41,468 nucleotides of DNA, from the IMG/VR virus record IMGVR_UViG_2541047699_000015; one strand, written 5' to 3'. Positions 1 through 41,468 of the stretch are shown here, piece after piece. Positions within the stretch are counted from its first letter, which is position 1. The number at the start of each line of letters is the position of its first letter. The notes under the pieces are model-generated. The model saw only the letters and a list, made by a program, of their open reading frames with translations. It searched no databases and was not told the DNA's origin. Source of the stretch: a virus (taxonomy: Duplodnaviria > Heunggongvirae > Uroviricota > Caudoviricetes). The position numbers and the translations under genes are program-made.

Positions 1-516
1 ATGAAATTTAAAAAATGTCTTCTGCCTGTGGCAATGTTAGCGTCATTCACTCTGGCAGGATGCCAGTCAAATGCTGATGATCATGCCGCCGATGTTTATC
101 AAACCGATCAACTGAATACCAAACAAGAAACTAAAACCGTTAATATTATTTCCATTCTTCCCGCAAAAGTTGCCGTAGACAACGCCCAAAATAAACGAAA
201 TGCACAAGCCTTCGGCGCGCTTATTGGTGCAGTCGCTGGCGGTGTAATCGGCCACAACGTGGGGTCTGGCAGCAATTCCGGAACGACGGCAGGTGCAGTT
301 GGCGGCGGAGCTGTTGGCGCGGCAGCGGGTTCTATGGTGAATGATAAAACCTTAGTGGAAGGTGTTTCTCTAACGTATAAGGAAGGCACCAAAGTGTATA
401 CCTCCACCCAGGTGGGTAAAGAGTGCCAGTTTACGACAGGTTTAGCCGTTGTTATTACCACGACGTATAACGAAACGCGTATTCAGCCAAATACGAAATG
501 TCCTGAAAAGAGCTAA
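1..516 (+). CDS. yfgH: Host outer-membrane lipoprotein with glycine-zipper segment (YfgH-like)
   Basis: N-terminal signal peptide with lipobox LAGC; Gly/Ala-rich segment GALIGAVAGGVIGH...AGAVGGGAVGAAAG; 171 aa directly followed by a 179-aa secreted coiled-coil ORF, matching the E. coli yfgH-yfgI pair as remembered (not searched). Confidence 0.6.
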   Translation: MKFKKCLLPVAMLASFTLAGCQSNADDHAADVYQTDQLNTKQETKTVNIISILPAKVAVDNAQNKRNAQAFGALIGAVAGGVIGHNVGSGSNSGTTAGAVGGGAVGAAAGSMVNDKTLVEGVSLTYKEGTKVYTSTQVGKECQFTTGLAVVITTTYNETRIQPNTKCPEKS

Positions 517-531
517 TGATCAGGAGGAGTC

Positions 532-1071
532 ATGAAGAAAGTTTTTCTTTGCGCCATCTTAGCCTCCTTAAGCTATCCGGCTATCGCCTCATCATTGCAG
601 GATCAACTCTCGGCTGTCGCAGAAGCGGAACAGCAAGGTAAAAATGAAGAGCAAAGGCAGCATGACGAATGGGTCGCGGAGCGCAACAGGGAAATCCAGC
701 AAGAGAAGCAACGTCGCGCAAACGCCCAGGCCGCGGCTAATAAAAGAGCGGCAACGGCAGCGGCGAATAAGAAAGCTCGTCAGGATAAACTGGACGCCGA
801 AGCCACTGCGGACAAAAAACGCGATCAAAGTTATGAAGATGAGCTACGCAGCTTAGAGATTCAGAAGCAAAAACTGGCGCTGGCGAAAGAAGAAGCCCGC
901 GTTAAGCGAGAAAACGAATTTATCGATCAGGAACTGAAGCACAAAGCTGCGCAAACCGATGTGGTGCAATCTGAAGCTGACGCAAACAGGAATATGACTG
1001 AAGGCGGTCGCGATCTGATGAAAAGCGTGGGCAAAGCAGAAGAGAATAAATCAGATAGCTGGTTTAATTAA
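532..1071 (+). CDS. yfgI: Host secreted coiled-coil protein (YfgI-like)
   Basis: RBS AGGAGG upstream of ATG 532; signal peptide ending AIA; highly charged K/E/Q/A-rich coiled-coil-like body; 179 aa; symbol from memory. Confidence 0.55.
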   Translation: MKKVFLCAILASLSYPAIASSLQDQLSAVAEAEQQGKNEEQRQHDEWVAERNREIQQEKQRRANAQAAANKRAATAAANKKARQDKLDAEATADKKRDQSYEDELRSLEIQKQKLALAKEEARVKRENEFIDQELKHKAAQTDVVQSEADANRNMTEGGRDLMKSVGKAEENKSDSWFN

Positions 1072-1110
1072 TCGATGTTAGTAACTTCAATCCTATGATT
1101 CGTGAGTATA

Positions 1111-1142
1111 AAAAACCCTCTGTAGTAACAGAGGGTTTTGTT
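1111..1142. terminator. Bidirectional rho-independent terminator at host/prophage junction
   Basis: A5 run, hairpin CCCTCTGT-AGTA-ACAGAGGG (1116-1135), then TTTTGTT; can end yfgI-like transcript (+) and lysis operon (-). Confidence 0.7.
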
Positions 1143-1288
1143 CATTCATAGTGCAGAGTCAAATCATTCCCACTCAATTATTTACGGACACCATAACTAA
1201 TTGAGTGATAACATTTTTCCAAAGATGAATTTTTCTCGTACCGTTTTATATACCGTCACCGGAAATCAGTACCATGAAAAATGCCATG

Positions 1289-1771
1289 CTATCTGGTCAG
1301 TGTGTCGTACTGTTTTTCGCAGACTCTTCCGGCTTCGGCTGCCCGGTCAGCATACTCTGCCAGTTGTCTGTTTCTCTCGAGAGATTTGCTGAGCACGTCG
1401 GCAAGCAAAACTCCGGTGTCTGCGGCTGACGTCCCAGCGCCGACAATGGCGTTATACTGCCTGAGCTGCTCACGGATGGCAAAGAGTTGTTGCTGCAACC
1501 GGCCAGCGCGAGCGGCAGCATCAAGAGCATCATTGCGCGCCTGGTCGATCCTCTGCTGAGCTTCACGTTCATTGGCCACTTTCTCCTGTTCGTAGTACTG
1601 ACGAACTTTGTCTTCTTCGGCTTTGCGGTCTTCTTCCGCCTGCGCATACCCGGCATCGTACTGGCGACTGCCGTGTATATTCCAGGAAACCACTCCGACG
1701 ATGAACAGAGCAGCAAGCATCAACACAATAAGCATCTGTTTCCAATATGCTTTTACGAATGCCCAGATCAT
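1289..1771 (-). CDS. Rz-like i-spanin
   Basis: N-terminal TM helix then charged coiled coil; last gene of lysis cassette; start ATG overlaps endolysin stop (ATGA); contains embedded lipoprotein ORF in another frame. Confidence 0.75.
   Translation of the reverse strand: MIWAFVKAYWKQMLIVLMLAALFIVGVVSWNIHGSRQYDAGYAQAEEDRKAEEDKVRQYYEQEKVANEREAQQRIDQARNDALDAAARAGRLQQQLFAIREQLRQYNAIVGAGTSAADTGVLLADVLSKSLERNRQLAEYADRAAEAGRVCEKQYDTLTR
1297..1533 (-). CDS. Rz1-like o-spanin embedded in Rz
   Basis: Out-of-frame ORF inside Rz starting MMLLMLPLALAGC (lipobox), Pro-rich mature part; start chosen at tandem ATG 1533/1530, the track ORF extends further upstream. Confidence 0.65.
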   Translation of the reverse strand: MMLLMLPLALAGCSNNSLPSVSSSGSITPLSALGRQPQTPEFCLPTCSANLSRETDNWQSMLTGQPKPEESAKNSTTH

Positions 1772-2397
1772 ATAGCCAGCACCTTACTGGCAGTGACGTA
1801 CCGCGCGCGCCGGTCGTCGATGCCGTTCCGGCCACCATTGATAATCAGAGTTACACGTGCAATATCGCCGGTATACTTCATGCATCCTTTGCTGGCAAAG
1901 AACCACGCCGCGCTACGAGCCGCGTATTCGTCCTGCGCCAGCAGTTCAGGACTCTCCAGCAGGTCAACCTTAAGACCGTTTCCACAGTCACGATAGTTAT
2001 TCAAACCGGTAATCTGGATAAGTCCGCGACCACGGTAATTCCAGCCATCACCAGAGGCATTGTTACCCATGCGTTTGCTGTACACCAGATTTGCGATCGC
2101 GCGCTGGCGCTCGAGTGGCAATGGTGGCTCACCAGCACGGCGGCCCAGTGCGTTAGCCTGTCCCTGGGTGAGACGCCCAGCCCGAACGAAGTTAGCCAGT
2201 CCGGTGACGCTGTAGTTGAAATTTTCCTGCAACCGGTTGAAGCCACCAGACTCATGCCCGACCTGAGCAATAAACATTGCCTGATCTTCGGGTTTGCTGA
2301 TACCAAACTCTTTCATCGCAGAAGTTATATGCGAGAACCAGCGTGCGGCCAGCGCCTCGCTAATACCAGCAGCTCGCTGGAATTGTTTAATCTCCAT
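1768..2397 (-). CDS. Endolysin, glycoside hydrolase family 19 (lysozyme/chitinase-like)
   Basis: Motifs GHESGGF and YRGRGLIQITG typical of GH19 phage endolysins; start set at ATG 2397 (MEIKQ) with SD GAGGT 7 nt upstream, not the 286-aa track ORF. Confidence 0.8.
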   Translation of the reverse strand: MEIKQFQRAAGISEALAARWFSHITSAMKEFGISKPEDQAMFIAQVGHESGGFNRLQENFNYSVTGLANFVRAGRLTQGQANALGRRAGEPPLPLERQRAIANLVYSKRMGNNASGDGWNYRGRGLIQITGLNNYRDCGNGLKVDLLESPELLAQDEYAARSAAWFFASKGCMKYTGDIARVTLIINGGRNGIDDRRARYVTASKVLAI

Positions 2398-2695
2398 GTT
2401 TAGACCTCGATATTTTGAAAATATGAACAACGTTACCGCGTGTTTTAATAACCGCGGCAAGCATGACAGCGTTGATAATGACCTCAGATAAATCCACAGC
2501 CATTGGCGTGCGTAACCAGATTGCATAGACGACACGAACAGGAATACTTGCCGCAGCAACAATAAGGAAATAAGCAAGCCACCCTCCCCATCTTCGATGT
2601 TGAGAGCCGTTACGCCGGAATGTGACAACGCGAATTGCTATGCCAGTACAAATAACTGCATTGGTGATAAGCAAAAAAAACTCATGCGTTACCAT
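2387..2695 (-). CDS. Holin/antiholin-like small membrane protein
   Basis: 102 aa with 2-3 hydrophobic helices, directly upstream of and overlapping endolysin start; start overlaps stop of preceding membrane protein. Confidence 0.55.
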   Translation of the reverse strand: MVTHEFFLLITNAVICTGIAIRVVTFRRNGSQHRRWGGWLAYFLIVAAASIPVRVVYAIWLRTPMAVDLSEVIINAVMLAAVIKTRGNVVHIFKISRSKHGD

Positions 2696-3086
2696 CGTCT
2701 TTTCTCCCCGGAATTAACTCGCGTGGATTATCGGAACGGTGATAGAGCCAGATGCCAATACGCACGGCGACAATTGCTGACACGAATGCGCCTGCAGAGA
2801 AAACAATCCCTTTTTCAAAAGAGTCCTGCGTGATGGTAGGGATCAGGCTGGCTATGCCGATAAGAATTGATGCTGCTGGTTTGTAAAAGAGAAGGCCGCA
2901 AAGAAAGCTGAGCATCGACAGGAGCACCCGGCGACGGATGGGGTACTCTACTGCAGAGGTAACAAAAATTACCGCCCCAGCCAAAGCCCCTAAAGCAACC
3001 TCCGGAGGGACACCTGCAATAACCGCAGCAAGAGAACTAACACTAAGCCACTGATTTGAAGTTTCATTGGTTAGTTGGAATGACAT
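2682..3086 (-). CDS. Holin-like membrane protein (3 predicted TM helices)
   Basis: 134 aa, three hydrophobic segments, charged C-terminus; first gene of lysis cassette. Confidence 0.55.
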   Translation of the reverse strand: MSFQLTNETSNQWLSVSSLAAVIAGVPPEVALGALAGAVIFVTSAVEYPIRRRVLLSMLSFLCGLLFYKPAASILIGIASLIPTITQDSFEKGIVFSAGAFVSAIVAVRIGIWLYHRSDNPRELIPGRKDDGNA

Positions 3087-3158
3087 AACGAAACCCGTTT
3101 ATTTGCAAACACCCTGCTTCAGGAAAAGTATACCGCGCAACAACACACCATTTACGGT

Positions 3159-5621
3159 TCAATTCCCTGTTAATTGCAAAACTTGCTCTTCCAGCTTTTT
3201 AACCCTGCGTCTCATCATCGCAGATTCCAGAATCAGAGCCTCTTCATAACGGATACCGTAACATTCACCAGCCTCGACGGCTTCGCGTACCAGAACCTTT
3301 GTCTGTATAAGTGGGTAAACTCCTGCAGAATGCTCTTCTTCCGTCACATCCCTGTATTCTGCCGGGGTCTCATTCCACTTGTCATAACAGATAAATGCCA
3401 GTCGTGACACATCTATGCCTTCATTCTGAAATACACTGATAACATGCTGCGCAACTGCACCAAAGTGCCATCTTGCTCCGTCTTTACCTTTCACTTCGAT
3501 CCTGTCAAGGTACTGGTATGAAACCCATTCCACTCTTTCCCATGCGTCCAGTATTTTCTCATCAATAACCTCTGGAGCAGTCTTGAAACGCGCATCGGAC
3601 AGCACCGTAAACGCTGACTGGGTAAATCCCCCCGACCATGCACGACCAGCCAACCCAAGAGAATAAGTATTCGTTGTCGATGGTGTCATGGCTGAATCAG
3701 AAAACTGTATATATTCTGAATTTCCAGTAGATATTCGAATATTTCCATTTATTAGCGACATAGTGCCTTTAGTATTATCACTATTGAATAATTTCAATTG
3801 CGAACTTATACCGCCTCCCACAGCCAGAGATACATCGCCTTCAGCAAGCATTCTGAATTTATCTGCAGAAACAAGCGTCTGGTTAGCAAGGTTAAAATAT
3901 TTAACCCACCATTCAAAACGCCCTGACATAGTCCCAACGTACTGACCAAGCGCAGGGACGTGAACAACATTGCTATTTGTAGTGCCGTCTATACTGGAAA
4001 TACCAGTCACCGCTGATGCAGAACTCAGAATATTATTTCTGTCACCCGGATGTTTAATTTCAACAAAGTTCCTGATACACCCTTCCTCGAAGGTAACCAC
4101 GCCGGAAGAACTATACATGGGGAATATTGACGCATAATTACTGCGTGCAGCATCTAAGAAACGAATGGTTGTAGATGTCTGCAGATCTCCTGATTCATTT
4201 TTCCCATCACACCCAGTCATTAGAATATTACTGGCAATATTATTATTTCCCTGAACGGTGACTCCGTGCGCCTGCTTTGCGTCCGATTCAGAGTAATCAA
4301 CCAGCACATTCGAAATCAGGTTACCAGTCCCCTTGCCAACAACTACTGCGGCGTATTTTGGGTTGTTAGCCATTACACTGCTAATGATATTATTCGTTGG
4401 GGCAGTTTCCGTCTCAGTTCCATTGTAAACAACGTGCTGACACTCTTCACCAATAACATTGCTGACAATGTTATATTTTGCTGCTGTTTTAAGTTCCACT
4501 GCACCAAACTGAGGATAATTTCTGGCTATCACACCATCAATTAGCGTATTTTGCGATGAATCAAAAAGCACACAACCTGCTTTTTTATTATTTGCGAACC
4601 CTAAATACTCTCCTCTTATATCTCTAACAATGTAACCTGACGGAATACCATTATTCGGATAAGCGATCAAGCTAAATCCTGTTCCTCGCGTATTTGTAAA
4701 TCTGATATTTTTAACCGATACATCATGGCCACCTGAAAATGACACCTGGTGTCCCTGCACACTATCATCTGATTTATTTCCCATAATTGTTAGCGTACTA
4801 AGCATGCCACCATCGGGCATGTTAAAAACCAGATGATTACCATCTCTGTCATACTGTTTTATCGTTCCCCCACCTGTTCCGTACAAGCCACAACGTGAAA
4901 GAGAAACTAAAGATGTATTGAATACCCCTTCCGGAACAAAAACACTGCTAAACGAATGTAATGATTTTGTAAAAGCATCCTTGTTATCATTTAAGATTCC
5001 ATTTTGAGCTCCAAAATCCTTAATGCTGACACCATCACGCATCTTATCCTGGAACGTTCTGTATACCGCTCCAGAACCATACTGAATAAACCAACCAAAA
5101 CCACCAATAACTCCGGCGATTGCAGCATCGACATAATTACGCATTGAGCGATTATTTACAGCGTCCTGCTCAAGTGATGGATCGGCAAGGTTAGATATTC
5201 TGTTTTGCTTTGCATCGTAATATTTTGCAAGCAAAGATGGTTTCATCAATGCACGTCTGAACCACCCAAAACATCGCTGGATCAGCATCGTCAGGTAGTC
5301 AAATGCATCCTCATGAACTTCGGGGAAAAATTTTCCCTGATTGCGAAGATCAGTCTCCTGCACCACATCAAGCACACGCTCTATCGTGATTCGCCAGCCA
5401 GCAGCAAGCGGCGACGGAAGAACCACTGCACCGCCACTATAAGTTCCCGCCCCTGTTACCGTATAACCAGCATCCAGCACTAGTTTTGTAACGTTACCGT
5501 TAAGGTCAGACACCTGAACAACCAGGTCGGATTTTTTGAAAATACGGAAGGTATACGGAAATGATGTCGTAACGCCGTTACCTGTGTATTCGTTGTGGTC
5601 AACTTCGGTTGAGACCGTCAT
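3159..5621 (-). CDS. Tailspike: T7 gp17-like N-terminal anchor, beta-helix (pectate-lyase-like) depolymerase body, C-terminal S74-type autocleaving chaperone
   Basis: N-terminus GNGVTTSFPYTFRIFKKSDLVVQV resembles T7 tail fibre N-terminal domain; Gly/Asn/Ser/Thr-rich repetitive body; C-terminal SDARFK ... WHFG motif of intramolecular chaperone; SD GGAG 8 nt before ATG 5621. Confidence 0.75.
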   Translation of the reverse strand: MTVSTEVDHNEYTGNGVTTSFPYTFRIFKKSDLVVQVSDLNGNVTKLVLDAGYTVTGAGTYSGGAVVLPSPLAAGWRITIERVLDVVQETDLRNQGKFFPEVHEDAFDYLTMLIQRCFGWFRRALMKPSLLAKYYDAKQNRISNLADPSLEQDAVNNRSMRNYVDAAIAGVIGGFGWFIQYGSGAVYRTFQDKMRDGVSIKDFGAQNGILNDNKDAFTKSLHSFSSVFVPEGVFNTSLVSLSRCGLYGTGGGTIKQYDRDGNHLVFNMPDGGMLSTLTIMGNKSDDSVQGHQVSFSGGHDVSVKNIRFTNTRGTGFSLIAYPNNGIPSGYIVRDIRGEYLGFANNKKAGCVLFDSSQNTLIDGVIARNYPQFGAVELKTAAKYNIVSNVIGEECQHVVYNGTETETAPTNNIISSVMANNPKYAAVVVGKGTGNLISNVLVDYSESDAKQAHGVTVQGNNNIASNILMTGCDGKNESGDLQTSTTIRFLDAARSNYASIFPMYSSSGVVTFEEGCIRNFVEIKHPGDRNNILSSASAVTGISSIDGTTNSNVVHVPALGQYVGTMSGRFEWWVKYFNLANQTLVSADKFRMLAEGDVSLAVGGGISSQLKLFNSDNTKGTMSLINGNIRISTGNSEYIQFSDSAMTPSTTNTYSLGLAGRAWSGGFTQSAFTVLSDARFKTAPEVIDEKILDAWERVEWVSYQYLDRIEVKGKDGARWHFGAVAQHVISVFQNEGIDVSRLAFICYDKWNETPAEYRDVTEEEHSAGVYPLIQTKVLVREAVEAGECYGIRYEEALILESAMMRRRVKKLEEQVLQLTGN

Positions 5622-5724
5622 GTTAAATCTCCAGATAGTCGCAGCACCCGTTGCGCCGCATATCTGGTTATTCTATTACCCAAAAAACCATATATGGATA
5701 GAAAGACTGTGAATATGAATAGAT

Positions 5725-5741
5725 ATTACCTTTCAGGTAAT
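5725..5741. promoter_or_regulatory. 17-bp operator ATTACCTTTCAGGTAAT
   Basis: Perfect ATTACC-N5-GGTAAT palindrome in the divergent region between tailspike and plus-strand island. Confidence 0.6.
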
Positions 5742-5777
5742 TTGCAAAACGTGCTGGATAGCAAACAAATTATTTGC

Positions 5778-5797
5778 TACTGTATAAATATACAGTT
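5778..5797. promoter_or_regulatory. LexA (SOS) box TACTGTATAAATATACAGTT
   Basis: CTGT-N8-ACAG with AT-rich spacer, 18/20 match to consensus TACTGTATATATATACAGTA as remembered; 20 nt upstream of SD/start of gene 5818. Confidence 0.75.
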
Positions 5798-5817
5798 ATT
5801 GCATGGAGAAGATTAAG

Positions 5818-6075
5818 ATGCAGCAGTATCACTATCCACTGGAAGAGGGATTTACCGAAAGGATTCACACGCCGGGAGGCGTCAGGTCACTGGTGGAGGG
5901 ATCGCACTTGATGAAATTACTCCGGGATCTCGATAAGGATGGATTTAATGTCGATGGCCCACTTGCCGAACTGACTGCACTGATTAACTACGTCACCAGC
6001 TCACAGATGTCTATGCAGGATCTGCAAACACATCTCGACTATTGTGCCGAACAATTACGAAAACAAACCAGATAA
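5818..6075 (+). CDS. Small LexA-box-preceded protein, paralog of C-terminal domain of ORF6N protein; candidate antirepressor
   Basis: SD GGAGAA 6 nt before ATG 5818 (track start 5803 lacks SD); product aligns with C-terminus of 6889-7608 product (IH-P-GV...LM-LL...DG-V-G-AELT...QTH-Y). Confidence 0.6.
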   Translation: MQQYHYPLEEGFTERIHTPGGVRSLVEGSHLMKLLRDLDKDGFNVDGPLAELTALINYVTSSQMSMQDLQTHLDYCAEQLRKQTR

Positions 6076-6078
6076 GGT

Positions 6079-6122
6079 TTGCAATTACCAAATGGAGTGC
6101 TTATATTTACCTTTGCGGTAAA
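6079..6122 (+). promoter_or_regulatory. Sigma70-like promoter (TTGCAA-N17-TATATT) with overlapping operator TTTACCTTTGCGGTAAA
   Basis: -35 at 6079-6084, -10 at 6102-6107, operator 6106-6122 begins 22 nt after the -35 hexamer, same spacing as at 7653 and 35931. Confidence 0.55.
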
Positions 6123-6155
6123 TTTACATCGCACTCCTCTTGTGCCATAGTAATC

Positions 6156-6194
6156 GGGCACTGGCAAAATCCAGTGCCGGGATTGGCGTCCCGG
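6156..6194 (+). ncRNA. Structured leader: two mutually exclusive hairpins
   Basis: Hairpin A GGCACTGG/CCAGTGCC (6157-6178) and hairpin B CCGGGA/TCCCGG (6177-6194) share the CCGG segment, so only one can form. Confidence 0.35.
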
Positions 6195-6212
6195 ATTACT
6201 AGTAGGCGCATA

Positions 6213-6234
6213 CCACGCCAGACGTGGTTTTTTT
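6213..6234 (+). terminator. Rho-independent terminator/attenuator in leader
   Basis: Hairpin CCACG-CCAGA-CGTGG followed by T7 run. Confidence 0.6.
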
Positions 6235-6389
6235 ATGCGTATAGCACAGTCATATCCGAATTATGGTGGGCTGGGCAGGGGCACCGAAAGGTGCGCCGGT
6301 ACCTACTAGGCCGGTACGCCAACCTTGTCCAGTTCACCACCAGCAATTGGCGTTGCGGTGGTGGGTAACTTACTAGTAGAGGTATCGCT

Positions 6390-6896
6390 ATGCCAGGCCA
6401 AAAAATCTCAAACGACGATCTGTATTGGTTAATTTCTAATTCTCCACTCCTTCTTATGCTAAGGCAAGAAAGTGCACCACTGGTCAGTGAATTGATTAGC
6501 TGTAGAAATAGAATGTGGGATGAAGGGGCAGATTTAGATACCAATTTGTTTGATCATCTTATGCAACTAGCAGTCGATAACAAGGCAAAACTACGCTCTG
6601 AATACAACGCTTATCCAGAAATAGCAAAATACCTTAACGCTGAAATACTTGGTGGACCAGGTCAACCAGACCTAAAAACAAAAGATGGTTACCCTGTTGA
6701 GGTGAAGGTAGATACTTTTTCTCCTTCAGCATTAAAACAATTATTAAGGTATATGGATGCTTCTGGCGCAGATTTTGGTTTTGCTTGTGCAAAAACTCTT
6801 TCTGTAAAACTCCCTGAAAACATAAAGTTCATCCAGTTAGATTATAAAGATAATTGCTATTTCGTCGTGAAAGATGGAGGCAATGAAAATGCGTAA
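6390..6896 (+). CDS. Hypothetical protein (accessory island)
   Basis: SD AGAGG 7 nt before ATG 6390; 168 aa; no family recognised; stop overlaps next start (ATGCGTAA). Confidence 0.6.
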   Translation: MPGQKISNDDLYWLISNSPLLLMLRQESAPLVSELISCRNRMWDEGADLDTNLFDHLMQLAVDNKAKLRSEYNAYPEIAKYLNAEILGGPGQPDLKTKDGYPVEVKVDTFSPSALKQLLRYMDASGADFGFACAKTLSVKLPENIKFIQLDYKDNCYFVVKDGGNENA

Positions 6897-7608
6897 TATA
6901 GCTATTGATAAGTTGCCGATAACAACTCATTGCAACATCCCTGTAATGACTACAGAAATGCTTGCTGATTTGTATGACACAGAACCCAAACTGATTCGTC
7001 AAAACTATCAACGAAATGCAGATCGATTCATTGAGGGAAAACATTGTTTCAAGCTGATAGGCGAAGAATTACGAGCATTTAAGAACGAGTCCTCTCAAAG
7101 AGGTTTGCTTAATATTGCACCAAAAGTAAGTCATCTTTTCTTATGGACCGCTCGCGGTGCAGCACGACATGCGAAAATTCTTGAGACTGAAAAAGCGTGG
7201 GAGGTCTTCGAAAAACTGGAAGATTGCTACTTCGACAGAAAACCCGCAAATGTCAGCGGAGATGTTCGTCTCTCAGGTGGAGCTGATTTATCAAAGGCCA
7301 CTCAGGTAATTGAAAAATTCATGCCCGCCATTATGGAGGCGATCAAGCTGGAAGACAAAAAAGAATACAGTGCCCCACTGAAGCCCGGCTACCGCAGTCT
7401 GATTCATTCTCCGTCTGGTGTTCTCGGCCTGACGGAGAACTCATTGCTGATGAATCTGCTGAATCAGTTGCAGGACGACGGGCATGATGTATCGGGCGCG
7501 GCGGCGGAGCTGACCACCATGTTCTGCTACATCGTCGGTGTGAGCAAATGCCTGCGTGATATCCAGACCCACGCGGAGTACATCAACGACAAAGCAGGAT
7601 TCTTCTGA
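6889..7608 (+). CDS. ORF6N-domain protein (phage antirepressor-like) with C-terminal domain shared with 5818-6075
   Basis: N-terminal segment VMTTEMLADLYDTEPKLIRQNYQRNADRF...LWTARGAARHAKIL resembles ORF6N domain of antirepressor-type proteins; start at ATG 6889 with SD GGAGG 8 nt upstream. Confidence 0.6.
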   Translation: MRNIAIDKLPITTHCNIPVMTTEMLADLYDTEPKLIRQNYQRNADRFIEGKHCFKLIGEELRAFKNESSQRGLLNIAPKVSHLFLWTARGAARHAKILETEKAWEVFEKLEDCYFDRKPANVSGDVRLSGGADLSKATQVIEKFMPAIMEAIKLEDKKEYSAPLKPGYRSLIHSPSGVLGLTENSLLMNLLNQLQDDGHDVSGAAAELTTMFCYIVGVSKCLRDIQTHAEYINDKAGFF

Positions 7609-7652
7609 CGGGCGGCGGCACAGGGATGTGCCTTTAAATAATTCTGTACAGA

Positions 7653-7696
7653 TTGCAGACCGGGGGTGAATAGCGTACTATTACCTTAAAGGTAAA
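7653..7696 (+). promoter_or_regulatory. Promoter (TTGCAG-N17-TACTAT) with overlapping operator ATTACCTTAAAGGTAAA
   Basis: -35 at 7653-7658; operator 7680-7696 starts 22 nt after -35; precedes gene 7738. Confidence 0.5.
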
Positions 7697-7737
7697 CCTG
7701 TTTTTATTTTATACCTGTAACTTACCGGAGATTAAAG

Positions 7738-8064
7738 ATGACAAAACTTGGATTCGTGATGAGAGGTCCGGTAAGAAGCGGAACTCATGCAAAGCGTAGC
7801 AAGAGTCGTATTTTTACTGGTAAGGTTGTAGCACGTAAATCAGCTATTGGCTCGTTCAATAGTGAAAATGCGGCATTGCGCCATATTTTTATCAGCACAA
7901 AGCCAAGAGCATCCGCTGATGTGCATACAATGTCTATTCCTATCACAAAGAATATCAAGCGGATAAAAAAGCTCTCATCTGCAGAATCAAAAGAGATATC
8001 TTTCCGCCAGCTTAACTCATTAGAAACGCATATGAAGGAAGAGGAATTCGATGTTTTTGAGTGA
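7738..8064 (+). CDS. Basic small protein, possible antitoxin-like partner of downstream gene
   Basis: SD GGAG 7 nt before ATG; 108 aa, basic N-terminus, acidic C-terminus; C-terminal RQLNSLETH faintly resembles YefM/Phd NSLEE motif; 14-nt overlap with next gene. Confidence 0.5.
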   Translation: MTKLGFVMRGPVRSGTHAKRSKSRIFTGKVVARKSAIGSFNSENAALRHIFISTKPRASADVHTMSIPITKNIKRIKKLSSAESKEISFRQLNSLETHMKEEEFDVFE

Positions 8065-8563
8065 GTATAGCGGGAAGGTTATACCTACTGGTGAGTTTAA
8101 AACTGATGACTTTCTGATTTCGCTAAAAGATGCTTTTAAACAACACTGGCGTCATGGTCATCATCCTGATCTGGGAAAAGATACTCTTTTTGAAAGACCA
8201 GACGAAGTATTAGGCTTCCATCTCAGAAAGGTTCATGTCAATATTGGTGAATATGCATCATATTCATACTCATGTACTGAACAGTGTTGGGATGAGTGGT
8301 CATATGGATTGATTGATGAACAAGGAAATTACAGGCCAAAACCAACCAGTAACGCATATCTCATATATGCAGTCAATGAAATAAGAGATGCAGCCTTACT
8401 AGCTTATTGGGACCCGCCCGCACACACCAAAGCTAACGCAAAAGTTTGGATGGATTCCGTATTGAATTTCACAAAATTATTTCATGAACGAACGAATACA
8501 GCTCCACTTAGTAGAAATGTTTATCCGTGGGATTATTCGTACAAATCCAAAAAGCCTGCATAG
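8051..8563 (+). CDS. Candidate YafO-like toxin family protein (tentative)
   Basis: Segments DAFKQHWRHGHHPDLGKDTLFERPDE and FHLRKVHVNIGE resemble remembered E. coli YafO (DFISYKRDGVLPDTFGRDALYDD, ERVAHIHLANE); from memory only. Confidence 0.4.
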   Translation: MFLSEYSGKVIPTGEFKTDDFLISLKDAFKQHWRHGHHPDLGKDTLFERPDEVLGFHLRKVHVNIGEYASYSYSCTEQCWDEWSYGLIDEQGNYRPKPTSNAYLIYAVNEIRDAALLAYWDPPAHTKANAKVWMDSVLNFTKLFHERTNTAPLSRNVYPWDYSYKSKKPA

Positions 8564-8644
8564 TAGTTTTTTATGGACGAAACAAAAGTCAGTGCTACAC
8601 TCATTGACGCCACATTGAGGTGGCTTATAGATGGAAATTTCACA

Positions 8645-8806
8645 ATGAAAAAAGCATTTGCTGCACTGTTCGTTTTGTTGTCTCTGGTAGCTTCAACTCA
8701 GGCCTTTGCCGGTCGTTGTCAGCACGACAGCGACACTGCTGCTGACGGCTCCCGCTGCGGTGGGCGTTCTGCGGATTCCCGCCCGGGTGGCGGTGGCATT
8801 CGTTAA
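8645..8806 (+). CDS. Small secreted Cys-containing peptide
   Basis: Signal peptide MKKAFAALFVLLSLVASTQAFA then 31-aa Gly/Ser/Asp-rich mature part with two Cys; start at ATG 8645 rather than track start 8573. Confidence 0.45.
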   Translation: MKKAFAALFVLLSLVASTQAFAGRCQHDSDTAADGSRCGGRSADSRPGGGGIR

Positions 8807-8828
8807 AAACAAGGCCGCGAAAGCGGCC
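8805..8828 (-). terminator. Rho-independent terminator ending the virion operon
   Basis: Minus-strand hairpin GGCCGC-TTTC-GCGGCC followed by TTGTTTTT. Confidence 0.65.
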
Positions 8829-8829
8829 T

Positions 8830-8841
8830 GTGACATGTCAC
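8830..8841. repeat. Palindrome GTGACATGTCAC, copy 1
   Basis: Perfect 12-bp palindrome; contains stop codon of lipoprotein gene; immediately upstream of terminator in direction of transcription. Confidence 0.8.
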
Positions 8842-9218
8842 GCAACGCAATTATTACCGCGCCATGTAACATTTTTAATAATCTTATCAGCACCAAACTC
8901 AACGTAAACAGAGCAACTGAAATGGAGTGTATAACCGCCATCAGTTGTTGCGTATGTGTTTGAATATATAGTATTACCAATTAGATTAGACGTAGTATTA
9001 TACGTTGTGGTTTGTGGTACGTTATAACTACCAGAGCTTGAGTAAACATACACTCTGTTTCCATCTGGAGATGTAAGCTCTCCCTGAGGATACCCCCACT
9101 GCTGAACCATTGCGTCTATACTCTGCCCGCGCCACGTAAGCATATTTCTTTCAAACTGTGCAGCTGACTGGCATCCAACGAGAAGCATAAATCCAAAAAT
9201 CAAAAATACTTTTCTCAT
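8838..9218 (-). CDS. Lipoprotein at end of virion operon (possible superinfection-exclusion or virion lipoprotein)
   Basis: Start at ATG 9218 with SD AGGGG; signal peptide with lipobox LLVGC; Ser/Thr/Tyr/Asn-rich mature protein. Confidence 0.6.
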   Translation of the reverse strand: MRKVFLIFGFMLLVGCQSAAQFERNMLTWRGQSIDAMVQQWGYPQGELTSPDGNRVYVYSSSGSYNVPQTTTYNTTSNLIGNTIYSNTYATTDGGYTLHFSCSVYVEFGADKIIKNVTWRGNNCVA

Positions 9219-9303
9219 AATTACCCCTATCATGGAAAAACAGCACCAATCCACAAATTAACTAGTTATTTTATTATTCTTCCGAACAATACAATTCCGA
9301 ATA

Positions 9304-9426
9304 CTACAAAGCCGAACCATGCCGCTGCACGCAACAGAGATTCCAATTGAAACCCATTTTTATCAAAATGTATGAATAGCATAAAAACGCTGCACATATT
9401 AGTACAATAAAAGTTATTTGAACCAT
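9304..9426 (-). CDS. Small hydrophobic peptide (about 40 aa), not in ORF track
   Basis: SD AAGGAG immediately after stop of upstream gene, 5 nt before second of tandem ATGs; product MVQITFIVLICAAFLCYSYILIKMGFNWNLCCVQRHGSAL; alternative is track ORF 9266-9454 which lacks an SD. Confidence 0.3.
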   Translation of the reverse strand: MVQITFIVLICAAFLCYSYILIKMGFNWNLCCVQRHGSAL

Positions 9427-9437
9427 CATATCTCCTT

Positions 9438-11912
9438 TTATTGCGGAGTGACATCCTGTGGTCGCCACCAGTATGTCTGGTTAAACTCTTTCTTCGAACG
9501 TTGCTCCATTTTACGCAAATAGCCTGGTGAAAAATACTCCTGCATCTGGTTAAAGATCATGTGATCGAGAGCCGCCTTCAAGTACCAGAGATTCGCACCA
9601 GGCATCAAACCTTTCCCCAGCTTCACCAGATCACCACCAGTCTGCTCACTCTTCCCTTCCACAGCATTTAACGGTATGCCCTGAGCAATCTTCACTACGT
9701 CATCAACCAGACCAGCTACCGGGCCAAGCATCGACGCCAGCGCGCCGCTTCCGTACCTAGTGTGATCTGACAATAAAAAGTCACCGTAAAGGCCAAGACC
9801 ACCACCTTTCAGTAGAGCACCAAGCCAGAATTTTGCGGCATCTTCTCCTGTCATCTCTCGAGGATTACGACCAGACGCAAGGTCGTTAAGTTGCTGCGAC
9901 AAAGCGCCAAGAATGGTCGTACTGGCAATAAACGTCGCAATATATGCCGCACGCCCACCAGCAGACGGCATACCCATAGCGCGTGACCAGTGACGCATAA
10001 CAACCGAGATAGGGAACGATTTAAACAGGAAAACACTTCTCGTTAATTCACCTTTCCATGTTCCACGCTGAATACCAGAACCGGTTATCAGTTGCTCACG
10101 TGCTCCCGGTGTAATAACAGCCATATCAACTTCTTCAGTTACGGCACCGAGCAGTTTACGCATTGCCTCAAATTTCACGCGTTCAGGCTCACCAAGATGT
10201 TTAACTGCTGAATCAGGGATACGCATAATGCTTTCCGGTGTCAGCATCGTATTATTACCGTTCCCCCAGTCCTCCTGTTTCGCCAGCTTCCATACGCTCC
10301 AGTCTGTGTCAGTAATCCCTTTGCTTTTCAGGATACGAAAATCAGAGTCATCGAGGCTACGAAGGTCTGGTGTCCGTGACACTACTTCTCCCAGGCTTCC
10401 CATCATGGTTACGCCATAGGCGCGCTTGTGCGCATCTGACCATGCTGTAAGCCCACTGGCACGCATTACCGCCGTTGCCGCCCAACGAGACACTGACGGC
10501 CCCATATTATCCATCGCCCAGCGGTTAACGCTGCCAAGTAGAGATTCCATCGCCAGACCAGCGCGGCGCGCCCGCGCAAGTTCTGTACGGTTCGTTGGGT
10601 CCATAGCTTCAAGCTGGTTGCGGAATAACTGGTTCATTGGAAGGTTGGTAACCTTCGCAGACAGATACATGGTTCCAAGATCAGAGAACGATGACAGCAA
10701 CGCGGATCCGAGTCTGCTGGCAACCAGCCAGTTGCGGATATTGTCAGACCATCGCGCGATGTGCGGATTCGCTACAGGCTGTGTCTTTCCGGAAATAAAG
10801 TTGTACAGATTCTCTGTGTTGTTCGCCAGCCGCTCGACTTTACCGGTTTTACTCGGGTTAGCTGTTGCCGTTTCTGCCTTCACCTGATCAAGAAGAGAGC
10901 GGAAAACATGATCGGGGTTTGGGCCATATGTTTCCACCAGTGCAATATCTTTACTGATACCTTCCAGGTGACAGACCATGATTTCCCATAGAGAGCGATC
11001 GCCATAAAGTTGCTGATATTGCAGATAGGAATCTGCATCTTTGAAATGTATCTGTCGTGATGCATTACCACGGTTAGCACGTGCGCCGGAAATTCGCATT
11101 CCGGTATCAGTAAGCTTATTCAGCCCACCAGTAGCGATCGTGTTATAAGCCTCTCCAAGAAATGAAGACAACTCTGCATCGTTCATCAGTTGTCCATCGG
11201 CTCGGATATAATATTTGCGATCCAGCTTACCTATAACATCGCTAACCCACTTATCCTTTGATACTGCCCCAACCTTTTCCATAGAATGATGTTGAGGGAT
11301 CCCCCAGTTTTCGAGATAGCCAATGTCCCCACCAGCATCATTAAACCGGCGGCGCAGCAGCTCTGTAACTTCTCTCCACGCCTTAGCACCGTTTCTTGCT
11401 TTAGCATTGCCAGTAGTTTGCCCCCGCATTTCATATACCAGGTCACGTACGCCCGCTTCATCTTCAAACAGACCAAAAAAGCGAGGATCAACTGCTTCGA
11501 ATGCCTCCTGCAATTGACTCAATGCATAATCACGGGTGGCTTTTGTTCTGGATTCAACAGAGAGGAAATTAGATTTACCGTCTGCATTAAAAGCTATAGT
11601 ACGGTTAAGAGCGCCAAGTTTCCCATCAGCCCCTTGATAGCTATTGATAAATTTATCCAATCTCTGACGCGCGGCTATAGTGAGAGCCACACGACGTTTC
11701 TTTAATGCCGCTTCTCGCTGTAATTCTTCAGATGCCAATTGTGCTGCTCGATATAGCCGCTCTGATTCGGAAAGTTGTCGCCACGACATAGGGTCATCAC
11801 GAGCAATGGAGCGCATATTTCGATAAATGCGGTCTTCAATGTTCTGTATTTCTCGCGCCGTTAACATGCGCTGCGCCGCCTGCTGAACCGCTTGTATACA
11901 TTCCTGTCTCAT
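9438..11912 (-). CDS. Internal virion (ejection) protein, T7 gp16 C-terminal-like
   Basis: 824 aa; segments FLFKSFPISVVMRHW and LASMLGPVAGLVDD resemble remembered T7 gp16 C-terminal region. Confidence 0.55.
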   Translation of the reverse strand: MRQECIQAVQQAAQRMLTAREIQNIEDRIYRNMRSIARDDPMSWRQLSESERLYRAAQLASEELQREAALKKRRVALTIAARQRLDKFINSYQGADGKLGALNRTIAFNADGKSNFLSVESRTKATRDYALSQLQEAFEAVDPRFFGLFEDEAGVRDLVYEMRGQTTGNAKARNGAKAWREVTELLRRRFNDAGGDIGYLENWGIPQHHSMEKVGAVSKDKWVSDVIGKLDRKYYIRADGQLMNDAELSSFLGEAYNTIATGGLNKLTDTGMRISGARANRGNASRQIHFKDADSYLQYQQLYGDRSLWEIMVCHLEGISKDIALVETYGPNPDHVFRSLLDQVKAETATANPSKTGKVERLANNTENLYNFISGKTQPVANPHIARWSDNIRNWLVASRLGSALLSSFSDLGTMYLSAKVTNLPMNQLFRNQLEAMDPTNRTELARARRAGLAMESLLGSVNRWAMDNMGPSVSRWAATAVMRASGLTAWSDAHKRAYGVTMMGSLGEVVSRTPDLRSLDDSDFRILKSKGITDTDWSVWKLAKQEDWGNGNNTMLTPESIMRIPDSAVKHLGEPERVKFEAMRKLLGAVTEEVDMAVITPGAREQLITGSGIQRGTWKGELTRSVFLFKSFPISVVMRHWSRAMGMPSAGGRAAYIATFIASTTILGALSQQLNDLASGRNPREMTGEDAAKFWLGALLKGGGLGLYGDFLLSDHTRYGSGALASMLGPVAGLVDDVVKIAQGIPLNAVEGKSEQTGGDLVKLGKGLMPGANLWYLKAALDHMIFNQMQEYFSPGYLRKMEQRSKKEFNQTYWWRPQDVTPQ

Positions 11913-11917
11913 TTAAT

Positions 11918-13720
11918 TTAACCTCTCAAGAAACACGCCACAGCGACATCAAACAGGCTGGAATCCTGTATTGCCTGCTCACTTTCCCTGTTCGCTTCAT
12001 CCAGTGCTTCACGCGCACTGCGCGATTGTGGATTACCATCATCATCCAGCACGGTGATTATCATGTCAGGTGATTCAAGCAGCGAGTCTTCAGCTATGCG
12101 CAAATCAATATCTCCTGCCTGATCTGACATCATTTTTTGTTCTGCCTGTTGCAATATTTTATCAGGCTCAAAAGGAGCTACTTCGTCTGGCGTCCTGACC
12201 TCTGCTGTTTTATAGAATGAAACAGCCTGAGCATTAAGTTCACTTTCTGCCTGCTGTCTCCGAGCCAGTTCTGCTCGAGCTTCAAAAAACTGACCGCCAG
12301 GCTCATGCGGTGCCAACGCGTTACGAGAAAATTCCAGGCGTTCTTGTGCCTGCCGGATTCGTTGGTCAATATCGCGAAGTCTGGCCTGTTTATCTGATCG
12401 AGCACGAGATAAAGCCTTACCGCTACCGGCTGGATCTTCTGCAAGAATTTGTGCGCGCTGTTCAGTGAGATTTTCAATAATTCGTTGGCTATTAGCGATT
12501 TCAGACTGGTAAACCTGTCTATCGCCACGCGGCAAAAGCTGCGCGGCCTGTTCTTCAAGCAACCGATTTTCTATAGCGCGCGCCGTTACTCCATCATCTA
12601 CAGATGACAGAGCCTCATTAACTGCCTGAGACAGCAGACTCTTGCGTCCAGGAATTTCACTGAAAGATGCAGACTCAACAATGCTGGCAACGTCTACAGG
12701 TCTCCCCTGGCTAACATCAGACATGGCTTTTCGCAGAGCCTGAATGTGCGAATTACGCGAAAGCACGTTGATCGGCACGCCGGGAGCAATATCAATTTCA
12801 GCATGATGAGCGGCATTCGCCGCCAGTGCAGCATCGATATCAACTGGTGAAAAATTTGGTGCGCTTGTAGACTCGCCGCGAGAGTTAATAAATCTGCCGA
12901 CACCACCAAACGCCACCCCAAGAACAGCATCAATAGCAATTGCCTGTCGATCCAACACATCATACTGGTTAGCCATTTCGCTATAGCCACCATCACGAAG
13001 CGTTTTTGCAGTAAGCCCACGCTGTGCCATACCGAACGCAATATTTGTACCTGCGGCATAGGCAATATCTGGCGTTGCACGTACTGCTGTTGCTGCGGCG
13101 CGTCGCACTGAACTTTCACCCGTCCGCGCAAGCTGAGCCGCCACACCTTCCGCCAGCGCACCACCAGCACGTAACCCGAGGCTCATAGGGATCAGTGTTC
13201 CGGCACCAGCAGTAATACCCTGCACTAATCCCGCTTCCTGCGCCGTCCTGAAATCAACACCCTGTGCTGTAAGCCGTTCAAACTCAGAAAAACCCTGTAG
13301 AGAAGTTACCGCCGCAGCACCTCCGACCGGACCACCGAGCGTTGTACCGACAACAGCCTGCCCGCCCATATCGAACAACCCATAAAGGACCTGCCCGGCG
13401 GTTCCGGTTGTCGCGGCATCAGGCGTCAGCCGCTTAACCTGCTGCTCTGCTAGTTTTCTCTGCTCAGCAATGTATGAAACTGAAGTGTCATTGATCGAGG
13501 TGTTTTCGTTAACAAACTGAGCAATCGGGGATACGATTTTATCCATCCCTGCCCATAGCAACTGATCTGGCTTTGCCACCAGCCCGGAGTACAAACCAGA
13601 CAATGCCGCTCCTACAGCATTGTCGAAAAAACCAACATCGCTGTTAAAGCCAGCTGGATTTGATGCTGCTTCGTCAAGCTGCTGATTCTGGTTTACTGGA
13701 TTAAGGCCAAAGTAACTCAT
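11918..13720 (-). CDS. Internal virion (ejection) protein, Gly/Ala-rich
   Basis: 600 aa, Gly/Ala-rich N-terminal half and charged coiled-coil C-terminal half; between gp15-like and gp16-like genes; ATGA-type overlap. Confidence 0.5.
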   Translation of the reverse strand: MSYFGLNPVNQNQQLDEAASNPAGFNSDVGFFDNAVGAALSGLYSGLVAKPDQLLWAGMDKIVSPIAQFVNENTSINDTSVSYIAEQRKLAEQQVKRLTPDAATTGTAGQVLYGLFDMGGQAVVGTTLGGPVGGAAAVTSLQGFSEFERLTAQGVDFRTAQEAGLVQGITAGAGTLIPMSLGLRAGGALAEGVAAQLARTGESSVRRAAATAVRATPDIAYAAGTNIAFGMAQRGLTAKTLRDGGYSEMANQYDVLDRQAIAIDAVLGVAFGGVGRFINSRGESTSAPNFSPVDIDAALAANAAHHAEIDIAPGVPINVLSRNSHIQALRKAMSDVSQGRPVDVASIVESASFSEIPGRKSLLSQAVNEALSSVDDGVTARAIENRLLEEQAAQLLPRGDRQVYQSEIANSQRIIENLTEQRAQILAEDPAGSGKALSRARSDKQARLRDIDQRIRQAQERLEFSRNALAPHEPGGQFFEARAELARRQQAESELNAQAVSFYKTAEVRTPDEVAPFEPDKILQQAEQKMMSDQAGDIDLRIAEDSLLESPDMIITVLDDDGNPQSRSAREALDEANRESEQAIQDSSLFDVAVACFLRG

Positions 13721-16230
13721 TGCGGAATATCTCCGGAGAATCTCTGACGCTTCTGTGTCAGATTAAGAACAACGGGAGAACCATCATCTTTCAGCAGATA
13801 ACCAGTACCAAGTTTCACCAGGTACTGACTATCGCCGTAACTTTGCAAACCATACTGACCAGGCGGTGTTTTTATCCCGGAGCCGACAACTTGTTCATTC
13901 CAAGCCTGATTAACCTGCTTATCGAATTGCTCTGCAGACATTCCCCACGGCAAAAGGACATTCCCCATTCCGTTATAGTCATGCACGCCACCTGTAGCTA
14001 CGTTAACAGCCTGTTTCCAGACATCATTGTCAATTTCGCCTGATACCACGCCTTTTTTCGCCATCACACCAGCGTAATAATCCTTTGCGATCTCGTATGC
14101 CATTGATGCGCCCTGAGCGTCACCAGCAAATGCATCCTTCACCATGTCAGAAAACTCAAGGCGAAGATCAGCATCTTTAGGCATCGGAATACCTTTCGCA
14201 TCATCAGTACCTTTACGAGCCGCCGCGCCAGCAAGAATTGTCTGCGCAGCGGTTTCAGGAGACACGGAAACATCCGGATTAAACCAGTTTTTTTCTGCCA
14301 AAATACCACCAGGCTTATCCATCAGTATCCCGGCAACGGCAGCAGATGGAGCGTTGGCACTGATCTGCTGTAGTGCTGACATATACACCTGCCCACCACC
14401 AGTGCTCTGCCTGATGGTATCGAGATATGCTGCCTGTTGGGAAACTGGAGCATCACGAAAGAAAACACCGATCTGATTGGCCTCGTCTTTGGAAAAGAAC
14501 GTCAGTGGAGTGCCATATGACTTAGCAAGGTCACTGACCTGAGCGGCACGCAAGGCAACGCTCTGTCCAAAGTTATCCTTATTGCTCATGTCGATAGGCT
14601 TTGCCTGTCCGGAGGCAAGAGAGAACTGCACAGGATCCGACTGCCGCTGCTTTATCACCTGATTTGCAGCCGAAACAACGTTGTCATAAAGAGTTGCGCG
14701 TGCCGCATACCCCTCCCCTGTATCACCAGTATCCGGGCGTAATTGCTCAACATATGCTGTAATGCTGCTTGTCGGCATGTTGCGGAAAGAGCCTATATAC
14801 TGTCCGGCGATCTGCGTATTCTTAAACTCGGTATATCGCAGGTTTCCTTCTCTGACTCCATAAGCTGCAATAAAATCATCCTCACCAGGTGGGTTAGGAA
14901 ATTCAATGCCACGCATATACGCAGCCGTCGCATCGCGAACCCGGCTGTCGAGCATCGTTTTATATTCAGCCTGCTGTTGTCTGGCTAGTGCATCAGTCTG
15001 TCGCAACACGCTGGCCTGATCTGATTCACTTAAAGCATCGAACCAGGCTACACCGGTATAACGTTTATTTTTTGTCGGTAGCTGAGAAAGCCCCAGCGCA
15101 GCACTAACACCTGCAGTTAACTGCTGATCACTGTATGGCTGGCTACCGTTTTCATGATGGATAATGGCTGCACAAAGCGCCTTCAGGGTATCAGGATTTG
15201 ATGCATCGAGAGGCTCATCAGCAGAAACGCCAAGTTGTTCGCACACTGCTTTGATATACGACATAGTGTCATTTTTATCAGTAGGCGGTGCCCAGCGATT
15301 AATTATCTCGCTGACGGTATCAATACCCTGCCGCTGATACGACATCAGGTTCCGCCCTAATGCACGAATACCGTGTTCAGGGGTTTCGAATTTGGCAAAG
15401 CGACCATCATCACCAGTCTGCCCAACCCACGGATTAGTTTTGCTGTATTCAAGATTGCCGGGGTTATTGTTGCGTATACCGCGGGTACGATCGGAAGAGC
15501 CACTATCTGCTACAGCACGGCGAGAACCAGCAGCAGTATCGCTTAACTCGCCGTTTTGCTGTCTTACCTGAAGATAGTTTGCTCCAATAGCATTTTGAGC
15601 AGTTGCTTTTGCTGTTGCTTCTTTAAACTCGATTTTCTTGGCCTGGATTTGCTCGTCACTCCAGCCATGTGCAATGCCGTAATCCTCAATTTGCTGGAAA
15701 GTTTGCTTATTAGCCAATACGTATGCGGCGTTGTCGCCATACAATGCTGCGGCATTTTTACCATTGTTCAGCAGCGTAGCCTGAAACTGGCCTTCTTCGT
15801 AGGCATTTATTTGCCCTATCTCGTGCCGCCCGGCCTGCGTAGTGAACTGAATGCGCTGCTGCTGCGCCTGCTGCATGAAAGCATTACGAGCCTGTTCATC
15901 CGGCAGCGACATAGCCAGTTGTTCGACCTGAGCATCAAACTGCTGCGTATACTCCTGACCTTTTCCAATAGCATTTTTCCCTTGCAGGTTAAGCAAACCT
16001 GTTTCAGGGTTATTCAGCAGATCGCTGCTTATCTGGCTTAAGCTAAGAGAAGCATCCTGAGCCATAGCAACATTCGCACGCTGTTTTGCCTGCGCAATAA
16101 TACCTGCATATTGCTCTGCAACATCGCCAAGTACATCACCGACATTTGGTGTCTGAAACGATGAGAATCCCTGCGTCGAAATCCCTCTGCTCTGAACCTG
16201 ACGGCCCGATGTTGTTGGTACAACTGGCAT
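13717..16230 (-). CDS. Internal virion protein with central lysozyme-like domain
   Basis: 837 aa; central motif RGIRNNNPGNLEY...WVGQ typical of virion-associated peptidoglycan hydrolase domains; SD AGGGGA before ATG 16230. Confidence 0.5.
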   Translation of the reverse strand: MPVVPTTSGRQVQSRGISTQGFSSFQTPNVGDVLGDVAEQYAGIIAQAKQRANVAMAQDASLSLSQISSDLLNNPETGLLNLQGKNAIGKGQEYTQQFDAQVEQLAMSLPDEQARNAFMQQAQQQRIQFTTQAGRHEIGQINAYEEGQFQATLLNNGKNAAALYGDNAAYVLANKQTFQQIEDYGIAHGWSDEQIQAKKIEFKEATAKATAQNAIGANYLQVRQQNGELSDTAAGSRRAVADSGSSDRTRGIRNNNPGNLEYSKTNPWVGQTGDDGRFAKFETPEHGIRALGRNLMSYQRQGIDTVSEIINRWAPPTDKNDTMSYIKAVCEQLGVSADEPLDASNPDTLKALCAAIIHHENGSQPYSDQQLTAGVSAALGLSQLPTKNKRYTGVAWFDALSESDQASVLRQTDALARQQQAEYKTMLDSRVRDATAAYMRGIEFPNPPGEDDFIAAYGVREGNLRYTEFKNTQIAGQYIGSFRNMPTSSITAYVEQLRPDTGDTGEGYAARATLYDNVVSAANQVIKQRQSDPVQFSLASGQAKPIDMSNKDNFGQSVALRAAQVSDLAKSYGTPLTFFSKDEANQIGVFFRDAPVSQQAAYLDTIRQSTGGGQVYMSALQQISANAPSAAVAGILMDKPGGILAEKNWFNPDVSVSPETAAQTILAGAAARKGTDDAKGIPMPKDADLRLEFSDMVKDAFAGDAQGASMAYEIAKDYYAGVMAKKGVVSGEIDNDVWKQAVNVATGGVHDYNGMGNVLLPWGMSAEQFDKQVNQAWNEQVVGSGIKTPPGQYGLQSYGDSQYLVKLGTGYLLKDDGSPVVLNLTQKRQRFSGDIPQ

Positions 16231-16242
16231 CTTATTATCCCC

Positions 16243-16782
16243 TTATCGACCGGTTGGAGTGCCAACAGCAGCAGAAATCGGCGCAGCCTTCTGAGAGAAC
16301 GGGCTCCACGTTCCGCCGCCCATCTGGTATGCACCGTATGCTTTTAGTGGTGCCGTTAACAAAGTGCTGGTCATCGATGATTTAGCAGCCGACTGAGCAG
16401 CAGCCCCCTGTGCCTGAGCATTCATTCCCTGAACCTGATACCCATATGCCTCACGCTGAGCATTATTCACTGTCGTTAACGCATCAAGAGTGCCGAACTG
16501 AGCATTATCCGCAAAAACGTCAAGAGCTGTTCCGCTACTTAATTCCGCACCGGTAGCCCCCATAGTGGCCGCCGCAGTGCCTGAGCGTTGACGCATTTCA
16601 CGACGACGCTGATCCGCTTCAATATTCCCACGATTGATTGAATCCTGTGCCTGAGCTTCAGCAATTTCAGCATTCCGATCAGCTATGGCTGACTGGTATT
16701 TTGCCTGCTTGCTCTGGCTGTACATTGACGCGGCTGTGGATGCCACTGTGACGGCAACCAAAGCGATGGCTGGGTTACACAT
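16243..16782 (-). CDS. Internal virion protein B (T7 gp14-like)
   Basis: 179 aa; C-terminus APISAAVGTPTGR matches remembered T7 gp14 C-terminus APIVAAKGTKTGR; Ala/Gln-rich. Confidence 0.6.
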   Translation of the reverse strand: MCNPAIALVAVTVASTAASMYSQSKQAKYQSAIADRNAEIAEAQAQDSINRGNIEADQRRREMRQRSGTAAATMGATGAELSSGTALDVFADNAQFGTLDALTTVNNAQREAYGYQVQGMNAQAQGAAAQSAAKSSMTSTLLTAPLKAYGAYQMGGGTWSPFSQKAAPISAAVGTPTGR

Positions 16783-17246
16783 TATTTTCTCTCCATGTGA
16801 AATCTGTGGAAATTAAGACCAAGAGCACCATAAGGCGCGGCTTCTTCAAGCCTGAATCCAAGCCAGTGCAGCCATGCTTTGGCAACATGGTTTCGCTCGT
16901 CGACGTAGTTTTCCAAGCGCGGATAAACTGCCAGCATCTGCTGCAATACAGGGCGGCAGTGGCGCAGAAATGTCTTCTGATATTTTTCAATACGGCTGGT
17001 CCCGACCAGCCATGGCGTACCATTGCCACCGATCATTGACGCCGGAGATACACCAAACATGGTTACCAGCTCTCCGTTCGCGAACCCTGACCAGGCCATA
17101 GTCGCAGTGCGCAGACCAACACGCAGCGCATCTTCGGTAGTCATCAGCGATACCGCATACAGTTCGTCAATATCAGCCTGACGAACATCCGGCAAAATCA
17201 TCTGAAGATGCTCTTCGGTAGCGGGAATAATTCGAACATCGATCAT
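16782..17246 (-). CDS. Virion protein, possibly T7 gp13-like internal virion protein A
   Basis: 154 aa, position between tail tubular B and gp14-like genes; assignment by synteny only. Confidence 0.4.
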   Translation of the reverse strand: MIDVRIIPATEEHLQMILPDVRQADIDELYAVSLMTTEDALRVGLRTATMAWSGFANGELVTMFGVSPASMIGGNGTPWLVGTSRIEKYQKTFLRHCRPVLQQMLAVYPRLENYVDERNHVAKAWLHWLGFRLEEAAPYGALGLNFHRFHMERK

Positions 17247-19717
17247 CAGAATCCCCCAACAGTAAGGCGAGGAATAACGGCAAGAACAGACAGCGGCAAC
17301 GGGTCAAGCTGACGGATTTTTACACGTCCGTTTTTGCCCCAGTTACTGTCCAGTTTCACTTCTACTTTTCCGGTAGCATCATCAACAGGATCATCGTAGA
17401 ACTCGAATTCACGCTGTGGATATTCGTACCATTTACCGCCGGGCGTAGTCGCCCAGATGCCGCGGCTGGCATTCACAACCAGAGTAACGGACGGGATCAC
17501 CTGTTTTTTGTCCAGCAGCGTTTCCTGTCCGTTAATGTTGATATCCAGTGTTTCGAATTCAGCAGTTATTGGCAGGCCGATGTGAACTACAGCCCCCGGA
17601 GATTCCAGCGTGACGGCACCTCCGGAAACCACTTTCTGTGGTTCCACGTTCGCATCAGAGAGAATGTTTACGGTCTGGCCTTCAAGATGAGACAGGCCTC
17701 CAAATGTCCGGCGCGCCATCTGCCAGTTCGTGGTGGCCACATTCCTGAGGGATGGCGGGACGTTCCTGTTAGCACGAACCACTACAGCGGTATTGCTGGT
17801 TACAGAAATAATGTCGCAACGTAATTCTTTTGACACCTCATCACCAGTATCAGGATCAGTTCCGGTATAAGGGAACTGTAGTTGCGCGCCGACATCACTA
17901 CTGGTGAAGTACGCACCACCAGAAACACTGATTGTATATTCCGCGCGGTAATCCCATTCACCAGAACCACCAGTGATGGTCATCGTTCTGTCAGACGTAT
18001 TTCTTCCATCATAGCTAAGGCCAGAATCAACAAAGAAAGCATCTTCATCGCTGGTAAATAAACGGCTGGACAGTCGCTCGATGTATCTCACTGTTTGCCC
18101 GTTAACGGTTCGGTTAACGACGAAATACACCGCATCTTCATTTCCTTCGCTGATACTGCATGTGCTTTCATATTTTCCGGTACTGGATTGTGGTGCCCAT
18201 GCAAAAACCTGCTGATCACGCAAATAGGTCATCACCAGTAATTTACCGTCATCACGAATGCAGAAGGCGCTGGAGTAAGGGACAATAGAGAAGCACCAGT
18301 CAACAATACTGTGCTTCTGAAAAAGATGATTGGCAAGGATGGTCAGGTCGTTCCCCTGATAGCCGTCAACATCGAATGAGTAGGCCAGATCACGGACAAC
18401 ACTGCCTTTCTCCTGGACGAACAGAGCAATATTCGCCACGGCAATTGGTGGGACATTGCTCGAGCCATTTGATCCCTGAGAGCTGAATGCAAATGATGAT
18501 GGGGTAAGCACTTTGTTCTGGTCGCCAGTGATGACGTACTCACCTCCGGAAGTCAGCGCCACCAGCGAACCAACATCAATCAGGTGACGGATCTCATTAA
18601 CCTGACGCCCGGCATAGGTGTAGATAATTCTGTCGTCATCCTGCGTAGGATTGCTTTTGCCAAAATCCTTATAATCCCCGGTACGGCTGGCCCAGATAGT
18701 CTGAGGAAACGCAGTCGATGCGGCGAAGTAAAGACGTTGTTGATAATAAACAACAGTGCCAGGATAACCATTAACACTGTTCCAGGCATATTTAGCCCAT
18801 TTATAGCTGGCATTATCCTCGCCAACTACCTGCGAAGGGATATAGGAAATCACCTCGGCAGTTGCAGTAGTTCCATTTGCAGCAGTGATACGGGCAATGC
18901 CAAAACCACTGTGCAGATATTCCCACTCAATGCCAGTATCATCATCACCGGATCCGCCCCAGCCATCCCATGATGTGCCTTCTGTATGCGAAGGGCGCAA
19001 AGTACCTGTTTTGCCTGCTTTAACGGCGCGATAGTAGTTACTGTCTGCTCGGCGAATATCGCCAATCGACGTACTCTTACTGGTTTCCCATACCGGCACA
19101 GAATCCACTGCAGGCTGTTCCAGATAGAACAATTTGCCTACCTGCTCCGCGCCAAAAATAGAGGCGCTTGCCGTTAGCGTAATTGTCCCGGTGCTGGCGC
19201 TGGCATAAACCGTCACTGACTCGTCAATATTGATATCTTCAAATGGCCCGTTCTTCGTTACCACATCAACCAGTTGCCAGTTGTCATGCGCATAGCGGCG
19301 CAACTCTTTCGGCGGGTATGCCGGATGAACCAGCGTAAGCACGTCTGCGCTTTGCGTGAATTTAATTCGGAACAGATCGGCTTCAGTATATGGCGTGGAA
19401 ATTTCATAAATAACATTGCTGCTGTTCAGCACCAACGCACCATCTTTGATAACGCGCATGTACTGGTGTCCGAACTCCAGAGCATAAGTCTGAACCGTCG
19501 AGAACTGGAACGGGATCAGGCGGCATTTCCGATTTGGATATTTGGCGGCACCGACAAAACGCGTACCAGGTCGATTCTCAACGCCGCCATACTGCCGCAC
19601 GATAAAGTTATCGCACTTGCGCAATGCCACCTGGTACTTCGCCATGTCGATACGTCCGTACAACGACGGTCCAATCTCACCACCAGCAAAGCTGGGCTGG
19701 ATCCAACTGATAGCCAT
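17246..19717 (-). CDS. Tail tubular protein B (T7 gp12-like)
   Basis: 823 aa; size and position after gp11-like gene; N-terminal pattern loosely resembles T7 gp12; start overlaps upstream stop (ATGA). Confidence 0.55.
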   Translation of the reverse strand: MAISWIQPSFAGGEIGPSLYGRIDMAKYQVALRKCDNFIVRQYGGVENRPGTRFVGAAKYPNRKCRLIPFQFSTVQTYALEFGHQYMRVIKDGALVLNSSNVIYEISTPYTEADLFRIKFTQSADVLTLVHPAYPPKELRRYAHDNWQLVDVVTKNGPFEDINIDESVTVYASASTGTITLTASASIFGAEQVGKLFYLEQPAVDSVPVWETSKSTSIGDIRRADSNYYRAVKAGKTGTLRPSHTEGTSWDGWGGSGDDDTGIEWEYLHSGFGIARITAANGTTATAEVISYIPSQVVGEDNASYKWAKYAWNSVNGYPGTVVYYQQRLYFAASTAFPQTIWASRTGDYKDFGKSNPTQDDDRIIYTYAGRQVNEIRHLIDVGSLVALTSGGEYVITGDQNKVLTPSSFAFSSQGSNGSSNVPPIAVANIALFVQEKGSVVRDLAYSFDVDGYQGNDLTILANHLFQKHSIVDWCFSIVPYSSAFCIRDDGKLLVMTYLRDQQVFAWAPQSSTGKYESTCSISEGNEDAVYFVVNRTVNGQTVRYIERLSSRLFTSDEDAFFVDSGLSYDGRNTSDRTMTITGGSGEWDYRAEYTISVSGGAYFTSSDVGAQLQFPYTGTDPDTGDEVSKELRCDIISVTSNTAVVVRANRNVPPSLRNVATTNWQMARRTFGGLSHLEGQTVNILSDANVEPQKVVSGGAVTLESPGAVVHIGLPITAEFETLDININGQETLLDKKQVIPSVTLVVNASRGIWATTPGGKWYEYPQREFEFYDDPVDDATGKVEVKLDSNWGKNGRVKIRQLDPLPLSVLAVIPRLTVGGF

Positions 19718-20322
19718 CAGGACAACCTCGCAATGGTAAACTCGTCAACCGGTGGCTGTGGTTCCTGTGATTCATTCTGGCTATGCGAGCCAGCACTAAG
19801 AATCACGCGATTGTACATATTGAGGGCAAACGTACCGAGGTCTGCATTCCCAGTCAGCGCCATGTTAATAGCTGCCGCAAGACGCCAGGCCAACGCCTCC
19901 ATAAAAATGGCATCAAACATGTTCACATCTGTAACGCGAGAGACATACTTGAGCCATGCCTGAGGCTGGTCTGTGTAGATCAACTTTCCTGTTCCGTTGG
20001 TGTCTGCACCAACTTCGTACTGAACGCGCATTGCTGCTGTTGGATTGCGTACACCAGGAAGCATAATTTCAGTAATGCGCAGACAATCTGACGGGTACTG
20101 GTACGCATATTCCCAGTCAGGCGGTGGATTGCTCGTATCTGCAAGCGCCACGCGTTTGGTAGCAAAGTTCCAGTCAAAATCAGAAAGCACAGTATCACGG
20201 CAGGCCTCAAAGTGCAGCGAACATTCCCCCGCTTCCTTGCTGGCTTCCGTCAGGCTGTTAATGCTGCGGCTGTTGCCAATATTGGACAGCGCACGATTAC
20301 AGATCTCTACTACAGAGGCCAT
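19717..20322 (-). CDS. Tail tubular protein A (T7 gp11-like)
   Basis: 201 aa; N-terminus VVEICNRALSNIGNSRSINSLTEAS resembles T7 gp11 NDILASIGEPPVSTLE; SD GGAGGTGA before ATG 20322. Confidence 0.55.
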   Translation of the reverse strand: MASVVEICNRALSNIGNSRSINSLTEASKEAGECSLHFEACRDTVLSDFDWNFATKRVALADTSNPPPDWEYAYQYPSDCLRITEIMLPGVRNPTAAMRVQYEVGADTNGTGKLIYTDQPQAWLKYVSRVTDVNMFDAIFMEALAWRLAAAINMALTGNADLGTFALNMYNRVILSAGSHSQNESQEPQPPVDEFTIARLS

Positions 20323-20645
20323 CACTCACCTCCGTTACCGTACAGAGTTTCAGCCGCTGATTTTTCTACATCCCCGGAAACAGGAGCGATCGCCATATCA
20401 GTGATCTGCAGATCGGCGCTGCGATTAACGCCATCGTCAGTTTCTCTGGCAGACAGGCCTCGAATAACAGCCTTTGCAGTTATCATCACTTCCGTTCCGA
20501 CGCCCTTAGGTTGCGCCTTCAGCTTATTCAATGTGTCGTTATTCAGCGTGATGCACAGCCCCCACGGGTATTCATCGCGAGTTCTGGTTTCTCCGCTCTC
20601 ATCCTGGTAGCTGTCAGTGCCGGTTTTGAGGTTTACGAGTTCCAT
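20322..20645 (-). CDS. Small virion-module protein
   Basis: Start at ATG 20645 (SD AGGAG 5 nt upstream); follows hairpin 20662-20679. Confidence 0.5.
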   Translation of the reverse strand: MELVNLKTGTDSYQDESGETRTRDEYPWGLCITLNNDTLNKLKAQPKGVGTEVMITAKAVIRGLSARETDDGVNRSADLQITDMAIAPVSGDVEKSAAETLYGNGGE

Positions 20646-20661
20646 ATACACTCCTGCAATA

Positions 20662-20679
20662 AAGGGGCCGAAGCCCCTT
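20662..20679 (-). other. Stable RNA hairpin (UUCG tetraloop) between capsid-proximal and tail genes
   Basis: Minus-strand AAGGGGC-TTCG-GCCCCTT followed by weak U run (TATTG); possible partial terminator or processing/stability element. Confidence 0.45.
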
Positions 20680-20695
20680 GTCTGATCCGCGAGGC

Positions 20696-21031
20696 TTACA
20701 CGCCCAGTTCTTTACGCTTATCTGCGATCTTCTCGCGGAGCGTTTCGGCTTTGGCGTTATGGTGTGGCTTCTGGTTAAAGAGCAATTCGTACTCTTCACG
20801 GAGCTTATCCAGTTCACCATCATCTGACACATCGTTGATGATTTTGGTGCTGGTTGCTGCCATTGACACCTTTCCTGCAACTTTTGCTTTTGCCTGTCTG
20901 GCTGCATCGTTAACAGGTTCCAGTGCGCTACCAGGCTCACCTTCGTATTCGATTTCTGCCCCCTCCGGCCACAGAGTGTTATGGATATGAGAGAGGCGCA
21001 GAACGCGGTATCTTGGTTTCTCACCTGACAT
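20696..21031 (-). CDS. Small virion-module protein
   Basis: Start at ATG 21031 with SD AAGGTGA; 111 aa. Confidence 0.5.
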   Translation of the reverse strand: MSGEKPRYRVLRLSHIHNTLWPEGAEIEYEGEPGSALEPVNDAARQAKAKVAGKVSMAATSTKIINDVSDDGELDKLREEYELLFNQKPHHNAKAETLREKIADKRKELGV

Positions 21032-21041
21032 CAATATCACC

Positions 21042-21479
21042 TTAACCAGTTACTTTTGAGCGGATCGGATACGGCGTATTGGCATCAACATCCAGACTGA
21101 TACCCGCAGTGAATTTGCCGGCCGTTAGTGGGCCAGTTGCGACGGAGTAGTTAACACGCAGATATCGCTGAACACCGGCAGGCACCTTTGCAGAAACAAC
21201 TCGTTTACCTGCTGTCAGGGTATCCTTTGCCAGTGCGCCACTATCATAAATAGTGGACCATGAGCTGTTATTCTCACTCGTCTGCAACTGGATGTTTACA
21301 GTTTCCTCACCACTTGCCGTGGCGGCTTCGTTAACCAGCACCCAAAACTCAAGCGGATAACCCACGCCGATATCACGACGTTTTCCGTCAATTGGACCGA
21401 GATCGATTACGTCAGTAGAAGCCGCGGTATTCGTAACCGCCTGAGCTTCGGAGAACATCAACAGTTTGTCGGTGATCAT
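21042..21479 (-). CDS. Capsid-associated structural protein (possible decoration protein)
   Basis: 145 aa, Thr/Ser/Val-rich beta-type sequence directly downstream of capsid gene; SD GGAGAAAG. Confidence 0.45.
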   Translation of the reverse strand: MITDKLLMFSEAQAVTNTAASTDVIDLGPIDGKRRDIGVGYPLEFWVLVNEAATASGEETVNIQLQTSENNSSWSTIYDSGALAKDTLTAGKRVVSAKVPAGVQRYLRVNYSVATGPLTAGKFTAGISLDVDANTPYPIRSKVTG

Positions 21480-21494
21480 CTTCTTTCTCCATTA

Positions 21495-21514
21495 GTGGGT
21501 CTGTTACGACCCAC
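21495..21514 (-). other. RNA hairpin between capsid and downstream gene
   Basis: GTGGGTC-loop-GACCCAC, no U tract; possible RNase III/processing site. Confidence 0.35.
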
Positions 21515-21530
21515 AGGTTAATAACAGGCG

Positions 21531-22517
21531 TTACACCACGCGGGCTTCTGTTTCCAGAAGCGCATCAGTTTCACGGATTGGTACACCACGGAATGAAGTC
21601 CACCACTCGCCTTCTGTCTCTTTTACGCTGATCGCCAGAGATGTTTTCTCCAGAGATTGCAGATCAAGAGCCTGGCCTACAGTGCGGTTCATGTAGAACA
21701 CCGGGCGACCCATGCCACGATTTGGAATGCGATGCAGTGCTTTAACCATCAACTTCGCAATATTTGCGGCAGAGGAAGGTTCTGAAAGATTGCTGACATC
21801 GATGTTTGCAATGCGAACAACATAACGCCAGTCACGCAGAGCAAGTCCGTTGTCCCATTTGTAATGGGTACGGTAGCCTTCGTACTTGCCGCCATTCGCA
21901 TCTTCCAGTGTCACCTGGCCTTTATCTTCCATCTGGATGCCAGCCTTCTGCCCTTTCGGGAAGATGCCATGCACGGTGTTTTCGCCCCACACCACTAACC
22001 AGATTGAGGTGTTATCTGTACTCGTGCCACCAGCATCAATGATGTTCTGAGCATTACCCGCAGACAGGCTGGAATAGCGGGAGGACAGTCCCATAAACTG
22101 CTGAGGGTTAACGCTGGAATCACCATAAAACAGTGTCTGCGCCATCTGCTGATTCATCGCTTCAATAAATGCGCGGTCTTCAGACAGGCGGAATTCGGCA
22201 GTATTACCGTTCAGATCAGCCAGTGACTTATCGACTTCAGCATAGGTTTCCAGCATGCCAACGGAATCGGTTACCTGCACTGTGGTTGATTTGCTTGGCT
22301 GTACGCCATAGTTCAGCAAACGCCAGGTAGCTGAAGGTAAACCAGAACGAATGGTGGTTCGGTGTCCGGTAGGAAGGTTCCCTTCGACAAAAGGCATATC
22401 CTGAAGGATCGGGTTTGTTTGACCGAGAAGCTCGATAATCTTATCGACTTTCCCGTTTGGATCGACGCGCTTACCCCAGTCAGCCAGCGTTAGCGCAGTT
22501 AAGCCTTTAACAGCCAT
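21531..22517 (-). CDS. Major capsid protein
   Basis: About 329 aa, position after scaffold gene, start at second ATG (22517) with SD GAGAGGAA. Confidence 0.65.
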   Translation of the reverse strand: MAVKGLTALTLADWGKRVDPNGKVDKIIELLGQTNPILQDMPFVEGNLPTGHRTTIRSGLPSATWRLLNYGVQPSKSTTVQVTDSVGMLETYAEVDKSLADLNGNTAEFRLSEDRAFIEAMNQQMAQTLFYGDSSVNPQQFMGLSSRYSSLSAGNAQNIIDAGGTSTDNTSIWLVVWGENTVHGIFPKGQKAGIQMEDKGQVTLEDANGGKYEGYRTHYKWDNGLALRDWRYVVRIANIDVSNLSEPSSAANIAKLMVKALHRIPNRGMGRPVFYMNRTVGQALDLQSLEKTSLAISVKETEGEWWTSFRGVPIRETDALLETEARVV

Positions 22518-22531
22518 TGTCATTTCCTCTC

Positions 22532-23227
22532 TTATTTGCCATAGAGCACTTCGGCCGCACTACGCTGGCCTTCATTACCACCGGTGACCATGCCATCTTC
22601 AGACATCGCCTTTCCGATTCTCACGAACGTTTTGACCAGATCAGGGTGATTACCCAGCCCGGTGGTGTTCAGATATTCTTTGAGTTCAGGTGTCCCGAAC
22701 TGGTCAAGCGCACGCTGTGCGACGCTAAGGTTAGAAATCAACTTGCCGCCACCGATTTCTTTGTCAGCTTTTACATCCGCAGCCCACTGCTCGGTTGTTT
22801 TCTGCCAGGCTTCTGCCTGGCGCTGCTGAACACCTGCCAGAATCTTCGGATAAGCATCAACCAGCTTTTGCGCTTGCTCGTTGGTCAGGTTAAGTTCTCG
22901 CGCCACCGGCTCGAATTCCTTCAACGCTTCTGTATCCAGCTCTACGCCTTCGGCAGCCTGAAACTCGTACTTCTCAGGCGCACCCTCTGGTTTATCGCCG
23001 TCCTTTTTTTCACCCTGCTTATCGTTTTCAGGCTTTTTGTCATCAGCAGGTTTATCGCCATCAGCAACAGGTTGTGGCTTATCACCTTCCGGTTGTGATG
23101 GATCACCAACTGGAGCAGGGTTATCACCTGCAGGCGCTGACGGTTCTGACGCAGCCGGAGCTGCTCCACCATCGACTGGTTGCTCATTGCAAAGACGGCG
23201 ATACAGCAAACGCTCAAATAAATTCAT
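22532..23227 (-). CDS. Scaffolding protein
   Basis: Highly acidic low-complexity N-terminal region (PAG/DKP repeats) and helical C-terminus, between portal and capsid genes; SD AGGAG before ATG 23227. Confidence 0.6.
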   Translation of the reverse strand: MNLFERLLYRRLCNEQPVDGGAAPAASEPSAPAGDNPAPVGDPSQPEGDKPQPVADGDKPADDKKPENDKQGEKKDGDKPEGAPEKYEFQAAEGVELDTEALKEFEPVARELNLTNEQAQKLVDAYPKILAGVQQRQAEAWQKTTEQWAADVKADKEIGGGKLISNLSVAQRALDQFGTPELKEYLNTTGLGNHPDLVKTFVRIGKAMSEDGMVTGGNEGQRSAAEVLYGK

Positions 23228-23229
23228 GA

Positions 23230-23526
23230 TCACTCCTGTTCACTGGCCTCTTTGGCCATCTTCAAATACTGTTCAGGGCAATGCGCCATAACGCGCTGAA
23301 ACAGTTCCAGCGCCAGATTGCGTTGCCCCTCATTAAATGCCATTGCCATAGCGTCCATCGGTGAGATAGCGGAAAACACACGGCCTTTCTCCAGCACCGA
23401 CCAGACAACGCGACGCCCCTGTTCACTGCTCATGACAAAGCAAATGTCATCAATTTCACGCTGTGCCATGTCACGTTGCTTACGGGCGTTTTCTTCTTTC
23501 AGTTGATCGTCTTCGTAATCTGTCAT
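23230..23526 (-). CDS. Small acidic head-module protein
   Basis: 98 aa, start overlaps portal stop (ATGA). Confidence 0.5.
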   Translation of the reverse strand: MTDYEDDQLKEENARKQRDMAQREIDDICFVMSSEQGRRVVWSVLEKGRVFSAISPMDAMAMAFNEGQRNLALELFQRVMAHCPEQYLKMAKEASEQE

Positions 23527-25202
23527 TGTGATTGCCCACCCTGACCACTAACTGCATTCGCCATAGCTGACAAAACACTCGGATCCGAAGTTTTAGCTTC
23601 GCTTAGCGTCTTGGCACCCTGTGCCGCCGCCATCCCCATCGCCATCATTTGTTGCTGCTGTTGTTGCTGTGCCCGTTGCTGGCGAGCCTGCTCAACCTGT
23701 TCCTGCGGAACAATGACGGTTGGAGACACTCCGGACATATCAGCGAATGCATCGATCGCCTGATCAACGTTGAGTTTGTCGAGAGCTTCTGGTTTCGCTT
23801 GCGCAAGTTGACCAATGAAGTTGACCGTAGACGCCAGACTGGACAGGCCGATAGACTTCTGCGCCTGAGCCATGACGGAAATGTATTCGACCTTCAGGGG
23901 CATACCTTCCATCACGTCAGGCGGTGGCGGCAGCATGTTTTTACGCACCATCATCGAGAAAGCGCGGTCAATGAGAGGATTAAGACATTCGTCGTTCAGA
24001 CGCTCCAGAACCGGCCCCAACATCAGAAGTTTTTCTTCTTTCATTTCGATCACCGCTTCAACAGGCATCGAGCGGGTATTGATGTTCTGCAACATCATGA
24101 ACAGATCGACAAAGTAGGCGCTGTTAATGATTTGACGGGTGTCCTGAATGTCTGCCACCAAATCTGCTGTACTGGGGTTAACCAGATAAGCAGGCCTGAA
24201 ACCATCCTGACCAGTAATCAGATCGATATACGTGATGTCGCCAGGAAGAAGGGAGGCACGCTGATTCTTGAGGGAAGTCGGAGCAACCATCGGCGGATTG
24301 GTGGCTTTATCAATCAACTGCGACTTGCGCTTCTGGAGAAGCTGCAATGCCTTAACAGGTCCAAGCGCCAGCATACCCGGGCATGATGATCCATAAACAT
24401 CTTCGCCGTTAACTTCCCAGCGCGGAGCCATAATTGGAAACTCATCGAATCCGGACTCACGCAACAACTTGTCGTTATCGCCACCAACCTCGTAATAAAC
24501 CGATTTGAATGGCTTGTTCTTGCTATCCAGCTTCGATGTATCGCGGTCAATGTTCGGGTAAACCGAATGCATCACTTCAATCCACTTCTCGTAGGTTCCG
24601 CTTTCCCACATGCTTTTTACGGATTCGCTGACGTTATTTAGCCCGAACTCCTGAACAAGCTGACGAACAGTCATAGAGAACTTGCGAAAACAGGTGTCCA
24701 CACTGCCACGAGGTGAGTTAGCCAGGTAGTAACTGCCTATCGGGAATGGCATTGTGCGAATGATGTCCTCGTCATCCTCCAGCACTGCCATTGCACCAGT
24801 GCTGTATGTGCCGAGGCTTCCGTATAACTGCGGCAGCGACTGATAGAGATTCGACTTATTGAACATATCGTTCATGCGGTTCTGCACCGCCTCAAGCCAC
24901 AACTTAACAGGGCCATAATCCATCATTTCAGGATCTGGCGTAGCCAGGCGAAACCACGGACGCGCGGGGCTTGTGATGCCTGACATCATGCCGCTGGCGA
25001 GAGTGCGCGCCGCCATAGTCCCGGTCGAATCAATAATGCGTGTATTGCGTCGATCGTTACGGTTGACCTCAGAAGTCAGAAAGCGGGAACCACGCGGGTT
25101 GATGTAATCACTCAACTCGCGCCAGTGCGGCTCGAACGACTGACGCTCGCTTTCAAGTTGTGCGAACTGTTTGTTCAATCGCTCTTTAGTTGTTTCCGCC
25201 AT
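23523..25202 (-). CDS. Portal protein
   Basis: 559 aa, position upstream of scaffold and capsid, Gln/Ala-rich C-terminal tail; SD GGAG 8 nt before ATG 25202. Confidence 0.65.
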   Translation of the reverse strand: MAETTKERLNKQFAQLESERQSFEPHWRELSDYINPRGSRFLTSEVNRNDRRNTRIIDSTGTMAARTLASGMMSGITSPARPWFRLATPDPEMMDYGPVKLWLEAVQNRMNDMFNKSNLYQSLPQLYGSLGTYSTGAMAVLEDDEDIIRTMPFPIGSYYLANSPRGSVDTCFRKFSMTVRQLVQEFGLNNVSESVKSMWESGTYEKWIEVMHSVYPNIDRDTSKLDSKNKPFKSVYYEVGGDNDKLLRESGFDEFPIMAPRWEVNGEDVYGSSCPGMLALGPVKALQLLQKRKSQLIDKATNPPMVAPTSLKNQRASLLPGDITYIDLITGQDGFRPAYLVNPSTADLVADIQDTRQIINSAYFVDLFMMLQNINTRSMPVEAVIEMKEEKLLMLGPVLERLNDECLNPLIDRAFSMMVRKNMLPPPPDVMEGMPLKVEYISVMAQAQKSIGLSSLASTVNFIGQLAQAKPEALDKLNVDQAIDAFADMSGVSPTVIVPQEQVEQARQQRAQQQQQQQMMAMGMAAAQGAKTLSEAKTSDPSVLSAMANAVSGQGGQSQ

Positions 25203-25216
25203 TTCAATGACTCCGG

Positions 25217-25423
25217 TTACTGACCAAGCAGCGTTTTACCGCTGGTATTAGCAGTTGATGTGTCGCCCTGAGAACCGGTAAGCAGCGTAGAACTACGACC
25301 AGCAGCAGCGCGACGGCGACGAGTTTCTTCGTCGCGGGCATCAACAACGGCGGCATCCTGCTCCTGTGGTGCTGCCTGAACTTCTGGTGTTGCAGGCACT
25401 GATGGTGAGCTACCCATGCACAT
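25217..25423 (-). CDS. Small protein upstream of portal
   Basis: SD GGAG 8 nt before ATG 25423; its translation-initiation region CGGAGTCATTGA is duplicated in front of the portal gene. Confidence 0.5.
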   Translation of the reverse strand: MCMGSSPSVPATPEVQAAPQEQDAAVVDARDEETRRRRAAAGRSSTLLTGSQGDTSTANTSGKTLLGQ

Positions 25424-25491
25424 ATCAATGACTCCGTACGCAATTAAATTATTACCAATTTAACCACATATGATTTATTTATCGTAGACAG

Positions 25492-25529
25492 TTGACATTT
25501 AACGCGCGAATTATTACCTTTCAGGTAAC
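25492..25529 (+). promoter_or_regulatory. Promoter (-35 TTGACA) with overlapping operator ATTACCTTTCAGGTAAC upstream of tRNA
   Basis: TTGACA at 25492-25497; operator 25513-25529 covers -10/+1 region. Confidence 0.5.
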
Positions 25530-25850
25530 CAAAGAGTTCATTCCGGTTACTAACCTGACTGGCTTGTCGTTAAATTGAACAGGTGGAGTGAGCTTTTATT
25601 TTGAGCAGTACGGCGTATGGCACATGCGCCGATAGCGGTCTGGATGCGTTTAAGGGGCACCCTCCCTGGCTGTGGCAAACGAACCAGGTAGCCGGAATGT
25701 GCAAGTCGAGCGGTTTTATTCCGCGCACGGGGATTCACCATCCCGGCGATTCGGTGTGACGCCTCGGAAGAGACGAGGGTACAACGATGAGAGCATTTAT
25801 GGAGCCGCGACAAAGTGTGGCGCCTTAACAGGCTAAGTGCTCTCAGCGTT

Positions 25851-25927
25851 GTGGCATTAGCTCAGTTGGACAGAGCAACCGCCTTCTAAGCGGTTGGTCG
25901 CAGGTTCGAATCCTGCATGCCACGCCA
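25851..25927 (+). tRNA. tRNA-Arg (anticodon UCU), phage-encoded argU-like
   Basis: Cloverleaf read by eye: acceptor stem GTGGCAT/ATGCCAC, D-arm GCTC...GAGC, anticodon stem ACCGC/GCGGT with loop CTTCTAA (anticodon TCT at 25885-25887), T-arm GCAGG-TTCGAAT-CCTGC, discriminator G, encoded CCA. Confidence 0.9.
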
Positions 25928-25970
25928 GAATCACGCCTAAGGACCGTGATGCCAGAAGTTCCAGGTGCTT

Positions 25971-26012
25971 GGCGGTGATGGTTTCCCTTGAAGGACTATC
26001 ACCGCCCTTTTT
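25971..26012 (+). terminator. Terminator after tRNA
   Basis: Hairpin GGCGGTGAT...ATCACCGCC followed by CTTTTT. Confidence 0.55.
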
Positions 26013-26090
26013 ACAGCAGGACGCCATTGCGATGACTTCATGCTGTAAACCAGTACAGCCACGGAAGGCATAACTCATTGCTTCCAGTTC

Positions 26091-26114
26091 GCCCGGTTCG
26101 CCGGGCATTTTTTT
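26091..26114 (+). terminator. Second terminator immediately before RBS of gene 26126
   Basis: Hairpin GCCCGG-TTCG-CCGGGC followed by ATTTTTTT. Confidence 0.65.
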
Positions 26115-26125
26115 AAGGTGAGATT

Positions 26126-26548
26126 ATGAAAACAGCCGACATGCTAGCTAAATATCTAAATGAATGGCCGTGCAAATATGTACGCATTGTTCAGGGTGAT
26201 GACTCAATTTTTTATGGTGTTTTTGCAGGAAATGAAATGCTTTGTGAAGCAATTCCAGGTGAGCGACTTGCCGGGTTAACGCTTAGCGATGACCATGGAA
26301 TAGGAGTTACTTGCCATGACTGGATTTCAGCGCAGAAAACTGAAATGGAAAAAGGCAATGTGTTTGATATTTCTCGCGCTGTATACGCCAAAGAAAAAAG
26401 TGATGATGATTACATGCGCGAAAACTTATACAACATGAAGTTACAATGCCTGGCTGAAGTGCTTAGTAAAAGATCTTTACTTGATGTGGTTGGTGCTGAG
26501 CAGGACGCCAAGGCAATCAACGCCGCATTCGATAAAATAACCTTCTAA
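26126..26548 (+). CDS. Hypothetical moron protein (140 aa)
   Basis: SD AAGGTGAG before ATG 26126; opposite strand to flanking late genes; no family recognised. Confidence 0.6.
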   Translation: MKTADMLAKYLNEWPCKYVRIVQGDDSIFYGVFAGNEMLCEAIPGERLAGLTLSDDHGIGVTCHDWISAQKTEMEKGNVFDISRAVYAKEKSDDDYMRENLYNMKLQCLAEVLSKRSLLDVVGAEQDAKAINAAFDKITF

Positions 26549-26552
26549 CGCC

Positions 26553-26564
26553 GTGACATGTCAC
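26553..26564. repeat. Palindrome GTGACATGTCAC, copy 2
   Basis: Perfect copy 4 nt after stop of gene 26126-26548 and 5 nt before terminator. Confidence 0.8.
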
Positions 26565-26569
26565 AATCA

Positions 26570-26593
26570 GCCCGCCGATTCGCGGGCTTTTTT
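26570..26593 (+). terminator. Rho-independent terminator of moron
   Basis: Hairpin GCCCGC-CGATTC-GCGGGC followed by T6; overlaps stop codon of terminase large subunit on the other strand. Confidence 0.7.
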
Positions 26594-28067
26594 ATGCAAA
26601 AGGATCATAGTCTGTGATGGCTTTGCCTTGCTGGTTCTGCTGCCCAGGAATTCGCAGACGCTTCGACACAGGGAAAGCAAACGTCAGCAGTAGCGCATCG
26701 CCTTTACCCGGCGAACGCCCAAGCCGCTCCTTGATATCTTCCTTCGGTTCGATAACGATTTTACCGTCCACACGAACTTTGTACTCTGCTGCCGACAGGT
26801 CGTCCGCTGTTTCCTGGTCATCCAGCATGCCGCCGAGCCTCAGCCATGTCTTGCATGAGTTGAACATCTCCCCACGCTTGTTGAGCATCTGCGGGTCAGT
26901 AGACGCGCCACCGAACGGAACAAGTTGCCATGTACGACCCCAGCCGTCACCGATTGACTTCAAACCGGTTCCGTAACCGAAGTCGATGAACACCGCGTCA
27001 GCCTGATACTGGTCTTCAAAGTCAGCGATACGCTTCGCCATAATCAGATCGTCGGTAGTCTTGTTGCCAGTCCACAGCACCTTACTGTGTAGCCCCTGCC
27101 GCAGGTATATCACAGCGTCATCAACGCCGGAGTATGCCGGGTCAACGCCGATTATCACCGGAGCATGTGCAACCTGCGCAGCGGTTACCACCCGTTTCAT
27201 TGCCTCGTCAGTAAGACCGGTAGGGATAAACTGCAATTCAGATGCATCAGGGAATATGCCGCGCACACGGATTTTAACGAAGTCGCTATCTTCCCCGTAG
27301 TCATCAACCCATTTCTGCAACTGCTGTTTGTTAGTGCCTTCCACCGTCCGGCTGTCAATCTGCGCAGTTTTCCAGCGGTGTTTATATTTGCGGAAACATT
27401 CGCGGAAACGCCCGGTGTTACGTGTAGGGTTTCCGAACGCTACCCAGATAATCTCAGTGTCTTCGTCCGTAAGCGCACCCTCAGCAACTTCCCACACCAG
27501 ATCCGCAATGTTCGACGCTTCATCGAATACCACGATGATGCGTTTGCGCTCGTTGTGTAGTCCGGCGAACGCCTCAGTGTTGTGCTCAGACCAGGGGATT
27601 GCGTCAGCTCGCCACCGCTTGTCGTGCCCAGGGTCATTGCTGTACATCGCGGTAGCGGTACAGGTAAACCAGTCTTTCGTGATAGCAAGGTTTGACCACT
27701 TGATAATTTCCGGCCAGGTCTTCGTTCGTAGCTGGTTGTCGGTGTTGGCGGTCACCACGACCTTACAATCCTCGCAAGTGGACATGCCCCAGTTGATCAG
27801 CATTGAGATGAATGCGGATTTACCAATACCGTGACCAGAAGCACGTGCCAGCATAAGCGGCTGATATCGCGTCTCTGGATTCTGCAGGTGATCACGTATC
27901 TCTCGGAACGCATCAGCCTGCCACTGACGTGGGCCGGTGGCATGTGCCAGTTCAGTCCCCTCTTCCCCCCATGGGAACGCATAGAGGGCATAGCCAAGCG
28001 GATCGTGAGTGAACCCTGCAATATCCTCGATTAACTGCTCTTCAGGAGATAACGCTGTATCTGTCAC
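26592..28067 (-). CDS. Terminase large subunit
   Basis: 491 aa; Walker A-like ASGHGIGKSAF; acidic nuclease-type C-terminal half; overlaps small subunit gene by 4 nt. Confidence 0.8.
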   Translation of the reverse strand: MTDTALSPEEQLIEDIAGFTHDPLGYALYAFPWGEEGTELAHATGPRQWQADAFREIRDHLQNPETRYQPLMLARASGHGIGKSAFISMLINWGMSTCEDCKVVVTANTDNQLRTKTWPEIIKWSNLAITKDWFTCTATAMYSNDPGHDKRWRADAIPWSEHNTEAFAGLHNERKRIIVVFDEASNIADLVWEVAEGALTDEDTEIIWVAFGNPTRNTGRFRECFRKYKHRWKTAQIDSRTVEGTNKQQLQKWVDDYGEDSDFVKIRVRGIFPDASELQFIPTGLTDEAMKRVVTAAQVAHAPVIIGVDPAYSGVDDAVIYLRQGLHSKVLWTGNKTTDDLIMAKRIADFEDQYQADAVFIDFGYGTGLKSIGDGWGRTWQLVPFGGASTDPQMLNKRGEMFNSCKTWLRLGGMLDDQETADDLSAAEYKVRVDGKIVIEPKEDIKERLGRSPGKGDALLLTFAFPVSKRLRIPGQQNQQGKAITDYDPFA

Positions 28068-28663
28068 TGATTGCCATCCTGACGTTCTTTCAGTCTCTTC
28101 CTGGCTGCCGCTATGCGATCAGCAATTGTCACATTCACATTAACATCCAGGCGTTCTTTGAATGCGTTGACGTCGACGTGCTTACCAATCAGTTCGAGGT
28201 TCTTCACCTTGTCAGGCCATTTAATTTTTTTGAGGATGCCAACCAGCTCTTTCTCGTCTCCACGGCCTTCGAACATGTCGGCCAGTTCGAAACCTGTCAG
28301 GTACTGCCGCCAGACCTTAGGCCATTCCGAGACCGGCTTGATGCTCATATCGTCGTTGAGAATGTCAATCACGTCCATCTGGTCGATCTCCACCAGGCGC
28401 ATGAGAACGTAATCAGCACTGACGCGCATTCGTTTGTTGCGCTCCTCCATCAACTCGGCAATCCGTTTTTGAATGCGTTCATCGCGCATCATGACACTGG
28501 CTTTAACTGCCGCTGTATTTGGGGAGAATCCTGCGTTAATCGCTGCCTGAGTCTGGTTTTCAGGCGTTTTGATGTATGACTGGCAATAAGCCTCCTGCAT
28601 TGCTGTTAGTGGCTTAAATTGCGTTGATTTGCGTTTATAGGTTTTAGGTTCAGCAGGCATCAT
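28064..28663 (-). CDS. Terminase small subunit
   Basis: About 200 aa directly upstream of and overlapping large subunit; start at tandem ATG 28663/28660 (track start 28741 is TTG). Confidence 0.65.
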   Translation of the reverse strand: MMPAEPKTYKRKSTQFKPLTAMQEAYCQSYIKTPENQTQAAINAGFSPNTAAVKASVMMRDERIQKRIAELMEERNKRMRVSADYVLMRLVEIDQMDVIDILNDDMSIKPVSEWPKVWRQYLTGFELADMFEGRGDEKELVGILKKIKWPDKVKNLELIGKHVDVNAFKERLDVNVNVTIADRIAAARKRLKERQDGNQ

Positions 28664-28696
28664 AACCACCGTGGTAATAGTTACCGTTGTGGTAAT
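28662..28696. promoter_or_regulatory. Tandem operators at start of late (terminase) operon
   Basis: GTTACCGTTGTGGTAAT (28680-28696) and ATAACCACCGTGGTAAT (28662-28678), the latter overlapping the terS start codon. Confidence 0.55.
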
Positions 28697-28704
28697 AGTA
28701 CCAT

Positions 28705-28732
28705 GCAAAATAAAGCCGCCATAGTTGGCGGC
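28705..28732 (-). terminator. Terminator between early operon and terminase genes
   Basis: Minus-strand hairpin GCCGCC-AACTAT-GGCGGC followed by TTTATTTTG. Confidence 0.6.
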
Positions 28733-28773
28733 AGTATTCAAAACCCATCAAATTCATCATGCATAACCCACTC

Positions 28774-28785
28774 GTGACATGTCAC
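28774..28785. repeat. Palindrome GTGACATGTCAC, copy 3
   Basis: Perfect copy containing the TGA stop of gene 28782-29123, about 40 nt upstream of terminator 28705-28732. Confidence 0.8.
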
Positions 28786-29123
28786 AATATTAATTTCGTT
28801 TCATGCCAGCCTTTAGTCACCCAGCATTGCGAGTCACCATTACACGGGCATGAATTCACAGGAACTCTCTCGCCGCACTTACCGCAACGTTTTCTGCTGA
28901 TCGATTTTATACGCCCGTGCACGCGCGCATCATCCTGGCGGATCAGTAACGCTATATACTCACCAAATTCGTAAGGCGCACGCCCGGGGCGACGTGTGGC
29001 ACAGTTACGCTCCAGCATTTCAATTTCCTGAGCATCAAGCACAATTTCCAGCTTACGCACACCGGATTCAGCTTGTCTGGCTCTCTGAGCGGCTTTGCGC
29101 TCTGCTGCTGATTTAGCCATCAA
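28782..29123 (-). CDS. Small DNA-binding-like protein: basic RHH-like N-terminus plus C-terminal Cys cluster; candidate late regulator
   Basis: 113 aa; N-terminus AAERKAAQRARQAESGVRKLEIVLDAQE; C-terminal CGKCGERVPVNSCPCNG; last early gene before late operon. Confidence 0.45.
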   Translation of the reverse strand: MMAKSAAERKAAQRARQAESGVRKLEIVLDAQEIEMLERNCATRRPGRAPYEFGEYIALLIRQDDARVHGRIKSISRKRCGKCGERVPVNSCPCNGDSQCWVTKGWHETKLIL

Positions 29124-29394
29124 TATTCACCTTTATCGCGAACACCTTTACCGGTTTATCGCCGAAGTGGGGATGTGTGATTGTCTTTATTTCATATCCG
29201 TCATACGGAACATCAATTCTGCGGCTGGAATCGTCGCGCTTCGGATATCCCTTTGTGATAATCAGGCGGTCATACTTACGGTTAACGAGGCGCTTATTCC
29301 AATAGTCATTACACAGGCGATACTCTTCCGTTTTCTCTCCGCGAATCATGGCATCGAAGTATTCACCTTTGACGGCAAGTTGAAGGTTAGCCAC
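29113..29394 (-). CDS. ASCH/DUF3850-like small protein
   Basis: N-terminal LAVKGEYFDAMIRGEKTEEYR matches ASCH-like pattern as remembered. Confidence 0.45.
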   Translation of the reverse strand: MANLQLAVKGEYFDAMIRGEKTEEYRLCNDYWNKRLVNRKYDRLIITKGYPKRDDSSRRIDVPYDGYEIKTITHPHFGDKPVKVFAIKVNIDG

Positions 29395-30274
29395 GGTTAA
29401 CCTCCTGCGGCGGTTCTGGTAGCGGCATCCAGTACAAGGCGTTCCCTAACCACGATAAAGTGCCGTCGCTCAACTCCACGTATTCCCCTTGTACCTGTCC
29501 TGCCATATACTCGCCGTGCTTTGAATAAATTAAAATCCAATCATCTTGAGCGGGCATTTGCTCACTACAGCTTATCCAACCATCCGGAGTTACCGGATAG
29601 TTGCGCATTGCGACCTTTAATGCCTCATAGAAGCAACCTTTCAGATTGTTGAACTGACGCCCATTTAGCGGGACGTGTTCAGTCAGCATGTTGTGTAATT
29701 TCCATGCCGCGTCGTTTACTTCGTTGGATGACAGGGGAGGCAACTTGTAAGTTTGGCTTACAGGTTCGGCACCATGAAGCATGGCGTCGCTCCGCTCTAT
29801 GCCATCCAGCGCGATTCGCAGTGCCTGAATTGTGGTAATGCTATCGTTTGGGGCTATTCCATATCGCTCGAATACAGCGATATGACCGCGCATAATCTCA
29901 GGCGTAAGCTCTTTGTAAGCATAAGCAAGCGACCCTGATGCATCATCCGGCACAACCGACGCAGGCGCGGCAGCATAAACAGGAATAACGTCCGCTTGCT
30001 CTTTATTGCTTTCATCCGTTAAAGCCCAGAATAATTTCCCGGCCGGATGTTTGAAAATATAAGCAACTGGTTCTGCTTCCAGCGATGCCAGCACGATACG
30101 CGCCAGCTCACGCACAACTTCCGGCGGCGCGTAACGGTCATTCAGGTCATCCCACAGGCGTAGCATGTTATCGCTACCAGGGTGAACATCCTCGTTAGTT
30201 CCGGCCAGCGCACTAATAACCTCATCGGCTGCTTCAATAATTTTCTGTGCCTGTTCTCTGGTAATAGTGGTCAT
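29387..30274 (-). CDS. Hypothetical protein with C-terminal DUF551-like domain
   Basis: C-terminus WISCSEQMPAQDDWILIY...LYWMPLPEPP resembles DUF551 signature as remembered. Confidence 0.5.
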   Translation of the reverse strand: MTTITREQAQKIIEAADEVISALAGTNEDVHPGSDNMLRLWDDLNDRYAPPEVVRELARIVLASLEAEPVAYIFKHPAGKLFWALTDESNKEQADVIPVYAAAPASVVPDDASGSLAYAYKELTPEIMRGHIAVFERYGIAPNDSITTIQALRIALDGIERSDAMLHGAEPVSQTYKLPPLSSNEVNDAAWKLHNMLTEHVPLNGRQFNNLKGCFYEALKVAMRNYPVTPDGWISCSEQMPAQDDWILIYSKHGEYMAGQVQGEYVELSDGTLSWLGNALYWMPLPEPPQEVNRG

Positions 30275-30284
30275 TTGTTATGCC

Positions 30285-30482
30285 TCAATACACGAAATCT
30301 GTTTTAAATTCATGGTTACATTCTGGACAGCATGTTTCGTAACCTTTTATTTCTTCACATGCCTGTTTAGCTCCAGAAAACTCCCAGAAATCAGCATCAC
30401 AAAGCAGATCGAAATTGTGACCGCATTTTGGGCATTCGGTATCAAGTGACAGATTCCAGTAAGCAGTGGTGTTTTTATCCAT
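30285..30482 (-). CDS. Small zinc-ribbon protein
   Basis: Start at ATG 30482 with SD AAGGAGA; two CxxC pairs (CPKC ... CPEC); track ORF start at 30644 would overlap upstream gene by 160 nt. Confidence 0.5.
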   Translation of the reverse strand: MDKNTTAYWNLSLDTECPKCGHNFDLLCDADFWEFSGAKQACEEIKGYETCCPECNHEFKTDFVY

Positions 30483-30483
30483 A

Positions 30484-31113
30484 TCAGTCTCCTTTGATGC
30501 GAATGCCAGCGGCGCGCTCGGCTTTACTTTGTTCCCAAAACCACTTGTGAAGCTCCATAAGCTTTTCGTCAATCGGTGCATATTTGCGATTAAAGTAGGC
30601 CTGAGCATCTTTCTCAGATTCGTCCGGCAATTCGCCTGGGCCAAACAGTGTGTTATAAATCCATGCCAGTCCGCTCTTAGCGTCGCCAGTTGCCTGCCAT
30701 TCGATAATCGCAGCCTGCATGACCAGAATGTTTTTCCCGATTAACAGGTCCAGTTCTTTGTACCGGTTGCGGATGTATGCATTCTCGCTTTGTAATTTTG
30801 CGTTGCGCTTCTCTGCGGCTTCCAGCTCAACACGCAGCTTCCCTACCGTTAGCGCAATATCCTCGTTCTCCTGGTCACGGCGTTTGATGTATTGCTGGTT
30901 TCTTTCCAGTTCATCCAGTAATGCCAAAGCAACCTTTGGATTAAAGGCAGCAATAAATTCAGCGTTGTTTTTCAGAACGTGTTGCGCAATGGCCTGACCA
31001 CTTAGTCGGACCTTATAACCACGTGCGCCACGGTGTGGTTTATATGAGTCCCAGTCTCCCCACGTTGCTTTTTCTGCCTTTTCACGCAGTGCCTGATAGT
31101 TAATCTCGCTCAC
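30484..31113 (-). CDS. Ead/Ea22-like protein
   Basis: N-terminus YQALREKAEKATWGDWD and coiled-coil region resemble Ead/Ea22-like prophage proteins as remembered. Confidence 0.5.
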   Translation of the reverse strand: MSEINYQALREKAEKATWGDWDSYKPHRGARGYKVRLSGQAIAQHVLKNNAEFIAAFNPKVALALLDELERNQQYIKRRDQENEDIALTVGKLRVELEAAEKRNAKLQSENAYIRNRYKELDLLIGKNILVMQAAIIEWQATGDAKSGLAWIYNTLFGPGELPDESEKDAQAYFNRKYAPIDEKLMELHKWFWEQSKAERAAGIRIKGD

Positions 31114-31334
31114 TCTTCATCCTCCAAGTCGGCAACGGCGTCCATCACATCAGAACCGCGAATAACCTCAAAAGCACGGCAGGCCATTTGAAATACCAGT
31201 TGCTCTTGCGGGTGAGGAGACTCCCAATATTTGAAGCCTGGGCGATGCGTGTACCCCATCATTGAATAAAAATCACCAGCAAGCTTAATCGCGGCATCGA
31301 CAAGCTCTCTGTTAGTCATTCTTTTTCCGCTCAC
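31110..31334 (-). CDS. Hypothetical early protein
   Basis: 74 aa ORF with 4-nt overlap in early operon. Confidence 0.45.
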   Translation of the reverse strand: MSGKRMTNRELVDAAIKLAGDFYSMMGYTHRPGFKYWESPHPQEQLVFQMACRAFEVIRGSDVMDAVADLEDEE

Positions 31335-31768
31335 TGGTTGCCTCCTTTGCGAAGCTGGGCGGCTAACTCATCACATATGTGCGTCAAAGAACAAAGTTTG
31401 ATTGATGGATGTTCGCGCATCATCTCTACCCCCTGCGCCCGCACTTCAGACAGGAAAGCATCGGTGTCTGGCATATTTCCTGTTGCCTTCATTGCCTCCA
31501 AAATAACCAGAACGCCATCTCGCCCAATCTCCTCGCAGATAACCTCGGTGCTGTCGCCAACAACATCGCAAAATGCCTGAACTGCTTTACGAGCCAGCGC
31601 ATTCTCCGCAGCCAGCGCATTAGCACGCACCAGTTGCACTTCCAGCTGCGTTGCCAAATCGCTGATCAGCTTTGCCACACTGCGCATATCAACGGCACCA
31701 CATTCTGCTTTCAGTTCCGAAGCCATCTCATGCCCGGCGGAAACTAACCCTTTGATATTACTTTCCAT
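31331..31768 (-). CDS. Hypothetical early protein
   Basis: 145 aa ORF in early operon; no family recognised. Confidence 0.5.
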   Translation of the reverse strand: MESNIKGLVSAGHEMASELKAECGAVDMRSVAKLISDLATQLEVQLVRANALAAENALARKAVQAFCDVVGDSTEVICEEIGRDGVLVILEAMKATGNMPDTDAFLSEVRAQGVEMMREHPSIKLCSLTHICDELAAQLRKGGNQ

Positions 31769-31818
31769 CTTTACCCTCGCTTATCCACATAACTTATTGA
31801 TTACATTGATAACTAAAA

Positions 31819-31847
31819 AGATCGTCGATTCATGCCGATCTATTTTT
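31819..31847. terminator. Hairpin terminator overlapping HNH gene stop
   Basis: AGATCG-loop-CGATCT flanked by A5 and T5 runs. Confidence 0.45.
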
Positions 31848-32438
31848 CATCAGTGATTCATAAAACTTTTGCCACTTATGCCGACCGAAATTAGCCTTCG
31901 AGTTACAGCTCGAACAAAGGCAAATAAGGTTCTCCTGACGACAATCTTGCTTGTCGTAATTGATGTGATGAGTTGTTAGCCTTTTGTCTGTTCCATCACA
32001 ACCTGGGTTCTGACAAGTAAAACCATCTCGCTCAATAACCCTCTTGCTCGTTTCTCGGAAATCCCACGGATACGGCAATCTCGATAATCCACCAGACCAG
32101 TTTGGATTTCCTTCCCCCTTCATCAGAGAAGAACGCATTATGTTGGAACACTGTTTCGAGCAGCATTTATGACGCTTCTCATGACTCAAGAAAACGGAGA
32201 ACGAAGATCCGCATACGCAGCATATTTTTAATACTCGCTTTAGTTCCCGATTTACCGTCTTGCCTCGCTGTGAAATTCCTACACACTGAAGTGAGCAGAA
32301 CCTTGAAGATGAGTTGGCTCGCTTAACCTGATATTGCCTGCCACATACGGAGCAAACCTTTTCGATTTTCCCACCCTTCCAATTCGGGTTTTTATCACCG
32401 GATACAATCAATCCCGCAGCATTGGGCTTCTCGCTCAT
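31830..32438 (-). CDS. HNH endonuclease with multiple Cys zinc-binding motifs
   Basis: CxxC pairs and HHINYDKQDCRQENLICLCSSCNSK (HNH motif). Confidence 0.75.
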   Translation of the reverse strand: MSEKPNAAGLIVSGDKNPNWKGGKIEKVCSVCGRQYQVKRANSSSRFCSLQCVGISQRGKTVNRELKRVLKICCVCGSSFSVFLSHEKRHKCCSKQCSNIMRSSLMKGEGNPNWSGGLSRLPYPWDFRETSKRVIERDGFTCQNPGCDGTDKRLTTHHINYDKQDCRQENLICLCSSCNSKANFGRHKWQKFYESLMKNRSA

Positions 32439-32788
32439 AGTTCCTCAACCTCCCATCCACCACCGAGCTTTTTAGGTTTTGGATAAGCAACCTGAAAGAC
32501 AAACGGATAGCTGTCTGCCGCAACCTTCATCTTGACTCTCGCATCGTCAGTAAAGACTGACTTACTTCCCTTAACGTCCACCATCACCAACTGCCCGTCA
32601 GCCAACATCACGGCAAAATCTACAGTCAGGAAGCAGTTGTCAGCTAACCGCAGCTTGATACCCTCAAATCGATACCAGGCGATTTCCCCTGCACGTTTAC
32701 GAAGCTCAAGGTGCTGGCAATACGCAGATTCTGTTTTGTTCATCTGGCCTGTTTTGAGTCGACCAAGAGCCTGTATCTGTTTTCTCAT
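32435..32788 (-). CDS. DUF1064-like protein (putative PD-(D/E)xK-type nuclease)
   Basis: MNKTESAYCQHLELRKRAGEI...VDVKG...DDARVKMKVAADSYPF pattern matches DUF1064 as remembered; operator overlaps its RBS. Confidence 0.55.
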   Translation of the reverse strand: MRKQIQALGRLKTGQMNKTESAYCQHLELRKRAGEIAWYRFEGIKLRLADNCFLTVDFAVMLADGQLVMVDVKGSKSVFTDDARVKMKVAADSYPFVFQVAYPKPKKLGGGWEVEEL

Positions 32789-32790
32789 GA

Positions 32791-32869
32791 TTTACCCCTG
32801 AGGTAATTAAAAACCACATAAGACACGAAATCAATAGATTTTAGAATATTTTATTACCTAACAGGTAAT
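32791..32869. promoter_or_regulatory. Two operators downstream of replication genes
   Basis: TTTACCCCTGAGGTAAT (32791-32807) and ATTACCTAACAGGTAAT (32853-32869), between terminator after P-like gene and DUF1064 gene. Confidence 0.6.
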
Positions 32870-32880
32870 TGTCGAGGCGT

Positions 32881-32900
32881 AAAAAAATGCGCTATCGCGC
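32881..32900 (-). terminator. Terminator after replication genes
   Basis: Minus-strand hairpin GCGC-GATA-GCGC followed by ATTTTTTT. Confidence 0.5.
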
Positions 32901-32905
32901 TGGTA

Positions 32906-33691
32906 TTACTTGATAAATCCTGCCGCCTTTCCCCGCCTGTATTCCTCCATCAGCCACTGCGCCGGTGTTATTCCCCCCAGGGTAGCGGCGTTAGGCATAC
33001 ACCCGAAACTTCGCCCTGGTGGATGGTAAACGTCTCTCCCTGTGTCCGGAGGCGTACTCATGGGTTCTGGCTTTGCCTGTATGCTGATCACCGGATCGGG
33101 TATCTGCTGTCCGGAAGCCACCTTTTTCGCCCAATCATCAAGCAGCCTGCGCGCGTGTTTCTCAACCTCAATCTCGCTAAGCTGGCGCTGATACATTGCA
33201 CGGCGGGTATCACATACGACCCAGTACATAACCGGATGCCGCCACGGGAATCTTTCGGGACCACCAGGATATAAACTTTTTTCCTTGCTGTACCGGTGAA
33301 ACTCCGCCATCACATCGTCAATGGTGACGCCAAGAACCATCTTGCTGTCTTTGCACCACTTGATAAATTGCCCTGGAGACGGCCAGAACGGAGATTCACT
33401 GGCGCGGGCGTGGCGCATACCAGCAGAAACCTGTTCACGGGTTCGGATCCCCCCTTCGGCAAACGCAGCAATCCACTGCTGTTTTGCAGCAACTTCCTGC
33501 TCTGGCGTCTTCAGGTTGGTTACCACTGCCGCCGGAAACAGTTGTTTCAGCTGTTTAAAAAGGGCATCAACAAGCCTCTCTGCTGACATGTTCACCACAT
33601 TGTCATTGTTGACGTACTGATGCTCATAACCTGACATGCGAGAAAGGGCTTCTCCGTCACGGTTTTGTATCGCGGTAAAAACGTTGTTCAC
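32906..33691 (-). CDS. Replication protein P-like (helicase loader)
   Basis: Segment QQWIAAFAEGGIRTREQVSAGMRHARASESPFWPSPGQFIKWCK closely resembles lambda P (RRQWVLAFRENGITTMEQVNAGMRVARRQNRPFLPSPGQFVAWCR) from memory; probable GTG start 33691 with SD GGAGGA, overlapping O-like stop. Confidence 0.75.
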   Translation of the reverse strand: MNNVFTAIQNRDGEALSRMSGYEHQYVNNDNVVNMSAERLVDALFKQLKQLFPAAVVTNLKTPEQEVAAKQQWIAAFAEGGIRTREQVSAGMRHARASESPFWPSPGQFIKWCKDSKMVLGVTIDDVMAEFHRYSKEKSLYPGGPERFPWRHPVMYWVVCDTRRAMYQRQLSEIEVEKHARRLLDDWAKKVASGQQIPDPVISIQAKPEPMSTPPDTGRDVYHPPGRSFGCMPNAATLGGITPAQWLMEEYRRGKAAGFIK

Positions 33692-34503
33692 AAGAAATCC
33701 TCCCATGCTTCAGGGCTGTTCCAGTGCGGAACGTTGTTATCAGGTAATGTTGATTGCTTCTGTCTGCTAATCTGCAGCCGCCTTGCCAGCTTCTGCTCCC
33801 ACTGTGCCTGATGGTATGCCTTACCCTCAGCCATCCAGTAAATTCTGAACTCTGCAAGTTCCTGTGCCGTTGGCAGACTGTCCAGGTAGATCCCCTGCAA
33901 TGAGCTTTTCCGAAGAAAGTCATCTGATGGCTGCCATTGTTCATGCATGACAAATTTGCCTAATTGCCCTGGCCCACCAGGAGGAACAAAGTTATTCATC
34001 ACGGCGTTGTTTGCTCCGGGGTCATGAGGCACAGAATCCCCGCTTTTTGTCCTGCTCTCCCTCTCTTGGTTAAATGACTGGTTATATGACTGGTTCTGGA
34101 TCCCGTTTTTGGGATCATTCAACATCCCGTTTTTGGGATCATTCAACATCCCGTTTTTGGGTATATTCCCGTTTTCGGGTATATTCCCGTTTTCGGGTTC
34201 ATTGCCCCCCTCCCGGTTGCCTTTAATGTTCCCGTTTTTGGTTATATTAAGAGAGAAAACCCGCACTCTTTTTGTCGCTCCCTTTCTCTCTCCGGTATCT
34301 GAAATAATCCCCATTTTCATGAGCGATATAAGCCCGGCCTGCACGGTTTTTTTATTCAGGCAAGTGTCTTTAACGAGGCGTTCTATGCTGGGGTAGCAGA
34401 GGTTATATTCATCAGCTCTGTCAGCCATCGAGAGCAGTATGAGCTTTAATGATGAGCTACCTGGATCTGTCTCCCAAGCCCAATCTGTTGCATGTCTGCT
34501 CAT
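33688..34503 (-). CDS. Replication initiator (lambda O-like) with internal iterons
   Basis: N-terminal winged-helix-like domain, central repeat NGNIPENGNIPKNGMLNDPKNGMLNDPKNG encoded by DNA iterons, C-terminal domain; SD GGAG before ATG 34503. Confidence 0.7.
   Translation of the reverse strand: MSRHATDWAWETDPGSSSLKLILLSMADRADEYNLCYPSIERLVKDTCLNKKTVQAGLISLMKMGIISDTGERKGATKRVRVFSLNITKNGNIKGNREGGNEPENGNIPENGNIPKNGMLNDPKNGMLNDPKNGIQNQSYNQSFNQERESRTKSGDSVPHDPGANNAVMNNFVPPGGPGQLGKFVMHEQWQPSDDFLRKSSLQGIYLDSLPTAQELAEFRIYWMAEGKAYHQAQWEQKLARRLQISRQKQSTLPDNNVPHWNSPEAWEDFL
34101..34247. repeat. Origin iterons (six direct repeats, core TCCCGTTTT(T/C)GGG) inside O-like gene
   Basis: Copies start at 34101, 34125, 34149, 34167, 34185, 34230; first two are identical 24-mers. 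Confidence 0.8.
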
Positions 34504-34518
34504 GATTAATCTCCGCTA

Positions 34519-34719
34519 TCAGCTTGAATGTTGTGGGGAGGAATTAATCATGATCTGCTTAATCTCTGCCCTGATGCGACGGTTTGACTCCATGGTGCAC
34601 TCAACACAGTGTCCGTTGTAAACCCAGCGTTCACTGTCATGTCCGTGCTTACATGGTTTTCCGGTGTAGTAGCGTTTAAGTCCGCGCTTTGCGGCATCAA
34701 TACGTGTAATGATTTCCAT
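34519..34719 (-). CDS. Small Cys/His-cluster regulatory protein in CII-like position
   Basis: Start ATG 34719 (MEIITR...); motif GKPCKHGHDSERWVYNGHCVEC; between cro-like and O-like genes. Confidence 0.5.
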   Translation of the reverse strand: MEIITRIDAAKRGLKRYYTGKPCKHGHDSERWVYNGHCVECTMESNRRIRAEIKQIMINSSPQHSS

Positions 34720-34798
34720 GGTAAGCCCTGTTATTAGTATTGGGATTACGGTTATTTTGTGCTGACACAAAAAAAAGATCAACCAGATTTGGTTTTTT

Positions 34799-34815
34799 AT
34801 TACCTTTGAGGTACG
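34799..34815. promoter_or_regulatory. Operator ATTACCTTTGAGGTACG downstream of cro terminator
   Basis: One perfect half-site and one 4/5 half-site. Confidence 0.5.
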
Positions 34816-34824
34816 AATAGATAT

Positions 34825-34847
34825 GAAAAGACCGCCGGATGGCGGTC
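34825..34847 (-). terminator. Weak terminator after cro-like gene
   Basis: Minus-strand hairpin GACCGCC-ATCC-GGCGGTC followed by TTTTC. Confidence 0.45.
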
Positions 34848-34869
34848 TACAGAGGGTTGTTGCCAGATA

Positions 34870-35100
34870 TCATGAGTAGAAGAAGTATGCCAGTTCCGCT
34901 TTTGAGCGCAGCCATTGTCTTGTTTTACAGGCTTTAAAAAGCCCATTCATCAATACCTTACCTGGCATTTTGCGCTTACCTGTTAAGTGAGTCTGGATAT
35001 AGTGACTCGTCGTTCCGGCTTCCTGTGCGAAGGCTTCACGCTCATCCGGAGTAAGTGCAAGCCAGTGCTTTTTGAAATCGAAATGTCCGTTATCGCTCAT
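34870..35100 (-). CDS. Cro-like HTH regulator
   Basis: 76 aa, first gene of the operon that contains the replication genes, divergent from CI-like gene; HTH-like segment AFAQEAGTTSHYIQTHLTG. Confidence 0.6.
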   Translation of the reverse strand: MSDNGHFDFKKHWLALTPDEREAFAQEAGTTSHYIQTHLTGKRKMPGKVLMNGLFKACKTRQWLRSKAELAYFFYS

Positions 35101-35135
35101 AGCTATTGCCTGATATTTATTTCAGATAATAAATA

Positions 35136-35200
35136 TTCACCCATAAGGTAACAAAAATCAAGGATAGTTACCTATGGGGTGCATTTACCTGTTGGGTAAT
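35136..35200. promoter_or_regulatory. OR-like region: three operators between cro-like and CI-like genes
   Basis: TTCACCCATAAGGTAAC (35136-35152), GTTACCTATGGGGTGCA (35167-35183), TTTACCTGTTGGGTAAT (35184-35200); candidate -10 TAATAT at 35197-35202. Confidence 0.6.
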
Positions 35201-35254
35201 ATTGCTTTAAATTGAATCATCTACTGATTCATATATGAGGCGATTTTCCAGAAA

Positions 35255-35839
35255 ATGAAAAGTATCCAGGACGTCCGCAGGCAAAATCTCAACGACTTGA
35301 TCGACCGTGAATTCAATGGTGTTCAGACGCGGATGGCAGAAAAACTTGGAACTCAGGCAAATCTGGTAAACCGCTGGGCTCTTGGCAAGAAGGTTATCGG
35401 CGACCAGGTTGCGCGAAAAATTGAAGCTGCCGCCAATAAACCCCGTAACTGGCTTGATATCGATCGCTCGCTTTCTCAGGAAGGTTTTCAGCCTGTCGGC
35501 CCAAGCGACATTGGTCAGCTGGCAGCTCACAACCTGGAACGCTGGATGAGTGAAAGCCGCGACCTTTCAACTCAGGGAAAACTTCACCGCGCATCCGGCG
35601 TCGCCCAGGTGACAATAAGCCGCCTGTTAAACAATGAGGTCAGCGTTTCCATTTCCACCCTGGAGAATGTTGCATCTGCATTCGGGCGTCACGGATATGA
35701 ACTACTGATTCATCCGCATGACCCTGCGACCATCAACTATGATCGCTCGCGCTACGCATTGTTACCCGAAACCGAGAAAGCAAAGATCGAAAGTTACATT
35801 GAATTTGTCATCAACCAGAACGAAAAAAACAAACAATAA
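35255..35839 (+). CDS. CI-like prophage repressor with two tandem HTH (XRE-type) domains, no peptidase domain
   Basis: HTH1 about residues 20-60 (QTRMAEKLGTQANLVNRW), HTH2 about 110-150 (LHRASGVAQVTISRLLNN); 194 aa; no LexA-like Ser/Lys autocleavage module. Confidence 0.65.
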   Translation: MKSIQDVRRQNLNDLIDREFNGVQTRMAEKLGTQANLVNRWALGKKVIGDQVARKIEAAANKPRNWLDIDRSLSQEGFQPVGPSDIGQLAAHNLERWMSESRDLSTQGKLHRASGVAQVTISRLLNNEVSVSISTLENVASAFGRHGYELLIHPHDPATINYDRSRYALLPETEKAKIESYIEFVINQNEKNKQ

Positions 35840-35860
35840 AACCATATTTTTCAGTAAGTA

Positions 35861-35883
35861 AGTCGCCTTATGGCGGCTTTTTT
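35861..35883 (+). terminator. Rho-independent terminator after CI-like gene
   Basis: Hairpin AGTCGCC-TTAT-GGCGGCT followed by T6. Confidence 0.7.
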
Positions 35884-35895
35884 ATTGCCTATTCG

Positions 35896-35974
35896 ATTAC
35901 CTAACGGGTAATTTTTTTAACTCATATCTATTGACATCAAACCATATACGCATAATTATTACCTCAACGGTAAC
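35896..35974 (+). promoter_or_regulatory. OL-like region: operator, -35 TTGACA, operator
   Basis: ATTACCTAACGGGTAAT (35896-35912); TTGACA 35931-35936; ATTACCTCAACGGTAAC (35958-35974) starting 22 nt after -35. Confidence 0.6.
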
Positions 35975-35992
35975 AGACCGAGGTAACAAGTT

Positions 35993-36145
35993 ATGCAGTG
36001 GAAAATCATCAACGGTTGGTACTGCGTTACTGCATGCGGATTCATGAGCTGGAAGTTCCGCACCTTACAGGAAGGCATTAAGTGGGCTTTCGTCAGCAAA
36101 GAAGCTCGCGATGTGGCCAACGATAACGAGATATGGGAGGGCTGA
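35993..36145 (+). CDS. Small Trp-rich protein (50 aa), not in ORF track
   Basis: SD GAGGT 8 nt before ATG 35993; stop overlaps next start (TGATAATG). Confidence 0.45.
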   Translation: MQWKIINGWYCVTACGFMSWKFRTLQEGIKWAFVSKEARDVANDNEIWEG

Positions 36146-36147
36146 TA

Positions 36148-36447
36148 ATGAACGTTAATCAGCAGAAAAATCTTCAAAAAATCATGCTGGCATTCGACAA
36201 GGACTACCGTCTGTCAGAACAGCTATATGACCGACAAGTTGAACTGATTGAGAGTATCCGGCTTCATCAACTGGCATCAACTTTCGACGTTGTAACAGTT
36301 AAAGGCGTTCGCCAGGAAGTACTGGAGGCCGCTAAAGACAGCCCTGAGTTCGAAGAACTAATGGATGCCTACCGGCGCGAGGCAATGGCAATTATCGCCC
36401 GCTGGGATCTGGCTGATCAGCTTGATGGGCAGAGGGACGCGGCATGA
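36148..36447 (+). CDS. Hypothetical early protein
   Basis: SD GGGAGGG before ATG 36148; 99 aa. Confidence 0.5.
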   Translation: MNVNQQKNLQKIMLAFDKDYRLSEQLYDRQVELIESIRLHQLASTFDVVTVKGVRQEVLEAAKDSPEFEELMDAYRREAMAIIARWDLADQLDGQRDAA

Positions 36448-37265
36448 AACCGGGAATTTATTTCGACATCAGCAACGAAGACTACCACGCCGGTGACGGC
36501 GTGAGTAAGTCGCAACTGGACATGGTTGCCAAGAATCCGGCGCTTCTTAAATGGGTTCAGGCAGCACCAGAAGACGAAGAGAAAAAGTCTGCACTGGATA
36601 TGGGAACCGCATTGCACTGTCTGCTTCTGGAGCCTGGAGAGTTCGACAAACGCTTCATTGTTTCACCGAAATTCGATCGTCGGACGAAACAAGGTAAAGC
36701 TGACGAAGAGGAATTTCTTCGTGATGTGGCGGATATGGGGATTACGGTACTTGATGCCGAGCAGTGGCGGAAACTGGAGCTGATGCGTGATAGCGCAATG
36801 GCTCACCCGGCGGCACGCTGGATGCTGGAAGCACCTGGTTACTGCGAAGCATCAATGTACTGGAACGATGAAGAGACGGGGGAGTTGTGCCGAATTCGTC
36901 CAGACAAATGGCTGAACGAGCACAACGTGATCGTCGACGTGAAAAAGGTTGCAGATATGGACCGTTTTGCACGCCACATCGAGGAATTCCGCTACCACGT
37001 GCAGGACGCAATGTACCGCGAAGGCGCAATGAGGGTTACTGGTCAGCCGCATGGTTTTTTCTTTCTTGCCGTGAGCGAAAGCATTGATTGTGGTCGGTAT
37101 CCGGTACGCGTGTTCGAGCTGGATGCGCAGGATGTCGATGCCGGGCACGCTCTGTTCCGCCGGGATCTGAATACCTATCACGAATGCCGCATCAATGATG
37201 AATGGGGCGGTGTGGAAATCATTAAACGCCCTGAGTGGGCACGCAAACAGGATATGTACATATGA
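36444..37265 (+). CDS. Recombination exonuclease (YqaJ/lambda-Exo-like PD-(D/E)xK)
   Basis: Motifs RPDKW ... VIVDVKK; immediately upstream of annealing-protein gene with overlapping stop/start. Confidence 0.6.
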   Translation: MKPGIYFDISNEDYHAGDGVSKSQLDMVAKNPALLKWVQAAPEDEEKKSALDMGTALHCLLLEPGEFDKRFIVSPKFDRRTKQGKADEEEFLRDVADMGITVLDAEQWRKLELMRDSAMAHPAARWMLEAPGYCEASMYWNDEETGELCRIRPDKWLNEHNVIVDVKKVADMDRFARHIEEFRYHVQDAMYREGAMRVTGQPHGFFFLAVSESIDCGRYPVRVFELDAQDVDAGHALFRRDLNTYHECRINDEWGGVEIIKRPEWARKQDMYI

Positions 37266-38203
37266 GCAACGACATCGCAAACATCAACGCACCAGTAGAC
37301 ACAGCAATCGCTGGAACTGCTGCAACTATTTTCAGCCCAGACGGCTTGAACCAACTGATGAAATTCGCCGAGGTAATGGCGCAAAGCCGCGTAACGGTAC
37401 CGGCGCACCTCGCCGGGAAACCAGCTGATTGCATGGCCGTGGCAATGCAGGCTGCGCAGTGGGGAATGAACCCGTTTGCCGTGGCTCAGAAAACCCATGT
37501 TGTGAACGGCACGCTAGGTTATGAAGCCCAATTAGTAAACGCAGTTATCTCAACGATGTCGCCAACAAAAGATCGCATCAACTACGAGTGGTTCGGGCCG
37601 TGGGAACGCGTGATCGGTAAGTTTGTTGAGAAAACATCCAAAAACGGCAATCCATATATCGCACCAGGCTGGACTCTAAAAGACGAAGAAGGCTGCGGTG
37701 TTCGCGTATGGGCAACCATGAAGGGCGAGGATCAACCTCGAGTGCTTGAGTTAATGCTGTCTCAAGCACAGGTAAGAAACTCCACACTTTGGGCCAGTGA
37801 TCCGAAACAACAACTCGCATACCTTGCGACAAAACGCTGGTCTCGCCTGCACTGTCCTGACGTAATCATGGGCGTCTACACCCCAGACGAATTACAGGAA
37901 ACGGCACCGCGCGTTGAGCGAGACATTACTCCGCAAACGACCACTGCTGCGGGAATGAACAGTCTGATCAACGCTAAACCAGCGAAAAAGCCTGATGAGC
38001 AAACGCGTAAATCGGACAGCCGTGATCCAGAAGAAATGCTGATGGCCTTTACCAGCGCAGCGATGAATTACAGCACTGTCTCCGAACTGGATAAGGCTTA
38101 CAAATACATTGCACAAAAACTTTCAGATGATGACGAACTGCTGGCAAAAGCAACCGACGTTTACAGCGTTCGTCGGGAAGAATTAAACGAAACATCTATG
38201 TAA
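37262..38203 (+). CDS. Single-strand annealing protein (RecT/Redbeta family)
   Basis: DCMAVAMQAAQWGMNPFAVAQKTHVV resembles lambda Bet DAQFIALLIVANQYGLNPWTKEIYAF from memory; paired with exonuclease. Confidence 0.6.
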   Translation: MSNDIANINAPVDTAIAGTAATIFSPDGLNQLMKFAEVMAQSRVTVPAHLAGKPADCMAVAMQAAQWGMNPFAVAQKTHVVNGTLGYEAQLVNAVISTMSPTKDRINYEWFGPWERVIGKFVEKTSKNGNPYIAPGWTLKDEEGCGVRVWATMKGEDQPRVLELMLSQAQVRNSTLWASDPKQQLAYLATKRWSRLHCPDVIMGVYTPDELQETAPRVERDITPQTTTAAGMNSLINAKPAKKPDEQTRKSDSRDPEEMLMAFTSAAMNYSTVSELDKAYKYIAQKLSDDDELLAKATDVYSVRREELNETSM

Positions 38204-38252
38204 CCACCACCGCGGCGCCACGTGCGCCGCACTGCAACCAAGAGAGGTATTC

Positions 38253-38501
38253 ATGAAAGGTGCATTAGGTAAGAAAGAACTCCTGGCGGTGGTGCCACTG
38301 TCATGGAGCACTATCGACCGTATGGAGCGCGCAGGGGAATTTCCTAAACGCTGGTATATCACCGATAAACGCTGCGCATGGAACCGTGATGAAGTTGAGC
38401 GTTGGCTTGATGAACGTCAGGCAGCAAGCCCGGCAGAGTTCCAGGGTAAAAAGCCTCCTGTTCAGCAACGTGTATATCGTCCCGTGAGCAACGCTGCATG
38501 A
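38253..38501 (+). CDS. AlpA-family HTH protein (candidate excisionase/regulator)
   Basis: 82 aa; pattern VPLSWSTIDRMERAGEFPKRWYI...WNRDEVERWL typical of AlpA/Xis-type proteins. Confidence 0.55.
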   Translation: MKGALGKKELLAVVPLSWSTIDRMERAGEFPKRWYITDKRCAWNRDEVERWLDERQAASPAEFQGKKPPVQQRVYRPVSNAA

Positions 38502-38610
38502 GTGCGCTGCTAAGGCACTGGAGCAAATGGTCAGGATGGTACTTATTCCTGGCCTCTGTTTCAGCATGGCTTTATCTGCTGGCATTAATTTTCAGAGAGG
38601 GTTGGATTAA

Positions 38611-38910
38611 GTGAGAAAGTTAAGCCGACTTGAAAAATATCACATGAATAAGGTTTCAATGCGCAGTCCGTCAAAGATTGTCGCCGTTACTCCTGCGGCG
38701 ATAGAGATCGAAAAACGCGCGATTGAAAGAGAGAAAAAAGGGCAATTCCGCATTGCCGCTCACCTTTGGCTTCAGTGTATGGATGTTGCTTCTGGTGATG
38801 TTGAACGTGCAAGGATCGCGGTTCGCAGGGACCAATGTATCACAAAAGGTAACGGCCTTCGCCGTGGCGACTATAGCGGCATAGGATGTTGTGGGGTGGT
38901 TTATGACTAA
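38611..38910 (+). CDS. Hypothetical protein
   Basis: GTG start with SD GAGAGGG; stop overlaps methyltransferase start. Confidence 0.4.
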   Translation: MRKLSRLEKYHMNKVSMRSPSKIVAVTPAAIEIEKRAIEREKKGQFRIAAHLWLQCMDVASGDVERARIAVRRDQCITKGNGLRRGDYSGIGCCGVVYD

Positions 38911-39553
38911 GAAATACACACTAATCTATGCAGATCCACCCTGGGTATACCGGGACAAAGCCGCAGATGGTAATCGCGGTGCCGGTTTTAAATATCCGGT
39001 TATGAGTGTGCTGGATATCTGCCGCCTTCCTGTGTGGGATTTGGCCGATGAAAACTGTCTGTTGGCCATGTGGTGGGTGCCAACACAACCACTCGAAGCA
39101 CTAAAAGTTGTTGAAGCCTGGGGATTCCGTCTGATGACGATGAAGGGCTTCACGTGGATAAAATGTGGTAGTCGACAACCAGATAAACTGGTTATGGGTA
39201 TGGGACACATGACTCGCGCCAATAGTGAAGATTGCCTGTTTGCGGTAAAGGGAAAACTACCTACGCGCATTAATGCAGGGATCGTTCAGTCATTTACCGC
39301 ACCGCGGCTTGAGCATTCAAGAAAGCCAGATATCGTTCGTGAAAAACTTGTGCAATTATTAGGCGATGTTTCTCGCATTGAACTGTTCGCCCGCCAGACG
39401 TCTCATGGCTTCGATGTTTGGGGTAATCAGTGCGAAGACCCGGCAGTGCAACTACACCCTGGATACGCGTTGGATATCGGCGGATTAACAAATGCATTCA
39501 GCAATGCTCCGCTGTCACCAACAGACAACCAGGGGCGGGAGCGTGCAGCATGA
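38903..39553 (+). CDS. MT-A70-family DNA N6-adenine methyltransferase (orphan)
   Basis: Catalytic motif IYADPPW near N-terminus; no restriction endonuclease gene nearby. Confidence 0.7.
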
Positions 39554-40209
39554 ACCTATATCAACGCATCAATGGCGCTGACTGGTGCAATATCTTCGTC
39601 GTCGGCGATCTGCATGGGTGCTACACGCTGCTGATGAACGAACTCGACAAAGTTTCATTCGACCCGGCGCGCGATTTGCTTATTTCCGTTGGTGACCTTG
39701 TTGACCGCGGCGCTGAAAACGTCGAATGCCTGGATTTGATTACTATGCCGTGGTTCCGAGCTGTTCGTGGCAACCATGAGCAGATGATGCTGGATGCACT
39801 GGTCAACGGCGGAAGTTTCGGACATTGGATGTCAAACGGCGGTGGATGGTGGCACCAACTTGATTCTGAGCAGGATGTGCAACTCAAATACCTTCTGCCA
39901 AAGGTTACCAACCTCCCGATGATTATCGAACTGGTTACCGGCAATAAGAAGGTCGTCATCTGCCACGCAGACTACCCGCACAACGAATACGCATTCGATA
40001 AGCCAGTACCGGAAGAAATGGTGATATGGAATCGTGAGCGGGTTAGCGACGCGCAGGACGGTATTGTCTCGGAGATAACCGGTGCCGATTTGTTCATCTT
40101 CGGTCATACGCCAGCACATCACCCACTGGTGTATGCAAACCAAATGTACATCGACACCGGCGCAGTGTTCTGCGGAAATCTGACGCTTACCAAAGTCCAG
40201 GAAGGATAG
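39550..40209 (+). CDS. Ser/Thr protein phosphatase (lambda PPase-like metallophosphoesterase)
   Basis: Motifs GDLHG, GDLVDRG, GNHE; start ATG 39550 overlapping methyltransferase stop. Confidence 0.8.
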
Positions 40210-40211
40210 AA

Positions 40212-41468
40212 TTATTTATTACTGTCTTCCATCCACTTCTCAAACTTCGACGGGGAGAACGGAATCAGATCCGTATGCTCCCCGTTAATCCAGGAATCAA
40301 TCATATCGGCCCACTGCTGCAACATGTAGGCGCGCTGTCTGGCGTATTCCGCTTTGTTATATACGGCGCGCACACCTTTCTGCTCGTGTGCCAGAGCCTT
40401 TTCAATCCAGTCTGAAGGATAACCAGCCTCATGCAACAATGTACTGGCTGTACGGCGCATATCATGTACAGTAAAATCCTGAATATGCTCACCATCTTCA
40501 TTTATTATTTTCACCGTTCTGTCGATCAGAGAGTTCAGCGCGGCATTAGATAATGGCTTCCGGAAATTGTAACGACCAGGAACCAGATATTCACTTCCAC
40601 CAGCGCACATCTGCAACCCGACTAATATATCCTGTGCCTGTTTAGGCAGGTAAATAACGTGCGCCCGACTTCCCTTCATGCGGTCTGAAGGAATTGTCCA
40701 TGTCCATTTTTTAAAATCTATTTCATCCCACGTTGCATTGGTGAATTCTCCCTTACGAACCATGGTGATAAGCACCAGCTTTAAAGCCATTTTCATAGTG
40801 CCCATAGCACCAATGGCATCCAGCGTGCGGAAGAACAGGCCAATTTCTTCTGGTGTCAGTGTTCGCTCTCGTGGTTTAAATATGGCGATAGACGAAGGTT
40901 TAATGTCAGCCGCAGGATTAAACAAACCATGACCACGGTCATTGGCGTGACGGTATACGCTGCTGATGATCTCCCTGGCCTGTACTGCTGTTGCCCGACC
41001 ACCGCGTTCGACAATCCGGTCACACAAATCACGAACCATTGATGTGGTAATTTCAGCCATCATTTTGTTGCCAAGAACCGGAAGTATGTCACGGTCGATC
41101 ACCGCCTGCTTCATTGCGCGGGTACTGTCAGCCAGGATGACGTGTTTCATATAACTGTCGGTATGTACCGCAAACGTCTCGGCACCACGAATCTTTTTAA
41201 TACCGTCACGTTTAGCCGCAGCCGGTGACTGGCCTGCTTTAAGCAGCTTCTTTGCAGCAATCAGTTCTTCTCGCGCTTCTGCCAGGCTGATACCGTCACG
41301 CCCATACTGCCCGATTACCAGTGTTTCGCGGCGACCGTTGATACGGTAGTCATAGCGAAACGAGACCGTGCCTGACGTAAGCACAGCTACATACAGCCCG
41401 TCACGATCGGAGACCTTGTACAGTTTGTCCTGCGGCTTGAGGTTTTTTAATTTTGTATCGGTAAGCAC
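40212..41468 (-). CDS. Tyrosine integrase, P4-type (N-terminus cut by window end)
   Basis: N-terminal LTDTKLKNLKP arm-binding-like domain; C-terminal catalytic region with HxxR (HDMRRTAST) and terminal Tyr region; convergent with phosphatase gene. Confidence 0.8.
   Translation of the reverse strand: MLTDTKLKNLKPQDKLYKVSDRDGLYVAVLTSGTVSFRYDYRINGRRETLVIGQYGRDGISLAEAREELIAAKKLLKAGQSPAAAKRDGIKKIRGAETFAVHTDSYMKHVILADSTRAMKQAVIDRDILPVLGNKMMAEITTSMVRDLCDRIVERGGRATAVQAREIISSVYRHANDRGHGLFNPAADIKPSSIAIFKPRERTLTPEEIGLFFRTLDAIGAMGTMKMALKLVLITMVRKGEFTNATWDEIDFKKWTWTIPSDRMKGSRAHVIYLPKQAQDILVGLQMCAGGSEYLVPGRYNFRKPLSNAALNSLIDRTVKIINEDGEHIQDFTVHDMRRTASTLLHEAGYPSDWIEKALAHEQKGVRAVYNKAEYARQRAYMLQQWADMIDSWINGEHTDLIPFSPSKFEKWMEDSNK

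Follow-up and report, generated by a model that had tools for sequence, protein, structure and literature searches.

A 12-bp palindrome accompanying the gp49/gp46-family gene of epsilon15-like phages: a candidate protein-site pair at the ends of transcription units

The palindrome and its genomic surroundings

The stretch of DNA analyzed here (the window, 41,468 nucleotides) is an epsilon15/phiV10-like (Uetakevirus) genome, in which the 12-bp palindrome GTGACATGTCAC is present in three exact copies (8830-8841, 26553-26564 and 28774-28785). The copies are surrounded by the following genes and elements.

8802-8829, minus strand: intrinsic terminator of the structural (late) operon, with a stem at 8829-8812 followed by a T-run; gap to copy 1 of 0 nt (terminator scan)
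8830-8841: copy 1 of GTGACATGTCAC, which holds the TGA of the gene that ends the late operon and directly adjoins the terminator of this operon
8838-9218, minus strand: small lipoprotein gene (PHROG 3716), with its stop codon within copy 1
26126-26548, plus strand: moron ORF of 140 aa (PHROG 4846), converging on terL
26553-26564: copy 2, 4 nt past the stop codon of the 140-aa moron ORF (plus strand) and 4 nt ahead of a terminator hairpin
26569-26596, plus strand: intrinsic terminator of the tRNA-Arg/moron unit, with a stem at 26569-26588; gap to copy 2 of 4 nt (terminator scan)
28662-28696: two operator-like ATTACC-N5-GGTAAT sites, a motif distinct from the palindrome, directly upstream of terS
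28705-28732, minus strand: intrinsic terminator between the early-right operon and terS, with a stem at 28732-28715; gap to copy 3 of 41 nt (terminator scan)
28774-28785: copy 3, overlapping the stop codon (TGA) of the gp49-family gene, with which the early-right operon ends
28782-29120, minus strand: gp49-family gene (PHROG 536; listed ORF 28782-29123), encoding the 112-aa candidate binding protein

The original prediction, which placed each of the three copies just upstream of an intrinsic terminator, was confirmed by these gaps, which are far beyond chance. For copy 2, which comes after the tRNA-Arg/140-aa ORF unit, the statement holds only for the converging moron transcript; in the late-gene direction this copy follows the terL hairpin, the structure at 26569-26588 that also lies directly after terL on the other strand, where it has no U-tract. 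The predicted overlaps with stop codons were likewise borne out: the TGA in copy 1 closes the lipoprotein ORF (listed as 8838-9254, minus strand, with a probable start at Met13 of the listed ORF), which encodes a signal peptide and an LLVGC lipobox, and the TGA included in copy 3 belongs to the minus-strand ORF 28782-29123. The longer sequence said to be common to copies 2 and 3 was recovered as cGTGACATGTCACaat. The position equivalent to the operator-like sites at 28662-28696 is an annotated repressor site in the epsilon15 record.

Only the palindrome and its 1-nt shifts, an iteron array and one other 12-mer occur at least three times in the window, and a window scan detected a single one-mismatch version of GTGACATGTCAC, at 23463 within a coding region. 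In dinucleotide-preserving shuffles (n=200) a mean of 0.28 12-mers reached three or more copies and no palindromic 12-mer did so. A chance origin was rejected on these grounds, and the 12-bp palindrome is real and non-random.

Several known types of element were considered and rejected. A CRP-binding site (TGTGA-N6-TCACA) has similar TGTGA/TCACA-like arms, but its pentamers are 6 apart and those of the palindrome 4 (the TGTGA/GTGAC arms here are separated by 2-4 bp, not 6), and CRP sites belong to catabolite-controlled promoters, whereas the palindrome is conserved with a phage gene; its exclusion on the basis of spacing in the original prediction was correct. A promoter-like match over copy 3 (GTGACA-18-CATGAT) was dismissed since such matches occur at chance frequency (4 found, 4.0 expected); its -10 part lies on a deletion scar that relatives with a 70-aa ORF at this place do not have, and the promoter scan gave no such match at copies 1 and 2. 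In Uetakevirus and Vibrio K303 the sites lie near terS. A packaging (pac) or replication site was rejected because in ZF40 they are remote from the terminase genes and because N15 and the P2-like phages are of the cos type.

Conservation in Uetakevirus and linkage to the gp49/gp46-family gene

Three syntenic copies are also present in epsilon15, SPN1S and PAS61. Equivalents of copy 1 were located in epsilon15 (19517), phiV10 (19493), Tyrion (20377), SPN1S (19662) and 66FD (30404), and those of copy 2 in epsilon15 (2142), phiV10 (2262), Tyrion (2702) and SPN1S (2174), as well as in 66FD (7540), where the center is CT. Single sites are dispensable, since copy 3 of phiV10 carries one mismatch and TL-2011b has no exact copy 2. 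Across Uetakevirus the three copies are kept at syntenic positions while their flanks diverge. The search of related phages that the original prediction had proposed found the motif in place, with a variable position relative to terminators: the distance is 0, 4 and 41 nt in the window, 22-24 nt in epsilon15 and Tyrion, and anywhere between 0 and over 200 nt in relatives, 24 of which (all epsilon15-like) carry the 70-aa ORF between copy 3 and the terminator.

The motif accompanies the gene at 28782-29120 (minus strand), a member of the epsilon15 gp49/phiV10 p55/N15 gp46 family (PHROG 536), which comprises 222 clusters at 50% identity and is distributed over phages and prophages of Enterobacterales, Vibrio and Aeromonas. 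The TGA of the family gene lies within the motif in epsilon15-like (80 of 87 loci), N15-like (50 of 50) and Yersinia P2-like phages (48 of 55), and the overlap was found in 22 of 35 species-representative genomes; in the three lineages, whose proteins are just 32-42% identical, the motif begins at -1 of the stop codon. Among bacterial genomes carrying the gene, dereplicated by species, an exact GTGAC-N2-GTCAC was present within 10 kb of it at 34 of 35 loci, compared with about 0.02 per locus expected by chance. Unrelated carriers of the gene have sites as well, namely myovirus ZF40 (three), siphovirus N15 (three, GTGACTGGTCAC), Vibrio K303 (three) and a Yersinia phage (one), while lambda and P2 have neither a homolog of the family gene nor an exact site. 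In the reverse test, a family homolog was encoded within 32 of 120 viral-contig chunks that had been chosen solely for TGTGACATGTCACA. The half-sites are invariant and the spacer is 2 bp at all cognate sites in every lineage; each lineage has its own central dinucleotide, in step with the predicted beta-strand class of the protein, a match that is confounded by phylogeny. Taken together, these sequence comparisons indicate that the gene-plus-site pair travels together through many unrelated phages.

This linkage bears on the suggestion in the original prediction that the palindrome is a module-boundary recombination sequence, i.e. that phages exchange cassettes by crossing over within the shared 12-mer. 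The suggestion fits the breaks in similarity between relatives, which coincide with the motif edges at all three positions, and is consistent with the insertion or deletion of an accessory ORF beside copy 3, with the arc-ant insertion upstream of copy 1 in TL-2011b and with the identical 12-mer in the unrelated phage ZF40. However, the motif has no associated recombinase, 12 bp is very short for homology-driven exchange, and sharp similarity breaks are expected beside any selected intergenic element. In addition, a crossover sequence would need neither invariant half-sites with a free center nor linkage to one gene, and it would leave unexplained the several intragenic copies in annotated ORFs of ZF40 and N15. 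Recombination is thus a highly improbable explanation of the palindrome.

Predicted fold of the 112-aa protein and comparison with MatP/matS

AlphaFold2 with a shallow alignment yielded a pLDDT of 63 and meaningless Foldseek matches, and a deeper alignment was used instead, from which a ribbon-helix-helix fold followed by a C-terminal Cys4 module was predicted for the 112-aa protein. The predicted beta-strand-helix-helix unit of about 45 residues corresponds to that of the ribbon-helix-helix proteins (Arc/MetJ/CopG), MatP-matS is among the fold matches, and the N-terminus is arginine-rich. Dimers of this class insert a two-stranded beta-ribbon into the major groove of a symmetric or repeated operator, a mode with which the perfect 12-bp palindrome and the link of its central dinucleotide to the beta-strand class are indirectly consistent. 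At the sequence level, Pfam returned no match at E<0.01 and no ribbon-helix-helix model, NCBIfam a weak and not significant match to the CopG-type YbfE (E=0.068), and a PDB sequence search nothing significant; the curated superfamily sequence model of ribbon-helix-helix proteins did not recognize the protein, and the only match in the BFVD fold library was a fragment of the same protein. None of the 12-mers was found in the papers searched, and the ZX5 paper covers the repressor, antirepressor and integrase only. The operators of Arc and Mnt of P22 and of the CopG/MetJ superfamily overlap the promoters that are repressed, upstream of the regulated genes. In contrast, the phage sites studied here lie at the 3' ends of genes and operons, one of them on the stop codon of the putative regulator, and the 112-aa protein differs from this superfamily in having no Pfam ribbon-helix-helix match and an extra Cys4 module.

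A parallel in DNA sequence is offered by matS, whose consensus is GTGACRNYGTCAC, 13 bp in length (PMC6907758). GTGAC and GTCAC half-sites are common to matS and the palindrome, MatP has a ribbon-helix-helix domain like that predicted for the phage protein, and in both systems a few sites are dispersed over the replicon. Dimers of the phage protein could bridge dispersed sites or nucleate complexes that loop the replicating genome, with gene ends being merely harmless places for such sites. Yet the phage site is a 12-mer with a 2-bp spacer in every lineage, as opposed to the 3-bp spacer of matS, so that none of the cognate phage sites conforms to the 13-bp consensus. Homology to MatP was rejected (hhalign probability 0.1%), and MatP_N and MatP_C, which Pfam detects in E. 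coli MatP, gave no match in the phage protein; the latter has a Cys4 module in place of the four-helix bundle and coiled coil. Moreover, unlike in MatP/matS, the protein is phage-encoded with one site fused to the stop codon of its own gene, and three sites per 40 kb are few for condensing a genome. A MatP-like architectural role is consequently improbable.

Alternatively, a conserved host factor, MatP or another, might bind the sites instead of the phage protein, which would agree with half-sites that equal those of matS and are invariant across such divergent phage proteins. This would leave unexplained that many lineages have the site at the stop codon of one and the same phage gene, and that it is lacking in lambda and P2. 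Furthermore, the spacer is 1 bp off matS in every lineage (a true 13-bp matS-like site was seen only once, in Vibrio K303), and the central dinucleotide tracks the class of the phage protein. Recognition by a host factor is therefore very unlikely. We consider it most probable, on the basis of sequence and predicted structure, that the 112-aa protein of the phage itself recognizes GTGAC-NN-GTCAC in double-stranded DNA, the two forming a cognate pair.

Position of the sites and possible output of binding

In N15, ZF40 and the Vibrio phages the cognate sites lie before ribosome-binding sites or within ORFs, not beside terminators. A terminator was present within about 50 nt of 61 of 269 distinct site contexts, compared with 41 of 600 random positions. 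Of 230 distinct sites, 119 have a TGA that terminates a frame of 60 codons or more, versus 11% of random TGAs, and a long open frame spans 25% of sites versus 71% of random positions. As judged from these contexts, a position next to a terminator is specific to the genus and variable in spacing, and represents neither a general rule nor a fixed geometry. The original prediction had also envisaged a protein-binding element modulating termination or antitermination. The protein-binding part is supported by the co-occurrence and co-variation of the motif with a gene of predicted DNA-binding fold, while the role in termination is weakened because the spacing is not fixed, because sites in N15, ZF40 and the Vibrio phages lie off terminators and because so small a fraction of contexts is terminator-proximal.

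A specific form of the latter role would be a late switch, in which the gp49-family protein loads onto RNA polymerase at the site and acts as a Q-like antiterminator for terS-terL and the structural genes. The order of regulator gene (last of the early-right operon), site, terminator and terS resembles that of lambda Q, qut, tR' and late genes, a PHROG search of the early-right operon found no Q- or N-like protein and hence no other candidate for the switch, and copies 1 and 3 lie ahead of terminators in the late direction. Nevertheless, copy 2 comes after the terL hairpin in this direction, antitermination at copy 1 would drive polymerase antisense into the converging cassette, and the distance from site to terminator varies, with the 70-aa ORF intervening in relatives. 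As suggested by the operator-like sites immediately before terS and gp3, the late units would be served by promoters of their own. The element bound by Q belongs to a late promoter followed by a pause site, whereas the palindromes are not overlapped by any conserved promoter; the GTGACA-18-CATGAT match at copy 3 is of a kind that occurs at chance frequency and lies on a deletion scar. Lambda Q is unrelated to the 112-aa protein in sequence and fold, and the gene belongs to PHROG 536 and not to a Q family. Unlike in Q/qut, further copies are found at operon ends, and N15 and ZF40 carry the family gene in addition to their own Q-like gene. Q-type antitermination is accordingly an unlikely function.

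Intrinsic terminators consist of a G+C-rich hairpin with a U-tract right behind it, and the palindrome is not part of them, since it lies outside their stems at a varying distance and alone folds at only -1.2 kcal/mol. It could still act as RNA if the transcribed palindrome formed a small hairpin for stability, processing or translational control: the copies are transcribed at operon ends in the window, the site precedes a start codon by 9-31 nt in N15, the Vibrio phages and 24 epsilon15-like relatives, and the protein N-terminus is rich in arginine. However, the hairpin is marginal and no better than in shuffles. Its stem does not vary from lineage to lineage and shows no compensatory changes, and conservation extends to positions 5 and 8, which could not normally pair across a loop of only 2 nt. 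A dimer on duplex DNA would instead fit both the perfect two-fold symmetry and the predicted fold, and an element acting at the RNA level has very little probability.

The explanation favored overall, which we regard as reasonably probable and whose weight lies mainly on the cognate pair, is that of a protein-site pair with a boundary role. The 112-aa protein, made last from the early-right operon, would form a ribbon-helix-helix dimer on the palindrome, with its beta-ribbon over the center and conserved basic residues and/or the Cys4 module reading the invariant GTGAC half-sites. Gene and site are linked through one site on the gene's own stop codon, with one or two more elsewhere in the genome, and each of the three sites marks a 3' boundary, namely that of the early operon, of the terS-terL/moron junction or of the structural operon. 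There the bound dimer, separate from the terminators themselves, might be a roadblock or insulator that, during lytic growth, limits transcription beyond the end of a unit or into a converging one. This output of binding is proposed tentatively. Placement just upstream of a working terminator looks redundant for a roadblock, and with the N15, ZF40 and Vibrio sites lying away from terminators, binding may have a different output from phage to phage or may be unrelated to transcription. It is rather unlikely, though conceivable, that a self-linked gene-plus-site module with a MatP-like ribbon-helix-helix protein marks the ends of transcription units and represents the missing early-to-late switch of the Q-less epsilon15-like phages or a genome-folding device, acting from operon 3' ends and not from promoters.

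If binding is confirmed, a function together with a precise, testable operator would be assigned to an uncharacterized family that has no Pfam model and that also occurs in serotype-converting phages of Salmonella and in phages that serve for O157 typing. Comparison with MatP/matS would then extend to a second ribbon-helix-helix protein with possible recognition of GTGAC half-sites, and in genome annotation the motif could be flagged as a companion of PHROG 536. Likewise, the unusual placement of an operator at the stop codon of its regulator gene and at the ends of operons would point to control or organization from 3' boundaries, and would provide a concrete handle on late-gene control in epsilon15-like phages.

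Copies of the palindrome in the window and its relatives

The window represents a temperate podovirus of the epsilon15/phiV10 type (genus Uetakevirus), with its late genes on the minus strand, and is 97% identical to PAS61, phiv142-3, TL-2011b and phiV10 across most of its length. The original prediction, that the 12-bp palindrome GTGACATGTCAC occurs three times and always just upstream of an intrinsic terminator, was confirmed in our analysis by the positions of the copies, by shuffled sequences, by a terminator scan and by the overlap of copies with TGA codons. However, although all three copies adjoin a terminator, copy 2 follows the terL hairpin in the late direction.

Exact copies of GTGACATGTCAC in the window, with the adjoining terminators found by the terminator scan
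Copy 1, 8830-8841: end of the structural operon, ahead of the converging accessory cassette; terminator stem 8829-8812, minus strand, abutting the copy
Copy 2, 26553-26564: between terL and the converging tRNA-Arg/moron unit; terminator 26569-26588, plus strand, 4 nt past the copy
Copy 3, 28774-28785: end of the early-right operon, ahead of terS; terminator 28732-28715, minus strand, 41 nt past the copy

No other exact copy was found in the window, and the single copy with one mismatch (23463) lies within a coding region. As had also been proposed, copies 2 and 3 carry a longer common sequence, cGTGACATGTCACaat, while copy 1 contains the stop codon of a lipoprotein gene (138-aa ORF 8838-9254, minus strand, with a signal peptide and an LLVGC lipobox) and copy 3 that of ORF 28782-29123 (minus strand). 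Only seven 12-mers, counted on either strand, were seen at least three times in the window, namely the palindrome and its 1-nt shifts (three), with an iteron array and one more 12-mer providing the rest; 200 shuffles that preserved dinucleotides yielded 0.28 such 12-mers on average and not a single palindromic one. The iteron-like array (34067-34198) is presumably the replication origin. It falls within the replication-initiator gene (33688-34503, minus strand) and is composed of ATCCCGTTTTTGGGATCATTCAAC (2.6 units, period 24), TCCCGTTTTCGGGTATAT (2.8 units) and TGGTTAAATGAC (2.4 units). The 12-mer CGCAGTGCCTGA is present in three copies on one strand (16573, 29817 and 31085), two of them inside the adjacent ORFs 29387-30274 and 30484-31113, which both have PHROG 60 among their matches, and the third within ORF 16243-16782; its repetition may reflect paralogy plus chance.

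With regard to the units that meet at these copies, ORF 8051-8563 of the accessory cassette converging on copy 1 has a weak match to the YafO toxin (Pfam E=9.5e-4, short of the curated cutoff), and a YafO-family toxin is annotated at the equivalent position of TL-2011b. The plus-strand tRNA-Arg/moron unit is wedged as a whole between terL and the portal operon; at 25851-26110, two terminator-like hairpins (25971-26006 and 26091-26106) separate tRNA-Arg(TCT) from the moron ORF 26126-26548.

The palindrome is conserved in the relatives of this phage. Epsilon15, whose structural genes are just ~74% identical to those of the window, carries GTGACATGTCAC at the three matching positions (2142, 19517 and 39612), SPN1S and PAS61 have likewise kept all three, and Tyrion has two copies within its record and a third spanning the record ends. 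Copy 3 of phiV10 has one mismatch, copy 2 of 66FD has CT as its centre, and an exact copy 2 was not found in TL-2011b. The flanks in these relatives diverge around an unchanged 12-mer. The palindrome is not annotated in the records of epsilon15 and phiV10, and a literature search for its sequence found no paper containing GTGACATGTCAC. In SPN1S (locus L318, 26722-26733), a copy with one mismatch, GTGACATGTCAT, covers the stop codon of the Rz-like gene that closes the lysis cassette and could be a degenerate boundary copy, the fourth in that phage, of which a counterpart is absent from the window.

Linkage of the site to a PHROG 536 gene

The gene whose stop codon is covered by copy 3 encodes 112 aa and is a member of PHROG 536 (labelled 'transcriptional regulator') and of the family of epsilon15 gp49, phiV10 p55 and N15 gp46, which tblastn located in 154 phage records (Vibrio, Escherichia, Salmonella, Klebsiella, Yersinia, Aeromonas, Pectobacterium and others). 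The motif is also present in gene-carrying phages with unrelated virions. Thus, the myovirus ZF40, whose protein is 66% identical, has three exact copies, one of them 3 nt past the stop of the gene, and the siphovirus N15, with a 35% identical protein, has GTGACTGGTCAC three times, at the stop codon of gene 46, inside repA, and in the interval separating gene 33 from the anti-repressor operon leader. In a Yersinia P2-like phage, GTGACGCGTCAC covers the stop codon of the homologous gene, and Vibrio phage K303 has GTGAC(AC/GC)GTCAC three times. Among the viral contigs that were fetched, the first base of the motif falls at -1 relative to the stop codon (G-TGA-C) in 80 of 87 epsilon15-like, 50 of 50 N15-like and 48 of 55 Yersinia-type cases. 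Moreover, in an independent set of 35 homolog-encoding loci, one genome per species, 34 had one or more exact GTGAC-N2-GTCAC sites within 10 kb (chance ~0.02 per locus), and in 22 loci a site starts at stop -1. In the reverse test, 32 of 120 viral-contig chunks that had been chosen solely for TGTGACATGTCACA (mean length ~9.5 kb) encoded a homolog within the chunk. Both a homolog and an exact site are absent from lambda and P2. The motif therefore travels with one gene, that of the PHROG 536 family.

This linkage would be left unexplained if the sites were bound by a host factor, which we regard as very unlikely. The same applies to a recombination boundary, which would account for the breaks in similarity at the motif edges but not for the conservation pattern either, and which appears about as doubtful. 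The hosts of the gene-carrying phages and prophages are nearly all Enterobacterales, Vibrio and Aeromonas, the exceptions being one N15-type match titled Limoniibacter and one from an unclassified Pseudomonadota MAG. Bacteria that possess MatP, the organiser of the Ter macrodomain in E. coli, and its 13-bp site matS belong to roughly this same group.

Gene ends, terminators and a second motif

The adjacency of motif and terminator proved real within the genus when relatives were compared, but it is not general and its geometry is not fixed. The gap measures 0, 4 and 41 nt in the window, but for copy 3 it is 22-24 nt in epsilon15 and Tyrion, and 24 close relatives carry a 70-aa ORF (peptide MPKIRYDLEDMRDNS...FYDEFDGL) in the interval from copy 3 to the terminator. 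In the window, the gap of 41 nt (28733-28773) is a deletion scar of this ORF, from which the promoter-like match GTGACA-18-CATGAT also stems. In N15, the Vibrio phages and the 24 relatives with the 70-aa ORF, the site ends 9-31 nt ahead of a start codon, and some copies in ZF40 and N15 lie within annotated ORFs. A terminator-like element was present within ~50 nt of 61 of 269 distinct site contexts, compared to 41 of 600 random positions, an enrichment that comes mostly from Uetakevirus-type copies. At 119 of 230 distinct sites, the TGA within the site terminates an open frame 60 or more codons long, compared to 11% of random TGAs, and just 25% of sites, but 71% of random positions, are spanned by a long open frame. 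The general feature of the site is consequently its position at gene ends, not its adjacency to terminators.

In addition, the 17-bp palindrome ATTACC-N5-GGTAAT, with at most two mismatches, occurs 14 times in the window compared to 1.2 expected.

Sites of ATTACC-N5-GGTAAT in the window
5725, 6106, 7680, 25513, 28662, 28680, 32791, 32853, 34799, 35184, 35896, 35958: sites
2727, 4836: weaker sites

These sites lie ahead of terS, gp3 and the tailspike region and flank the repressor/cro pair on both sides; the equivalent sites in the epsilon15 record are annotated as predicted repressor sites. Since the late units each start with this operator-like motif and end with GTGACATGTCAC and a terminator, the genome appears to be built of units with one motif first and the other last.

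Probable site recognition and a proposed boundary element

All ten positions of the half-sites GTGAC/GTCAC are invariant across lineages, while the central dinucleotide is lineage-specific and varies with the type of protein segment found opposite window residues ~20-30 in the alignment.

Protein segment and centre of the site
xK(h)ELxLD: AT
(T/S)RRDW(V/I)LE: TG
NE(I/V)RxRLE: GC
QELRLKVS: AC, GC or CC

This correlation, which is confounded by phylogeny, is as would be expected if the beta-ribbon of a ribbon-helix-helix protein reads the centre. An RNA element seems highly improbable, as its hairpin would be weak (a mere -1.2 kcal/mol for the 12-mer as RNA) and covariation is absent, with no compensatory stem changes between lineages in the 12-mer; both observations speak for a symmetric dimer that recognises duplex DNA. 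Some 21-25 nt downstream of the full GTGACGCGTCAC, Yersinia P2-like loci (L008, 8468-8520; L139-L190) carry a partial second site that reads GTGACGCG or GCGCGTCAC, depending on the phage. Likewise, N15 has a half-site GTCAC 27 nt past the repA copy, and in Vibrio phages the site is followed at a distance of 26 nt by GGTCAC or by GTGACGGTCAC, which has a 1-bp spacer. These partial sites suggest that a second dimer or a monomer might bind cooperatively.

Taken from the genomic association of gene and site, the gp49-family protein and the palindrome probably form a cognate pair, in which we infer that the protein binds as a ribbon-helix-helix dimer. It would be produced as early transcription ends and would then sit on all three unit boundaries, where the bound protein would limit transcription leaving one unit for the next or for a converging unit. 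Such a boundary element is a tentative proposal for the output of binding. A Q-like late switch would fit the gene order, and no Q- or N-like protein was found in the early-right operon; however, the position of copy 2, the consequence of read-through at copy 1, the variable spacing and the presence of the family gene alongside Q-like genes in N15 and ZF40 make this role of the protein unlikely. We consider an architectural role like that of MatP similarly improbable. MatP contacts matS (consensus GTGACRNYGTCAC; PMC6907758) through a ribbon-helix-helix domain, and matS shares the GTGAC/GTCAC half-sites of the phage site, but its spacer is 3 bp rather than 2 bp and the phage protein has no detectable homology to MatP. 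One true 13-bp matS-consensus site, GTGACACCGTCAC, is found beside the three 12-bp sites of Vibrio phage K303 (locus L009, 19491-19503).

Small DNA-binding phage proteins with palindromic operators are a known kind, while this protein family is uncharacterised and its pairing with the palindrome appears to be unreported. The placement of an operator at operon ends and on the stop codon of its own regulator gene would be unusual, and the identity of its half-sites to those of matS is striking.

Follow-up and report, generated by a model that had tools for sequence, protein, structure and literature searches.

Positions 9438-20322 of the window (the whole stretch of DNA analysed, 41,468 nucleotides) very probably, at a rough probability of 0.93, form an operon of tail and DNA-ejection genes that belongs to an intact temperate podophage of the phiV10/epsilon15 type (genus Uetakevirus), integrated in Escherichia coli between guaA and yfgI. 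As the first-pass annotation had proposed, the operon is a T7-like virion module, the likeness being found in both gene order and homology for the portal, gp11 to gp14, the C-terminal part of gp16 and the N-terminus of gp17. The novelty implied there does not hold: both the well-described phage genus and its T7 kinship have already been published (Hardies 2016, PMC4819975; the epsilon15 RefSeq notes; solved structures of relatives), and nothing in the finding is new.

Genomic context of the prophage

Escherichia phages HEMP4, ZX5, phiv142-3 and phiV10 cover 94-95% of positions 9438-20322 at 96.9-98.4% nucleotide identity, and the Salmonella members of Uetakevirus match the same region at ~74-76% identity. 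High nucleotide identity and collinearity with members of the genus place the prophage in Uetakevirus, and the gene map follows that of phiV10p14-p20. In the left arm (1162-9500), which is mosaic, coverage is 34-48%. The capsid is of the epsilon15 type, featuring a major capsid protein (Pfam PF20911 GP7, 1e-148) and a capsid staple (Pfam PF21628 Gp10-like, 7e-52). The host genes yfgH/yfgI occupy positions 1-1161, and the opposite end is formed by a tyrosine integrase gene (40212-41468, minus strand) with a P4-type arm-binding domain (Pfam Arm-DNA-bind_3, Phage_int_M and Phage_integrase). By synteny with the genome ECSC054, in which guaA is located just beyond the integrase, this is the prophage end adjoining guaA. 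The prophage limits fall inside the window or at its edge, and the junction was present in 523 of the 5,426 complete E. coli genomes, indicating that ~10% carry this prophage type at that site.

Every ORF named in the first-pass annotation is present on the minus strand, at the coordinates given below for each gene. The module genes are arranged head to tail, with overlaps of -1 or -4 nt or gaps of 5-12 nt. The listed ORF of the first of them, the adaptor, begins 3 nt upstream at a GTG, and the ATG at 20322 agrees with phiV10p14. Unlike T7, the prophage has additional genes for capsid cement and staple proteins between its capsid gene and the adaptor, and an accessory block in opposite orientation (5803-8563) separates the ejection genes from the tailspike.

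Defective prophages are common in E. coli and this one was read as sequence alone, so it might be taken for a decaying remnant whose module has stopped functioning as a set of virion genes; we regard this as very unlikely. None of the structural ORFs is truncated, their identity to the counterparts in plaque-forming phages is 97.5-99.5%, none of the module genes contains an internal stop, and the phiV10 gene set is complete between guaA and yfgI, running from the integrase to the lysis cassette. For an intact phage of this type, the particle is probably that of a podovirus by analogy with the near-identical ZX5, a temperate phage that forms plaques and shows a short tail in TEM (PMC9782041).

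Remote homology with the T7 virion module

The comparison of the virion proteins with those of T7, which the first-pass annotation had called for, was made as an 80-cell hhalign matrix with T7-group alignments as targets. The seven expected pairs scored P = 6e-14 to 6e-3 (7e-14 to 7e-5 in a residue-numbered rerun), all 72 mismatched control pairs gave P of at least 0.05, and the gp15 column had no significant partner. Single T7 sequences used as targets were reached for gp8 (3e-10), gp12 (6e-4), gp13 (2e-3) and gp16 (6.5e-4). Plain HMM-versus-sequence searches did not reach T7 gp11 or gp12, and pairwise BLASTP against T7 was silent except at the C-terminus of gp14; kinship with T7 is thus distant, and its support comes from profile-profile scores and published structures. 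Set against the T7-type module of the 'transient tail homology group', the portal, adaptor, nozzle, gp13/gp14, gp16 and the gp17 N-terminus all have counterparts here, and none was found for gp15. The terminase, capsid protein and protease/scaffold are not T7-like at the profile level (P = 0.13 for the capsid protein with gp10 and 0.018 for the protease/scaffold with gp9 by hhalign, both within the control range).

T7 and the Autographiviridae share with the prophage the order adaptor, nozzle, gp13, gp14, large internal proteins and fibre, and the remote homology to T7 extends over gp8, gp11, gp12, gp13, gp14, the C-terminal part of gp16 and the N-terminal domain of gp17. However, the Autographiviridae are virulent, with genes on one strand and a single-subunit RNA polymerase, whereas this prophage is temperate and chromosomally integrated, encodes an integrase, a repressor and an antirepressor, and has genes on both strands. 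The ten ORFs of at least 300 aa encode the tailspike, three internal proteins (T7 has two large ones), the nozzle, portal, terminase, capsid protein, RecT and integrase, in agreement with the earlier statement that the window holds no phage RNA polymerase. The suggested search for such a gene further out ends at the host genes that bound the prophage, namely yfgH/yfgI on one side and, by synteny, guaA past the integrase on the other.

Alternatively, the module could be a generic or P22-like podovirus tail machine, for which 'T7-like' would be no more apt than 'P22-like'. P22 is also a temperate podophage with tailspikes, ejection proteins, an antirepressor and a set of accessory genes separating its ejection genes from the tailspike; Swanson and Cingolani grouped epsilon15 with P22 in the gp14 and gp16 trees and noted 'small' gp15/gp16 (PMC8954989), Hardies 2016 united T7, P22, N4 and epsilon15 as a single 'transient tail homology group' (PMC4819975), and neither the terminase nor the capsid resembles that of T7. 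When T7 and P22 were compared in the same way (family profile versus single sequence), nevertheless, T7 gp8, gp12, gp13 and gp16 scored 3e-10 to 2e-3, whereas none of the P22 proteins (gp1, 4, 10, 26, 14, 7, 20, 16 and 9) did better than 0.035 in hhalign against the epsilon15-group families, that is, no similarity with P22 represented by single sequences only. The P22 needle gp26 is without a homologue in the window, the portal belongs to the Pfam family of T7 gp8, and tubular tail B matches strongly only between epsilon15 and T7 (Hardies 2016, PMC4819975). A P22-like reading is thus extremely unlikely, and the T7-type module is the one followed below.

Portal, adaptor, nozzle and tailspike

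The portal (23523-25202, minus strand) is of the T7 gp8 family (Pfam PF12236 Head-tail_con, E = 3e-187) and aligns with the T7-group gp8 alignment over aa 11-497 versus 15-481 (hhalign P = 7e-14); no match was obtained with the P22 portal, used as a single sequence in hhalign. It is encoded outside positions 9438-20322, yet is part of the same tail machine.

The adaptor (tail tubular protein A, gp11-like; 19717-20322, minus strand; 201 aa; phrog_394 'tail protein') is 99.5% identical to phiV10p14. It matches the gp11 alignment over nearly its full length (aa 3-195 versus 12-189; hhalign P = 3e-6, probability 88%) and the 'Connector Protein' of Cobetia phage Carin-1 (PDB 8ck1_E, E = 4e-26), and the epsilon15 RefSeq note gives an HHpred match of epsilon15 gp11 to T7 tail tubular A (3j4b). 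The gp11 match was not reached by hmmsearch against PDB or with a single-sequence target, and AlphaFold modelling of the adaptor from its single sequence gave no usable structure (pLDDT 39).

The nozzle (tail tubular protein B, gp12-like; 17246-19717, minus strand; 823 aa) matches the Carin-1 'Tail Nozzle' (PDB 8ck1_A) at E = 1.5e-217, and its central ~250 residues (aa 293-551) align with T7 gp12 308-578 (hhalign P = 4e-10 against the gp12 alignment), the same region that Hardies 2016 reported as matching T7 (PMC4819975). Nozzle relatives were found in 221 phage records, many of them annotated as tail tubular B. The nozzle of PhiXacm4-11 superposes on T7 gp12 (bioRxiv 10.64898/2026.02.16.706137). 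This other Xanthomonas podophage has a nozzle encoded by two genes, as phage Olaya does in our alignments, and may be a candidate member of the nozzle family.

The tailspike (3159-5621, minus strand) combines a gp17-type N-terminal tail-attachment domain (aa ~1-165), a K5 heparosan lyase body (6e-185 to the K5 lyase of PDB 2x3h) and a C-terminal chaperone (Pfam Peptidase_S74). Its N-terminus aligns with gp17 over aa 9-161 versus 8-155 (hhalign P = 1.5e-9) and matches the Dpo31 N-terminus in 8ck1/28lx (6.5e-30), and PHROGs 1640, 27277 and 15695 are common to the tailspike and T7 gp17. By analogy with T7 and the solved relatives, the gp8-type portal would bear the gp11-like adaptor as a ring and the gp12-like nozzle as a hexamer, and six trimeric tailspikes could dock via their gp17-type N-terminal domains; the K5-lyase body may then cut the heparosan capsule, so that the particle reaches the outer membrane.

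Internal virion proteins

The gp13-like internal virion protein A (IVP-A) and the gp14-like internal virion protein B (IVP-B) directly follow the nozzle. The former (16782-17246, minus strand; 154 aa) is GNAT-like and shares phrog_308 with T7 gp13 (1.8e-62 and 1.1e-42, respectively); it matches gp13 at P = 2e-8 to 2e-10 in hhalign and P-SSP7 gp13 at 4e-6 in BLASTP. The latter (16243-16782, minus strand; 179 aa) scores 32.8 bits with Pfam PF24072 T7_gp14 (cut-off 27) and P = 7e-5 with gp14 in hhalign, and PGAP names its orthologue 'virion core protein, T7 gp14 family'. The resemblance to the T7 gp14 C-terminus noticed earlier was borne out, with APISAAVGTPTGR in the gp14-like protein and APIVAAKGTKTGR in T7 gp14 (pair BLASTP E = 0.002). 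The protein is only 63% identical to phiV10p17 and represents a local mosaic patch. It probably forms the outer-membrane part of the ejection channel.

Three large proteins follow, and their location in the virion is predicted by analogy with epsilon15, which has a T7-like core stack (PMC8954989), and its relatives. The first (13717-16230, minus strand), at the gp15 position, has a central muralytic domain (aa ~249-403) supported by matches to solved chains (9vvp_L, 9e-39; the endolysin 7q47_A, 2e-17) and to PHROGs 992, 1044, 873 and 7182 ('tail injection transglycosylase'); epsilon15 gp15 likewise has an HHpred match to lytic transglycosylase in its RefSeq note. The lysozyme-like domain that had been reported for a gp15-like protein is indeed there, with the motif RGIRNNNPGN at about aa 250-259 within the muramidase/endolysin-matching domain, but the likeness to gp15 is one of position only, as hhalign showed no homology to either gp15 (P = 0.6) or gp16 (P = 0.8). 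The second (11918-13720, minus strand; 600 aa) belongs to the lineage-specific family phrog_1145, has no Pfam, PDB, T7 or P22 profile match, and occurs as an identical protein on 681 contigs. The third (9438-11912, minus strand; 824 aa) is homologous to the C-terminal ~40% of T7 gp16 (IVP-D), with aa 305-783 aligned to gp16 793-1312 at P = 3e-7, and at 9e-8 when an alignment of 65 sequences was used (seven control families gave P of at least 0.19); the N-terminal transglycosylase of gp16 is absent from it. Its family comprises 5,126 cluster representatives, and its epsilon15 orthologue gp17 was assigned as IVP-D (Hardies 2016, PMC4819975). Neither of the first two proteins matches the gp15 (IVP-C) alignment (hhalign P = 0.55-0.9), and Hardies 2016 found no gp15 match either (PMC4819975). 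These two are positional analogues only, by position and size, and, given the lack of detectable gp15/gp16 homology, their channel roles are likewise inferred from position and size.

The first-pass annotation had also read the second and third proteins as one gp16 function split in two. For the third, the alignment to gp16 793-1312 sustains this; for the second, no profile similarity to gp16 was found (P = 0.3-0.5, whether or not fused giant proteins were added to its family). A gp16 orthologue divided between two genes, the first corresponding to gp16 ~1-490 minus the transglycosylase, which would have moved to the gp15-position protein, and the second to ~490-1318, is a tentative reading whose chances fall somewhat short of even. 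Only 5 nt separate the two neighbouring genes, and the third protein is collinear with gp16 (in global mode, aa 1-803 versus gp16 430-1318), leaving over ~430-490 N-terminal gp16 residues, a size comparable to the 600-aa protein. The two are also fused in some relatives: the family HMM of the 600-aa protein matches the N-terminal part of three proteins (P0139, P0238 and P0147; 2,078-2,126 aa) whose C-terminal ~830 aa match the third protein, and phiKMV and SP6, according to their record annotations, similarly carry a lysozyme-type domain in the gp15-position protein. On the other hand, these fused relatives (~2,100 aa) greatly exceed gp16 in length, neither family is matched by the giant proteins that Carin-1 and BPP-1 have at the same position, and Hardies 2016 took the epsilon15 orthologues of the first and second proteins both as gp15 (IVP-C) candidates (PMC4819975). 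It is possible, if doubtful, that the three large proteins together are a rearranged gp15/gp16 ejectosome natural to the epsilon15 lineage, with the muralytic domain in the first and the gp16 body divided between the other two. If so, relatives would form a series of split forms, as here, and ~2,100-aa fused forms elsewhere, which could be used to map the gp16-type parts that build the periplasmic tunnel as opposed to the inner-membrane channel.

By analogy with T7-type ejection, the gp14-like protein and the three large proteins may be packaged as an internal core and ejected before the DNA to form a channel across the envelope, in which the muralytic domain of the first large protein would open the peptidoglycan and the gp16-C-like protein could constitute the inner part.

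Lysogeny, replication and regulation

The prophage is a temperate phage with a P4-type integrase, as first described, and encodes a 194-aa repressor with two HTH motifs (35255-35839, plus strand; Pfam HTH_3/HTH_26; phrog_8), a divergent Cro-like gene (34870-35100, minus strand; phrog_35) and, in the accessory block, an antirepressor (6874-7608, plus strand; Pfam ORF6N; phrog_1760 anti-repressor, 1.5e-97). A Cro/CI switch had been proposed; the repressor has HTH domains only in Pfam and lacks a LexA-like (S24)/CI-type peptidase domain. Together with the encoded antirepressor, this suggests that induction is antirepressor-driven. Expression would probably depend on host RNA polymerase under the repressor/Cro-like/antirepressor circuit, with no phage polymerase involved.

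The replication block (32906-34503, minus strand) contains an initiator (33688-34503) and a lambda P-family helicase loader (32906-33706; Pfam PF06992, 1.5e-56). Of the lambda O/P-like replication genes claimed earlier, the P family is clear. For O, the N-terminal half of the initiator matches PHROGs 1032 and 391 ('replication initiation O-like'), but its Pfam domains are HTH_36 (PF13730) and DnaT (PF17948) rather than lambda O. No N/Q-type antiterminator Pfam family was found among the scanned early/late-region ORFs, which were mostly of 80 aa or more.

Comparison with related phages

Among solved tails, the closest is that of Carin-1 (PDB 8CK1; PMC13317679), with the same order from portal to tailspike, a nozzle ~45% identical over its full length and the connector and tailspike N-terminal matches given above. 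It differs in its marine host, in having no annotated integrase and in one 2,854-aa protein in place of the second and third large proteins. Epsilon15, the Salmonella type member with cryo-EM of both virion and infection, has the same module order, and Hardies 2016 made the same assignments for it (PMC4819975). Its nozzle, adaptor, portal and tailspike N-terminal domain are 88%, 85%, 81% and 70% identical, respectively, whereas divergence is much greater in the ejection proteins (56%, 32% and 28% identity for the three large ones), and the receptor-binding domain and seroconversion genes differ.

The nearest phages, phiV10, HEMP4, vB_EcoP_ZX5 and phiv142-3, resemble the prophage in gene order genome-wide, with 97-98% nucleotide identity in the tail/ejection block; they are also temperate and share its integrase type, its repressor and its lambda P-type replication genes. 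Seven of the nine proteins compared with phiV10 (adaptor, nozzle, gp13-like protein, second and third large proteins, portal and capsid) are 97.5-99.5% identical. The differences from this group lie in the accessory genes (5803-8563 and 39430-40209) and, for phiV10, in the mosaic gp14-like gene and around the tailspike: the phiV10 spike is O157-specific, that of the prophage has the K5 heparosan lyase body (27% global identity), and the O-acetyltransferase gene of phiV10 has no counterpart beside it.

A distantly T7-like tail and ejection module

The module at 9438-20322 consists of seven tightly packed minus-strand ORFs, namely 19717-20322 (the gp11-like adaptor, or tail tubular protein A), 17246-19717 (the gp12-like nozzle, or tail tubular protein B), 16782-17246 (gp13-like), 16243-16782 (gp14-like), and three large proteins at 13717-16230 (the muralytic protein), 11918-13720 (600 aa) and 9438-11912 (824 aa); the coordinates in the first-pass annotation exactly match the ORFs called here. 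Junctions between these genes are 1- or 4-nt overlaps or else gaps of 5-12 nt, an arrangement that fits one translationally coupled operon.

In pairwise BLASTP of the window proteins against T7 gp11, gp12, gp13, gp14 and gp17, nothing significant was found except the C-terminal motif of gp14 (APISAAVGTPTGR in the window versus APIVAAKGTKTGR in T7). T7_gp14 was also the sole Pfam family recognised among the seven module proteins (E <= 0.01; 32.8 bits, cut-off 27), and the portal (23523-25202) belongs to the T7 gp8 family (PF12236). The gp13-like protein shares phrog_308 with T7 gp13, and the N-termini of the tailspike (3159-5621) and T7 gp17 both match phrog_1640, 27277 and 15695. Searches of PDB sequences with phmmer and family-profile hmmsearch reached the Carin-1 (8CK1) and 9EFK chains; they did not reach T7 gp11 or gp12 and returned no match for 9438-11912 or 11918-13720.

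Family alignments were built from annotated genomes, with the window, epsilon15, Carin-1, BPP-1, Ab31, KL4, HTVC024P and Olaya on the epsilon15 side and T7, SP6, phiKMV, gh-1 and P-SSP7 on the T7 side. They were compared in an all-against-all hhalign matrix, and the expected pairs were then rerun with residue numbering (window protein versus T7 protein). The T7-like virion module that the first-pass annotation had proposed was borne out by matches of the portal to gp8 (P 7e-14; 11-497 vs 15-481), the adaptor to gp11 (P 3e-6; 3-195 vs 12-189), the nozzle to gp12 (P 4e-10; 293-551 vs 308-578), the gp13-like protein to gp13 (P 2e-8; 25-153 vs 14-136), the gp14-like protein to gp14 (P 7e-5; 36-142 vs 48-157), 9438-11912 to gp16 (P 3e-7; 317-424 vs 805-906) and the tailspike to gp17 (P 1.5e-9; 9-161 vs 8-155), while all 72 mismatched pairs in the matrix scored P >= 0.05. 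With an alignment of 65 sequences, the match of 9438-11912 to gp16 improved to 9e-8 (305-783 vs 793-1312), reaching the gp16 C-terminus. Single-sequence T7 targets were also found (gp8 3e-10, gp12 6e-4, gp13 2e-3, gp16 6.5e-4). P22 virion proteins used in the same way gave nothing better than 0.035, on which ground a P22-like assignment was rejected. Together, these scores indicate a T7 kinship of the tail and ejection genes that is distant but specific.

The kinship could not be extended to the head: it was rejected for the capsid protein (P = 0.13) and the protease/scaffold (P = 0.018) by hhalign, and the capsid is of the epsilon15 GP7 family, with a gp10 staple. The first-pass annotation had also noted that no phage RNA polymerase is present, and all ten ORFs of at least 300 aa indeed have other functions. 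Membership in the Autographiviridae was rejected, because the element lacks an RNA polymerase, is temperate and has an unrelated capsid. A single-sequence AlphaFold2 model of the adaptor (pLDDT 38.9) was discarded.

The three large internal proteins

The RGIRNNNPGN motif of 13717-16230 lies within a domain at aa ~249-403 that matches solved muramidase/endolysin chains (9vvp_L, 9e-39; 7q47_A, 2e-17), in keeping with the lysozyme-like domain recognised earlier, and the PHROGs that it matches carry the names endolysin or tail injection transglycosylase. By hhalign it resembled neither gp15 nor gp16 at profile level, so its earlier label "gp15-like" holds as a statement on position but not on homology. 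Lysozyme-type domains are annotated in the gp15-position proteins of the phiKMV and SP6 records, which gives a muralytic domain in this position an Autographiviridae precedent.

The gp16-like function had further been proposed to be split across 11918-13720 and 9438-11912. The latter matches the C-terminal part of gp16, but homology of 11918-13720 to gp16 was not seen: it had no Pfam, PDB, T7 or P22 match. Three cluster representatives (2,078-2,126 aa) do match its family HMM in their N-terminal region and resemble 9438-11912 over their C-terminal ~830 residues, indicating that the two are one polypeptide in some relatives. In the collinear alignment of 9438-11912 with gp16, about 430-490 N-terminal gp16 residues are without a partner. 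On these sequence comparisons, the fused relatives and the unmatched gp16 residues lend moderate support to the split but do not show homology of 11918-13720; a larger alignment of its family that took in the fused giants did not bring up either gp15 or gp16. Hardies et al. (PMC4819975) instead regarded the epsilon15 counterparts of 13717-16230 and 11918-13720 as candidates for gp15 and that of 9438-11912 as the gp16 homologue. One giant protein stands in place of the 600- and 824-aa proteins in Carin-1 (gp32, 2,854 aa; 16901-25465 of record L084) and BPP-1 (Bbp10, 2,052 aa; 6187-12345 of record L086). Neither giant significantly matched the 11918-13720 and 9438-11912 families or T7 gp15/gp16, although Bbp10 is listed as a homologue of IVP-D, the gp16 counterpart (Hardies 2016, PMC4819975).

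Compared with epsilon15 (L085), the 824-aa protein is 28% identical to gp17 and the 600-aa protein 32% to gp16, against 81-88% for the nozzle, adaptor and portal. Within one genus, ejection proteins diverge, or are swapped, at a much higher rate than tail proteins, and the window offers an example of this difference in rate.

By analogy with homologues, the portal, adaptor and nozzle would form a short tail, as in T7 and the solved Carin-1 tail (8CK1; PMC13317679), to which six tailspike trimers may attach via their gp17-type N-terminal domain. In Carin-1 the adaptor is a 12-mer, the nozzle a 6-mer, and the spikes are six trimers. The nozzle of PhiXacm4-11, another Xanthomonas podophage that resembles Olaya in gene arrangement by its two-gene nozzle, superposes on T7 gp12 (bioRxiv 10.64898/2026.02.16.706137). 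An internal core like that seen in epsilon15 would consist of the gp14-like protein and the three large ones, and these core proteins could be ejected to build a trans-envelope conduit (reviewed in PMC8954989), with the muralytic domain probably opening the cell wall.

Genus, prophage boundaries and prevalence

Against 50,697 phage records, megablast aligned 94-95% of 9438-20322 at 96.9-98.4% identity to Escherichia phages HEMP4, vB_EcoP_ZX5, phiv142-3 and phiV10, and Salmonella epsilon15-type phages reached about 74-76%. The genes phiV10p14 to phiV10p20 are collinear with the window gene map, and the adaptor, nozzle, gp13-like, 600-aa, 824-aa, portal and capsid proteins are 97.5-99.5% identical to those of phiV10. 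This identity and collinearity place the element in the genus Uetakevirus. Identity to the phiV10 orthologue falls to 89.5% for the muralytic protein and only 63% for the gp14-like protein; these two minus-strand genes (16243-16782 and 13717-16230) form a local mosaic patch between flanking genes at 97.5-99.5%, and the patch corresponds to the ~6% of the block without megablast coverage.

The first 1161 nt (plus strand) are host DNA carrying the E. coli core genes yfgH (lipoprotein) and yfgI (DUF5384), a segment present in 5,422 of 5,426 complete genomes of this species, and strain ECSC054 has a syntenic prophage of the same type between guaA and yfgI. The whole prophage is therefore within the window, and no phage-encoded DNA lies beyond it. 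The window is cut exactly at gene boundaries at both ends, as by a prophage-prediction tool, and its right end is the integrase start codon.

This prophage type is common in E. coli. The junction of yfgI with the lysis cassette occurs in 523 of 5,426 complete genomes, adaptor relatives are on 382 IMG/VR contigs (the 80 listed being 99-100% identical), and the identical 600-aa sequence is on 681 contigs. Homologues retrieved for 9438-11912 and 11918-13720 were all 87-100% identical, which informs on prevalence only and yields no deep alignments.

Sequences of temperate podophages in the epsilon15/phiV10 group date back to 2003-2009, and the group has been imaged by cryo-EM. What was observed and most of the first-pass interpretation are right, but every element has been described before. 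Genus and temperate lifestyle are given in the phiV10 and epsilon15 records and, for ZX5, in PMC9782041. Homologies of the epsilon15 group to T7-type tubular tail proteins A/B, IVP-A, IVP-B and IVP-D were described by Hardies et al. (2016, PMC4819975), and the epsilon15 RefSeq entry already carries HHpred notes. PGAP already names a "virion core protein, T7 gp14 family", pipelines name the connector proteins too, and tails of relatives are already solved. The window has little value as a discovery; it is a clean, typical example of a temperate genome that has tail and ejection machinery of T7 type but no phage RNA polymerase.

Integration, replication and immunity

The P4-type integrase named in the first-pass annotation carries Arm-DNA-bind_3, Phage_int_M and catalytic domains. 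Of the proposed lambda O/P-like replication genes, 32906-33706 clearly belongs to the lambda P family; the initiator at 33688-34503 has HTH_36 and DnaT domains and is O-like in its N-terminal half, but is not of the Pfam lambda O family. A Cro/CI switch stood in its layout, with a repressor (35255-35839) bearing two HTH motifs and a divergent Cro-like gene of 76 aa (34870-35100), but the repressor has no S24 peptidase domain. Combined with an antirepressor at 6874-7608, this suggests a switch that is lambdoid in layout, with induction probably driven by the antirepressor.

Tailspike and accessory genes

The minus-strand tailspike combines an N-terminal domain of Uetakevirus type, a K5 heparosan lyase body at aa ~192-814 (PDB 2x3h KflA, 6e-185; 9vvr, 1e-225) and a C-terminal Peptidase_S74 chaperone. 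It looks like the ElmA-type eliminase borne by a prophage of E. coli K5 strains (listed in PMC3594737), and about 68 complete E. coli genomes carry a copy that is >=99% identical in nucleotides across >=80% of the length. The phiV10 spike is only 27% identical to it overall, and phiV10 has an O-antigen acetyltransferase gene beside its tailspike, whereas none adjoins the tailspike here. A K5-lyase tailspike on a Uetakevirus backbone could be of some practical interest for work on capsule-specific phages and enzymes.

An accessory block of opposite orientation (5803-8563, plus strand), together with 8838-9254 (minus strand), separates the ejection genes from the tailspike. It comprises the antirepressor and five function-unassigned ORFs (phrog_450, 18738, 5933, 1651 and 3716), among which 7738-8064 and 8051-8563 overlap by 14 nt, and its content differs from that in phiV10 and the ECSC054 prophage. 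A YafO-toxin identity for 8051-8563 was dropped as a weak match below the Pfam cut-off, and PADLOC detected no defence system among the accessory ORFs. Adjoining the integrase, 39430-40209 (plus strand) encodes a calcineurin-like metallophosphoesterase (Pfam Metallophos, 2e-15), a position taken by a DUF1382 gene in phiV10 and the ECSC054 prophage. A tRNA-Arg (anticodon TCT) at 25851-25927 (plus strand) separates the portal gene from the terminase gene and runs against the direction of the structural operon; a tRNA-Arg (TCT) is also annotated in the ECSC054 prophage.

Follow-up and report, generated by a model that had tools for sequence, protein, structure and literature searches.

What is encoded in the roughly 330 nt that lie between a repressor-controlled promoter and a tRNA gene in the late region of a phiV10/epsilon15-like phage? 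The window analysed here, a DNA stretch of 41,468 nucleotides (IMG/VR record IMGVR_UViG_2541047699_000015), represents such a phage, in which a plus-strand insert is located between the large terminase and portal genes. A sequence-only reading of the window had described the insert as a tRNA moron and had remarked that the 330 nt lacked a convincing ORF and could carry further RNA elements. These unexplained 330 nt, rather than the tRNA moron, are the main result of the present analysis: a structured RNA core of about 170 nt and a long closing stem (P6) were found there, as the remark had anticipated.

Boundaries and control of the insert

The insert was confirmed to be antisense to the late genes and bounded by minus-strand genes on both sides (Table 1). 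Its classification as a moron was also sustained. It has an operator-bearing TTGACA promoter and three terminators of its own on the strand opposite to the late genes, and its content varies among collinear relatives, in which the cargo is swapped and of which epsilon15 is devoid of the tRNA and most of the core.

The predicted product of the cargo ORF was matched to PHROG phrog_4846 (E=8e-87), and a Pfam search with it gave no match. This ORF is common only to PAS61 and HEMP4; different ORFs occupy the same slot in other relatives, typing phage 9 carrying Pfam Phage_gp49_66 where the window carries phrog_4846, and the start codon of the ORF is the point at which homology between relatives breaks. 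Because the cargo changes between close relatives, the slot is, by this comparison, moron-like. The ORF had been described as following two terminators and an RBS with no obvious promoter; all of this was found to be so, and no convincing promoter was seen between terminators 1 and 2.

The promoter is overlapped by an operator, as had been described, and this operator proved to be the phage's own dispersed site. The window contains 14 matches to TTACC-N5-GGTAA where 0.67 would be expected, and 0 of 100 shuffles reached this count; the sites are clustered around an HTH repressor candidate at 35255-35839, a second, identical copy of the palindrome is located at 5726-5740, and the same palindrome is annotated as a repressor site in the epsilon15 GenBank record. 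Since the promoter bears this dispersed operator, the suggested expression on derepression may reasonably be expected. TTGACA or TTGACN at an equal distance from the operator is present in most of the Uetakevirus-type copies listed, and the upstream operator-like site is kept in all Uetakevirus-type upstream regions.

Both terminators reported upstream of the cargo ORF are present, together with a third at the end of the insert. The family of terminator 1 was found at most 1 kb downstream of the element in 39 of the 64 representatives. Rfam matches to the segment between terminators 1 and 2 were weak and at chance level only.

Table 1. Coordinates of the insert and its flanking genes in the window
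Feature	Position	Strand	Basis or remark
Portal	23523-25202	minus	Pfam Head-tail_con, E=3e-187
68-aa ORF	25217-25423	minus	between portal and insert
Upstream operator-like site AATTATTACCAATTTAACC	25447-25465	+	has AATTATTACC in common with main operator
-35 hexamer TTGACA	25492-25497	+	followed by 17 nt, then TACCTT
Operator palindrome TTACCTTTCAGGTAA	25514-25528	+	overlaps -10 hexamer
-10 hexamer TACCTT	25515-25520	+	overlapped by operator
5' leader hairpin	25530-25597	+	arms 25530-25544 / 25582-25597; weakly supported by RNAfold MFE and upstream-sequence comparison
Structured RNA core P1-P5, ~170 nt	25611-25778	+	alignments A1-A4; five helices, H-type pseudoknot
P1	25611-25631	+	core helix
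P2	25638-25643 with 25684-25689	+	core helix
Invariant strand GUAGCCGGAAUGUGCAAG, 18 nt	25688-25705	+	core
P3, variable	25708-25726	+	core helix
P4	25730-25733 with 25741-25744	+	core helix
Pseudoknot	25736-25739 with 25753-25756	+	H-type
P5	25762-25778	+	core helix
P6, long closing stem	25782-25800 with 25833-25851	+	encloses hypervariable interior
tRNA-Arg(UCU), argU-like, CCA encoded	25851-25927	+	ARAGORN; Rfam tRNA
Conserved hairpin ATCACG-CCTAAGGAC-CGTGAT	25930-25950	+	pattern matches 26/64 representatives
Terminator 1 (GGCGGT...ACCGCC then CTTTTT)	25971-26012	+	14-bp stem; end of non-coding unit
Inter-terminator segment, hairpin GGAAG...CTTCC	26013-26114	+	conserved in epsilon15; ends with terminator 2
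Terminator 2	26091-26114	+	intrinsic terminator
Cargo ORF, 140 aa, predicted	26126-26548	+	RBS AAGGTGAG upstream; content of slot differs among relatives
Terminator 3	26569-26593	+	last part of plus-strand insert, before minus-strand terminase
Large terminase	26592-28067	minus	name taken from annotation of relatives

tRNA-Arg gene and AGA codons

A single tRNA, tRNA-Arg with the anticodon TCT, was detected by ARAGORN in the whole window, and the Rfam tRNA model gave a score of 73.3 bits for its interval against a gathering score of 29. Compared with argU of E. coli K-12, the gene is 82% identical; the D-arm, anticodon loop and T-arm are the same, the acceptor and anticodon stems differ by compensatory changes, and the 3' end GCCA is encoded. 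The tRNA-Arg(UCU) is a genuine, argU-like tRNA, as had been proposed, and its structure was accepted in the ARAGORN check. Because it is already annotated in relatives of the window phage, this part of the insert is ordinary and the tRNA moron adds little; the gene and the repressor-controlled promoter exist as described but are nothing unusual.

In 50 ORFs of the window, AGA makes up 12% of the Arg codons and has a frequency of 7.1 per 1000 codons; about 2 per 1000 is usual for E. coli K-12. This overall enrichment indirectly supports the idea that the tRNA supplies AGA codons. The enrichment is weaker in the late genes, at 5.2 per 1000, and reaches 8.9 per 1000 in the remaining genes.

Structured RNA upstream of the tRNA

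The fold of the core was evaluated on 66 diverged copies, in which 93.8% of the cells of the core pairing were paired versus 28-49% in slid controls. Compensatory changes with both sides altered were present in 16 of 27 core pairs (66 sequences), and the observed value was reached in 0 of 500 shuffles on four of the five pairing measures and in 2 of 500 on the fifth. The pseudoknot CACC/GGTG is replaced by AACC/GGTT in six representatives. Many core G-U pairs would be A-C mismatches if read on the opposite strand, so the fold belongs to the plus strand. A covariance model of the core (R1) scored 147 bits in the window. The 18-nt strand is the same in all sampled copies, which range from Enterobacteriaceae prophages to Stenotrophomonas phages; this invariance is due in part to selection of the copies, as the strand doubled as a search probe.

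P6 was assessed by per-sequence folding with shuffled controls. In each of the 20 distinct sequence variants a stem of 15-19 bp is retained, with energies of -15 to -34 kcal/mol, whereas only -4 to -11 kcal/mol was obtained with shuffled 3' strands. The register of P6 differs by one nucleotide between subclasses. In the window the last G of P6 (25851) is nucleotide 1 of the tRNA-Arg, and the stem abuts the tRNA. The leader hairpin at the other end is weakly related to long-stem modules of relatives.

The spacing between conserved blocks of the core is even over 0, 1 and 2 mod 3 in 64 homologues, which argues against coding and strengthens the earlier statement that the 330 nt hold no convincing ORF. 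A protein-coding core was ruled out by this test and by the ORF annotation of relatives, in which small hypothetical ORFs are placed over the core in some records with inconsistent strand and frame. None of the genome annotations examined names the core.

Searches of Rfam 15 at gathering and at permissive thresholds gave no family for the core: the tRNA alone was matched in 25400-26140 at E up to 10, and the element was unmatched at E up to 1 in 11 homologous loci. Four further loci gave no family either. The invariant sequence of the core was not found in full-text literature searches, and no description of the core was found in the literature, including a preprint on a genome language model and a 50-genome survey of new RNAs. 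The conserved single strands of the core were compared with 16S, 23S and 5S rRNA, tRNA-Glu, the ssrA region, RNase P RNA, 6S RNA, and the rrn leader and spacer; no complementarity above shuffled controls was obtained, and one 8-nt match to host RNAs was within chance expectation. A target of the invariant strand among these host RNAs appears unlikely. Judged from the sequence comparisons, the core is more than a passive leader of the tRNA: it is a structured RNA in its own right, and it is widely shared.

Occurrence and contexts of the core

Of 5426 complete E. coli genomes, 1472 (about a quarter) contain a near-full-length core. Copies were also found in phage-plasmids of the P1 type, in the toxin phages Stx2c and cdtI, and in prophages of Klebsiella. 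A 100% match was obtained in the lysogen E. coli MCJCHV-1. The core of the window is about 81% identical to the lambdoid cdtI type versus 72-74% to SPN1S or Tyrion. Strict promoter and terminator scans of the 64 loci were insensitive, and the contexts described below were taken from direct reading of the sequences.

The core is early and repressor-controlled in three phage types, namely the window type, lambdoid phages and phage P1. In lambdoid phages it is located directly after cI, a terminator and a PL-like promoter (the early-left leader); the proteins encoded upstream of these copies contain HTH plus Peptidase_S24, and the lambdoid phages that carry the core are without a gene in the position of lambda N. 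In phage P1 it lies within the C1-controlled ban operon, 15 nt after trnI. An RBS and a gene directly follow the core in phage P1 and at locus L099, with neither terminator nor tRNA. At several lambdoid loci (L021, L065 and L146) the promoter puts the transcript start at the first nucleotides of helix P1. Among the 64 representatives, a boxA after P5 was found as a perfect rrn-type TGCTCTTTAACAA in L118 and as near-perfect forms in L061 and L075, and nowhere else. Each phage has one core, apart from one locus with two tandem copies, and none is on the early-right (PR) side.

The tRNA-Arg follows P6 in only 7 of 64 representatives (pattern count), and the slot after P6 holds a non-tRNA domain in 35 of 64. 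RNA cargo beside the core includes tRNAs, a dicF-like region in P1 and an exact mimic of the RprA 3' end in relatives. Phage LLS has the same leader architecture and downstream genes with the P1-P5 core absent, epsilon15 retains a deletion remnant of the core only (40.6 bits), and in the E. coli K-12 prophage CPS-53, which has yfdP/yfdQ homologues, a core copy was not found. Because most copies are without the tRNA and related leaders are without the core, the core is considered an optional, modular and mobile element.

Discussion

The core has unusually strong comparative support, with compensatory changes in a pseudoknot and an 18-nt strand kept in the sampled copies, and it is common in E. 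coli genomes, yet it has no Rfam family. It is located where temperate phages take early regulatory decisions, in phages with no known early antitermination mechanism. Early leaders of this kind are modular RNA cassettes in which tRNAs, long-stem modules and mimics of host small RNAs are exchanged, a little-described layer of phage mosaicism.

We tentatively propose, as an account that falls somewhat short of probable, that the insert is an early repressor-controlled RNA cassette with a mobile, optional and stable structured RNA that is released by processing. On derepression, sigma-70 RNA polymerase would start at about 25527 and give a non-coding precursor of about 485 nt, mostly ended by terminator 1 and composed in order of the leader hairpin, the core P1-P5 (about 170 nt), P6, tRNA-Arg(UCU) and the small hairpin. 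A cut by RNase P at 25850/25851 would free the 5' end of the tRNA, which may then aid decoding of the AGA-rich genes of the phage; the same cut would also liberate the upstream structured RNA, and release of the core by processing is considered probable. The core would most likely be a stable RNA whose invariant single strand binds a component conserved across gamma-proteobacteria, and this binding, presumably in trans, may assist the phage early in its development. Expression of the cargo ORF would depend entirely on transcripts that read through the two terminators. Some observations speak against this account. The invariant strand showed no complementarity above shuffled controls to the host RNAs compared, the transcript start at helix P1 in L021, L065 and L146 also fits a put-like cis element, the copies in phage P1 and at L099 have no terminator or tRNA defining a 3' end, and genes lie behind terminators with no visible promoter, both here and in cdtI-type phages, which calls for some read-through mechanism.

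Such a mechanism is offered by the main rival, according to which the core would act in cis to bring about processive antitermination, as do put of HK022, EAR of Bacillus and nut of lambda. The nascent core would bind to the polymerase that is transcribing it, with or without Nus factors, and take it past terminators 1 and 2 into the cargo ORF, or, in lambdoid phages with no N-position gene, past the leader terminator into the early-left operon. This would suit the position of the core, right after PL as for nutL or putL, with no protein gene between promoter and terminator and with helix P1 as the 5' end of the transcript in some copies, and it would suit the co-oriented promoterless gene behind intrinsic terminators here and the conserved terminator in 39 of 64 relatives. 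The boxA copies after P5 in L118, L061 and L075 point in the same direction, as does the P5 loop GAAGAGA, which opens like the boxB loop GAAGA of lambda nutL. Casjens and colleagues (PMC12315714) point out that no early antitermination device is known in phages of this sort, which are without an N homologue, a gap that the core would fit. Nevertheless, we regard this explanation as unlikely. Phage LLS, where the core had been expected, has the leader terminators and downstream genes without it; the core is lost in epsilon15; it is present in a single copy and absent from the PR side, unlike put and nut; and a resistant polymerase in the window would run antisense into the terminase genes. Nor is the core homologous to put. 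HK022 put is an RNA of about 70 nt, built of two stems and a short triplex and present twice per phage (PMC9378689), and the core resembles it in lying just downstream of a repressor-controlled early promoter in lambdoid phages without N protein, and in forming the very 5' end of the transcript in some copies. The core, however, is about 170 nt long with five helices and a pseudoknot and occurs once per phage, and its covariance model had no match in HK022 22-30 kb including the nun-cI interval; a put homologue was ruled out on these grounds. With lambda nutL and rrn boxB-boxA it shares the early-left leader position, the boxA of three relatives and a P5 loop beginning with GAAGA, a likeness of five loop nucleotides, but no N-like gene follows the core and the window copy is without boxA; neither a boxA in the window region nor an N-like ORF between promoter and terminators was found.

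The other readings are weaker. A self-cleaving ribozyme, or a dedicated module cutting the early transcript into tRNA, small RNAs and mRNA, is suggested by the invariant 18-nt strand with a pseudoknot, as in catalytic cores, by the tRNAs that adjoin the core on either side in different phages, and by its place in arrays of RNA modules bounded by long stems; it is very unlikely, given that no Rfam ribozyme class was matched, that 170 nt is large for a self-cleaving type, that a conserved junction marking a cleavage site was not found, and that host RNase P, RNase E and RNase III are enough for such processing in known cases. More broadly, that the core is a new phage RNA class acting on the host transcription or RNA-processing machinery with no dedicated protein, whether as an antitermination device (RNA-only or Nus-assisted) or as a self-processing ribozyme, seems to us unlikely. 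A riboswitch-like sensor, through which early gene expression would respond to a metabolite or signal of the host, would agree with the 5' leader position, the pocket-like conserved core with its pseudoknot and the terminators downstream, but is highly improbable: different copies are followed by unrelated genes rather than by a consistent class of genes, no terminator or RBS overlaps the core, the 70-nt stem P6 and a tRNA or other domain intervene, and Rfam gave no match. The reading in which the core has no RNA function of its own, as a tRNA-precursor leader, a small protein gene or a DNA site (pac, origin), could draw on the tRNA directly downstream and the terminase genes nearby in the window and on the hypothetical ORFs of some records. 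It is largely refuted and can hardly be maintained: the tRNA is absent beside most copies; the annotated ORFs disagree in strand and frame, and the block spacing is not in multiples of three; selection acts on the RNA fold, as shown by the compensatory changes and by G-U pairs specific to one strand; and neither the lambdoid nor the P1 context has anything to do with DNA packaging.

If the core were an antitermination device, it would be a stand-in for N-nut in a large lambdoid group with no N-position gene, and also in P1 and phiV10-like phages; if either antitermination or ribozyme activity were true, a mechanism would be provided for a module that roughly one in four to one in three complete E. 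coli genomes contain.

On the proposed stable RNA, other phage RNAs offer partial parallels. Phage tRNA morons, such as ileZ-argN-argO upstream of stx in Stx phages and trnA/trnT/trnI of P1, likewise carry rare-codon tRNAs with their own transcription signals; the tRNA-Arg of the window matches a tRNA-Arg in Stx phages, and the P1 tRNAs share an operon with the core. The window tRNA differs in that it occupies a slot, within a larger modular non-coding cassette, that other elements can fill as well. ROOL and GOLLD are structured prophage RNAs of 500-800 nt and unknown function, often beside tRNA genes and mainly in Firmicutes and related groups, whereas the core is far smaller, belongs to enterobacterial phages and has no Rfam match. 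The C4 RNA of P1/P7 and the CI RNA of P4 are stable regulatory RNAs cut by RNase P from early or immunity leaders; they are about 80 nt long, tRNA-like and antisense-acting, with known targets. The core is similarly embedded in a leader, but is larger and pseudoknotted, and no target was found for it among the host RNAs compared. A C4 RNA was found elsewhere in the window and in several relatives.

Structured RNA core between the promoter and the tRNA gene

The 330-nt stretch between promoter and tRNA-Arg, in which the sequence-only reading had seen no convincing ORF and had suspected further RNA elements, holds a conserved structured RNA core (P1-P5) that is well supported as a new RNA family. 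That reading was right on the ordinary parts and incomplete on the structured RNA, the interesting part. Representatives each below 92% identity were aligned (66, two of them chance pattern matches and not homologues), giving near-invariant blocks with variable hairpins of unequal length in between. Block spacings fall evenly into the classes 0, 1 and 2 mod 3, which makes a conserved reading frame impossible. The core structure was derived by hand and is given below in window coordinates.

Positions of features in the window and, where a locus is named, in related phage records
Feature	Position	Strand	Remarks
Portal gene	23523-25202	minus	Pfam Head-tail_con
68-aa ORF	25217-25423	minus	
-35 hexamer	25492-25497		TTGACA; 17-nt spacer
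Operator palindrome	25514-25528		TTACCTTTCAGGTAA; contains -10 hexamer
-10 hexamer	25515-25520		TACCTT
P1	25611-25631	plus	
P2	25638-25643 with 25684-25689	plus	distal part variable
Invariant strand	25688-25705	plus	GUAGCCGGAAUGUGCAAG
P3	25708-25726	plus	variable
P4	25730-25733 with 25741-25744	plus	
Pseudoknot	25736-25739 with 25753-25756	plus	P4 loop CACC with GGUG
P5	25762-25778	plus	conserved loop GAAGAGA
P6	25782-25800 with 25833-25851		long stem 3′ of P5
tRNA-Arg(TCT)	25851-25927	plus	
Terminator-like hairpins 1-3	25971-26012, 26091-26114, 26569-26593	plus	
Cargo ORF	26126-26548	plus	140 aa
Large terminase	26592-28067	minus	
Exact TTACC-N5-GGTAA	5726, 6107, 7681, 25514, 28681, 32792, 32854, 35185, 35897, 35959		
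One-mismatch TTACC-N5-GGTAA	5494, 28663, 34800, 35137		
RprA-like copies	L004 3204-3227; L013 2908-2923; L042 9199-9214; L163 31924-31947 (minus strand)		at least 20 further loci
LLS (L163) cI-to-yfdP-family gap	31731-32358	minus	629 nt

Standard pairs were found in 93.8% of 1770 alignment cells, falling to 28-49% when partners were slid by 1-3 columns. Both-sided changes occurred in 16 of 27 pairs (141 cells), including C-G to A-U in the pseudoknot of six representatives (AACC with GGUU); of 500 shuffles, none came up to the observed value on four measures and two did on a fifth. The many G-U pairs assign the fold to the plus strand. A covariance model made from 64 sequences scored the window copy at 147 bits and detected a single copy in nearly every searched locus; the two in the viral contig L055 are tandem and co-oriented (4796-4974 and 3989-4169, both minus strand, ~630 nt apart). 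P6 encloses a hypervariable interior of 30-200 nt and holds 15-19 bp in all 20 distinct variants compared (20/20); its last G is nucleotide 1 of the tRNA.

Distribution and novelty

Sensitive BLAST with 25560-25850 matched 92 phage records, some from phages unrelated to Uetakeviruses: the lambdoid phages cdtI, PhiR63_1, 2H10, Ayreon and mEp390, Stx2c and some Stx2a phages, phage-plasmids (P1, P7, D6 and others), Klebsiella prophages, the virulent Klebsiella phage SopranoGao and two Stenotrophomonas phages. A 251-nt query (25600-25850) matched 1840 of 5426 complete E. coli genomes, with copies spanning at least 80% of the query in 1472; among the E. coli records listed, the element is annotated almost nowhere. 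Pattern scans added more than 120 viral contigs and 24 genomes at species level, almost all of them from Enterobacteriaceae or near kin; two further species-level matches were non-homologues. Rfam 15 returned only the tRNA for the window region (E up to 10) and no match on the element in 11 homologous loci (E up to 1). Full-text search for the invariant strand sequence retrieved no paper, and targeted literature searches, including recent RNA-discovery work, found no description of the core. Identity with HK022 put was rejected: the covariance model was empty over the HK022 nun-cI interval, and put, a two-stem RNA of roughly 70 nt (PMC9378689), is unlike the core.

Phage background, tRNA and operator-controlled promoter

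The window is a phiV10/epsilon15-like podovirus of the genus Uetakevirus. Escherichia phage PAS61 shares 97.9% identity with region 25204-26620. Over the first 921 bases of that region, phiV10, O157 typing phages 9 and 10, TL-2011b and ZX5 reach 98-99%. The E. coli MCJCHV-1 chromosome contains a 100% match. As had been proposed, the insert lies between the terminase and portal genes and antisense to both, and both tandem terminators are present, with a third hairpin behind them.

The argU-like tRNA-Arg(UCU) call held: it is the sole tRNA called by ARAGORN in the entire window, scores 73.3 bits with Rfam, and is 82% identical to K-12 argU, with compensatory stem differences and an encoded CCA. 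It is already annotated in relatives, one tRNA is reported in the ZX5 paper (PMC9782041), and such a tRNA moron is already known in kind. Across 50 window ORFs, AGA and AGG reach 7.1 and 4.3 per 1000 codons (12% and 7% of Arg codons). E. coli K-12 has about 2 AGA and about 1.2-1.5 AGG per 1000, and the enrichment relative to it is real. Late structural genes show the weaker AGA enrichment, with 5.2 per 1000 codons against 8.9 in the other genes. The highest AGA count among window genes, 13 codons, is in an 820-aa ORF at 3159-5621 (minus strand).

The suggested operator over the TTGACA promoter is borne out by the palindrome spanning the -10 hexamer. TTACC-N5-GGTAA, allowing one mismatch, occurs 14 times in the window versus 0.67 expected, with an identical copy of the promoter site at 5726-5740 and clusters on both sides of the HTH protein 35255-35839, and the same palindrome carries a repressor-site annotation in the epsilon15 record. 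This is the dispersed operator of the phage repressor, recalling the dispersed C1 operators of P1. Since the promoter-operator module is kept in most Uetakevirus-type copies listed, the RNA-tRNA unit should stay off in lysogens and be activated by derepression. Site 28681 lies inside the start of a candidate small-terminase ORF (28064-28741, minus strand).

Genomic contexts and modular leader

In Uetakeviruses the element stands under its own operator-bearing promoter, antisense between terminase and portal. The lambdoid order is cI (HTH plus Peptidase_S24), terminator, PL-like promoter with operators, element; the cdtI promoter (TTGACA-16-CATAAT) matches at 11/12 positions, the predicted transcript start in L021, L065 and L146 coincides with the first nucleotides of P1, and in the examples read the first post-leader gene is yfdP-like or an unrelated small ORF, not N-like. 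The P1 and P7 copies belong to the C1-controlled ban operon, together with trnA, trnT and a dicF-like region; 15 nt separate the element from trnI on its 5′ side and about 100 nt from ban on its 3′ side. The P1 core (L006, 3485-3686) occupies most of the unannotated trnI-ban gap without P6, the ban ribosome-binding site being within about 90 nt. These repressor-controlled contexts in three unrelated phage types place the element in a repressor-controlled early transcript, and we infer early expression of the core. Epsilon15 (L007, 2534-2625) has a deletion that leaves only a remnant: the tRNA is missing, and of the core only P1 and half of P2 survive, fused to the 3′ half of terminator 1. An RNase III site and an IHF site are annotated there in the epsilon15 record, on the late-gene strand.

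Downstream sequences of 64 representatives and a pattern census gave a recurring order: core, P6, tRNA-Arg (7/64) or an 85-210-nt domain closed by GUGGUG/CACCAC (35/64), hairpin AUCACG...CGUGAU (26/64) and conserved terminator (39/64), all counts being pattern matches. The tRNA is therefore an exchangeable slot occupant. The domain (GTGGTGAATGCGCAGGCTGATGCGC...GCCGGAGATCAGCACCGGCCACCAC in L003, L005, L011, L012 and others) and the tRNA both start GTGG at the same nucleotide. In three loci a hairpin and an rrn-type boxA directly after P5 replace P6, the boxA being exact in L118 (TGCTCTTTAACAA) and near-perfect in L061 and L075, so Nus-type antitermination signals adjoin the core. In at least 25 related loci, 16-24 nt identical to E. 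coli RprA nucleotides 59-82 (AATTGCTGTGTGTAGTCTTTGCCC) precede the terminator and may mimic the RprA 3′ end; the motif is absent from the window, whose sequence at 25951-25970 differs. Phage LLS, for which the absence of an N homologue and the possible use of a put-like RNA have been described (PMC12315714), has the same leader layout with yfdP/yfdQ-family genes downstream, but without the P1-P5 core. In the LLS gap, two or three long-stem modules with CACAAC...GTTGTG closers accompany a PL-like promoter, a terminator-like hairpin and the RprA-like terminator. The same closers mark module boundaries in many other loci, where they may serve in processing or represent recombination joints.

Function of the core

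The core is genuine, tRNA-independent, optional and mobile. A cis-acting antitermination element would suit its nutL/putL-like position, the boxA beside some copies, the resemblance of the P5 loop to boxB (a check confirmed GAAGA as the lambda nutL loop) and the promoterless genes behind terminators, a puzzle already raised by the sequence-only reading; yet LLS and epsilon15 do without the core, each phage carries a single core and leaves the early-right side without one, and a termination-resistant polymerase in the window would enter the terminase genes antisense. On balance an accessory RNA, freed from a precursor and acting on a conserved host component, is favoured over antitermination. 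In the window, by analogy with the P1 C4 and P4 CI RNAs, RNase P would free the core by cutting at the 5′ end of the tRNA. A complementarity search against stable host RNAs was negative, which makes a protein partner likelier than an RNA partner. A ribozyme or a riboswitch is possible, with nothing positive in favour of either.

Cargo ORF and isrK-C4 module

The cargo ORF belongs to PHROG phrog_4846 and had no Pfam match. It had been said to lack an obvious promoter, and none was detected in 26013-26114 (plus strand), between terminators 1 and 2. This segment is conserved in epsilon15, gave only chance-level Rfam matches, and carries a hairpin GGAAG...CTTCC just 5′ of terminator 2, an arrangement like that at the 3′ ends of Hfq-type small RNAs. 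Homology to most relatives ends at the cargo start codon, behind which they hold different ORFs (Phage_gp49_66 in typing phage 9; by record annotation, proteins with a DUF551 domain in Tyrion and with a DUF2829 domain in a Klebsiella phage); the slot is thus variable.

Elsewhere in the window, Rfam identified the Hfq-binding RNA isrK (6158-6234, plus strand, 68 bits) directly followed by C4 antisense RNA (6259-6344, plus strand, 77 bits), and this pair is a P1 immI-type antirepressor control module. It is also found in early-right operons of core-bearing lambdoid phages (L003, L008, L014).

Follow-up and report, generated by a model that had tools for sequence, protein, structure and literature searches.

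The window that we analysed, a stretch of 41,468 nucleotides, is a phiV10-like (Uetakevirus) temperate prophage. On the minus strand of its early region, a cro-like gene is followed by a small ORF, the gene of a replication initiator, a helicase-loader gene of the lambda P family and a DUF1064 gene, and a repressor-like gene is found on the opposite strand (Table 1). The initiator gene is 96-99% identical to those of Escherichia phages EC.W1-9, phiv142-3, PAS61 and phiV10, and 424 of 5426 complete E. coli genomes (~8%) carry it, almost always on the chromosome, i.e. as part of a prophage. The public phiV10 record (Uetakevirus) compares the neighbouring genes with phage epsilon15. Public records list the initiator under three names, 'primosomal protein', 'replication initiation protein' and 'DnaT-like ssDNA-binding domain-containing protein', of which the first and last hide its initiator role. 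The public records that we checked for this phage group annotate neither an origin nor repeats at the locus. In the record of phage BP9, a near-identical relative, the P-like protein is named 'replication protein 14'.

Table 1. Features of the initiator locus and of the neighbouring early region, in window coordinates.
Feature	Position	Strand	Remarks
Helicase-loader gene, lambda P family	32906..33706	-	PF06992, 1.5e-56; overlaps the end of the initiator gene
Initiator ('O-like') gene	33688..34503	-	271 aa; HTH_36 N-domain, linker, DnaT-type C-domain
DnaT-type C-terminal domain	33748-33954 (aa 184-252)	-	Pfam
Low-confidence linker	aa ~89-183	-	encoded by iterons and 12-mers
Tandem 12-mers, candidate unwinding/single-strand-binding element	34061..34096	-	coding GAACCAGTCATA TAACCAGTCATT TAACCAAGAGAG (third begins TAACC...)
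Iteron 1	34100..34115	-	coding ATCCCAAAAACGGGAT; 5-bp inverted arms ATCCC/GGGAT; nearest to the 12-mers
Iteron 2	34124..34139	-	same sequence as iteron 1; 24 bp apart
Iteron 3	34148..34163	-	coding TACCCAAAAACGGGAT
Iteron 4	34166..34181	-	coding TACCCGAAAACGGGAA
Iteron 5	34184..34199	-	coding AACCCGAAAACGGGAA
Possible degenerate half-iteron, weak	34211..34223	-	plus strand TCCCGGTTGCCTT; 8/13 core matches; other reading frame
Iteron 6, distal	34229..34244	-	coding TAACCAAAAACGGGAA; 45 bp from iteron 5; one degenerate arm (AACC...GGGA)
Winged-helix HTH_36 domain	34240-34503 (aa 1-88)	-	Pfam HTH_36 at aa 18-67; AlphaFold model
Cro-like gene	34870-35100	-	upstream of the initiator operon
Promoter-like site, candidate early promoter	35126..35154	-	upstream of the cro-like gene; consensus match only
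Repressor-like gene	35255-35839	+	early region

The middle of the initiator gene contains an array of direct repeats. The sequence TCCCGTTTTYGG occurs exactly at positions 34101, 34125, 34149, 34167, 34185 and 34230, so that successive copies are 24, 24, 18, 18 and 45 bp apart. With one mismatch allowed, a single extra site appears across the 41.5-kb window; shuffled versions of the window contain a mean of 0.34 such matches, and none of 100 shuffles reached the seven observed. Tandem Repeats Finder recovered the array as a 24-bp unit (2.6 copies, 100% match, 34100-34161) and an 18-bp unit (2.8 copies, 34149-34198), and a repeat-family search assigned all six copies of TCCCGTTTTYGG to a single family. 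A repeat scan of the whole window found no second cluster of the iteron kind. The six direct repeats and the spacings proposed for this DNA in an initial annotation are thus borne out by exact matching, by the repeat finder that it had suggested as a check and by the shuffles.

Each iteron is a partly palindromic 16-bp unit with the core CC-N6-GG and a half-site offset of 10 bp; since the host gene is on the minus strand, the unit reads ATCCCAAAAACGGGAT or ACCCGAAAACGGGAAT in the coding sense. Across the family introduced below, complementarity of the outer arms amounts to 63%, against 43% in shuffles, and is beyond chance, whereas the arm position next to the outer one (the third position) is not, so that covariation within the dyad is weak. 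Between iterons 5 and 6, a loose scan also picked up what may be a degenerate half-iteron, at -133 relative to the 12-mers described below. DnaA boxes are missing from the surroundings of the array, with 2.3 kb to the closest one, and their total number in the window is below chance. An Rfam scan of positions 32800-35400 found no RNA family. The cumulative GC skew reaches its minimum at about 34-36 kb, which is not discriminating, because this region coincides with divergent promoters and the switch in the direction of transcription.

As the initial annotation had it, the repeats also encode a repeat in the protein: the coding frame of the iterons on the minus strand, CCC AAA AAC GGG, is read as P-K-N-G and yields the peptide repeat NEPENGNIPENGNIPKNGMLNDPKNGMLNDPKNG. 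In an AlphaFold2 model of the initiator, built from 119 diverse relatives, residues 1-88 form a confidently predicted winged helix (pLDDT 89-98), the repeat-encoded residues score only 43-56, and the C-domain is helical and moderately confident. The repeats therefore lie in a linker where the protein would tolerate almost any sequence, leaving the DNA free for a second function. The C-terminal 85 residues (aa 180-265) align to residues 85-170 of DnaT (PDB 9zbt, 6aep and 4ou6; E about 1e-20). E. coli DnaT shares only this single-stranded DNA-binding domain with the window's protein, whose N-terminal two thirds constitute a phage initiator module; a full-length DnaT orthologue was rejected accordingly, as the N-terminus is HTH_36.

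The description of the protein as O-like holds for its architecture and for its P-family partner, but not for its sequence family. A Pfam scan of the initiator returned HTH_36 and DnaT only, with no match to Phage_rep_O (PF04492) or to any plasmid Rep family, while PF04492 is matched by both lambda O (5.7e-36) and phi80 gp15 (6e-25). By BLASTP the initiator has no significant similarity to either lambda O or phi80 gp15, and on these grounds it is not classed, by sequence, with the lambda O family. Alignment of HTH_36-type with Phage_rep_O N-domains by hhalign reached a probability of 17% over 27 columns, covering the helix-turn-helix only. Foldseek searches of BFVD retrieved mostly HTH_36-type phage proteins, together with generic winged helices and one 'lambda GpO N-terminal' protein (rank 35, E 1.5e-5); in the PDB, generic winged helices only were found, with N-domain structures of staphylococcal RepA as weak fold matches (5kbj and 4pql, E 0.06-0.08). 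A solved structure was sought for the N-domains of lambda O and of the initiator, and none exists for either. Initiators of iteron plasmids resemble the window's protein in having a winged-helix DNA-binding domain, but an iteron-plasmid Rep protein of the WH1-WH2 type was also rejected, as the model contains one winged helix only and no Rep family is matched. In the searchable literature we found no experimental study of any member of the initiator's N-domain family.

The iterons themselves can be compared with those of characterized lambdoid phages. Gene 15 of phi80, which encodes replication initiation protein 15 ('similar to lambda O'), has four annotated gp15 binding sites (AACCGGAAACGGGAA, TTCCCGAAAACGGGAA, TTCCCGAAATCAGGAA and TTCCCGAAAACGGTA), and, like the window's iterons, these sites are in mid-gene and a P-like gene, gene 14, comes directly after. 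The gp15 consensus, as in the site TTCCCGAAAACGGGAA, matches the window twice where 0.04 matches are expected, with one mismatch at iteron 4 and two at iteron 5; the window's iterons are thus of the phi80 type. The phi80 locus differs from that of the window in its Phage_rep_O rather than HTH_36 N-domain, with no significant pairwise similarity between the two, in its spacings of 20, 21 and 21 bp, which are not all multiples of 3, and in having an AT-rich tract and a lambda-type ...GAGAATTCTGACGAATCCTCTGAC after the iterons, without GAAYC 12/13-mers. The C-terminal domains differ as well, that of the window being DnaT-type. Judged from sequence, phi80-like iterons are here paired with an initiator of another sequence family and with a DnaT-like C-domain.

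Lambda carries its four annotated iterons (ATCCCTCAAAACGAGGGA and variants) halfway along gene O, with an A-rich, AT-rich tract after them. Such a mid-gene set of iterons with an AT-rich tract is the paradigm for lambda and Stx phages, and Stx phages 933W and P27 have six-iteron origins (PMC7466680). Ori-lambda and the window share their architecture, the gene order O then P and an A-rich coding strand, and the iterons of both are partly palindromic with an A-tract at the centre (ATCCCTCAAAACGAGGGA versus ATCCCAAAAACGGGAT). Lambda differs in its half-site offset, 13 bp instead of 10 bp, in its 40-bp AT-rich tract, in its Phage_rep_O N-domain and in its O-type C-terminus, which in the window is DnaT-like. 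The initial annotation had likened the arrangement to ori-lambda. This likeness stands for three points, namely that the iterons are placed between the DNA-binding domain and the C-domain of the initiator, that the lambda P family gene is directly downstream and that the initiator operon is downstream of the cro-like gene, all as in lambdoid origins. A lambda-like 40-bp AT-rich tract was sought downstream of the window's iterons and was not found.

Read in the coding direction, the last iteron is immediately followed by a second repeated element, made of tandem 12-mers (Table 1), which is absent from the initial annotation. Tandem Repeats Finder reports it as a 12-bp unit, TGGTTAAATGAC, in 2.4 copies at 34067-34095, adjoining the iteron array. 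The best 120 homologous proteins are all near-identical E. coli sequences, and diversity was taken instead from other locus searches and profile searches. Essentially all members of the family have such an element, a tandem run of two or three 12/13-mers with the pattern GAAYC-N3-CA-N2-3. Three copies of GAAYC at 12/13-nt spacing are found at 51 of 77 loci, always between nt 300 and 500 of the gene, as against two clusters in 645 kb of flanking control sequence searched on both strands. The distance between the element and the array is also kept: from the CC of the last iteron to the first GAAYC there are 16 nt in 59 of 68 family genes, including iteron 1 of the window. Relative to the first 12-mer, the window's iterons are at -16, -40, -64, -82, -100 and -145, and those of Edwardsiella phage GF-2 are at nearly the same positions (-16, -40, -64, -82, -99 and -146); the distal iteron of Vibrio phage Her shares the position of iteron 6 (-145/-146). 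The window's gene thereby falls within a family of HTH_36-type phage and prophage initiators delimited by homology of the N-domain, by CC-N6-GG iterons at about nt 260-480 and by the 16-nt offset to the GAAYC 12/13-mers. In many genes the 12/13-mers are spaced by 13 and then by 12 nt and successive copies are read in different frames (QNQS, then EPVI, in Her), which argues that they are conserved at the DNA level.

On average over the family, AT content rises by 0.19 above the surroundings at +20 to +40 from the first 12-mer. In the window, the 12-mer region has a GC content of 0.425 and is among the least stable ~5% of the window's 25-mers; the least stable spot of the gene, 34235-34259, is on the opposite side of the array from the 12-mers. 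The lambda-like portion of the GF-2 gene (...GAGAATTCTGACGAATCCTC...) starts right after the 12-mers, so that the 12/13-mers seem to occupy the place of the lambda AT-rich tract. In lambda, phi80 and the window alike, the iterons are followed, in the direction of transcription, by an AT-enriched element, which in the window is only moderately AT-rich. By analogy, the 12/13-mers may be an unwinding element with the role of the lambda AT-rich tract, a possibility to which we would give slightly less than an even chance. There is precedent in RK2 oriV, F oriS and oriC, where initiator sites adjoin short tandem repeats (13-mers or 8-mers), as the iterons do in the window. Such repeated 13-mers and 8-mers in plasmid and chromosomal unwinding elements are needed for the binding of the initiator to single-stranded DNA and for origin function, and their number, sequence and position matter (PMC4081077). 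The window is unlike the plasmid origins and oriC in that its 12-mers are moderately AT-rich and inside a coding region, with no DnaA box nearby.

Taken together, the near-matches to the phi80 sites, the conservation of DNA across the family and the fixed geometry support the suggestion of the initial annotation that a replication origin is located here. We consider it highly probable that this temperate, phiV10-like (Uetakevirus) phage has its origin at the locus, with the layout of lambda and phi80 and inside its own initiator gene. It would then work like the lambda or phi80 origin. According to this model, the N-terminal winged helix (aa 1-88) would bind the six iterons, probably as dimers, and the bound initiator would build a complex resembling the 'O-some'. 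The duplex would open at the 12-mers, starting 16 nt past the last iteron, and the DnaT-like C-domain, together with the lambda-P-family protein, would bring the host DnaB helicase. Early transcripts from the candidate promoter on the cro side would, on the evidence of gene order, cross the origin. Of these steps, the binding of the iterons, the opening at the 12-mers, the loading of the helicase and the start of replication at this site are all ones that we infer. The layout appears otherwise ordinary, and the family-wide 12/13-mer element and its exact spacing may be the only parts that are new. In the searchable literature, with most subscription journals outside its coverage, we found no description of this origin, or of the 12/13-mer element and its spacing.

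The iterons could also be true initiator sites with a role in control, through titration, handcuffing, a roadblock or superinfection exclusion, with replication starting elsewhere. Iterons have control roles in plasmids and cloned fragments of the lambda origin inhibit lambda-type phages (PMC3349717, PMC5397158), and these precedents speak for such a role, as does the lack of a strong AT-rich tract adjoining the array. However, the constant distance of 16 nt that ties a second repeated element to the last iteron resembles an initiation module, the order of the elements is that of lambda and phi80, and the window has no other repeat cluster of this kind. We therefore regard a control role in place of an origin as unlikely.

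A second alternative is that the repeats matter as peptide only, that is, as a flexible N/G/P-rich PKNG linker that grows and shrinks by slippage, with no function of the DNA. Since all spacings in the window are multiples of 3, which makes a clean peptide repeat, the window alone cannot separate selection on DNA from selection on peptide. The low confidence with which the repeat-encoded region is modelled would fit a mere linker, and so would the variation in copy number among near-identical prophages, which proceeds by whole units. In 80 near-identical viral contigs, the array comprises 4-9 iterons, the differences being whole 18- or 24-bp units, and there are 1-3 copies of the 12-mer. The pattern of the window, 45-18-18-24-24, is the commonest (57 of 81 sequences, window included), and the lengths of E. 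coli homologues, 279, 287, 291 and 311 aa, reflect the same unit variation. In lambda and Stx phages, too, the number of iterons varies naturally and lengthens the protein, with four iterons in the former and six in the latter. Given the range of copy numbers, individual iterons may be dispensable.

Comparison across the family separates the two kinds of selection. Relatives that share only the N-domain, namely Edwardsiella phage GF-2 (58% identity), Vibrio phage Her (58%), Acinetobacter phage AP22 (47%) and E. coli PPompW (48%), have 3-6 copies of related motifs (CCCAAAAACGGG, CCCGAAAACGG, CCCAAAATTGGG) at about nt 270-470 of the gene. Within a single gene, the reading frame changes from one copy of the DNA motif to another, giving TQKRD and PKIG in GF-2, DPKTE and PENG in Her and TQKRE and PKNG in PPompW. 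We collected 80 diverse genomic loci (N-domain identity 41-88%) of gamma-, beta-, alpha- and delta-proteobacteria and counted, in each of the 76 genes scored, the most repeated 11-mer, with flanking segments of equal length as controls. At least four copies were present in 57 of the 76 genes, compared with 1 of 225 controls, and they concentrate at nt 200-500, just past the N-domain. The commonest spacings are 17, 22 and 24, and reading frames are mixed in 54 of 65 arrays.

The same picture emerges at the protein level. An exhaustive profile search with the N-domain (E<=1e-10, clustering at the 50% identity level) found it in 513 clusters, always at the N-terminus of the protein. In 120 full-length representatives that are at most 50% identical, the linker contains, per 100 residues, 2.1 footprints of the form P[KE]xG, 0.6 of [TS]QKR and 0.5 of PKT[EDG], versus 0.005-0.015 for the PKNG/TQKR/PKTE footprints elsewhere in the proteins; footprints of at least two of the three frames occur in 70 of the 120. 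As the copies within a gene are usually in mixed frames, with spacings such as 17 and 22, it is the DNA rather than the peptide that appears to be kept. The partial dyad symmetry of each unit and the identity of the core with that of the annotated phi80 DNA-binding sites also stand against a function of the peptide only, which we consider very improbable. On the strength of these comparisons, the conservation of the iterons is at the DNA level.

The iterons also follow the N-domain rather than the C-terminus. The DnaT C-domain is found in only 18 of 119 representatives, and most of the C-terminal parts match no Pfam family. In GF-2, an N-domain and iterons of the window's type are joined to a C-terminus that is 62% identical to that of lambda O, and in AP22 the initiator gene is followed by a DnaB-like helicase gene. 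The Uetakeviruses Tyrion and SPN1S have the DnaT C-domain with different N-domains and without the repeats. An unrelated 21-mer occurs three times at the corresponding place in the O gene of Min27, whose product has an HTH_36 N-domain that shares only 28% identity with the window's. Such a pattern would be expected of an N-domain that recognises the repeats, and it agrees with the modular make-up of lambda O, in which the N-terminus is ori-specific and the C-terminus P-specific. That the repeats are neutral leftovers, or recombination joints for the swapping of N- and C-modules with no binding at all, is hardly credible: modules are indeed exchanged right after the 12-mers, where the lambda-like C-terminal part of GF-2 begins, and C-domains vary widely, but motif, copy pattern and exact spacing are kept in prophages of gamma-, beta-, alpha- and delta-proteobacteria whose proteins are 41-88% identical. 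Frame-independent conservation and the fixed coupling to the 12/13-mers thus leave the alternatives to an origin disfavoured, as far as sequence can tell.

With this in mind, one may speculate on a broader reading, which we put forward tentatively and hold to be somewhat less probable than not. According to this speculation, the iteron array and the GAAYC 12/13-mers at a fixed distance from it would form an undescribed and widespread origin module, with more than 500 clusters of proteins in prophages that range from those of Escherichia to those of Acinetobacter and Desulfovibrio. The 12/13-mers would be a sequence-specific unwinding or single-strand-binding element, comparable to the 13-mers found in oriC and RK2, and would be recognised by the same winged-helix N-domain that binds the iterons.

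The known picture of lambdoid replication is left unchanged by these findings. They provide a concrete candidate origin for phiV10/epsilon15-like phages and a possible rule by which the origins of hundreds of prophage groups could be located, namely an HTH_36 N-domain, iterons, and GAAYC 12/13-mers 16 nt after the last iteron. The locus may also offer a natural system in which to ask by what means an initiator of the lambda type opens the duplex where no AT-rich tract is apparent. If the reading as a widespread module is true, the iteron core shared between HTH_36 initiators and the Phage_rep_O initiator of phi80 would point to a deep common ancestry of the entire cassette of N-domain and ori, and phages of this sort that share a cell might engage in cross-talk.

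Directly past the last iteron, the initiator gene carries tandem 12/13-mers of the form GAAYC-N3-CA-N2-3. These are kept throughout the family of initiators that share the N-terminal HTH_36 domain; in 80 diverse genomic loci (L091-L170), their place in the initiator gene is approximately nt 300-500. The distance from the last iteron to the start of the 12/13-mers is exactly 16 nt in 59 of 68 genes, and within the family the reading frame frequently differs between successive copies. The 12/13-mers are a candidate unwinding or single-stranded DNA-binding element.

Both kinds of repeat vary in number among genes that are otherwise 98-100% identical (L011-L090, which are 80 near-identical viral contigs, with L001 and L002), from 4 to 9 iterons per gene and from 1 to 3 copies of the 12-mer. 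In every case, it is whole units that are gained or lost. The initiator gene of phage BP9 has one 24-bp unit fewer, and that of phiV10 has one additional 12-mer.

The arms of neighbouring iterons can pair to give hairpins, each with a T-run after it, on the plus strand (34110-34129 and 34134-34153). These hairpins score as terminator-like on the antisense strand, which is probably a side effect of the iteron dyads. Purine-rich stretches flank the origin on both sides (34253-34300 and 34030-34066, coding strand), having in common AGAGA..G..GAGC..GACAAAAAG, with a flank-versus-flank local score of 22 as compared with 13.3 +/- 2.3 for shuffles, 5 of 1000 of which reach 22. The upstream copy codes for the conserved DTGERKG-TKR wing of the N-terminal domain, and the likeness between the flanks may be due to chance or to an ancient partial duplication. 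Across the window, cumulative GC skew has its minimum at ~34000-36000, close both to the iterons and to the divergent repressor/cro promoters, two causes that are inseparable here. A perfect DnaA-box consensus lies 2.3 kb away from the iterons; it is not significant, since TTWTNCACA has only 2 matches in the window versus 4.4 expected.

Selected features of the window (window coordinates)
Feature	Position	Strand	Remark
Tandem 12/13-mers	34061-34096	minus	directly past last iteron
DnaA-box consensus TTATCCACA	31781-31789	plus	between ORFs 31331-31768 and 31830-32438
Cysteine-rich 202-aa ORF	31830-32438	minus	adjoins DUF1064 gene
273-aa ORF	36444-37265	plus	overlaps RecT-like ORF
RecT-like ORF	37235-38203	plus	overlaps 273-aa ORF

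Domain matches of the cysteine-rich ORF, to zinc-finger and HNH families, are weak. At the same position phiV10 carries an eae-like gene, and the ORF may therefore be an inserted homing-type nuclease. Where the window has distinct 273-aa and RecT-like ORFs, the annotation of phiV10 gives a single CDS of 1761 nt, with a note that it is a RecE-RecT fusion; BP9, like the window, is annotated with two distinct genes, the 822-nt counterpart being named exodeoxyribonuclease VIII.

In the public records, a phiV10-like early/replication region is found in the entries for two large phages, BP9 (PP488543.1, 138 kb, classed as a Vequintavirus; 131937-138295) and PH444 (PP350014.1, 115 kb), in both at or near the record end. 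In a Vequintavirus, such a region has the look of prophage contamination or of an assembly that is chimeric. The records of E. coli O157 typing phages 9 and 10 (KP869107.1, KP869108.1) have a terminus within the initiator gene, at their start or their end. In one of the two, this terminus borders the iteron array (query position 516, window ~34203), probably an assembly break due to the repeats.

The O protein of Stx2 phage Min27 is of the HTH_36 type, like the window initiator. Its gene contains, at the equivalent position, three copies of a 21-mer, GGGGTGGGGCAGGAGCTGCCC (L172, the Min27 locus, 1790-1855), that are unrelated to the window iterons, which suggests that iterons after the HTH_36 domain are a general rule, with diverging specificity. 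The phage phi80 initiator gp15 belongs to Pfam Phage_rep_O, whereas the window initiator belongs to HTH_36, and sequence similarity between the two is not significant. The iteron core CCCGAAAACGGGAA is nearly identical in phi80 (L171, the phi80 locus, 3664-3740) and in the window (34166-34199). This near-common core could reflect very old shared ancestry of the N-terminal domain and origin cassette, or convergence. Cross-recognition between phi80-type and window-type phages is conceivable.

Follow-up and report, generated by a model that had tools for sequence, protein, structure and literature searches.

In a temperate phage of E. coli, a gene for an MT-A70 adenine methyltransferase and one for a Ser/Thr phosphatase lie side by side next to the integrase gene, which raises the question of what the methyltransferase modifies and whether the two enzymes work as a pair. 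A preliminary description had presented the methyltransferase as an orphan, devoid of a cognate endonuclease and translationally coupled to a phosphatase similar to that of lambda, and had suggested that it protects phage DNA from host restriction or alters host methylation. We considered the whole stretch of DNA to which the locus belongs (41,468 nucleotides, hereafter the window), which is a phiV10-like (Uetakevirus) E. coli prophage inserted beside guaA. The description proved accurate as regards the positions of the two reading frames, which match exactly (Table 1), the family of each enzyme, the overlap that couples the genes, the lack of an endonuclease, and the vicinity of the integrase gene, whose stop codon is separated by 2 nt from that of the phosphatase gene. 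The signals behind these points go far beyond what chance would produce.

Table 1. Features at the right-hand end of the window, from the repressor gene to the integrase gene.
Feature	Coordinates	Strand	Evidence or remark
Repressor-like HTH protein, 194 aa, "CI" of this phage type	35255-35839	+	Pfam HTH_3, E=1.2e-9
Intrinsic terminator-like hairpin and T-run	35860-35887	+	Directly 3' of the repressor gene
Putative early-left promoter with two operator-like palindromes	35897-35973	+	Consensus-level prediction
Two small early genes of unknown function	35993-36145, 36148-36447	+	RefSeq annotation
RecE-like PD-(D/E)XK exonuclease (DUF3799)	36444-37265	+	Pfam PF12684, E=9.5e-23; ATGA overlap with RecT
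RecT single-strand annealing protein	37262-38203	+	Pfam RecT, E=2.2e-44; start per RefSeq annotation
AlpA-family small HTH protein, probable excisionase/regulator	38253-38501	+	Pfam Phage_AlpA, E=3.1e-5
Membrane peptide gene, 38 aa	38498-38614	+	phrog_17484, E=2.6e-27
PerC-family small protein	38611-38910	+	Pfam PerC, E=6e-7; 30.1 bits against a 22.6-bit cutoff
MT-A70 family N6-adenine methyltransferase, 216 aa, catalytic domain alone	38903-39553	+	
Lambda NinI-type Ser/Thr (PPP-family) metallophosphatase, 219 aa, probable inserted cassette	39550-40209	+	
P4-type tyrosine integrase	40212-41468	-	Convergent with the phosphatase gene

The methyltransferase aligns with the full Pfam profile of the class-beta MT-A70 enzymes (PF05063, positions 1 to 172 of 172; E=2.6e-22; 80 bits against a cutoff of 23.9 bits), and the DPPW sequence of catalytic motif IV occupies residues 11 to 14, N-terminal to the SAM-binding motifs. 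Across 26 homologues, W14, S139, K141, P142, R158, E160, F162, W173, and G174 are invariant, while D11, P12, and N175 are kept in at least 90%, and the conserved positions fall in the DPPW, HS(R/A)KP, RIELFAR, and WGN(Q/E) motifs. The AlphaFold model of the protein, which is of moderate confidence (pLDDT 68.6), matched in Foldseek the methyltransferase domain of METTL3 and the ciliate MTA1 over its whole length (E ~3e-12, probability 1.0, TM ~0.6), the fold and the order of the motifs being the same at about 20% identity. The phage protein has the size of a catalytic domain, with no nucleic-acid-binding module, and no target- or DNA-recognition domain was recognizable in the Foldseek-compared model. 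METTL3 and MTA1 are subunits of obligate heterodimers with known partners, whereas the window contains no paralogous partner gene. The conserved motifs suggest that the protein is most likely an active SAM-dependent N6-adenine methyltransferase, acting either in dimeric form or together with a small partner.

As for the expression of the locus, the preliminary description had placed both genes in the CI-transcribed direction, which holds for the strand, shared with the repressor gene (a homologue of phiV10p40, annotated as similar to the putative repressor of epsilon15), but not for cotranscription, as a terminator and then a separate promoter follow that gene. In particular, the terminator (35860 to 35879) consists of an 8-bp stem, in which 5 pairs are GC, with TTTTATTGCC behind it, and the equivalent site of phiV10 is annotated as a putative rho-independent terminator. 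The sigma-70-like promoter, TTGACA-17-AATTAT at 35931 to 35959, is flanked by operator-like palindromes of the form TTACC-N5-GGTAA (35897 to 35911 and 35959 to 35973). The window contains 14 copies of this form, where 0.67 would be expected, and two others of them (35137 and 35185), together with a related half-matching site (35168), lie in the divergent repressor/cro-like region. Because of this terminator and the separate, operator-flanked promoter beyond it, the genes downstream have the appearance of a repressible early-left operon. From the AlpA-like gene (phrog_66, "excisionase and transcriptional regulator," E=2e-16) onward, every stop overlaps the next start codon. The gene of the 38-aa peptide, whose phiV10 counterpart is phiV10p35, annotated as a membrane protein, overlaps the AlpA stop (ATGA) and the GTG start of the PerC-like gene (GTGA); the product of the latter, 99 aa from this GTG and called by RefSeq as an 83-aa form from the ATG at 38659, matches phrog_868 over positions 1 to 99 of 99 (E=5.7e-62). 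The PerC-like stop and the methyltransferase start share 8 nt (ATGACTAA), and the methyltransferase and phosphatase genes share the 4 nt of an ATGA (39550 to 39553), with a GGGAG Shine-Dalgarno sequence 8 nt upstream of the phosphatase ATG. The interval from 38200 to 38900 gave no promoter-like site, and an Rfam scan of positions 34500 to 41468 returned no match at an E value of 0.1 or lower. This arrangement suggests that both enzymes are probably encoded by early-lytic genes, silent in lysogens. Expression in lysogens from an internal promoter may also be envisaged, since, for the homologue in a Shiga-toxin phage, a stationary-phase promoter has been reported to drive transcription in the lysogen (PMC10810198).

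No endonuclease gene adjoins the methyltransferase gene, whose neighbors are the PerC-like gene and the phosphatase gene, so that the adjacent partner of a Type II restriction-modification system is missing; moreover, no Pfam or PADLOC restriction-enzyme model matched the open reading frames of the variable region. Nuclease-like matches in the window are limited to the RecE-like partner of RecT and to an HNH open reading frame (31830 to 32438), located 6.5 kb away on the opposite strand.

The suggestion of an anti-restriction role or of altered host methylation was, however, incomplete, in that it ignored the closest relative that has been studied, M.EcoPA8orf6770P of the Shiga-toxin phage PA8 (gp5), which is reported to prefer 16S rRNA when joined by its partner (PMC10810198). 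Over residues 1 to 187, 156 of the 187 positions are identical (83%), and both this enzyme and the near-identical M.EcoGV share with the protein of the window a single MT-A70 domain, the DPPW motif, and a gene near the integrase end. The alignment stops at residue 187, and the C-terminal tails, of 29 aa here and 21 aa in the PA8 enzyme, are unrelated. M.EcoPA8orf6770P has been reported to methylate 16S rRNA with PNB-2, a partner encoded upstream, and to control spontaneous induction; the enzyme alone is weak on DNA, also when purified and offered unmethylated GATC DNA, whereas the PNB-2-bound form prefers 30S/16S rRNA, and about 27 C-terminal residues of the Shiga-toxin-producing E. coli (STEC) type have been proposed as needed for PNB-2 binding (PMC10810198).

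The two enzymes are carried by different phages, a Uetakevirus here and a Sepvirinae Shiga-toxin phage for the PA8 type, and the genes upstream also differ, being those of PNB-1 and PNB-2 in PA8 (which we placed through the published primers and terminator sequence) and those of the AlpA-like and PerC-like proteins in the window. Directly upstream of the methyltransferase, no PNB-2 gene was found, its place being taken by the PerC-family gene, and BLASTP gave no alignment between the PerC-like protein and PNB-2 at an E value of 100 or lower. PNB-1 was also considered as a counterpart of the AlpA-like protein and rejected, as it is an ORF6N protein. Because PNB-2 is unlike the PerC-like protein and PNB-1 is not AlpA-like, the common order of HTH gene, small gene, and methyltransferase gene appears to be positional only. 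The transfer of the rRNA function from PA8 is uncertain because the 29 C-terminal residues differ and PNB-2 is absent.

It could still be supposed that, as in PA8, a two-protein 16S rRNA methyltransferase sets how often the prophage is spontaneously induced, the protein of the window being its catalytic subunit and the PerC-like protein or a host protein taking the place of PNB-2 in targeting. The identity across the catalytic domain to an enzyme that is weak alone on DNA, the model lacking a target-recognition domain, and the fact that the solved relatives are all subunits of heteromers (METTL3-METTL14 or MTA1-MTA9-p1-p2) are consistent with this idea, as is the small upstream gene, which overlaps the methyltransferase start both in the Stx2a-converting phages and in the window. 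Rare in-frame fusions of PerC and the methyltransferase occur in raw assemblies (P0048 and P0046), but they are single contigs and probably indels. PerC as a fixed partner was rejected, since other genes intervene between the two in Tyrion, in SPC32H, and in a Klebsiella phage. In the Shiga-toxin phage 06-3462, the same methyltransferase stands behind another gene. Considering also that the PerC-like protein does not resemble PNB-2 and that the tail tied to PNB-2 binding is unrelated here, we regard this reading as unlikely.

A better, though tentative, candidate is an orphan DNA methyltransferase, which would methylate a motif of the phage DNA during replication, so that the progeny would escape restriction in the next host, or so that packaging or replication would be regulated. 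A PADLOC/REBASE-derived Type II methyltransferase model matches the protein (E=2.7e-77), REBASE lists relatives as N6-adenine methyltransferases of GATC, and over-expressed M.EcoGV methylated this motif in vivo and is listed as GATC specific on this basis (PMC6602927, PMC10810198), an assignment that the authors of the PA8 study question (PMC10810198). The predicted early-lytic operon would provide the right time for modifying replicating phage DNA, no endonuclease was found with Pfam or PADLOC, and the prophage shows no depletion of GATC, with 144 sites where 156 would be expected. On the other hand, E. coli possesses Dam, so that GATC methylation by the phage would add little beyond topping up under-methylated replicating DNA; the weak DNA activity of the purified homologue and the lack of a recognizable DNA-recognition domain in the model also speak against this reading. 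If the target is GATC, a comparison of lysogen and non-lysogen methylomes, as proposed in the preliminary description, would show nothing in a Dam+ host even with an active enzyme; therefore, such a comparison is not decisive against methyltransferase activity.

Turning to the phosphatase, it matches the Metallophos family (PF00149, E=1.2e-15) and phrog_246, "NinI-like" (E=9e-108), and it aligns ungapped with the lambda phosphatase NinI (ORF221; 1G5B) from residues 1 to 217 onto residues 1 to 217 (E=6.7e-100, 66.8% identity). The two proteins have the same length, and all nine positions that we take to be the metal-binding and catalytic residues of 1G5B (in lambda numbering, D20, H22, D49, R53, N75, H76, H139, R162, and H186) are identical. 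Orthology to the host PrpA and PrpB was rejected, the scores being below the equivalog cutoffs of NCBIfam PRK09968 (266 bits against 326) and PRK11439 (221 against 332). Also rejected was the idea of a recombination directionality factor comparable to gp47 of Bxb1 (PMC12287305), because the active site is intact and the identity to the lambda phosphatase reaches 67%, and because the integrase belongs to the tyrosine recombinases and the AlpA-type protein is already a candidate for the excisionase. Judged by its sequence, the gene is a genuine ninI, the gene of the lambda protein phosphatase, and derives from a lambdoid nin region. In lambda, ninI belongs to the nin region between P and Q, in the early-right operon, and is non-essential (PMC10695390), whereas here it lies in the early-left operon and adjoins the integrase gene.

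A different substrate has to be weighed, namely, that nucleotides or RNA ends, and not proteins, are the targets of the phosphatase (2',3'-cyclic phosphodiesterase/RNA-end healing, or Ap4A-type hydrolysis), or that it counters a kinase-based defense or toxin of the host. For the lambda phosphatase, 2',3'-cyclic phosphodiesterase activity has been reported. At the family level, the phosphatase of the window weakly resembles ApaH, PrpE, and the phosphatase domain of bacterial Pnkp, in all cases far below the cutoffs, and its phrog matches include RNA ligase-associated phosphoesterase domains. Phage metallophosphoesterases, moreover, have varied substrates (PMC12287305). However, its closeness to the lambda enzyme, a broad protein phosphatase in vitro, the lack of an adjacent kinase, ligase, or defense gene, and the interchangeable cargo cassette that the gene represents make such a role distinctly unlikely.

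The origin of this cassette can be traced in the relatives of the prophage. The loci of phiV10 (gp33, "DNA methyltransferase"), vB_EcoP_PAS61, and BP9 are 98 to 99% identical in DNA to the window, and PAS61 and BP9 have an identical methyltransferase-phosphatase-integrase arrangement, with the phosphatase annotated as NinI in PAS61. Different from them, phiV10 itself has a DUF1382 gene where they have the phosphatase gene, and in the Shiga-toxin phages, too, a DUF1382 gene follows the methyltransferase. The phiV10 sequence is identical until GCAGCATGA and then again from about codon 413 of the integrase gene, the DUF1382 gene being in between, and the integrase is 99% identical to that of phiV10 apart from its final five codons, which the cassette junction includes. 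Other relatives have different small genes in the slot between methyltransferase and integrase. Prophages of Citrobacter encode an 88%-identical phosphatase in the order NinB-NinE-NinI-NinG-Q, and the homology to it begins at the same CAGCATGA. Read from these junctions, the phosphatase gene appears as an exact, gene-for-gene cassette that replaced the DUF1382 gene of phiV10 in a variable slot; therefore, the pairing of methyltransferase and phosphatase would be mosaic and not co-evolved. The locus thus offers a clean example of gene-exact cassette exchange, in which the cargo slot supplies its own ribosome-binding site and start codon.

The same adjacency is found in Salmonella prophages, and some selection for the pair is possible. 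The ninI cassette has been repeatedly kept directly downstream of the methyltransferase in E. coli and Salmonella. It is highly improbable, in our opinion, that the two genes form a module for taking over translation, in which rRNA methylation at the onset of the lytic cycle, PerC-aided or solo, would be joined by dephosphorylation of translation or stress-response proteins by the ninI product to set the frequency of induction.

We favor instead, with a probability of roughly 0.7, the reading that the last two cistrons of the early-left operon encode an early-lytic nucleic-acid methyltransferase and a mosaic ninI cargo, which are not a functional pair. In this explanation, the operon belongs to a temperate podovirus of the phiV10/epsilon15 type with guaA as its integration site. 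The predicted operon starts past the terminator of the repressor gene, at the promoter-like site between the repressor-operator-like palindromes, and runs through the RecE-like, RecT, AlpA-like, membrane peptide, PerC-like, methyltransferase, and phosphatase genes; it would be repressed in the lysogen and expressed upon induction or infection. Early in the lytic cycle, the methyltransferase would modify phage or host DNA (at GATC, as for M.EcoGV) and/or 16S rRNA (as for the PA8 enzyme with PNB-2), tuning induction or replication and serving no restriction system. The ninI gene would have recombined as an exact open reading frame between the stop codon of the methyltransferase gene and the 3' end of the integrase gene, using the resident ribosome-binding site and ATGA start, and its product would probably dephosphorylate Ser, Thr, Tyr, or His residues of host proteins during lytic growth, as an accessory function like that of lambda. 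The two enzymes would then be neighbors through mosaicism.

Both genes are real and their annotation is already present in thousands of genomes, so that the finding is an ordinary one, with nothing surprising to a phage specialist. In fact, a RefSeq-annotated stretch is 99.8% identical to the last 10 kb of the window, each exact protein occurs in at least 1000 public contigs, and the two proteins carry identical annotation in PAS61 and RefSeq. Of 5426 complete E. coli genomes, 641 matched the query region, and most of the weaker matches were to ninI or to methyltransferases of Shiga-toxin phages; matches of at least 95% identity to the methyltransferase locus proper are present in about 543 complete E. 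coli records, of which about 144 have the phosphatase form. The arrangement of the two genes is the same in guaA prophages of Salmonella. In the Salmonella prophages with this adjacency, the methyltransferase is called at 215 aa, and this is probably the form with about 80% identity (P0051).

The practical value of the analysis lies mainly in the annotation of a methyltransferase that is very common in prophages of E. coli and Salmonella. Biology has been published for a single MT-A70 enzyme of phages, which controls spontaneous induction and Shiga-toxin release and to which this protein is closely related, and whether the versions outside the Stx phages target DNA or rRNA, and with which partner, is an easily testable question.

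The preliminary description had placed an orphan MT-A70 adenine methyltransferase with a DPPW motif beside the integrase, translationally coupled to a lambda-PPase-like phosphatase, and we confirmed both ORFs at these positions. The methyltransferase (216 aa) matches the whole Pfam MT-A70 profile (1-172/172; E=2.6e-22, 80 bits against a cutoff of 23.9 bits), as well as PHROG 359 "DNA methyltransferase" (E=3e-120) and the REBASE-derived Type II methyltransferase model of PADLOC (E=2.7e-77). In an alignment of 26 enterobacterial homologues, the core (residues 1 to 176) is conserved and the tail varies freely; within the DPPW motif, D11 and P12 occur in at least 90% of the sequences and W14 is invariant, as are S139, K141, P142, R158, E160, F162, W173, and G174, while N175 reaches at least 90%. 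The AlphaFold model (mean pLDDT of 68.6, with low confidence in the tail and two loops) aligned in Foldseek over its whole length to the METTL3 methyltransferase domain and ciliate MTA1 (E of about 3e-12, probability 1.0), the same relatives found by PDB sequence searches. A target-recognition domain would not fit in this protein, and all relatives of solved structure are heteromer subunits. No endonuclease gene borders the methyltransferase gene, which is correctly termed an orphan; when the ORFs of the variable region were searched with Pfam and PADLOC and the RefSeq annotation was consulted, the only nuclease-like matches were the RecE-like exonuclease and, on the opposite strand, an HNH ORF. 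The latter encodes 202 aa in the early-right region and matches ZorE-type HNH models of PADLOC (E=3.5e-10) and, below threshold, Pfam HNH_3.

Features of the methyltransferase-phosphatase region and other elements of the window
Feature	Coordinates	Strand	Remarks
ORF6N-domain protein gene	6874-7608	+	E=1e-18
YafO-like ORF	8051-8563	+	weak YafO-toxin match, E=9.5e-4
tRNA-Arg gene	25851-25927	+	anticodon TCT
HNH ORF	31830-32438	-
Palindromes TTACC-N5-GGTAA	35137, 35185		plus half-matching related site at 35168; divergent repressor/cro-like intergenic region
Repressor-like HTH gene	35255-35839	+	same strand as methyltransferase and phosphatase genes
Intrinsic terminator-like hairpin	35860-35879 plus T-run	+	3' of repressor gene; also in the phiV10 annotation
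Palindromes TTACC-N5-GGTAA	35897, 35959		flank the predicted promoter
Sigma-70-like promoter, TTGACA-17-AATTAT	35931-35959	+	best such site of the region
Palindromes, remaining sites	5494, 5726, 6107, 7681, 25514, 28663, 28681, 32792, 32854, 34800
AlpA-like gene	38253-38501	+	overlaps membrane peptide gene by ATGA
38-aa membrane peptide gene	38498-38614	+	GTGA overlap with PerC-family gene
PerC-family gene	38611-38910	+	ATGACTAA overlap with methyltransferase gene; 99-aa form matches phrog_868 end to end
Methyltransferase gene	38903-39553	+	ATGA overlap with phosphatase gene
Phosphatase gene	39550-40209	+	last of the overlapping series
P4-type tyrosine integrase gene	40212-41468	-	converges on phosphatase gene; 2 nt between stop codons

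Among the enzymes studied so far, the nearest relative is M.EcoPA8orf6770P of PA8, an Stx2a phage located through the terminator sequence published in PMC10810198; 156 of 187 residues are identical before the tails diverge, and methyltransferases of this type occur in about 120 Stx2-converting phage records. According to that study, M.EcoPA8orf6770P increases spontaneous induction and virulence, a DPPW-to-APPA change abolishes its function, and the enzyme alone acts weakly and unspecifically on DNA, while with PNB-2, whose gene lies upstream and overlaps its own, it assembles into a 1:1 complex preferring 16S rRNA in 30S subunits (PMC10810198). The near-identical M.EcoGV, as reported in PMC10810198 and PMC6602927, methylates GATC in vivo on over-expression, and relatives are catalogued as GATC enzymes. 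The primers listed in PMC10810198 for the "PNB-2 + methyltransferase" construct map to positions 3354 and 4580 of PA8 (KP682374.1), and the construct therefore also holds the whole DUF1382 ORF (4368-4580), a gene of the slot that the phosphatase fills in the window.

The gene just upstream of the methyltransferase gene is PNB-2 in PA8 and a PerC-family gene in the window, from which PNB-2 is absent; by BLASTP, the PerC-family protein showed no similarity to PNB-2. PerC is itself not a fixed neighbour, since one or two other genes separate it from the methyltransferase gene in Tyrion, SPC32H, and a Klebsiella phage, and in Stx phage 06-3462 a PA8-type methyltransferase follows another small upstream gene. 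We conclude that the window and the Stx phages have the catalytic subunit in common but not the partner, if any, and that the substrate here may be DNA, rRNA, or both. In the Salmonella phage SPC32H, the gene that immediately precedes and overlaps the MT-A70 gene encodes a 355-aa "DNA-sulfur modification protein" (937-2004 of its record). Rare in-frame PerC-methyltransferase fusions, P0048 (297 aa) and P0046 (263 aa), come from single raw-read assemblies; at the level of the proteins, the former fuses the frames at the 8-nt overlap and the latter lacks an internal PerC stretch. Both probably reflect mutations, or errors made in sequencing or assembly, rather than a partnership of the two proteins.

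The phosphatase is a 219-aa metallophosphatase (PF00149, E=1.2e-15) that gives an ungapped alignment with the lambda protein phosphatase (1G5B, residues 1 to 217; E=6.7e-100, 66.8% identity), with identity at nine of nine metal-binding or catalytic positions compared, in agreement with its proposed class; for the host enzymes PrpA and PrpB, it scored below both equivalog cutoffs. About 1450 phage records include a NinI-like phosphatase, and lambda ninI is dispensable (PMC10695390). phiV10 equals the window up to GCAGCATGA, where the methyltransferase stop overlaps the next start, and matches it again from about integrase codon 413; between these points phiV10 carries a 64-aa DUF1382 gene, whereas the window carries the phosphatase ORF, and other relatives have other small genes in this slot between methyltransferase and integrase. 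Citrobacter prophages carry a phosphatase of 88% identity within a canonical NinB-NinE-NinI-NinG-Q array, and the DNA homology to the window begins at the same CAGCATGA and stops at the stop codon; the ninI genes of HK225 and phi80 show 79% DNA identity. Because the boundaries are exact to the ORF and the Citrobacter homologue sits in this array, the phosphatase gene is a ninI that was transferred as a cassette spanning precisely the ORF. The coupling proposed earlier is borne out by the start-stop overlap and by a GGGAG Shine-Dalgarno sequence 8 nt 5' of the phosphatase start; the cargo slot supplies ribosome-binding site and start codon to ninI, and the two genes are neighbours through cassette exchange. 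Relative to phiV10, the exchange altered the last five integrase codons (3' end of the gene, 40212-40228).

From the AlpA-like gene through the phosphatase gene, stop and start overlap at every junction; the series is preceded by two small ORFs, the RecE-like gene, and the RecT gene. RecE and RecT are two genes with an ATGA overlap in the window (36444-38203) and in RefSeq, and one fused ORF in phiV10 (3244-5004 of its record), a difference probably due to a frameshift or a differing gene call in one record. As for transcription in the CI direction, the shared strand holds, but lysogenic co-transcription with the repressor is unlikely, given the terminator and separate promoter between them. 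The palindrome occurs at 14 sites (at most one mismatch) in the window against 0.67 expected, and the set could be a multi-site repressor regulon; outside the immunity region, the sites group near the tail-fibre/antirepressor-like region, the tRNA gene, about 28.7 kb, and about 32.8 kb. From the sequence, we predict that methyltransferase and phosphatase belong to a repressible early-left operon and would be early-lytic functions, instead of being transcribed along with the repressor in the lysogenic state. The convergent stops (40207-40214) are 2 nt apart and no terminator-like site occurs before 41234, so early-left transcripts should cross the integrase gene antisense.

By its sequence, the window represents a phiV10/epsilon15-like (Uetakevirus) prophage: its last 10 kb are 99.8% identical to an E. 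coli Ecol_AZ146 prophage beside guaA, phiV10 shows 98% identity to 33213-39555, and the methyltransferase-phosphatase-integrase order recurs at 98% identity in the phages vB_EcoP_PAS61 and BP9. The pair is real but was annotated before, as PAS61 lists an "adenine DNA methyltransferase" and a "serine/threonine protein phosphatase NinI", at least 1000 public contigs contain the exact sequences of both proteins, and among 5426 complete E. coli genomes, 641 matched a 2-kb query of the locus and 143 have the full arrangement. The phosphatase form occupies 144 of about 543 close E. coli records, roughly a quarter, and Salmonella guaA prophages present an identical gene arrangement. At the other end, the first ~1.27 kb (1-1274) is 96.6% identical to a stretch of NZ_CP018991.1 with the host genes yfgH and yfgI, the counterparts of ORFs 1-516 and 532-1071, and one prophage-chromosome junction therefore lies within the window, near 1.1-1.3 kb; the opposite end is the annotated integrase start. 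The tRNA gene lies inside the prophage, between portal/structural and terminase genes. The ORF6N gene (of a family common to the PA8 protein PNB-1 and antirepressor-like KilAC proteins) and, as its neighbour, the YafO-like ORF are in the variable region adjoining the tail fibre gene.

The earlier interpretation is supported in part: its family assignments, the coupling, and the orphan status hold. The suggestion that the methyltransferase protects phage DNA from restriction or alters host methylation is generic and overlooks the characterised 83%-identical homologue M.EcoPA8orf6770P. The proposed methylome comparison of lysogen and non-lysogen would be uninformative under any of three conditions: repression of the operon, a GATC target in a Dam+ host, or an rRNA target.
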